Shown here in pieces: positions 1 through 34,793 of a DNA stretch of 34,793 bases; the stretch's first letter is position 1, and each line of letters opens with the position of its first letter. Both the position numbers and the translations under genes were made by a program. Below the pieces are notes generated by a model. That model was not told the DNA's origin, searched no databases, and saw only the letters and a program-made list of their open reading frames with translations. Source of the stretch: Reclinomonas americana ATCC 50394 (Eukaryota); contig PS015471.1 in the NCBI GenBank assembly GCA_048213135.1, forward strand, positions 44,583 through 79,375. Direction: 5' to 3'.

Positions 1-16
1 CTCTCTCTCTCTCTCT
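1..16. repeat. (CT)n microsatellite, probably intronic
   Basis: ctctctctctctctct at the window start. Confidence 0.9.
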
Positions 17-39
17 TCCGTGTTGATCGCGTCGCTCAC

Positions 40-125
40 ATCTTGAGGGTGAAATAGGTGTGGGGCGTGGCGTACAGTCCGACTGGTGCCGAAATGGTCT
101 CGGTCGGCAGCGATCGGCAAATCAT
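40..125 (-). CDS. Possible first exon of an unknown gene running off the left edge
   Basis: ATG at 125 opens MICRSLPTETISAPVGLYATPHTYFTLK and ends at a GTGAGC donor (39), followed by a (GA)n tract. No recognisable family; frame uncertain. Confidence 0.25.
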
Positions 126-283
126 CAAATACACTTGCGTGGTCGACGTTGGTGCGGGCGCGGGCGGCGTATGAAAGCGCGTGGACACACACCGCGTGTA
201 CACACGTCTGCTCCGTCGAATCAAGTAAGGAAAATATACAAGCCACACTGAAAAAAACAACAACACTCGCTCGTCAGAGGTTT

Positions 284-3200
284 TTACTTGTCGAGCAAGT
301 CGTCCAGCGATTCGATTTCGGGATCTGGGTCGTCGGCGGCCACGGTAGCAGTCGAGCCGCGAGACGACAGTGCAGAAGAGGAGCCAGATGATGAGGCTCC
401 CTTCTTGTCGTCCTTCTTGTCATCCTTCTTGTCGTCCTTCTTCATCCACTTGAAGGGCGAGAGGAAGTTGGCCAGCATGCCACGCTTCTTCTTGGATCCG
501 TCACCGTCGCCGCCCTTGTCCTTGTCTGCGGCTGCACTGTCGCCAGGAGCCGATGGGGACGACGGGCCGGCGCTGCCCAGAGGCGATTCAGAATCGGGAG
601 GAGTGCCTTCCGCGTGCGCAATCAGGGCCGCGGAGGCCGTGGTGGACGACGACGAGGAAGAGGAGGAAGAAGCGCCGCCGCCGCCACCGCCAAGAACAGC
701 TTCGGCCGAGAGCGTGGGCTTGGCGTTGTACCGCGCCTGGAACTCGGAGGGCAGTCGATTGAGCATCTCGTCGCGCAGCAGTGTCACGTCCTTGGACTGT
801 GCCGACGACAGCGACGATGTCCACGCCATCATCTCGGTCAGCGACGGCAGGACGCGATCCGTAATCAACTCATTTGGTACGGCTGCAATGGGGCACAGAG
901 TTCAGCCACGGTTGCTGCTGTGTTCTTCACGCATGCGCCGCACGCAACTGCTTCCCATGACAGCGCGGAAGCACTCAATGAGACCGGTGAGCCAGGCCTT
1001 TCGCTTGGCCTTGGAGTCGAGTTCGCGCAGACGGTAGGGGACCATGGTGAATCTTGGAATCAAGACTGTCGCAGGGGGAATGGAAAAGAATCAGTGGTCC
1101 GCCAGCCAGCCTGTCTGCTTCTCTTCGACTTGCACGACAACGCAACAGTTTTCACGAATCTTCTCGTGAACATTCGGCAGTGCCTCCGAGAACGACGTGA
1201 GCATCTCCTCAATGGCCTCGAAACTGGCCCCGTCAAGCAAGCTGTCCATCACAGTTTGCACACGATCGACCACCGGCTGCGACAATCAACGGCGGTGGAT
1301 GAGCCACCAGTGCACTGCAGAAGAATCAGCAACGCGAAACTCACCGACAACGCGTTGACCGAGTTCAGCACCACCGTGAGAGCACGGATCAGTGCACAGC
1401 GGACCTTGGGTGTCTCGTCGGATCCGAAAGTGATGAGCGCAGGCAGCACACGGTTGGAGATCACATCTTCCGATACTTGATCCACCAATGCGCTGAAGAC
1501 AGAAATGAGGATCACGCGCACATTGGCCTCGGGTCGCACCACCAGGTGCCAGAGGGCAACCAGCACCGATTCGGCCAGCGATCGCGACACCGACCTGCAG
1601 CACAATCAGTGTTGTTCTCACAAAGATGAGAAGAGAACCAGCCGACGCAACACTGCATGTCGAACCGCCTCGCACAGCACTTGCGGAGACTCTGCATCCC
1701 ATCGCTTGTCGCCAGACGCCATCTGCGACACGGTAATCTCCAAAAACGTAGTCACATTGGCCTCGTTGATGACGGGCAACACGCCCGACAGGAACGTCAG
1801 CAAAATCGTCTTGCGCGCTGTGCGTCGTCGCGTCAGCATCGTGCGACCAGAAACCACTGTAGCCNNNNNNNNNNNNNNNNNNNNNNNNNNNNNNNNNNNN
1901 NNNNNNNNNNNNNNNNNNNNNNNNNNNNNNNNNNNNNNNNNNNNNNNNNNNNNNNNNNNNNNNNNNNNNNNNNNNNNNNNNNNNNNNNNNNNNNNNNNNN
2001 NNNNNNNNNNNNNNNNNNNNNNNNNNNNNNNNNNNNNNNNNNNNNNNNNNNNNNNNNNNNNNNNNNNNNNNNNNNNNNNNNNNNNNNNNNNNNNNNNNNN
2101 NNNNNNNNNNNNNNNNNNNNNNNNNNNNNNNNNNNNNNNNNNNNNNNNNNNNNNNNNNNNNNNNNNNNNNNNNNNNNNNNNNNNNNNNNNNNNNNNNNNN
2201 NNNNNNNNNNNNNNNNNNNNNNNNNNNNNNNNNNNNNNNNNNNNNNNNNNNNNNNNNNNNNNNNNNNNNNNNNNNNNNNNNNNNNNNNNNNNNNNNNNNN
2301 NNNNNNNNNNNNNNNNNNNNNNNNNNNNNNNNNNNNNNNNNNNNNNNNNNNNNNNNNNNNNNNNNNNNNNNNNNNNNNNNNNNNNNNNNNNNNNNNNNNN
2401 NNNNNNNNNNNNNNNNNNNNNNNNNNNNNNNNNNNNNNNNNNNNNNNNNNNNNNNNNNNNNNNNNNNNNNNNNNNNNNNNNNNNNNNNNNNNNNNNNNNN
2501 NNNNNNNNNNNNNNNNNNNNNNNNNNNNNNNNNNNNNNNNNNNNNNNNNNNNNNNNNNNNNNNNNNNNNNNNNNNNNNNNNNNNNNNNNNNNNNNNNNNN
2601 NNNNNNNNNNNNNNNNNNNNNNNNNNNNNNNNNNNNNNNNNNNNNNNNNNNNNNNNNNNNNNNNNNNNNNNNNNNNNNNNNNNNNNNNNNNNNNNNNNNN
2701 NNNNNNNNNNNNNNNNNNNNNNNNNNNNNNNNNNNNNNNNNNNNNNNNNNNNNNNNNNNNNNNNNNNNNNNNNNNNNNNNNNNNNNNNNNNNNNNNNTGC
2801 AGCTGGCTCGACTTGGAAGAGAGCACGGCGATGGCGTACCCACTTGGAAAGCGCTGGCATCAGGTGCGCAAGAGTGGCCGAGTGCACCGTCGACGACGAG
2901 TCGCCGAGTGCTGCGCGCGTCATGTCCAGCACCTGTGATGACGAGAGCTGCATGAGGATGGTGCACAAGTAAAGCCTCTCATGATCAAAGTGTACAGCGG
3001 CCCACACACCTCTCCCAGTTTGTTGGTGGTCGACATCTTCTCCAGCAGTCTGGACAGACTGACAATGGTGGCCTCACGCACCAAATCAGACTGATCGTGC
3101 AAGAGTTGCGAGAGGATCGGCAACACCAGTGACTCGCGCATGGTGGGCTCCACAAACGATCCAAGACGTCCGCACGCCTCCGCCACCAGTAACCGTCGCT

Positions 3201-5558
3201 CCTCAATCTGATGCGTGACTTGTTCGCACATTTCAGGGAACAAGTCGGATTCGAGCCGCTGGAACGACGAGCGCTCCGACACCTCCACAAACGCCTCCAG
3301 AATGAGTCCGCGCTGCAATCAGCATGGCCACTGGTCAGTAACATTTCACCGACCGAGAAGGGAAAGGGATCGCACCTGTACACGATCTGGCTTGCGGACG
3401 AGATTAAAGAGTGCCAGAGTCAGTTCTTGGCGACGTTTGCTCTTCGGCAGCAACTCCAGCGTGCCCAGCAGCAACGGAATGAGGTCAGGTCTCTTTTGCA
3501 ACGCGACTCCGGGAATAAGATTGATCAGTGCGTCGGCCACCGACATGACAAACTCGGGCGACGCCGGTTTGACATCCACCTCCACCACGGCGGCGGCCGC
3601 TGCGGCCGTTGAGGGCGATGGACTTGAGGGCGAAGAAAGGACGACAGAGACGCCACCAGACGCTGCTGATGACGATGCTGGCGACACTGGCGAAGACTCT
3701 GCACCATGTGCAGCAGCTGCCGGAGGCGACGACGCAGCAGTGGCAGCAGCAGCGGCAGCAGCAGCGACGGCGGCAGCCGAGTCTGCGAATCATCATCACA
3801 CGTCACATGGACAAGCTCCAACTATATGCTGTGGTGGCATCATGTGCGCGACGCAACTGGCTGTCTGCAACTCCGCCGTCAAGTGCGTGACACGATGCAG
3901 TGCCGATGCGAGATCCGCTTGTGACTTGGCGAAATCATGCTCCAGCTTCTCAAGCTTGGTGGCCGCCGTGCGCAACTCGCTCTGCACATGCACTGCGTGA
4001 GGGAAGCTCGGCACCAACAACAGTCTAGAGCACGAGGAATGCTAGCGGACCGTCAACTGTTCTGTCTTGCGACGTGACGTGGGCATGCGATAGTAGCGCA
4101 GCAAGTACACCAAGTCCAGCGGATCGCCCCGCAATGTGCGACTTGATTTGGGATCCGGTACGGCCGTCTCGCTCGCCTGCACTCACACGCAATCATCGGT
4201 ATCAGAGGCGCCACTATGCTGGTCGTCGCTTCTCTCCCTCTCACACACACACTCACCTCGCCTGCTAATGTCACCGCCGTCACCTTGTAGCCATTGGCAC
4301 GCAAGTAGCTGGTCACCAGTGCATTCAGGAGCGCTCGTTCCACCGCCGCAATCGGCGCATGCAGCGCCTCCTGCACGCGCAGTGAGTGATACACATTTGC
4401 ACATGAGTGCATCTATGTGCATACGCAACATCCGACACTTCTTCCGCATCGTGCAGCGCCTGTGCATGCGCCGGTGAGTCGGGATGCTCCAACAGGCGCG
4501 CATCCGACGCAGAACCGGCTGCTGCCGTGGCCGGTGTGACGACCACCGTCGAGGCCGACGATCTCCTGGCGTCGGTGGACGACGACGAGGAGGATGCCGC
4601 TGTGACACACGTTGTTGTTGACAATAATAAGCTCACGATAAACGAACTGTGCGACGAGAGAAACCGACGCACCCGACGCCTTCTCCAGGGCGTTCGCCAG
4701 ATCATCGCGACACACCGACAGCTCATACTCTAGCTGCGCGATGCGTTTCCGATCGGCCTCGGCTCGCTTCTGCAACTCGGCATTGGCCGAACCCGCTGCC
4801 GACACAGTCACCGGCGCCATTGGCGGCCGCCCTCCACTCCCGTCGCCGGCACGGTGGCCGCCAACAGCCGGCGCCCCCTGCGATGACGTATCCGAGGATG
4901 AATCACCCGTTCCACCGCCGCCACCACCGACGCCAAGATACTGCTGTGGGCGTGCTCCGAGGCCCGGCGGCTGAGTGGCATCGGAGGACGACCGACCGCG
5001 CCGAACTGATGCCGCACAACGAAATGAGTGATCACGACCCGGTACGGCACTGGAAGAGATATAGGAGAGGCGTAACGGACACCACCGGCACCACTGCTGC
5101 CGATACCTCCACCGGCGCCACTCTGCGACACCACCTGCGTGGCATTGTTGACGGGCGGAAATCGCACAGAATCACTGAAAAAGGCCTGCAGTTTGTCGCA
5201 GTCTCGACCGCACTCGAGTAGCTCCTGCACGAATGATGACACACATACGCACACACGAATGAGTTTGGCGAAGGGCGTCTGCGTGTGTGTGTGTGTGTGC
5301 GTGCGAGAGGAATCCGCCACGGCGATCGCCCACACCCTCGCACACCCGCGGAAAAGACACACGTGGCACTCATCGCACAGGCACACGGAGACAGACGTGC
5401 ACATGAGACAGAGGGAGAGGGACGGAGAGAGGGAGAGTGTCGGAGAAGGGACGAAACCTCATCATGACACATTGACACTCAACTTGGCGCAGCTCGAGGG
5501 CGGCCAGGTAGAAGCCTTCGTCCAGGAGGTACGACGCCACCTGGTTGACGTCAACCAT
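284..5558 (-). CDS. RELCH: LisH + coiled-coil + HEAT-repeat protein (RELCH/KIAA1468 family), about 15 or more exons, interrupted by the gap at 1865-2797
   Basis: Spliced N-terminus VASYLLDEGFYLAALELRQ|ELLECGRDCDKLQAFFSD; LisH-like ERALLNALVTSYLRANGYKVTAVTLAGE; KRRQELTLALFNLVRKPD; HEAT motifs EERRLLVAEACGRL and LVLPILSQLLHDQSDLVREA; NRVLPALITFGSD. Frame is kept across GT-AG introns to TAA at 284. Confidence 0.88.
1865..2797. other. Assembly gap (other gaps: 9095-9618, 10722-11347, 13904-13973, 21026-21376, 24255-24994, 26511-26925, 33388-33407)
   Basis: Runs of N. Confidence 1.
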
Positions 5559-5664
5559 TGCGGGCGACGATGCACGTCAAAGATTGTGGGACAGATCGTG
5601 GTGACGTGTCGCATCGTTTGTCCTCACTTTCAATCTTCATAGTTTTTGAGCCGCCACCGTCATC
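5559..5664. promoter_or_regulatory. Probable bidirectional promoter RELCH/SNU13
   Basis: 106 bp between divergent ATGs; contains TGCACGTCA and GTGACGTGT. Confidence 0.55.
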
Positions 5665-6416
5665 ATGTCTGAGGGATCATCATCAGGAGTCAACGCCAAG
5701 GCGTACCCGCTTGCACCGCCGCAGCTGACCACCAAGATCTTGGAGTTGGTGCAGCAGGCCATGCAGTACCGCCAGGTCAAGAAGGGCGCCAACGAAGGTT
5801 TGTGCATTCTCCGCCACTCGACGAGGATAGAGGAAGAGAGAGCGATGCAGCAGTCGCCGTTCGTTTCTCATCGTCAGAAGAGAAGTGGGTGTGTGTGAGA
5901 GTCGATGTCGGTGTGCATGTGCATGTGCATGCGCAACTCTTTCCTCCCCCCACTACTGCTGATCCTTGCTCACTCTCTCTTTGTGTGTCTGTGTGCAGCG
6001 ACCAAGACGCTGAACCGCGGACAGGCGCAAGTGATTGTCATGGCGGCCGACACGGAGCCTCTGGAGATTTTGCTGCACTTGCCACTGCTGTGCGAAGACA
6101 AGGTGTGTGTGTGTGTGTGGTTTCTTTGCTTATGAATGTGTGATGCAATGAGTGGCTTATCATCGGTGTGTGTGTGTGTGTGTGTGCAGAACGTGCCGTA
6201 CGTGTTTGTGCCTTCCAAGTCGGCTCTCGGTCGCGCATGCGGTGTCAGCCGACCTGTGATCAGCGCCAGCATCATTGACGCTGGTTCGTGTCTGTGAACG
6301 AGAGTGTGCATCTGTGGTAGTGTACTGATTGATGTGTGTGTTTGTGTGCAGGTGGCAGCCAGTTGACAAACCAGATCAACGCGCTCAAGGATGAGATTGA
6401 GAAGCTGCTAATCTAA
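5665..6416 (+). CDS. SNU13: Snu13/15.5K (NHP2L1) U4/U6 and box C/D snoRNP protein, 4 exons
   Basis: Spliced product VNAKAYPLA...[16 protein letters not shown]...[44 protein letters not shown]...IEKLLI*. Introns 5798-5998, 6103-6189 and about 6284-6351. Confidence 0.97.
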
Positions 6417-6783
6417 GATAACACACCCTCCCTTGTTTTCCTCTTTGGCCTCTCTGCTGGGTGTCGCGTTGCTCGTCAATGTGGTGGATGGTTGGTGTGG
6501 TTGTTTGCGCTGAGGGGGCGCGCGCTCGGCGAGAGAGAATCAGAGTTGATGATGAGGGGCGTGGCAATTGTGATGTGTATTACATGACGGTCGTTGATGG
6601 TGATGGCATTGGTGGTGGGGTCTGTTCCCTCGCTATTGCCAAGTGATCCTCCTTGGGATTTCTCTGCCGCTCCGGGCGAACGTCGACTGCTATCGCGAGT
6701 CCTGTTGCGTCCACCAAGAGAGACGACGAGGGAGAGAGCACGCAATGTGCCTGTAGCCACCCGCTGCAACACACACAAAGGCC

Positions 6784-7677
6784 ATGGTGCGTGTGTGGTT
6801 TGTGCGCGTGGCGCCCGACGAAGAAGACGAAGGAGAGCAAAGCAAAAGGGAAGAAGAAGATCGCTTTGTCGCCGAACTGCGCAGGCAGTGGTCATCGTCG
6901 TTGCCGCCACTGGAGCAGGCGCGCGTGGTGCCTGTGCTGGCCACACGCTACCTATTCGACGAACCACCGAGTGCACAAGAGGTGGAGGATGTGATGCGGC
7001 AGCACGACGGACTCGTGTTGACCAGTCGCCGTGGTGTGGTCGGCTTTGCGCACTGGCTGCACCACGTGGGCTCGGTGCCGGCCGAGTGGCCCGTGTTTGT
7101 GGTGGGACCCAGTTGCGTCGCCGCATGATCATCATCGCTTTTTGTTTCCACTCCCCCCACTCACAGCTGGTAAGCAGCGACCGGCGCCGCGGCACAAGAG
7201 TTGCTGCACATCGATGCACAGCGCATGGTCGCTGTCACCGAGGGTGGCGCGAGTGCGCTGGCCGAGGCCATCATTGGTCGGGCGGCGAGCGCAGAGCCAG
7301 CTCGTCGTCTGCTCTTCCCGTGCGGACAACGCCGGCGCAACGAACTGGTCGACTTGCTGACGGCCGCCGAGGCCGCCACCGTCACCGAGCTGGTGGTCTA
7401 CGACTGCACACGCCGACTGTCGGCTGCAGAGGCCGGCATCAATGAAGAAGCCACGCCGCCCGACTGGCTGGTGGTCTTTAGCGGAGCTTGCGCCGAGGCT
7501 GTGTGCGATCTGCTTGGCGAGTGCGATCGGGTGCGTGGAGTCGTCGCTCTTGGACGCACCACCGCCGACGCGTGTCGTGCACTGGGTGTGTGGCCACCCG
7601 ACAGGATCCACACCGCCGCGTCGCCGTCGCCTGCAGACGTGGCGGCCGCACTTGTCCGTCCGTACGCGACTGAGTGA
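6784..7677 (+). CDS. UROS: Uroporphyrinogen-III synthase (HemD/UROS family), 2 exons
   Basis: Motifs VVPVLAT, DGLVLTSRRGV, VFVVGPT|TG, LLFPCG, RRNEL, ELVVY, PDWLVVFSG, VALGRTTA, AASPS. Intron 7112-7177 restores the frame. Confidence 0.8.
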
Positions 7678-7772
7678 ACGAATTTCCTCTTGTCATGCTT
7701 GTCTCACTTTGTCGCCTCGTTCCACCAAGAGCGTTGCTCTCCTCCTGCTCCTCCTCTGTTTCCCTCTCCTTC

Positions 7773-9094
7773 ATGGCCTCTGCTGCTTCATCGTCGTCTG
7801 GGGACCCTGCGCCTGCCGGCCGTGAAGGGCGTGGTCGCGGTGGCGGTCGTGGTGGTGGAGGTCGTCAAGCGCCGCCCCCAAAGAAGGCCGTTGCCACCTT
7901 TTCGTACCCACAGCAGGAGAGTGCCGAGGGTGTGCTGGTGGACATTGGCATCAACCTGCAGAACAAGCAGTTCCGCGGCGATGAGCTGAAGGTGGGAACA
8001 GAGAGTGCATGCATTCGTGTGTGCAGCTCGCTGACATGCTGGCGAGTGCAGGTGCTCGAGCAGGCGGCAGTGGCCGGTGTGCGTGGCATTGTCATCACTG
8101 GCACCTCGGTGAAGAACTCGCAAAAGGCGTTGCGCGTGCTGCGAGAGTACGGCACCGCGGCTGCGGAGATGGTGTGTGTGAGAAAACAACACCACTGTCA
8201 CCTCCCACTACATCGCTCACTGCGTGCACGACTATGCAGGGTCTCCAACTGTTCTCCACGGCCGGCGTACACCCACACGATGCGTCGTCGTGCGACGGCG
8301 ACACGCTGCGACAACTGACCGACATGCTGCGGGAGCCGAATGTGGTCGCCGTCGGTCCGTGTCTCTCCTTCTCTTCTTCATCGGTCTCCCGTCTCACCCG
8401 CTGCGTGCTGTAGGCGAGTGCGGACTGGACTTTGATCGCATGTTCAGTCCACGGGAGGTGCAGCTGGAGTGGTTTGAGCGGCAAGTGCGATTGGCGTGCG
8501 AGTTGCGCAAGCCGCTGTTCTTGCACGAGCGTGCGGCCGGCGCCGACTTTGTCGCCATCCTCGACAAGTTCAGCAGCGCCGAGTTGCCGCCCGTGTGTGT
8601 ACACTGCTACACGGGCACGGACGAGGAGCTGCAGGCGTACCTCGATCGCGGCTTCTACATTGGTATCACGGGATGGATTTGCGATGAGCGACGCGGCACG
8701 CACTTGCTCGAGTCTGTGAAGCGCATTCCGCGCGACCGGCTGATGATCGAGGTTGGATGTTGTCTCGCCCTCCTCCCCTGTGCATGTGTTCCCTCACCGC
8801 CTCGTCGTGCTCAGACGGACGCGCCGTTCTTGATTCCGCGCAACATTCGCCCCAAGCCCAAGTTCCACCGCAACGAGCCTGCTCTGCTGCCGTTTGTGTG
8901 CCGCATGATCTCCGAGGCTCTGGGCATGTCGTTCGACGAAGTTGCGTTCTGTGTGCACGGCGCACCGAGTCGAGTGGCCTTTCCTCATTTCACCGTTCAC
9001 AGGTGGCCACGATGACCACGGAAAACGCCGAGCGTTTCTTCGGCGTCAGCATCGACCGTGGAATCAGTCCCGCTGCGGCTGCTGCCGCCACCGT
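7773..9094 (+). CDS. TatD-family metal-dependent nuclease with RGG-rich N-terminus; 3' end in gap
   Basis: [74 protein letters not shown]. Five GT-AG introns. An in-frame upstream ATG lies at 7695. Confidence 0.93.
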
Positions 9095-9618
9095 NNNNNN
9101 NNNNNNNNNNNNNNNNNNNNNNNNNNNNNNNNNNNNNNNNNNNNNNNNNNNNNNNNNNNNNNNNNNNNNNNNNNNNNNNNNNNNNNNNNNNNNNNNNNNN
9201 NNNNNNNNNNNNNNNNNNNNNNNNNNNNNNNNNNNNNNNNNNNNNNNNNNNNNNNNNNNNNNNNNNNNNNNNNNNNNNNNNNNNNNNNNNNNNNNNNNNN
9301 NNNNNNNNNNNNNNNNNNNNNNNNNNNNNNNNNNNNNNNNNNNNNNNNNNNNNNNNNNNNNNNNNNNNNNNNNNNNNNNNNNNNNNNNNNNNNNNNNNNN
9401 NNNNNNNNNNNNNNNNNNNNNNNNNNNNNNNNNNNNNNNNNNNNNNNNNNNNNNNNNNNNNNNNNNNNNNNNNNNNNNNNNNNNNNNNNNNNNNNNNNNN
9501 NNNNNNNNNNNNNNNNNNNNNNNNNNNNNNNNNNNNNNNNNNNNNNNNNNNNNNNNNNNNNNNNNNNNNNNNNNNNNNNNNNNNNNNNNNNNNNNNNNNN
9601 NNNNNNNNNNNNNNNNNN

Positions 9619-12600
9619 AGCGCGGCACCAGCACGGCGGGTGGCATGGTGGCAAAGCCAGCCAGGCCCGAGTAGATGAAAGACAGGAATGCCGTGAACAC
9701 GAGCGGGTCGTTGTCCAGAGCCTCGAGTCCCGAATCACTCGACTCCAACATCTCCGAGCCCAACATGGCCGCAAAGTAGTCCGAGCGCGCCACGAGAACC
9801 TTTCGGCAGCACACACACACACACACACACAATTCCACATTAGACGACAATCACACATCGAGACTGAAGAGCGACGCAGAGAACCGACCTCCTTGTGCGC
9901 CAGCAATACTGACTGATCGCGCAACCGAATCACCAGGTCGCTGGTGGAGGGATCGTTGAGCACCGGTTGATCTGCAAAGGCGGCGGCACAGAGAGGGGGA
10001 GGTGAGATGCAGGTGCGTAACGACACGCAGGAGAACGAAATCACTGACGCACCGGCAGACGGCAAGAATGTGGAAGCATGCGGCACAAACACCGCACCGT
10101 CAACATCCATGTCACCGCCATCGGCACCTGCGCCACCGATCTCCGCAGTGGCCTCGGGTTTGTTGGCACCAAACACCGCCTTGCTGTGCTCCAGGACGTG
10201 GAAAAACACTACACACAGCAGACTGCCAGGTGAGAACAGCAGGCTGGTGGGTGGAGAACACACGCGCAGGTGACCGCACCATCCAGAATCTTGAAGACGC
10301 CGCAGTACTCGCCCAGCAACAGGTCTGAATGCTCGTTCAGGACCTGGAGGCACTTGACCACACCCAAGTGCACGGCCTTGGCATAGACCACCTGCGATGC
10401 GCAAGTGAGTGAGTGGCAAGGAAGCCGCACTGTGCAGTGAGAGGGGGGAGAGAGAGAGACAGAGGCGCACCTCACGAATGGGATTCTGGCCAAGGGGACT
10501 GCACAAGTGCGGGAAAGCACCACCCTCCAACAGCAGCTGTGCGATTTCGGCGTGACCGTGATGGATTGCCGTGTGCAACGGAGTCCACAGATTGCGATCC
10601 TGCGGCATGGTCAGTGAGCAATCAACCAGCAGTCGCTCAACCAGACAGCGTTTGCTCACCACTGCCATGAGATTGGCGCCGTATTTGAGCAGCGTGCGCA
10701 CAGTGGAAGCTTGGCCTGTTGNNNNNNNNNNNNNNNNNNNNNNNNNNNNNNNNNNNNNNNNNNNNNNNNNNNNNNNNNNNNNNNNNNNNNNNNNNNNNNN
10801 NNNNNNNNNNNNNNNNNNNNNNNNNNNNNNNNNNNNNNNNNNNNNNNNNNNNNNNNNNNNNNNNNNNNNNNNNNNNNNNNNNNNNNNNNNNNNNNNNNNN
10901 NNNNNNNNNNNNNNNNNNNNNNNNNNNNNNNNNNNNNNNNNNNNNNNNNNNNNNNNNNNNNNNNNNNNNNNNNNNNNNNNNNNNNNNNNNNNNNNNNNNN
11001 NNNNNNNNNNNNNNNNNNNNNNNNNNNNNNNNNNNNNNNNNNNNNNNNNNNNNNNNNNNNNNNNNNNNNNNNNNNNNNNNNNNNNNNNNNNNNNNNNNNN
11101 NNNNNNNNNNNNNNNNNNNNNNNNNNNNNNNNNNNNNNNNNNNNNNNNNNNNNNNNNNNNNNNNNNNNNNNNNNNNNNNNNNNNNNNNNNNNNNNNNNNN
11201 NNNNNNNNNNNNNNNNNNNNNNNNNNNNNNNNNNNNNNNNNNNNNNNNNNNNNNNNNNNNNNNNNNNNNNNNNNNNNNNNNNNNNNNNNNNNNNNNNNNN
11301 NNNNNNNNNNNNNNNNNNNNNNNNNNNNNNNNNNNNNNNNNNNNNNNGAAACGTGAGGAAAATGAGCAGGCCAGCGAACTCTCAACGTCGACCAACGCAC
11401 CGGTGCAACACAGCGAATTGCAGCGGTGTAAATTCGGCACCATTCAACGCATCAATGTCCTTGTACAGCGGCGCCAGATATCGCACACATCGGTCGCCGT
11501 AGCGAGCGGCAATGTGCAGCGCCTGCAAAAGCACAACAATTCAGCGGCCGACGAGACACAAAATGCGATTACAAACACACACACCGTGAGACCGTGCTTC
11601 TCCGTGCACAACAGATTGGCGCCGGCCTCCACAAGGCGCTTTGTGCATTCGACTTGGTCGCGGAAGCAACTAAAAATCAGGGGTGTTGAGTTGACATGAT
11701 CGCCCTCGTCCAGTCGAACCTGCGTTTCCACTCGGTCAGTAAGTACGCCCGGAATGTCATCGTCACGTGTGGACCGCCCATCGCAACTCTCTTCTCAATC
11801 AGCAAATCCAGCGCATGTGTGTTGCCGGCCAGCGATGCATTGTGAATCGGGCGGAAGCGATTCAGGTCCGGCGCATCTGGCTTGGCGCCACGCTCGTTCA
11901 ACAGCGTGCGCAGAATCTCGGGGTTGTCCTGTAAAACAAATGCGTGCATGAGGTGAGCGGAACCGAGGCAGAGAAGGCGATGACACTTTCACCAACCTTG
12001 AAGCAGAAGCAGGTGAGGTGCACCACCTCGATGCCCTTCGGGTCGCTCTTGGCGACATCGGTGCCGAACCGAAGGAGCAGGCGCACGAGTTCCTCATTCA
12101 TGCGCAAGCACGCCTCGGTCAGCACGCTGCACTCGGCCAGATCCAGAGCGTTTGGATCGGCTCCGTTTTGCAGCAAAAGTGCCGCGCAGTCCTGCTTCTC
12201 GGCAAACACTGCGTAATGCAGCGGTGTACCGCCTTCCCTGTCGCGCGCATTGACCTGCGCGCCCTGCTCCAACAGATAATTCACACAGTCCACGTTTCCA
12301 CCAGCAGCCGCCCAGTGCAACAAGGTGGCGCCGTTGCGACTGGCATGATGTACGGTGATGCGCGGCAAGATGCTGCATGATTGACAACAACAAACAAGAG
12401 AAAGCGTAGAGTCGCATCAGCAACTCTACTCGAGTGGCACACAAAGTGCGTGCGGCGCGTTACCGTTGGAGGGCCTTGATTTCGCCCTCGGCGGCCCAGA
12501 TGAATGCCATATCTTCGCGACAGAATCGCGGCAATAGTGACCGGATGCATGCACCCGGTGGCAGCCGCTCATACTCCTCCTCGGCCGACAGTCCACGATG

Positions 12601-13846
12601 CAAGAAAGCCTGCTCAACAACAAGAGGGGGTGAACAAGCAACATCACCATCATCCCAACGGACAACCTAAAAGACGAAACATCTGGATCGCCTCCGAGCA
12701 TCACAGGCGAGGCGCGCACCTCGTCCACCGCCGGACGAGCGCGATCGTACTGGCTGCACGACGGACTGGCGTGCAGGCTGGAGCTGGCGAATGGGTGCTC
12801 GCGCGCCGGCAGTGCCATGGACGACGACAACGGAATGCGCGCCACATTCAACTCATCCTCGTCGCGGCCGGGGCGGTACGATGGTAGCCGTGACACGTAT
12901 TGCATGTCGAGGCAGAGCAGATCGTGGGAGAAGATCTTGTTGAACTTGTGCTTGGAGGTGAGATCACCGCCAAAGATAATCGCATGCGACTGGTACAAGT
13001 CGCACGAGTGACTGAATCGGTTCAGCAAACGCGTTCGGTTGACGCGGATCTTGGACCAGTGGTGCCCGACGAGGTCCAAGCAGTAGATGTCCCCGAGGTA
13101 GGCCCAGTCGACTGTGCGACCACCGACCACAAACAACTTGTCTTCGTAGACAAATGTGGCGTGCGATCCGGTGGGTGGCGGAGCCTCGCCAGTCGCGTGG
13201 ATCTTGGTCCACTGGTGTGCCACTGTGAATTGCGTCGTTCAACACACACACCCCGACCATTGAGGGAAGGAAGGGATCGTTGTCGATGCATGCATACCTC
13301 GGTCGAAAATGAAGGCGTCGTTGTAGAGTTGCACGAGATTGAGGTCACGCTCACCGCCAAAGAGCACATACGCATTGTCGCGCCACTTGCTGAACGTGTG
13401 CCGACACCGCTGACCAGGTAAGTCACCGCGCACGTCGCTCAACACATCCCACTGCGAGCGCTCCACGTTGAGACGCGTCATGCGATCCGACGTCTTCCAC
13501 TGCATAAAGAGACCGCCGCCAAAGCAGTACACATCGTCGCCCGTGATGCACGGTGGCGAGTACTGGCAGGCGTGCAGCGGGTAGTCCGTCGGCCGCGACT
13601 GGATCCATGTGGAACCCGAGCCTGTGTGCGTGTGCGCGCTGCGTGAGTGACGCAACCGCAAATGGAAACCGCGTGCGCACCAAAGACACACACGGAACCT
13701 CGATCGTCCAAGTCCAACGAGTACATGATCTTGTTGACCTCGTTGCGCTCTTTGACGCCGCCCACCACATGCAAGCGATCGCCCATCACAAACGACGAGT
13801 GGCCGTACAAGCCGACGGGCAACGACGGCGCCGCCGTCACCACCAT
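9619..13846 (-). CDS. Kelch-repeat + ankyrin-repeat + BTB/POZ protein (single spliced gene); internal gap, 3' end in gap
   Basis: ATG at 13846. Kelch blades LHVVGG, VYCFGG, YVLFGG, LFVVGG, AIIFGG. Ankyrin repeats TLLHWAA, TPLHYAV, RPIHNAS, TPLIFSC, ALHIAA, TPLQFAV, TPLHTAI. BTB SDLVIRLRDQSVLLAHKE|VLVARSDYFAAML...FLSFIYSG. A linker exon at about 12464-12610 joins Kelch and ankyrin parts in frame. Confidence 0.8.
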
Positions 13847-14134
13847 TTTCTCTGTGCGTCACATTCCCATTGTCAGATGCTCATCAAACCAACGCGAGAG
13901 GGANNNNNNNNNNNNNNNNNNNNNNNNNNNNNNNNNNNNNNNNNNNNNNNNNNNNNNNNNNNNNNNNNNNNNNTCAGCCAGACAGACAGAACACGCGATC
14001 GCTGCGTACTTTGCTGGCCTACGAAGGGCGCAAACAAAGTCTTCTCTTCGTTGTCGCGCGCGCACGAAAGACAATCGCGACTTGCGCGAGCTCGAGTGCG
14101 TCTGTCTGTCTGTCCCCGTTTGCATTGCCCCGCG

Positions 14135-16214
14135 ATGCGCGCCTTGCTTCTTCTCGCCTGTGCGCTTGTGTGTGCTCTGTGCTTCACACATGGAGGCCTC
14201 CTCGCGCACGGAATGAATGTGGTGGGCGGTGTGAACATCACGGGCTTGCAAATTCACTTGCAGGGACTCGGCTTGCGTGTGTTTCGTGTGGGCGATGGGC
14301 AGTCACTGCAAGAGGCTGGTGTGTGTGTGTGTGTTGAGCATGCTCTCTTTGGTGCGCATTGTCGCTGAGCACAAATGGCAGCGATTGCATTCTGTCACGA
14401 GAATGGACTGGATGTGCGCATGGCGCCCGAGTTGGAGGCGGTGGCGCAGAGGACCGTCAGTGACTTTGCCTCCAAGCATTTTGTGGTGCGGGCGTGCACA
14501 AGTGATCGCTTTTTCATCGGTCTTGTGTTGAGGCTCTCGTTTTGTGTGTGCCAGGCGGTCAACACGTTTCAACAGATGGTGCTGGGGGCCGATTGGCGAC
14601 GCCCGGATGGTGGCCAGCGTGCAGTGCCACAGCCGGACGCGAAGGAGCAGCAGGAGCAGCAGCAAGAACAGGAACTGGCACGGCGACCACCGTTTGCAGA
14701 GTGGCGCCACGGAGGCGCCTTGATGCGCGAGCTGAGTGCGCTTCCGTACTGTCACGTGTGGTGCCTCGACTTGCCGCGAGCGGGTGGCGCGCTGTTGTGC
14801 GACTGTCGACACATTGACGATGAGTTCATTCGACGTGGGCTGATGCAGTTGCCGCCGCCGCTGCCGGAGCTGAGTGGTCGCATCTTGCCACCGAATGTGC
14901 CGAGCCTGTTGCCGGCGTCGACGTGTCAGAGCTTTGAGGCGTACATTTGGCGTGTGCTGAGCTCCGATGAGGCACTGCGACAGACAGCGGCTGCTGTGGA
15001 GCGCGGACTGGATGCGCCGCAACCGATAGCCCTGTTTCCCAGTGGATTCCGCGAGAATGCTGACACCATGCAGCAACTGGCCGCTCGTCTGCCGCGCCAC
15101 GTCCTCTCCGAGCAGTCGCGCATGGTGGTGTATACCACGGTCAAGATCCGCCCTGGCGAAGGTTATTCCCCACACTGCCACGCTCCACTGGCGTGCGCTC
15201 AATGATCGATACGTGTGCATGTGCACAGGTGCGGAGACGTGGAAACAAATGGTGCGCAACTGGCTGGTGTTCTTTGCTCGCGCTCACGGACCCGACGTGC
15301 TGCCACTGATTGTGTGCCTCGACGAGTCCACGTATGAGAGTGTGGTCGAGGCTGCCGACGGCAACCGGGAGATTGCTTTCCTCGACAATAGTGGCTGGTG
15401 CGATGCATGCACTTGCTGGTGTGGTGGTGCTGATTGTGTCAGTAGTGCTCTCTTTTCACATTCTCATCGCGTACAGGAGCGACAAGCGCGGCAAGGTCGG
15501 TGGAACCAAGCTAAACTACGCGCCGACCATCAACGTCAAGTACCTCTACGCCTACATGATGCTGCGCGCCGGTTTCCAGCCCGTGTATGCCGACGCTGAT
15601 GCGCTGATCACGCGCGATCTACGCACGGTGACGGCGCTGCTGATGCCGTCAGGCGTCGACTTCACCATGCAATACGACTGTTTCGGTTCCTGCAATCCGG
15701 CTCCGCTGACGCTGACGCCGTCGGTGCGAAGACAGCGAGGCCCGTACCTGGTGACACCCGATTGGTGCCTGTGGAACGACCCGTCGTCGTGTGCCGAACA
15801 TCAACGACGCTTCTGTGTCAACACCGGCTTCTTCACCGTGCGCCCAAACGCCTACGGCTTGCGCTTCTTCGCCCACGTGCTCGATCTGCTGCACGGCGAA
15901 TGGGATCGCTGGTTCGAGCAGGATCTCGTCAACGTGCTGCTCGACTACCACACCCGACTGGCACGCCTGCGCTTCGACTGGTTCGAGCCGCGCGTCATCA
16001 ATCAGCACGAGAGCCTGATCAGTCTGGTGGAGAACGGCGTCGAGCTCGACGTGCACAAGATTGCAGTGGTTGCGTCGCGCTCCCCAAGTAGTAATGGAGC
16101 GTGTGCCGAATGGACTCACTCTCTTCGCAGTTGCACATCATGGGACCCGGCATGGAGAAGGTGCGCACCATGCAGGAACACGGCTTGTGGAGCCCCGATG
16201 ATGCAAGAAAATAA
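14135..16214 (+). CDS. Nucleotide-diphospho-sugar transferase (GT77-like, GT-A fold) with signal peptide/anchor, 6 exons
   Basis: Hydrophobic N-terminus MRALLLLACALVCALCF; MVRNWL, LIVCLD, DxD motif YADADAL, CVNTGFFTVRP, WFEQDLVN, and terminal LHIMG...KV..MQEHGLW. Stop TAA at 16212-16214. Confidence 0.78.
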
Positions 16215-16366
16215 ACACGAGTAGAGACCACAGTTATAGTTTTCCTTTTACTCCGTCTGTGCTTTTCGTTGTGTATGCTCGTGGTGAAAAACACGCGACG
16301 TGACGTGCAAGCAACACGTGTCGATGTCGTGTCATTTATGTCCTCTCACCACACATTCTCAACACA

Positions 16367-17965
16367 ATGCGCGCACTCGTGCTCCTCATTGCACTCTTTG
16401 CAACACTGGCGATTGTGTGCCACGCACAGTCCGCTCTGCGCGGCCAATCAGACGACAACGAGGAGAAGTTCACTGTCGGCGGCAATCCCAACTCTCCGTA
16501 TCGGTGAGCGAGAATGACCCCCACATGCATTTTTTGACTGCACTCTTGATTGACTCACTGTGTCTGCTGCAGCATCCGGAGCATCTACTATGATTCTAAC
16601 AAGATCTACTTTGTGAGTGGCGCACGCTCTCTATGCGCATGTGTCCGCTGACGCCGCTCTCTCTCTGTACAGACTGTTGACTCGTCGCCCAACGCATACG
16701 TCTGCAAAACAGGCGCCATGTCCACAGACATTAACAGTCTGGTGTACGTGCCCATTGCTCAGGACCGCCTTGGTGCCATTGTGAAGCCGACGGAGAAGAA
16801 CACACCGGAATTCTACGACATGCTTTATGTGGCCGGCACGACCTCCATTTACACCATCCGGACCGCCGATCTGGCCACTCTCGAGAGCAACCGCGTCATC
16901 AGTGACCCCAGCAAGGTGTTTGGAAGAATGGGTGCGTGCACGTGAGAGTCTGCTGTTCGTTTCTGCTCCGAGATCCCATGACTGACTGGTGTGCAGGCTT
17001 GGCGCTGAGTGCCGACGAGGAGTACCTGGTGCGCTCCTCCAACCACGTCCTTGTTGCCCTTTAATTTGGCTCACACGCGACTGCAGTACACCGCGGTGAA
17101 CAATGCCGACAGCAATGCGCACTTCAAGCTGACGGTGTCCGGATTTGGCGTGCCGTCTCTCAACACCACCAACTTCATCTACCCGGGCAGTTACAACGCG
17201 GAGAGCCGCGAGTCCATGACCAACGGTGTCTTCGGCTCGGATCCGAACTTCGTATACTTTGTGGTGCCGAATGGCAGCGAAAACTACATCTACCCCGACA
17301 CTCCGGCGCAGGGTGCCGTGGTGCAGTTCAATGTTGCCGACAAGCGCTACTTGACGCCGACTAAGCTCGTGTCGCTCCCGGCCGGTGTCGATTACGGCAA
17401 GAACGCCTTCTTTGTGGTTTCGTGATGGCGCCACTCTGCTTTTTGTGTGATCATGATAGAAGTGCTTATCAACACGCTGCAGCCGCACTACACGCAAGCC
17501 GACATTGTGTACATTGTGTCGGAGACTGGCCAGGTGCAGCCGGTGCAACTCGGCAGCGGCGACGCCTTCAAGCTGTTGCCTGGCAATTACACGCTGGCAG
17601 GACCCCTCGGCGGTGAAACTTACATCTCCGCCGTTGCCTCGTCAATCCTCCTCGTGCCGGGCTCCGCGGAATCTGGCCTTGCGCAGCGAGTCAAGCGCAC
17701 CACACTTGTCACCCGCTCGTCGAAGCCCGTGTTCGTGCAGCCCAAGAATCGCCTCATCCGCCTGGACATCACCACTGGCTCCATTGACTTTGTGCTGCGC
17801 GACCGCTGGTGGAGCGCATACGATATGACCGCACTGGCGGTGTCGGACGACGTCGGCAACTCCTTCGTGGGAATCTTCATGGACGGCGAGGTGTGCCTGG
17901 CGTGGAACCTTGACAACAGCTTCAGCAGCAACAACTTGGCGTGTTACCCGCAGCTTGCGGTGTAA
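16367..17965 (+). CDS. Unknown secreted protein, beta-strand-rich (possible beta-propeller), 6 exons
   Basis: Signal-peptide-like MRALVLLIALFATLAIVCHA. Exons 16367-16503, 16573-16612, 16673-16931, about 16997-17028, about 17087-17416 and 17483-17965 join in frame through GT-AG introns. Segments such as LYVAG, GLALSADEEYL and ALAVSDD. Confidence 0.75.
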
Positions 17966-18223
17966 GGGGAGGGAGAGATTCTGCAAGATGTTTACAGCAT
18001 GCAAGTTCAATGAATGCAGCTGCCACTTTTTGAGGCGCGACAAGGCACCCAGTGAGCCCCGAGGTGACCCCGTCCACGACGTCACTGTCGACGTCGGGAA
18101 GGGACGGTTGCAGGACATTGCATTTCGTGCGTTTCGAGAGAGAGAAAGGGAAGGAACCGAGATATCCGCGTGCACTGCCCAAAGACAGAACACGATCAAC
18201 TAGCAAAGCAAGAGCAGCAGAAA

Positions 18224-19231
18224 ATGTCGGTGATTGGTATCGACTTTGGTAACGATCGGTGAGTCTATTTGTGCCCGACATGTCCCCTACTCTCTGTTCT
18301 CTCTCTCTCCCTCCCTTTCTGCTTTTCTCCACTTCCTAGTCGTCTCGTGTATGCGCGATCTCTGCGCAAGTGTGTGTGTGTGTTGTCCGTTCCACATATT
18401 CTGCGTGCTTGCGTCATGAGGAATTTGTCAGCAGAGACTTACGCACTGTGTGATCATTGCCACAGATGCAAGGTCTCGCTACCTGCAGGTGGCATCGTCG
18501 AAGTGGTGCTGAACGAGGTCTCCAATCGCGAAACACCGTTGCGTTTGCTTGCTTGCGTGGGGGGACAAGTGCTTGCGTCATGTGTGTGCCATGCTCACGT
18601 GTGAGCCACACTCTTCTTCTTCTTCTTCTTCTCCCGTCTTCTCCAACAGAACATTGATTGGCTTCAGCGATAAGGAACGCGACATTGGCGAAACGGCGTT
18701 GTCAAGGGTGAGTGAGTGAGTGAGTGAGTGAGGTGCTGACGTGGCTGACAACTGGTGTGCTCATCGTCATACACAGCTGTCGATGAACTACGCCAACACG
18801 GTGGTCGGCCTGAAGGTGTTCATCGGTCGCAAGTTCAGCGAGTCGATTGTGCAGGATGAGATTGCTCGAGTGGGATGCACTGTCGTGGAGGGCCAGAACG
18901 GCGATGCGGCGTTTGAGGTTTGTGCAGAGAGAGCGAGAGGCTCGTCTTCCTGTGCCGATTGCTCATTGTGTGGTTTCGGGATCGCACAGGTGGAGTACCA
19001 GGGCAGGAAGGTGATTGTGACGCCCGAGCAGTGCGTGGCGGCGCTCTTCCGTCGCTTCAAGGAGTTCGCCGAGCAAAAGATCGGCAGCAAGGTCGCCGAT
19101 TGTGTGGTGGCGGTGCCGAGCTACTTCTCCGACGCACAACGCCGTGCCGTGTTCAACTCGTGCAGCATTGCTGGCCTCTGCTGCCTGCGTGTGTTTAGCG
19201 AGAGCGCTGCTGGTGAGACTGGCTACTTTGT

Positions 19232-19281
<50 letters not shown>

Positions 19282-21025
19282 CGTGTCGTCTGGCTCACCG
19301 TTCCTCCCCGCTGTGCAGTGAGTCTGCAGTACGCCTTCTCGCGCCTCAGCGAGTTGCCGACCGCCGATCAGGACGCTCGCCTGGTGATGTTTGTCGATCT
19401 GGGACACTCGTCGCTGGACGTCACGATCAGCAGCTTCAACCAGAACGGCTTGAAGGTGCGTTCCACGCGTATGCGACACACGTTGTGTGACCGGCACACT
19501 GTCCTCACTCGCCTCTTTTACCCGCAGGTGCTGGCTGCCGTGTCGAACCCTCACATTGGCACTCGCGATTTGGATTTGGTGATTGCCGAGTGGGTCCGCG
19601 CCAAGTTCCAGGCGCAAACCGGTCTCGATGTGCGCGAGCGCAAGCGCAACTGGATTCGTCTCCTGGCCGCTGCCGAGCGCTTCAAGAAGCTGCTGTCGGC
19701 CAATCGAGTGGTGCCCGTGAATGTGGAGAGCATCTTTGGCGATCACGACTTCCGTGGCACGATTGAGCGCGAGGAGTTCGAGTCGCTGGCGCAGGGCACG
19801 CTCAGCCAGATGATGGCCCCGATTCACACCTGCATTGCCATGGCCAGTTGCGTGTGGCTGTTCCCCTCTATAGTCTACAGCTGTTCTCCAGTCGTTTCTC
19901 ACGTGTGATATACACATTTGCAGAGGTCGCCGCCACGTCGCTGCACTCGATTGAGATTATCGGTGGAGGTTCGCGCATTCCGGCGTTCCAGCAGCAGGTC
20001 AAGGACTTCCTTGGCCAGCCGAGCCAGACGCTGAGTGCCACCGAGGCCGTCTCGATCGGCGCATCGTGGATGGGCGCCATTCTCAGCCCGTCGTACCGCG
20101 TGCGTCCGTTCGAGGTGCGCGACACTGTTCCGTACCCGATCAACCTGCACTGGGGCGCCGCCAGCAAGGTCCAGTCTAGCGGCATGGATGTCGACGACAC
20201 GTCACCTGTTGCGTCACTCATCCCACCTCCACTGTTCCGCATTTCTCCTTCTGTGTGTGTGTGTGCTGACCCTCGTCGGCTGCGCAGCTGTTCACTCAAG
20301 GCGAGGTGTACCCGGTGATGAAGTGCATTACGTTCCGCGAGACCGACGACATTATCCTGTCGGTTGAGTACGACCGCCGTGTCGAGTACCGCACGCCCGA
20401 CGACCACCCTGTAGTGTTGGGCGAGTTCCGCGTGAAGGGCGTTCCGCGCGATTTGGTGGACGGCAAGAAGCCCAAGGTCAAGGTGCAGCTGCGCATGAAC
20501 ATGCACGGAGTGGTGGAGGTCGAGTGGGCACGCCTGATCGAGGAGTACGAGGAGGTGGTGGAGCCGGCAAAGGAGGGTGAGGCCAGTGGAGCAGAGGGTG
20601 CAGCGGCGGCGGCCGAGCCTGTGCTGAAGAAGAAGGTCCGCAAGACCGATCTGGAGGTCGAATCGCGCGTCAATGGACTCACGTCGCAGGTGGTCGAGGT
20701 ACGTTTGTCTGGGGGGAGGAGGGGGATGATGTAGTCTGTAGGAGAAGACTGACACTCTTCATGTTGCAGCGATTCCGCCAATCCGAAGACGAGATGGTGG
20801 CCAAGGACAAGCTGGTGCTGCAGACGCAGGAGGTCAAGAATGCTGTGGAGGCCTACATTTATGCCTTCCGAAGCCGCGTGCAAGAGTACGGTGATTTGGT
20901 CGACTACGAGGTGGCAGAGGTGAGAGAGAGGACACTGGATGCAAGTGCAAGGGCTGTGTATATGCATGATGCTCACAAACGTGTGCTTCATTCTTTCGCA
21001 GATTCGTGACGCCTTCTTGGCATAC
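18224..21025 (+). CDS. Hsp110/Sse1-type Hsp70 superfamily chaperone; 3' end in gap
   Basis: MSVIGIDFG, NEVSNRETP, DCVVAVPSYFSDAQRRA, VMFVDLGHS, KKLLSAN, IEIIGGGSRIP, AILSPSYRVRPFEVRD, KVKVQLRMNMHG, KKKVRKTDL, KNAVEAYIY. Ten introns traced. Confidence 0.95.
18708..18731 (+). repeat. (GTGA)n tetranucleotide repeat beginning at a splice donor
   Basis: gtgagtgagtgagtgagtgagtga: six units starting at the donor of Hsp110 intron 3. Confidence 0.9.
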
Positions 21026-21382
21026 NNNNNNNNNNNNNNNNNNNNNNNNNNNNNNNNNNNNNNNNNNNNNNNNNNNNNNNNNNNNNNNNNNNNNNNNNNN
21101 NNNNNNNNNNNNNNNNNNNNNNNNNNNNNNNNNNNNNNNNNNNNNNNNNNNNNNNNNNNNNNNNNNNNNNNNNNNNNNNNNNNNNNNNNNNNNNNNNNNN
21201 NNNNNNNNNNNNNNNNNNNNNNNNNNNNNNNNNNNNNNNNNNNNNNNNNNNNNNNNNNNNNNNNNNNNNNNNNNNNNNNNNNNNNNNNNNNNNNNNNNNN
21301 NNNNNNNNNNNNNNNNNNNNNNNNNNNNNNNNNNNNNNNNNNNNNNNNNNNNNNNNNNNNNNNNNNNNNNNNNNNNCCGTGT

Positions 21383-22627
21383 TTACTTTGGGATCCAGTA
21401 GCCTAGCTTGCTCCGAGCTGGGTGCTCGGGATTGAAGACCAACTCCTGCCACGCCTTGTGCGTCTCCTCGACAATGTCGAGAGCGTACTTGACGCCGCGG
21501 TACTCGCCGTTGAAGGCGAACTCGTTCTCGCCCTTGCCCTCGGCGGTCTTGTAGTACCGGAACCAGTGGCGAATGGCGTCCAGCTGCCCGGGGAACACCT
21601 TGTCCACGTCCGTAATATCTGCAAAGCCACGGTGAGCACCAGCAACACAACAGCAACAACATCCATCTCACGACACGCACCATTGAGCTCAGCCGCACGC
21701 TGGTGATTCTTGCGAATGGCCACCACCTTCCAGTCGGTCTCTCCGCCGTCCACCAAGCCCAGCACGCCGAGCACTTTGACCGGCACCGTGTCGCCCATGA
21801 TGATCGGAGTTTCGCCAATCTCCACCACATCGAGCGGATCGCCGTCGCCCATGAAGCCCGTGTCGGGGTGCTTGTGTTCTGGGTTCTCCCACGTCCGCGG
21901 GAAGCACCCGTAGTTGAACGGCATGGCGCCGTACTTGAAGAATCTGCTCCACGGAACCGTGTTAAAGTGTGCGCCACACGAAGAGAGGGGAGTGAGCGAC
22001 TAGGTACGTAACCGCAGTTCGCCCTTCTTGAGATCCTGCTTCAGCGGATTGTGCGGCTCCTCCTTGTTGACCTCCATCTTGGGGTACGTTCTACAAACAA
22101 AACGGACCGTGAGCGCGGTCCACGTGGCATGCATGCACTGGAAAGAGAGACGCGTAACGCAACCCCTTGGGGATCTCATTGACAAACGTGAACACCGGAT
22201 CGCGTGCGCCCGGCGCCGTCAACGCCAGCGGCAAGTCATGCCACGGCGACAGTCGCACACCCGCAGCAGTCTTGAGAAACACGCGAAACTCCTTCGTCTC
22301 TGGCTTGCCAATCAGTTCCACGTGTTGCTGCAAATGCATGCATGCACAAGGTCAGTCATGCATTACTCCTCTCTCTCTCTCTCTGTGTATCTCTCTACAT
22401 CGCGTGACTACCTCATTGCTGCCTCTCTCCTCGTCGACAGCGACCCACATCCACATCATGGCAATGCACACGCCGACAAACAGCACCGCCACTGTCATCA
22501 CGCTTGTGCTCTACAACATAAAAACACGCGTGTGTGTCTATGTGCTCAACACACACACACGCACAATGAGAGAGAAAGACGCAACAGTGACAGTGGTGCT
22601 GAACCGACGCAGACACCGTCCAAGCAT
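21383..22627 (-). CDS. Family I inorganic pyrophosphatase with an N-terminal basic leader and hydrophobic segment, 6 exons
   Basis: SPWHDLPL, VNEIPKG|TYPKME, NPLKQDLKKGELR, NYGCFPRTWE, GDGDPLDVVEIG, VKVLG..GLVDGGETDWKVV, WFRYYK. Two upstream exons (22627-22586, 22510-22412) splice in frame to the catalytic exons. Confidence 0.92.
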
Positions 22628-22711
22628 GCCAATGACCATCGTCTCTCTCGCTCTCTTGCAACAAACACGTGTAAAGTGGCCTAAAGTCGCTGGCAATTTC
22701 GTTCTTTTGTG
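22628..22711. promoter_or_regulatory. Probable bidirectional promoter pyrophosphatase/MGAT1
   Basis: 84 bp between divergent ATGs; contains the palindrome ACACGTGT. Confidence 0.5.
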
Positions 22712-24186
22712 ATGCGCTTCGTGGCGGGCGGTGCACTGCGGTCACCGCGGTTAGCCGCCGTCATTGTGCTGCTGGTGGTGCTCACAGCCATGGGCGCCGT
22801 GTATGCGCTGCTCACCACGCGGTTCGCGCTCTCTCTCAGTCTCTCTCTGTCTCTCTCGCTCGTGTTCTTTACGTTTTCGTTTGCAGGTGTCAGCGGCAAC
22901 TGTACGCCGTGGAGAGTGTGAGTCAGGCGCAGACGGCGTCGCTGCTGCGTCGTAAGAATGCGGTGGTGGAGCGGCTGAAAGATCGCATTGGCGAGTTGCG
23001 CAGTCGAGTGCGCGAGTTGGAGAAGCAGGTGCGTGCGGCCGCCAAGCAGCAAGAGGGTGCAGCGGTGGTCGATGAACAGCCGGGAGATGATGTTGATGTC
23101 GATGTTGATGATGATGATAACAACGGCGACGATGATGTGGACTTGTGGGAGGGCGAGGAAGCGATCGATGACAACGCGGATGATCGTGACAAGTCATCGA
23201 CACTGCCTGTCGACAAGTCGTCGTCGGCGGTGGTGCCCATTCCGCTGGTGATCATGACGTACAATCGTGCCGATTACCTCAAGCGATGCCTCGATTCGGT
23301 GTTCTCGAGGCTGCCGCCGGCAACCGGCGACAGTCAGTCGTGGGCGTACGACATTTATGTGTCGCAGGATGGCAACGACCCATCGATCCCGCGCGTCACG
23401 CAGCAGTATTCGCGCATTGTCGACCACTTTCAGCATCCGCGCAACCCGCCGCTCCCGAGTGCGCTGCCGCCGGGCGAGCTGCCGGTGTATCACGCCATTG
23501 CTGCGCACTACAAGTGGGCCATTGATCGCGTCTTTGCCGAGAATCCGGCCTACAAGGAGATTGTGCTGCTGGAGGGTGAGTGCTGCGGCGAGTCAGAGTA
23601 GGCGGCTTGGCGCACACGATTGACCTCGTGGTGCAGAGGATCTGGAGATCGCGCCTGATTTTTTCGAGTACTTTGCCGCCATGCGCCAGCCCCTGCATCG
23701 CTTTCCGTACATGTACTGCGTGTCGGCATTCAACGACAACGGGAACCCGGAGTTTGTGCGGTACGAAGAAGCGCGCATGTGTGTGTGCGTATGTGTGGGT
23801 TGTTGTCGCTCACTCCACGCAGCGATCCACAAGCGTTGCATTTGACCGACTTTTTCCCTGGTCTCGGTTGGATGCTGACACGCAAACTGTGGGAGACCGA
23901 GCTGCGCTCCAAGTGGCCGTCGGGCTACTGGGACGACTGGCTGCGACTGCCGCAGCATCGGCAAAAGCGATTCTGCATCCGGCCAGAGGTAGTTGCCGAT
24001 GTTGCTGCCGCACCAGAGTGCGTGTGTGTAACTGAAAAGAGTATGGCGGAACAGGTTTCGCGCACCAAGACATTCGGCGAGCGTGGCAGCAGCGAGGGAC
24101 AGTTCTACGCGCAACATCTGGCTTCCATTAAGTTGAACAGCGAGATGATTCGGTGGACCAAGAAGAACCTGTCGTTCATTGAGCAG
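22712..24186 (+). CDS. MGAT1: Alpha-1,3-mannosyl-glycoprotein beta-1,2-GlcNAc transferase (GnT-I, GT13); 3' end in gap
   Basis: Type II anchor LAAVIVLLVVLTAMGAVYALL; coiled-coil/acidic stem; TYNR, VSQDG, IAAHYKWA, LE|EDLEIAPDFFEYF, VSAFNDNG, TDFFPGLGWML, WDDWLR, CIRPE|VSRTKTFG..GSS.GQFY. Confidence 0.88.
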
Positions 24187-24994
24187 GTACGTGTGACGCA
24201 CGTGCGCGCGCGTGTGTGTGTGTATGTGGGCAAGCACCCACCAACGCCACCGCTNNNNNNNNNNNNNNNNNNNNNNNNNNNNNNNNNNNNNNNNNNNNNN
24301 NNNNNNNNNNNNNNNNNNNNNNNNNNNNNNNNNNNNNNNNNNNNNNNNNNNNNNNNNNNNNNNNNNNNNNNNNNNNNNNNNNNNNNNNNNNNNNNNNNNN
24401 NNNNNNNNNNNNNNNNNNNNNNNNNNNNNNNNNNNNNNNNNNNNNNNNNNNNNNNNNNNNNNNNNNNNNNNNNNNNNNNNNNNNNNNNNNNNNNNNNNNN
24501 NNNNNNNNNNNNNNNNNNNNNNNNNNNNNNNNNNNNNNNNNNNNNNNNNNNNNNNNNNNNNNNNNNNNNNNNNNNNNNNNNNNNNNNNNNNNNNNNNNNN
24601 NNNNNNNNNNNNNNNNNNNNNNNNNNNNNNNNNNNNNNNNNNNNNNNNNNNNNNNNNNNNNNNNNNNNNNNNNNNNNNNNNNNNNNNNNNNNNNNNNNNN
24701 NNNNNNNNNNNNNNNNNNNNNNNNNNNNNNNNNNNNNNNNNNNNNNNNNNNNNNNNNNNNNNNNNNNNNNNNNNNNNNNNNNNNNNNNNNNNNNNNNNNN
24801 NNNNNNNNNNNNNNNNNNNNNNNNNNNNNNNNNNNNNNNNNNNNNNNNNNNNNNNNNNNNNNNNNNNNNNNNNNNNNNNNNNNNNNNNNNNNNNNNNNNN
24901 NNNNNNNNNNNNNNNNNNNNNNNNNNNNNNNNNNNNNNNNNNNNNNNNNNNNNNNNNNNNNNNNNNNNNNNNNNNNNNNNNNNNNNNNNNNNNN

Positions 24995-27244
<2,250 letters not shown>

Positions 27245-27324
27245 GGAAGCTCGTGTGTCAATCAACTGTAGACGATTGGCGTGGTGCGAATACACAAGCG
27301 ACTTTATATATGCTGGAAACTGAC

Positions 27325-29335
27325 TCAAGTAAATCCCGCCTGTGCCAGCGGCCTTCCACTGTCCACTGGCAGCCCTCTTGCCGAGGAGACCGGTACCGCT
27401 TCGCCACCGTTGGTCATGGAGAAGTGTTCCCGGAAACCGGCGTACCGCAAAAACGCATCAATCTCATCGTGTCGCGCGACGGGTTGAGCCGCTGGCTCTG
27501 CTACGGCGGCGGCTGTTGGTGTTGGTGGTGCTTGCTGGTGATGTTGTTGTTGCTGCTGCTGGTGTTGTTGTTGCTGTTGTGAGAGGTGCGCGGCGTGGGC
27601 AAACACTGTGCGTGGTGACGGCTGGCCACTATGCTGGTATTGCGACATGGCTCGCCGCGCAGGCGAGAGGCTCTGTGAGCCGCCCAGGAGCGTCGACAGG
27701 GGCACCGTTACTGTGCTGGACATGGCAGCAGCGCCACGGGGCGAGGTCAGGAACGCGTTGTGGTAATGTTGCTGGTAGCTGGCCTCCTGCTGGCGAGCTC
27801 GCACGGCATCTCGATCCGACGCCTGCTGGTACAGCCGTTCAAATGGCGAACCGTCACGGTACAGCGACCGACTGCGTGGGTTGATCGACGGCACACCTCG
27901 GCTCGGTGAACCTGCACGAATCACGCTCGTGTGAGACACACTGCTCACCAAGCACCCTCTCCGTTCCCCCACACGCAACTGTCTTCGCGCAGCGTGGCCA
28001 GCTTCTCCTCGCGCTGCCGTTGGAACTCATACGCCCGTTCGACCACGGGCTTGCCCTCGGGAGCCACCTTGCGTGCCAGCTTCTTCGAGCGCTCGTTCAG
28101 CTCCGGCTTGAAGGTGAGATCACGCGTGCGTTCCTCCTCCATGCGTTTCTCAATCGCGTGCAGATTGTCCTTCTTCACCTCCACCCACTGGTGCAGCGCC
28201 TCGATGCCGCGGTTGAGGGTCTTGGAGCGTTTGTTGATCTGCGGCTTGGCCTGCACCTCCTTCAACTCCATGTCCTTCAGTTGCTGCGTCTGCCGCTCCA
28301 GCTCCTCCTTTCGTTGCGTCTCCAACACGTCCATGCGCTCCCGGATGGGTGCTACTCAACGGAGGTGAGAAACGTGCGCAAAACAAAGAGACGCGATGTG
28401 GGCGACAAACCGAGAGAGGCCGTCAGCTTTCGCGATTTCTTCGAGATCTCCGGTCGATTCCTCAGCTCGGCTGTCTCCGCGGCCTCCCGCTCCGCACGAA
28501 TCGCATCACGCTTCACCGTCGCCGCCTCCTTGTGCCGCAGCAGCCGCTCGGCCACCAGCTTGGCTCGGGACATTGTAATCTTCTTGTTTGACGGTCGCCA
28601 CCCCGGCGTGTCGACATCCACACTCTCCCCTCGCGCCGACCCACGTGCCGACGCTGCCGTCGCAGCCACCACCGCCCCTGCAGCGGCCGCCGAGCTCGGC
28701 GAAGGCGTCGCTGCCGCCTGCTGCTGTCGTCTCCGCCCTGCCGACGCATCACGCGGTGCCGATCGACTGCGCAAACGAAATCACATGAGTGCAACGACGA
28801 CGATGGCAGCGAGCGCACGCACGAGAACAAACCTGCGTCCATTGGAGGCAGCGCGACGTGGAGTCACCGCCGCCGACTCCTCCGCCTCCGGCTCCTCGCG
28901 ATCCACACTCACTCGTCGCCGCACCTCCACCGCCGTGCCACCCAGCATCTTCGACAGCTCCGAGAGCGCTGCCTGTGTGTGTGTGTGCGTGTGTGGTGAG
29001 ACAACAAACACAAGAGAAAAATCGAAGAGCGGACCACTCGCATCAGCAAAACGGACCTCCAACTGATCACGATTCTGGTACGCTGGCACCGCCGCTGCTG
29101 ATCCTCCGCGCGACAGTGCCGTGCGCGATGACGTGTCGCCCTGTCGCCCACCCGCGCCATTGGCGGCGGCGTGATAAAAGGCGTTGCCGAGGGCACTGCG
29201 CGTCTTTGTGGCTCCTCCTTGCTCAGAAGAGACACCAAAGAAGCGTCGCGCATCGCTGCCTGCGTCGTCCTCGTCGCTGTCGGTGTAGTAGTGCGCAATC
29301 ATGCCCAGCGCATCCTCAGCACGTACGTCCACCAT
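27325..29335 (-). CDS. Uncharacterised coiled-coil protein with four PxIxxxSxxL repeats and a poly-Q tract, about 5 exons
   Basis: Frame-consistent exons with RPEISKKSRKL, KPQINKRSKTL, FKPELNERSKKLA and VPSINPRSRSL, plus ER(M/AY/LY) helices. The start (29335 or 29302) is uncertain. Confidence 0.65.
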
Positions 29336-29443
29336 CTCTCACACACACACACACAGCGAAAAGAAGAAGAGCTGCCGAGCGGCTCCCAATCAATCCATCT
29401 GCTGAAATATCGAAGGAGGGCCCGCTCGCTGTGTCTCTCACAA

Positions 29444-32400
29444 ATGCATCGCAGTGCGGCGGCCTGGTCGGCCTGGCGTGTGCAGCAAACACAGCAAGGC
29501 GAGCTGGACGATGTGGAAGAAGAGGTGGCGCTGATGAAGGCGTGGATTATGAACTTTCCGGTGGAGTCCTCCGCGCTGCCTCTGGCGTCGTCTGTCACAC
29601 TAGATGTCGATGGTTTGCGCATGAGGCAAGGAGTGGACAGTGTGTGTGTGTGTGTGTGTTGCTTATGTGTGGTTGTGCGCAGTGGCGGCGGCGGCGGCGG
29701 TGCAACAGAGTGGAGTGCTCACGCCGCTGTCGGCGTTGGTGGTCAGTTTGCCTCCTCGCGCACACACACACATATGCTGTCTCTCTCTCATGAGTGTACG
29801 TATGTGCGCGCGCAGACGGATGACTCGTCGTCGTCGTCCATGTCGTCGCCACCGGTGACCACGCGCATGGTGCCGGCATTTGCTGACGATGTTCGTAAAA
29901 GGGGGTTGACTGCCGTCTATGCGTGTGTGTTCGGCCCTGTGCTCACCATTGCGTTGCAGCAGCACGTGAGTGCATCACAGAAACCACCGCCGGTGGTGGT
30001 GCCGGATGAGGTGCGGCGTTGTGCGGTGGTGTGTTTGCTGTTTGTGTCGCTTGCTGATCATGTAAGTGTACACTCGCAGTTTCTGCCATCTCCGGTTCCG
30101 TCGTTTGCATCGACCGCGGTGACGGCCACGGCGGCTGCAGTAGCAGCGACACAGCCGCTCCCGTCGCTGGTCAATGCTACGCTGGTGAGTGGCCTTTTGT
30201 GTGCATGTTGTCGGATGAGGAGATGAGTCTCACACCAGCGGCGGTGCATTGCAGGCGGGAAAGCCGTCGGCAGTCGCGCAGCAGGAACCGCAGCAGGCAT
30301 CAGTCACTAACGTCGTTCGCACTGCCGCGCCGCCGCCGCCGCCGCCGCCGACTGCATCTGCTGCAGTTGCGCGCGCGCGTGCTCTCGGAGCTCACTGGTT
30401 TCTTTGCTGCTCACTCGCACCACAGCAGCGCACTGTGCATGTCGTGGACGTCGGCATGGGTGGTGCCGACGACGAAGATGTGGAACAGGAACCGGAGCCG
30501 CATGTTAGGTTACCAACGCCGCTGGCATCGTTGGCCCATTACACCGACGGTGATCGGGATAGCGACGGCGAGGTCTGGTGTTCTGTGTGGACACGCTTCG
30601 CTCTACCTCACTGTTGCACTCAACGCTTCACCGTCGTGCGCAGTCGGACGACACCCCGCCGCCCACGCCGACTCCTGCAGTACAGGCGCCGTCAACGTTG
30701 CCGCCGCCGGAACCGCCGGTCGCACCAAGCTCGCCATTCTTGAGACCATTCGCAGTGGTTTCGAACTCACCGGCCACTCCCACTTCGGCTTCCGCCGCAC
30801 CCCTGGCGGAGTTGGTGGGTTTCTTTGATTGCCACGTCGCTGTGCGAATGCACTGTGGAGACATGACTTCTGAATGGTCTGTCTCTGTGTGTGTCACAGA
30901 GTCCGTGGCTGGGAGCGTACAGTGACTCGCACGACTCGGACGACTCGGACAACGAAGCCGACAACGATGTCGACAGTGAGCCCATGTCGCCTCCACCTCC
31001 ACCTCCTCCACCTCCACCGCCAGCGCCGCCGCAACCGCAAAAGCAGCATCAGGCGCCGAAGACAACTGTTATGGAGTCACCGGCGGTCACGCATGCAGCG
31101 GCGAATCGTGCAGTGGCTGCAGTGGTGCACAATGACACTCACAGTGCGACAACGGAGAGCACAGCGGAACCGTCGGACGCCGACGACACCACTATTCCGT
31201 CGCCGGCCATGGTCGGCAAGTCGCCATCGGCTCCCCCAGCTCTGCCTACCAGTGCACTTGGAGACAGCAACGGTGCACTCGTGAGGCATCCGTCGCTGGA
31301 TACGTATGAGGAGGAGGAGGAGGAGGAAGAGGCGAATGGGAGAAAGGAGAATGGCGACGGCGGCGATGGCGACGACGGTGGTGATGATGATGACGACGAC
31401 GACGACTGGCAAGTCACCGAAGAGTCCGACGTTTCGGAGGCCGGCAACAGCAAAGGCGGAGTGCCGCAGATTGAGATCAGTGCCGTGCCGGGAGGAACGA
31501 AGAGACATGCAGGAGAGCGCCGTCATTCTGCTGGCGATGGACGAAGTAACGGTTATCACGGCTCTCATGAGAACGGCGGCGGCGATGACGACGATGACGA
31601 CGATGATGAGCTGTTTGATCGAAAATCAGATGCGGAGCACTTTCTGGAGGCTCTGGAGGCCGAGCTTGCCGCCAGTGCACCGACAAGTCAGCGCAACAGT
31701 GCGAGGGGTTCGAGGTTAGCTTTTTTCTTGCTCGTGCGTGTGTTTGTGTGCACGGCGATGTTTCTCATGCAGCTATCGCTGTTGTGCATGCAGCAATGTC
31801 TCGCTGTCACTGTCGCGCTCAAGTACACGCAGTGCGCCGCAGAGTGCGCGTGATGTAGAGGTGCAGCACAGTGCGCGCAGCGAAGGCAGTGCGTATGCGC
31901 ATGTGGAAGTTCTCGGAGGGGCGACAACAGCGCTGTCAGAGACGCAGCTCAGAGTGTGTCACCCGTGTGCTTGTGCTTGGTTCTCGTCAACTCACTCACG
32001 CATCTCAACGATCGCTGCAGCCACCGGAGGCGAGTCTCGACGGCTCCTATTCCAGTCACTCGATATCGGCGCCAGTTTCACCGGCACCAAGTGCAGGATC
32101 CAGCGCCAGCTCTCGGTCACGTACGGTTGCTAGCGACAAGGCAATACCCGTGTCTGCTATAACGGTGGCTCCCAGTGTTATCGCTCCAGCAGCAAACGAG
32201 GCTGTGAAGAAGCAGCTGCCGTTGACTCCTGCTGCTCCTCCGGCTTCAACTGTGCATTCTGTGTCGACTGCTCCTGTTGCAACTGCGGCTCTTGCCGCTT
32301 TGGCTGCTCCGACTGCTTCCATTGTGCCTGCTGCGTTGGCTGTCCATTCTGCTGCGGCTGCTCCGACTGGTTCCATTGCTGGATCAACCGCTCCTGCTGC

Positions 32401-34167
32401 AGCTGCTATGGCTGCCACGGCTGCTCCAACTGCATCGGCTATCCGTTCTGCTATAGCTGTACCAGCTGCAACCGTTGTTACTGGCTCAACGGCTCCACCT
32501 GCTGCTGCTGCTGCTCTTGCTGTAGCAGCGCCTACTGCTTCAGCTGTCCGCGCCGCCGGTGCTCCTGTTGCTGGCTCAACGGCCTCGGCTGCATCGGCTG
32601 CCCATTCTACTGTGCCTGCTCGCGTCGCATCGGCTACTCCTGTTGCTGCCTCAGCCGCTCCAACTGCTTCGCAACAAGCGTCGTACAGTGACAGCGACGA
32701 GGAACTGGTCGAGAAGGTCTCGAGCGAAGAAGAAGAGGGTGAGGACGTCGAAGAGGAGGGTGGCGACAAGAAGGACGACAAGTCGGGAACCCACCAGCGA
32801 ATGTTGAAACTGGCGCAGGCGCGGAGTCGCAGGTGAGTGACACCCACTGGATTTCGCGGTTGCACAGCGTCGCCCCTCACCCTGTCCTCCCCAGCGTGCC
32901 GTCGGTGGCGTTCTTTGAAGGTGCGGGAGGTCGTGGCCGCAGTTACAGCAGCCACTCGTCGTCGCTCGAGAGTGAACCAGCTGAGGAACCGGAGGTTGCT
33001 GGGCGCGCACGAGGCCTCAGTCGCGCCTCTGCAATGACCGACTCGTCTGACATGTTGTCGGTCACCAGTGGCGGCGCGGCACCCATGCGGTTCAGGAATC
33101 CCATGCACGACCACGACTTGCCACCATCGCCGGCCAGATTACTGTTGCCCGAGTATGATGTCGCCTTCGAGAATCAACTGTATCGTGGCCCACCTCCGCC
33201 TCCACAGCAGCAACAAACAGTAGCGGTATGGACGCGTGTGTATCTGTGTACTGTGGCACACTGTGTGAGTCTGCTCACTCCCTTGTTTTAGCCATCGGCT
33301 GCGCTCAAGCAAGTGGCAGCCCGAAGAGCGAGCTTGCATCCGGATCTGCTGCGCTCCACTACTACCGCCTCTGCAACTGCAGCAGCGNNNNNNNNNNNNN
33401 NNNNNNNTTTCATCTGTCTAGTATGATCACGTGCATGCTGGCTGATGCACGTCGTACAGTCGAGCTGTCGGATATTTTTTCACTGCAGCTGAACGACGGC
33501 AACTCGTACCGCCACTCGATGGTCATCGATTTGCGCAGTGGCGACGAGCTCGAACTGAGCACCACCAATCGACAAGACTTTATTGTGTTCTTCGATGGCC
33601 TCCGTGCGCTGCGCGACGAAGAGCCCAAGTGTGTGGAAACGTTGCAGGAGGTCGGCCTCATGTCGTCCATTCACCAGCTCGAGCGCGACGAACAGGTGTT
33701 TTTTACTGCTGTGTTGTTGTTGTTGTTGTTCAGAGCTTACATCGCTTCCTCAGCTGCGCATGTCACGGCGGCGATCGACGGTAGCCTCATCACAGTTTCT
33801 GTCGCTGGTGGCGCCGCCATTGCCGCCACCTGTGGACGACGAGTCCAGCATGTCGTCTGTCTCCGAGGTGGATGATCCGGCGCTCGATGCCGACGCTGCA
33901 CTCCTCGCCGCCGTTCTCGGCAACCCACACAATCAGCCGTACAACTTTGGCGACATTGACGGACTGGAAGACATGGAGGAGCTGTTGTCGGAGGAAGAGG
34001 CAAGTTCAGAGGACCTGCCGCCGCCGTTGCCGGAACCCTTGGGTGGCGCTGGCGCTGCGGGCGAGGGAGAAGAAGCGTGGTCGTCGGAGGTGTGGGACGC
34101 GAACGCGCAGCCTGATGCAGACTTGGGCACCGATGCCGACGCCGAGAGTGGCGACGAGATGAGATAG
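29444..34167 (+). CDS. Large Pro/Ala/Ser/acidic low-complexity protein with C-terminal ELMO-like PH segment (may be two genes separated by the gap at 33388-33407)
   Basis: About 13 introns keep one frame from ATG 29444 to the gap. After the gap: ELSDIFSL...SMVIDLRSGDELELSTTNRQDFIVFFDGLRAL, then APPLPPP and PYNF, ending at TAG 34165-34167. Confidence 0.6.
32130..32670 (+). repeat. Degenerate coding repeat (AAPTAS / GSTAP units), Ala-Pro-Thr-Ser rich
   Basis: AAPTAS or AAPTGS recurs five times and GSTA(P/S) three times; dominated by GCT/CCT/ACT codons. Confidence 0.7.
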
Positions 34168-34406
34168 CCTTCGGCCACCAAGCAGCCGTTGAGGCGGAGT
34201 GGCGCTCGCAAGAGGGGGACGAAGACGAGTGTGTCCACAGGGGTGTGGCCGATCGTCGCAGAAAATCGCGACCATTGTTCTTGCCACGGTGTCGTATGAC
34301 AGTGTATTGTTTCTTGTTTTGATGGAGGGAACAGAGAGATGGAAGGTGACACCGCAGGAAGAGGAGAGGAGGACGAGCAATTTTCAAGTCACATTTCTCG
34401 CGCACC

Positions 34407-34715
34407 ATGACTGGAGTGAACCATTGCCGCGATGCGCTCGAGTGCATTGTGCGCCGCCTGGTGCGCAGCCCCGGAAGCGATCTGGCACTCGCTCTCGACT
34501 GTGTGGAAGTGATTGCAACGCGTATCCGACAGGCCACGCCATCGCTGATTGAGGTGAGTGCTCGTGTGTGTCTGCCTGTGTGTGCGTGAACGCACACTCT
34601 CACCGCTGTGAGAACCCTCGCCAGGATGCTGTATCACTGCTGCAAACGGCTCCGTCGGCAGGCAAGCTGGTGCCGAGTTTCATCTCGCGTCTCTTGGCGA
34701 TGCGGCAACATTTGG

Positions 34716-34772
<57 letters not shown>

Positions 34773-34793
34773 TGTCGCAGTCGCCGTACCCGT
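34407..34793 (+). CDS. 5' part of an unknown, probably helical protein running off the right edge
   Basis: MTGVNHCRDALECIVRRL...SLIE|GTGAGT...CAG|DAVSLLQ...AMRQHL|GTGTGT; two frame-consistent exons. Confidence 0.5.
34723..34769. repeat. (GA)n microsatellite, intronic
   Basis: About 23 perfect GA units. Confidence 0.95.

Follow-up and report, generated by a model that had tools for sequence, protein, structure and literature searches.

Judging from gene parsing and protein homology, the heptamer GTTGCGT is a genuine 5' splice site, rich in information, that serves about one intron in five in the window, by which we mean the whole 34,793-nt stretch of Reclinomonas americana DNA analysed here; the introns that it opens are ordinary ones of the U2-type GT-AG kind. 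We refer to GTTGCG donors, which have G at +6, as class B and to ordinary donors with G at +5 as class A. The sequence-only reading had listed 18 GTTGCG donors, mostly GTTGCGT, scattered over about 10 genes. GTTGCG is present at all 18 positions on the expected strands, 16 of them GTTGCGT, and the spread over genes is confirmed; the two sites lacking T at +7 are 11787 (GTTGCGA) and 30366 (GTTGCGC). Its estimate of about a fifth of introns agrees with a donor-informed parse, in which GTTGCG accounts for 12 of 62 short introns in sense models (19%), a set separate from the approximately 94 donors traced by hand in that reading. The usual local donor pattern is GTNNGT and, as also proposed there, GTTGCGT equals the local GTGCGT plus one T: class-B donors have no +5G; their G stands at +6, followed by T at +7. 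Their positions +3 to +7 are near-invariant (T 16/16, G 12/16, C 15/16, G 16/16, T 15/16), a conservation exceeding that of any class-A hexamer. We found no published description of such a donor class in print.

The discriminating signal is the heptamer GTTGCGT and not the hexamer GTTGCG. The earlier claim had been tied to GTTGCG being commoner than base frequencies predict. Within the window this is hardly so for the hexamer, which occurs 43 times (16 on the plus and 27 on the minus strand) or 1.2 times the first-order Markov expectation of 35.9, whereas the heptamer, with 19 occurrences against 8.3 expected, is 2.3 times enriched. Eighteen of the heptamers are in sense and one in antisense orientation (binomial p 6e-4), 16 of the 19 are claimed donors and none lies inside a sense exon. 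By contrast, only two of the 24 occurrences of GTTGCG[ACG] are claimed donors.

Donor-blind parsing and homology

The window was parsed with a Viterbi gene parser that combines codon log-odds with a branch/acceptor bonus and accepts every GT as a possible donor, giving no weight to a donor motif. Whichever of the four intron penalties was applied, GTTGCG came out ahead of every other donor hexamer (8 of 64, 9 of 95, 10 of 134 and 12 of 177 introns, versus 0.65 to 1.79 expected per setting; binomial p 3e-7 to 1.3e-6). Eight of the 18 sites are recovered at every penalty (948, 1651, 7112, 11787, 16069, 19847, 22163 and 27979), 4429 at penalties of 12 or less; penalty 8 alone adds 1146 and 8941. 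Taken together, parser or homology provides independent support for 12 of the 18 sites; the remaining six comprise five unverified sites and one, 25042, running into masked sequence. Homology fixes four class-B junctions, at 26010, 19847, 22163 and 11787. These are listed with a fifth, approximate junction and an ordinary intron used as a control:

25925..26010, minus strand: class-B intron, MAP-kinase-like gene; GTTGCGT, 86 nt, splits a catalytic-loop codon
22091..22163, minus strand: class-B intron, inorganic pyrophosphatase gene; GTTGCGT, 73 nt; donor-blind parser, all penalties
19847..19923, plus strand: class-B intron, Hsp70-superfamily (Hsp110-like) gene; GTTGCGT, 77 nt; donor-blind parser
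11720..11787, minus strand: class-B intron, Kelch/ankyrin/BTB gene; GTTGCGA, 68 nt; donor-blind parser
7112..7177, plus strand: class-B intron, uroporphyrinogen-III synthase gene; GTTGCGT, 66 nt; donor-blind parser
8752..8814, plus strand: control, ordinary (+5G) intron, TatD gene; GTTGGA, 63 nt, in frame, no stop

At 26010, position 124 of the Pkinase profile falls on the last exon codon and position 125 on the first codon past the CAG acceptor; the alternative in-phase GT 21 nt downstream would add seven residues to the catalytic loop. At 22163, the upstream ORF aligns to PDB 6c45_A through residue 52 and the downstream ORF from residue 55, with the split codon and one more codon supplying residues 53 and 54, leaving no gap. 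Positions 320 and 322 of the HSP70 profile correspond to the last full codon upstream and the first full codon downstream of the 19847 intron, with the junction joining 320, 321 and 322, and removal of the 11787 intron preserves the 33-residue ankyrin repeat spacing over the junction. The 7112 junction is approximate, as the HEM4 profile matches at 16-80 upstream and 78-215 downstream overlap by three positions; no in-phase GT lies within 21 nt. In the control, the alignment to PDB 3rcm_A stops at residue 207 of the chain and picks up again at 207/208, and the 20 unaligned query residues coincide exactly with the predicted intron. The other class-B sites are the following:

16069..16130, plus strand: class-B intron, Nucleotid_trans-domain gene; GTTGCGT, 62 nt; donor-blind parser, all penalties
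27912..27979, minus strand: class-B intron, gene without Pfam match; GTTGCGT, 68 nt; donor-blind parser
1595..1651, minus strand: class-B intron, HEAT-repeat gene; GTTGCGT, 57 nt; donor-blind parser; no in-phase GT alternative
883..948, minus strand: class-B intron, HEAT-repeat gene; GTTGCGT, 66 nt; donor-blind parser
4371..4429, minus strand: class-B intron upstream of a LisH exon; GTTGCGT, 59 nt; donor-blind parser, penalty 12 or less
1066..1146, minus strand: class-B intron, weaker support; GTTGCGT, 81 nt; donor-blind parser, penalty 8 only
8941..9002, plus strand: class-B intron ahead of the last visible TatD exon; GTTGCGT, 62 nt; donor-blind parser, penalty 8 only
18538..18649, plus strand: candidate class-B intron near the 5' end of the Hsp110-like gene; GTTGCGT, 112 nt; frame-compatible acceptor
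20208..20287, plus strand: ambiguous class-B intron, variable region of the Hsp110-like gene; GTTGCGT, 80 nt; donor-informed parse
3783..3857, minus strand: candidate class-B intron before an Ala/Ser-rich stretch; GTTGCGT, 75 nt; chosen by no parse
30366..30425, plus strand: candidate class-B intron; GTTGCGC, 60 or 63 nt
22511..22585, minus strand: ambiguous candidate class-B intron upstream of the pyrophosphatase core; GTTGCGT, 75 nt
25036..25042, minus strand: claimed donor motif GTTGCGT; the intron enters the masked run 24255-24994

Both 16069 and 4429 are followed by a CTCAC branch and a GCAG acceptor; the former has an in-phase GT 3 nt upstream. The 27979 intron could instead end at an acceptor at 83 or 108 nt. 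For 20208 the donor-blind parses prefer a GT 18 nt upstream with the acceptor unchanged, and 22585 has an in-phase canonical GTGCGT 21 nt downstream, the parser beginning the gene at a later ATG. Sites 3857 and 30366 sit in low-complexity or unknown proteins, and a Pfam search with the gene at 30366 gave no match. Conserved motifs had been said to fix several donors: this proved exact for 26010 (MAP kinase) and 22163 (pyrophosphatase) and approximate for 7112 (uroporphyrinogen-III synthase), but not for 18538 and 8941, where database matches were lacking. The short exons flanking 18538, whose motif we take to be that of Hsp110, yielded nothing in Pfam and PDB searches, and the exon downstream of 8941, presumably the TatD C-terminus, had no match in a PDB search.

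Intron bodies and 3' ends

The 3' halves of class-B introns are those of ordinary introns in length, CTCAC branch and CAG acceptor. Median intron length is 68 nt in both classes. Of the 17 class-B introns, 11 contain the CT[ACG]AC branch motif, as do 21 of the 38 class-A introns; CTCAC is the commonest form in both classes, and the branch generally lies 12-22 nt from the acceptor. C occupies acceptor position -3 in 15 of 17 class-B introns and in 34 of 38 class-A introns. None of the 17 class-B introns has a U12-type donor or branch, and RTATCCTT does not occur in the whole window. When the 17 class-B intron bodies were compared with each other, the longest match among the best 10 of 96 short blastn matches was 15 nt at 93%. 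The absence of a U12 donor or branch, and of extended similarity among the matches listed, rules out class-B introns as U12-type introns or introner copies.

Exon-side composition

Exon preferences at class-B sites are displaced by one base relative to ordinary donors, which is new here. The samples are small (18 class-B versus 30 class-A donor sites), and the class-A set comes from our own parser, whose in-phase choices can err. Position -1 of class B is A8 T6 G2 C2, with G in 2 of 18 sites versus 21 of 30 in class A (Fisher p 8e-5). In permutation comparisons, class-B -1 differs from class-A -1 (p 1.5e-4) and not from class-A -2 (p 0.64), while class-B -2 differs from class-A -2 (p 0.012) and not from class-A -3 (p 0.26). 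The positional mapping is imperfect, as C shows no preference at class-A -3 (8 of 30) versus 10 of 18 at class-B -2. CA directly precedes 6 of 18 class-B sites versus an exon background of 7% (p 0.001), and G or C occupies -1 in only one of seven phase-0 class-B sites despite a GC3 of 0.73 (p 0.002). The sequence-only reading had left the choice between a shifted and a bulged register open; exon composition favours the shifted one, since displaced exon-side preferences fit a whole-frame one-base shift better than a bulge.

Related donors include the following introns, all present in the parses:

21944..22012, minus strand: related donor GTTACGT, pyrophosphatase gene; 69 nt intron, GTTNCGT pattern; donor-blind parses
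12610..12680, minus strand: related donor GTTTCGT; 71 nt intron
17417..17482, plus strand: related donor GTTTCGT; 66 nt intron

The exon before the 22012 donor ends just where the PDB alignment does. At -1, five other GTTNNGT donors carry G, T, G, G and T and do not show the class-B A/T exon pattern.

Recognition of class-B donors

The recognition frame of ordinary donors may be slid by one base on class-B sites, a reading that we give an even chance of being right. With the slash marking the cut, the ordinary frame reads (A/T)G/GTGCGT, and the same frame on (A/T)/GTTGCGT would be moved by one base. The first G of the intron would take the place of the usual last exon G, the second T would form a single mismatch with the base that normally pairs with +1G, and +6G and +7T would stand in for +5G and +6T. 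The cut would still fall before the sole available GT, presumably set by later steps with U6, U5 and Prp8. We infer that U1 snRNA is the reader, with one U1 serving both classes. In duplex models, a hypothetical U1 end complementary to GUGCGU gives a mean of -8.3 kcal/mol for both classes, with 18 of 18 class-B sites folding in the +1 register; this suggests that one U1 could serve both classes, provided that its 5' end is complementary to GUGCGU and not to GUAAGU. Pairing of class-B sites with the canonical U1 5' end is very weak (mean -1.5 kcal/mol, range -3.8 to +0.5), and only 9 of 18 sites take the shifted register, so the shift would account for the data only if the U1 of this organism is non-canonical. 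Also, T at -1 (6 of 18 class-B sites) cannot pair with the U placed opposite by the shift, and the near-invariant +4G and +5C are equally compatible with a dedicated complementary RNA. An Rfam search of the window for snRNA genes returned none.

Such an RNA, a dedicated or co-evolved U1 (variant or sole copy) with a 5' end fully complementary to GUUGCGU, is a rather unlikely but substantial alternative. It would read class B in the normal register, leaving class A to require a bulge in the U1 strand, and would agree with the near-invariance of +3 to +7 beyond any class-A hexamer. Modelled, a heptamer-complementary U1 gives -11.2 kcal/mol for class B, with 18 of 18 sites in the normal register, and a study of Entamoeba provides a precedent, having reported that atypical donors and the recognition sequence of U1 co-evolved (Roy and Bowser 2022, bioRxiv 10.1101/2022.06.08.495308). 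However, the normal register should retain G at exon -1, seen in 2 of 18, and does not predict the one-base displacement of exon preferences. The same scarcity of -1G, versus 21 of 30 in class A, makes a bulged register, which predicts the canonical -1G, distinctly unlikely. Here +1G and +2U would pair normally, one U of +2/+3 would bulge and +4 to +7 would pair like +3 to +6, as in the human bulge +2/+3 type, a register proven for human sites according to parts of Tan 2016 (PMC4856993). The makeup of GTTGCGT as GTGCGT plus one T fits this reading, as do the other GTTNCGT donors in the window (GTTACGT, GTTCCGT, GTTTCGT), which have -1G in 3 of 5, but the bulge is never the best fold for class B in the duplex models.

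Recognition might instead depend little on U1, the heptamer being read chiefly by U6, U5, Prp8 or a protein factor. Class B is intron-strong and exon-weak and forms weak duplexes with canonical U1, and excerpts of the review PMC11732430 describe 5' splice sites as falling into two classes, in which the contributions of exon and intron are anti-correlated. Such a see-saw would leave -1 and -2 at background composition; it does not predict the enrichment of CA, nor A/T at -1 against codon bias, and U6 ACAGA pairing would have to accommodate the extra base as well. We consider this reading very unlikely. That the class is an artefact, either of wrongly hand-traced donors with nearby GTs being used or of a chance or repeat-borne motif (introner, U12-type), is extremely improbable and already largely refuted. 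Six of the 18 sites have no independent support, several have in-phase GTs nearby (a canonical GTGCGT beside 22585) and the bare hexamer barely exceeds expectation. Against this stand the four junctions exact by homology, the recovery of GTTGCG by a parser with no donor prior, the strand bias of 18 to 1, the short matches between the 17 intron bodies (at most 15 nt at 93% among the best 10 of 96), and the lack of U12-type signals in these introns and of RTATCCTT in the window.

Comparison with known systems

Class-B sites resemble human shifted-register sites in lacking +5G, in having G and U one position deeper and U after GU, in the (here proposed) displacement of the pairs by one base with cleavage still at GU, and in a displaced exon-side preference. 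In 2009, as cited in Tan 2016, Roca and Krainer reportedly described atypical human 5' splice sites that U1 reads in a shifted (+1) register, and human bulge +2/+3 sites are said to have been described by Roca and colleagues in 2012. The latter share with class B one additional U after GU relative to the consensus, but they keep -1G, which class-B sites lack. Unlike the human shifted sites, which are rare, class B accounts for about 19% of introns, no other donor motif being as common; unlike the human GUUAAGU-like motif, GUUGCGU is GC-rich and fits the canonical U1 end poorly. The rarity of human analogues assumed in the sequence-only reading is upheld by figures in parts of Tan 2016 (PMC4856993), where all validated noncanonical registers together make up 1.5% of 201,541 5' splice sites and the bulge +2/+3 register is predicted for 68. 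If the shifted register holds, what is new would be the abundant use of a mode otherwise known from humans alone, where it is rare.

Entamoeba, as described by Roy and Bowser 2022 (bioRxiv 10.1101/2022.06.08.495308), likewise has atypical donors (GUUUGU) with U at +3 and a co-evolved U1 snRNA, showing that a motif of this kind can rest on an altered U1 5' end. There, nearly all introns of an intron-poor genome share one atypical motif, whereas the genome studied here is intron-dense and has two motif classes, unequal in length, side by side. Coexistence of one exon-weighted and one intron-weighted class also recalls the two-class 5' splice-site scheme in excerpts of PMC11732430; the classes described there share one register and keep +5G, whereas the second class here is one base longer.

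Gene content of the window

The 34,793-base window has a G+C content of about 59% over its unmasked part and contains eight masked runs of N (3,679 N in total). Its gene map is based on a Pfam scan of all stop-to-stop ORFs of at least 50 residues (426 ORFs).

Genes of the window placed by Pfam (coordinates, strand, identity)
About 1-5500, minus, HEAT/LisH gene or genes
5899-6294, plus, L7Ae
6757-7674, plus, uroporphyrinogen-III synthase (UROS)
7985-9092, plus, TatD
9619-13880, minus, Kelch/ankyrin/BTB gene
15310-16221, plus, Nucleotid_trans gene
About 18263-21000, plus, Hsp70-superfamily gene
21386-22760, minus, inorganic pyrophosphatase
22675-24252, plus, GNT-I
24995-26508, minus, protein kinase

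Every Pfam domain in the window is broken across several ORFs, and the window is eukaryotic DNA dense in introns. Beyond 27000 (27000-34793), ORFs of at least 50 residues match no Pfam family apart from weak chance matches. Gene models and the choice of coding strand are both doubtful in this part, which includes the surroundings of the claimed donors 27979 and 30366. The identity of GNT-I was confirmed by ESM Atlas, with scores of at most 0.83 and with Streptophyta, Chordata, Arthropoda and one bacterial phylum as the sole taxa listed. For the pyrophosphatase N-terminus, the top match in PDB is 5wrt_A, presumably an apicomplexan enzyme (E 1.3e-8, versus 1.5e-3 for 6c45_A). The statistics of the window agree with those given for Vitrella brassicaformis in Table 1 of PMC9250747 (GC 58.1%, median intron 81 nt, mode 74 nt, 7.9 introns per gene, mean gene length 2.7 kb), and a chromerid lineage is a guess on this basis. 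Plasmodiophora brassicae (GC 59%) was rejected as the lineage, its 86 known introns measuring 55.66 +/- 7.01 nt (PMC2483917) versus 57-112 nt here. The TatD gene matches bacterial TatD structures (E 6e-42 to 4e-37) much better than it matches human TATDN1 (E 4e-17) and, despite these bacterial-like matches, has several spliceosomal introns. Antisense ORFs over the Hsp70-family gene (18705-19367, minus strand) match the Pfam family NAD-GH (PF10712; E 1.7e-5 and 1e-7). The antisense frames of Hsp70 genes are presumably what this family was made from, and the match is no real gene.

GTTGCG donors in a parse free of donor motifs

The sequence-only reading had listed 18 donors starting with GTTGCG, traced by hand. 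All 18 have this hexamer at the claimed position and strand, and in 16 it is extended to GTTGCGT. We refer to introns with such donors as class B, as opposed to class A with the ordinary G at +5. Position +5 is C and position +6 is G in 18 of 18 claimed sites, and position +7 is T in 16 of 18. Each site is followed on its 3' side by a short stretch resembling an intron, in which a motif of the CTCAC/CTGAC type precedes CAG or TAG.

These sites were compared with the output of a Viterbi gene parser combining codon-usage log-odds, trained on Pfam-aligned stretches, with extra score for introns whose 3' end carries CT[ACG]AC and YAG. Any GT was allowed as a donor and no donor motif was used (donor-blind parser). 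At four intron penalties the parser called 64, 95, 134 and 177 introns on both strands, and GTTGCG was the most frequent donor hexamer at all four (8, 9, 10 and 12 introns). GTTGCG accounts for 43 of the 4,242 GT sites, so that 0.65 to 1.79 donors of this type are expected (binomial p 3e-7 to 1.3e-6). Eight claimed sites (948, 1651, 7112, 11787, 16069, 19847, 22163 and 27979) were found at all penalties, 4429 at penalty 12 and lower, and 1146 and 8941 at penalty 8. Taken together, parser and homology give motif-independent support to 12 of the 18 claimed sites; candidate donors 3857 and 30366 lie outside this set. The GTTGCG donor observation is real and beyond chance.

Junctions supported by homology

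Intron removal at class-B sites restores a colinear homologous protein exactly at 26010, 19847, 22163 and 11787, and approximately at 7112. At 26010, the MAPK junction holds as previously proposed: position 124 of the Pkinase profile is the last exon codon and position 125 the first codon past the acceptor. An in-phase GT 21 nt downstream, preferred by one donor-blind parse, would add seven residues in the catalytic loop. At 19847, position 320 of the HSP70 profile is the last full codon and position 322 the first full codon past the intron. The proposed pyrophosphatase junction at 22163 is likewise borne out, with 6c45_A aligned through residue 52 upstream and from residue 55 downstream, residues 53 and 54 being supplied by the split codon and one more codon. 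At 11787, the 33-residue ankyrin period is kept once 68 nt are removed. The UROS junction at 7112 had been regarded as fixed by a conserved motif; it fits approximately only, since the flanking matches to the HEM4 profile (16-80 and 78-215) overlap by three positions. Within 21 nt of this site there is no other GT in phase. As a control, the ordinary intron 8752-8814 (plus strand) of TatD appears against PDB 3rcm_A as an unaligned block of 20 residues, at exactly the predicted place.

An extra Pfam scan of 62 short or earlier silent ORFs of the conserved genes gave two relevant matches only, the C-terminal pieces of Pkinase and HSP70, and nothing for the exons flanking 18538, 22163 and 8941. 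At 18538, the two Hsp110 5' exons have no relative in PDB and the short exons no Pfam match; the motif cited for this site would fit the N-terminus of Hsp110. The last TatD exon, past 8941, is 30 residues long and has no PDB match. Among the other candidate donors, a GT 18 nt upstream of 20208 serves as well, 22585 has an in-phase canonical GTGCGT 21 nt downstream, and the intron starting at 25042 enters a masked N run.

The donor signal is a heptamer

The donor signal is the heptamer GTTGCGT, not the bare hexamer. GTTGCGT occurs 19 times in the window, 18 times on the sense strand of gene territory and once antisense (binomial p 6e-4). Sixteen of the 19 are claimed donors and none lies inside the sense exons of our models. 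By contrast, GTTGCG followed by A, C or G (n=24) is found in sense and antisense exons, and only two of the 24 are claimed donors. Relative to Markov expectation, the hexamer is observed 43 times versus 35.9 (1.2x) and the heptamer 19 times versus 8.3 (2.3x).

In a separate, donor-informed parse, which does use a donor motif, the 62 short introns in sense models comprise 38 of class A, 16 of class B (defined here by T at +3 and G at +6) and 8 others. Twelve of the 16 class-B donors are GTTGCG, a share of 19% of the 62 introns that agrees with the previous estimate of about a fifth among roughly 94 hand-traced donors. The other class-B donors are GTTACGT, GTTTCGT (twice) and GTTCTGT; an earlier parse also has GTTCCGT at 13698. 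Because class B also holds donors of the GTTACGT, GTTTCGT and GTTCCGT type, the pattern is GTTNCGT. Among 49 short introns of the donor-blind parse, 22 have T at donor position +3, where no other base is as frequent. Runs of (GT)n are strongly strand-biased over the whole window, with 89 sense versus 10 antisense occurrences of GTGTGTG. They often abut donors, making several GTGTGT donors ambiguous.

Class-B introns resemble U2-type introns

Class-B introns begin with GT in 18 of 18 cases and end with YAG in all 17 with an assignable acceptor (C at -3 in 15, T in 2). They are 57-112 nt long, and the median is 68 nt in both classes (Mann-Whitney p 0.60). A CT[ACG]AC branch motif is present in 11 of 17 class-B versus 21 of 38 class-A introns, and in 10 of the 11 it lies 12-22 nt from the 3' end. 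Branch motifs, branch-to-acceptor distance, CAG acceptor and base composition are common to both classes. CTCAC is the top branch-like motif, followed by CTGAC (15 and 6 occurrences, respectively, in class A), and there is a single CTAAC. From their termini, branch site and colinear protein, class-B introns would be placed among U2-type (major) GT-AG introns.

Two other origins were considered. U12-type introns should carry the donor RTATCCTT and the branch site TCCTTRAY, each of which is found in 0 of 17 class-B introns, and RTATCCTT is absent from both strands of the window. Introners or other repeats should leave related intron bodies. Compared with one another by blastn-short, the 17 bodies share 96 matches, which are short and of low complexity; of the first 10, the longest is 15 nt at 93%. 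Both origins are rejected.

Exon preferences are displaced by one base

The exon side of the two classes differs. G precedes the cut in 21 of 30 class-A versus 2 of 18 class-B sites (Fisher p 8e-5); these are small samples, with GTGTGT donors left out of class A as ambiguous. In class B, position -1 is A in 8, T in 6, G in 2 and C in 2 sites, and position -2 is C in 10 of 18. CA precedes 6 of 18 class-B sites, versus 7% in the exon background (p 0.001). At the seven phase-0 class-B sites, where -1 is a third codon position (GC3 0.73), G or C is found at -1 in one (p 0.002). By permutation, class-B position -1 differs from class-A position -1 (p 1.5e-4) but not from class-A -2 (p 0.64), and class-B position -2 differs from class-A -2 (p 0.012) but not from class-A -3 (p 0.26). 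With exon preferences shifted in this way, NWG/GTGCGT and NW/GTTGCGT (slash, splice site) become one nine-position pattern with one substitution, and the class-B cut would fall one base earlier, before the sole GT present.

Class B thus appears to have the traits of the shifted (+1) register, in which U1 pairing slides by one base: G is found at +6 and not at +5, U occupies +2, +3 and +7, and the exon preferences are displaced. If instead one U were bulged out (bulge +2/+3 register), the G at -1 should be retained, and its presence in 2 of 18 class-B sites versus 21 of 30 ordinary donors speaks against this register. A U1 lengthened by one base should likewise keep G at -1, and neither alternative fits well. 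The sequence-only reading had likened these donors to sites paired in a shifted or bulged register. Part of that interpretation is supported, and it can be sharpened to a recognition frame displaced by one base. The shifted register is known from rare human 5' splice sites, as described by Tan et al. 2016 (PMC4856993). Class B seems to follow the same logic as these human sites.

Candidate readers of class-B donors

With the canonical U1 5' end, predicted duplexes average -1.5 kcal/mol for class B versus -5.5 for class A, and 9 of 18 class-B sites pair in the shifted register. Duplexes with a mean of -1.5 kcal/mol are too weak for canonical U1 pairing to account for class B, and such pairing also fails to explain why class A often has C at +4. 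A hypothetical U1 end complementary to GUGCGU would give -8.3 kcal/mol in both classes, with 18 of 18 class-B sites in the +1 register, and one complementary to GUUGCGU would pair with class B in the normal register at -11.2 kcal/mol. Such duplex energies are models rather than evidence, and they would turn the question to the real 5' end of U1. Rfam found no snRNA genes within the window, whether the gathering threshold or a limit of E 1 was applied, the latter giving three sub-threshold miRNA/lncRNA matches. Class B may be read by one altered U1, by a second type of U1, or else by U6 or some protein. We consider a routine two-register code possible but rather unlikely. In such a code, one altered U1 with a 5' end complementary to GUGCGU would read both (A or T)G/GUGCGU and (A or T)/GUUGCGU, with cuts placed one base apart via U6, U5 and Prp8, or a second type of U1 would serve the longer motif.

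Few positions of introns are as conserved as the G at +5 of the 5' splice site. Literature searches, with supplementary files and subscription journals outside their reach, yielded no description of GTTGCGT-type donors for any organism, and the word "splice" does not appear in the main text of the chromerid genome paper (PMC4501334). What appears to be new here is that the most frequent single donor motif lacks G at +5 and would be read one base out of register. In PMC4856993, noncanonical U1 registers of all types make up 1.5% of human sites and are seen as a small fringe. If the two-register reading were true, a fifth of introns would rely on what animals use as a rare exception, and the organism would be a natural system for the uncoupling of the cleavage site from U1 pairing. 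In such a genome, register flexibility would be a mainstream solution beyond a tolerated exception, with hundreds or thousands of natural sites at which to study U1 binding versus cleavage-site choice. Gene annotation would also be affected, since splice-site scores built on six intron bases and a preference for G at +5 would be wrong for a fifth of introns. A sharp prediction arises for the 5' end of the organism's U1 snRNA; the interest of the finding hangs on a genome-wide census and on the U1 sequence.

Additional candidate introns

The three remaining GTTGCGT occurrences are at 6704, upstream of the UROS start codon, at 13656, within or at the start of an intron, and at 28313, antisense. 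The one at 6704 precedes the predicted UROS ATG (6784) by 80 nt and is followed about 50 nt on by TGTAG. The segment 6704-6756 (plus strand) may be a 5'-UTR intron, absent from the earlier list. The heptamer at 13656 falls within a likely 77-nt intron with a GTTCCGT donor at 13698 (13622-13698, minus strand). It may equally serve as the donor of an intron of 35 nt, the two models being indistinguishable. The TatD intron 8752-8814 (plus strand) has a GTTGGA donor and is 63 nt long, in frame and stop-free; ORF-based annotation would read through it.
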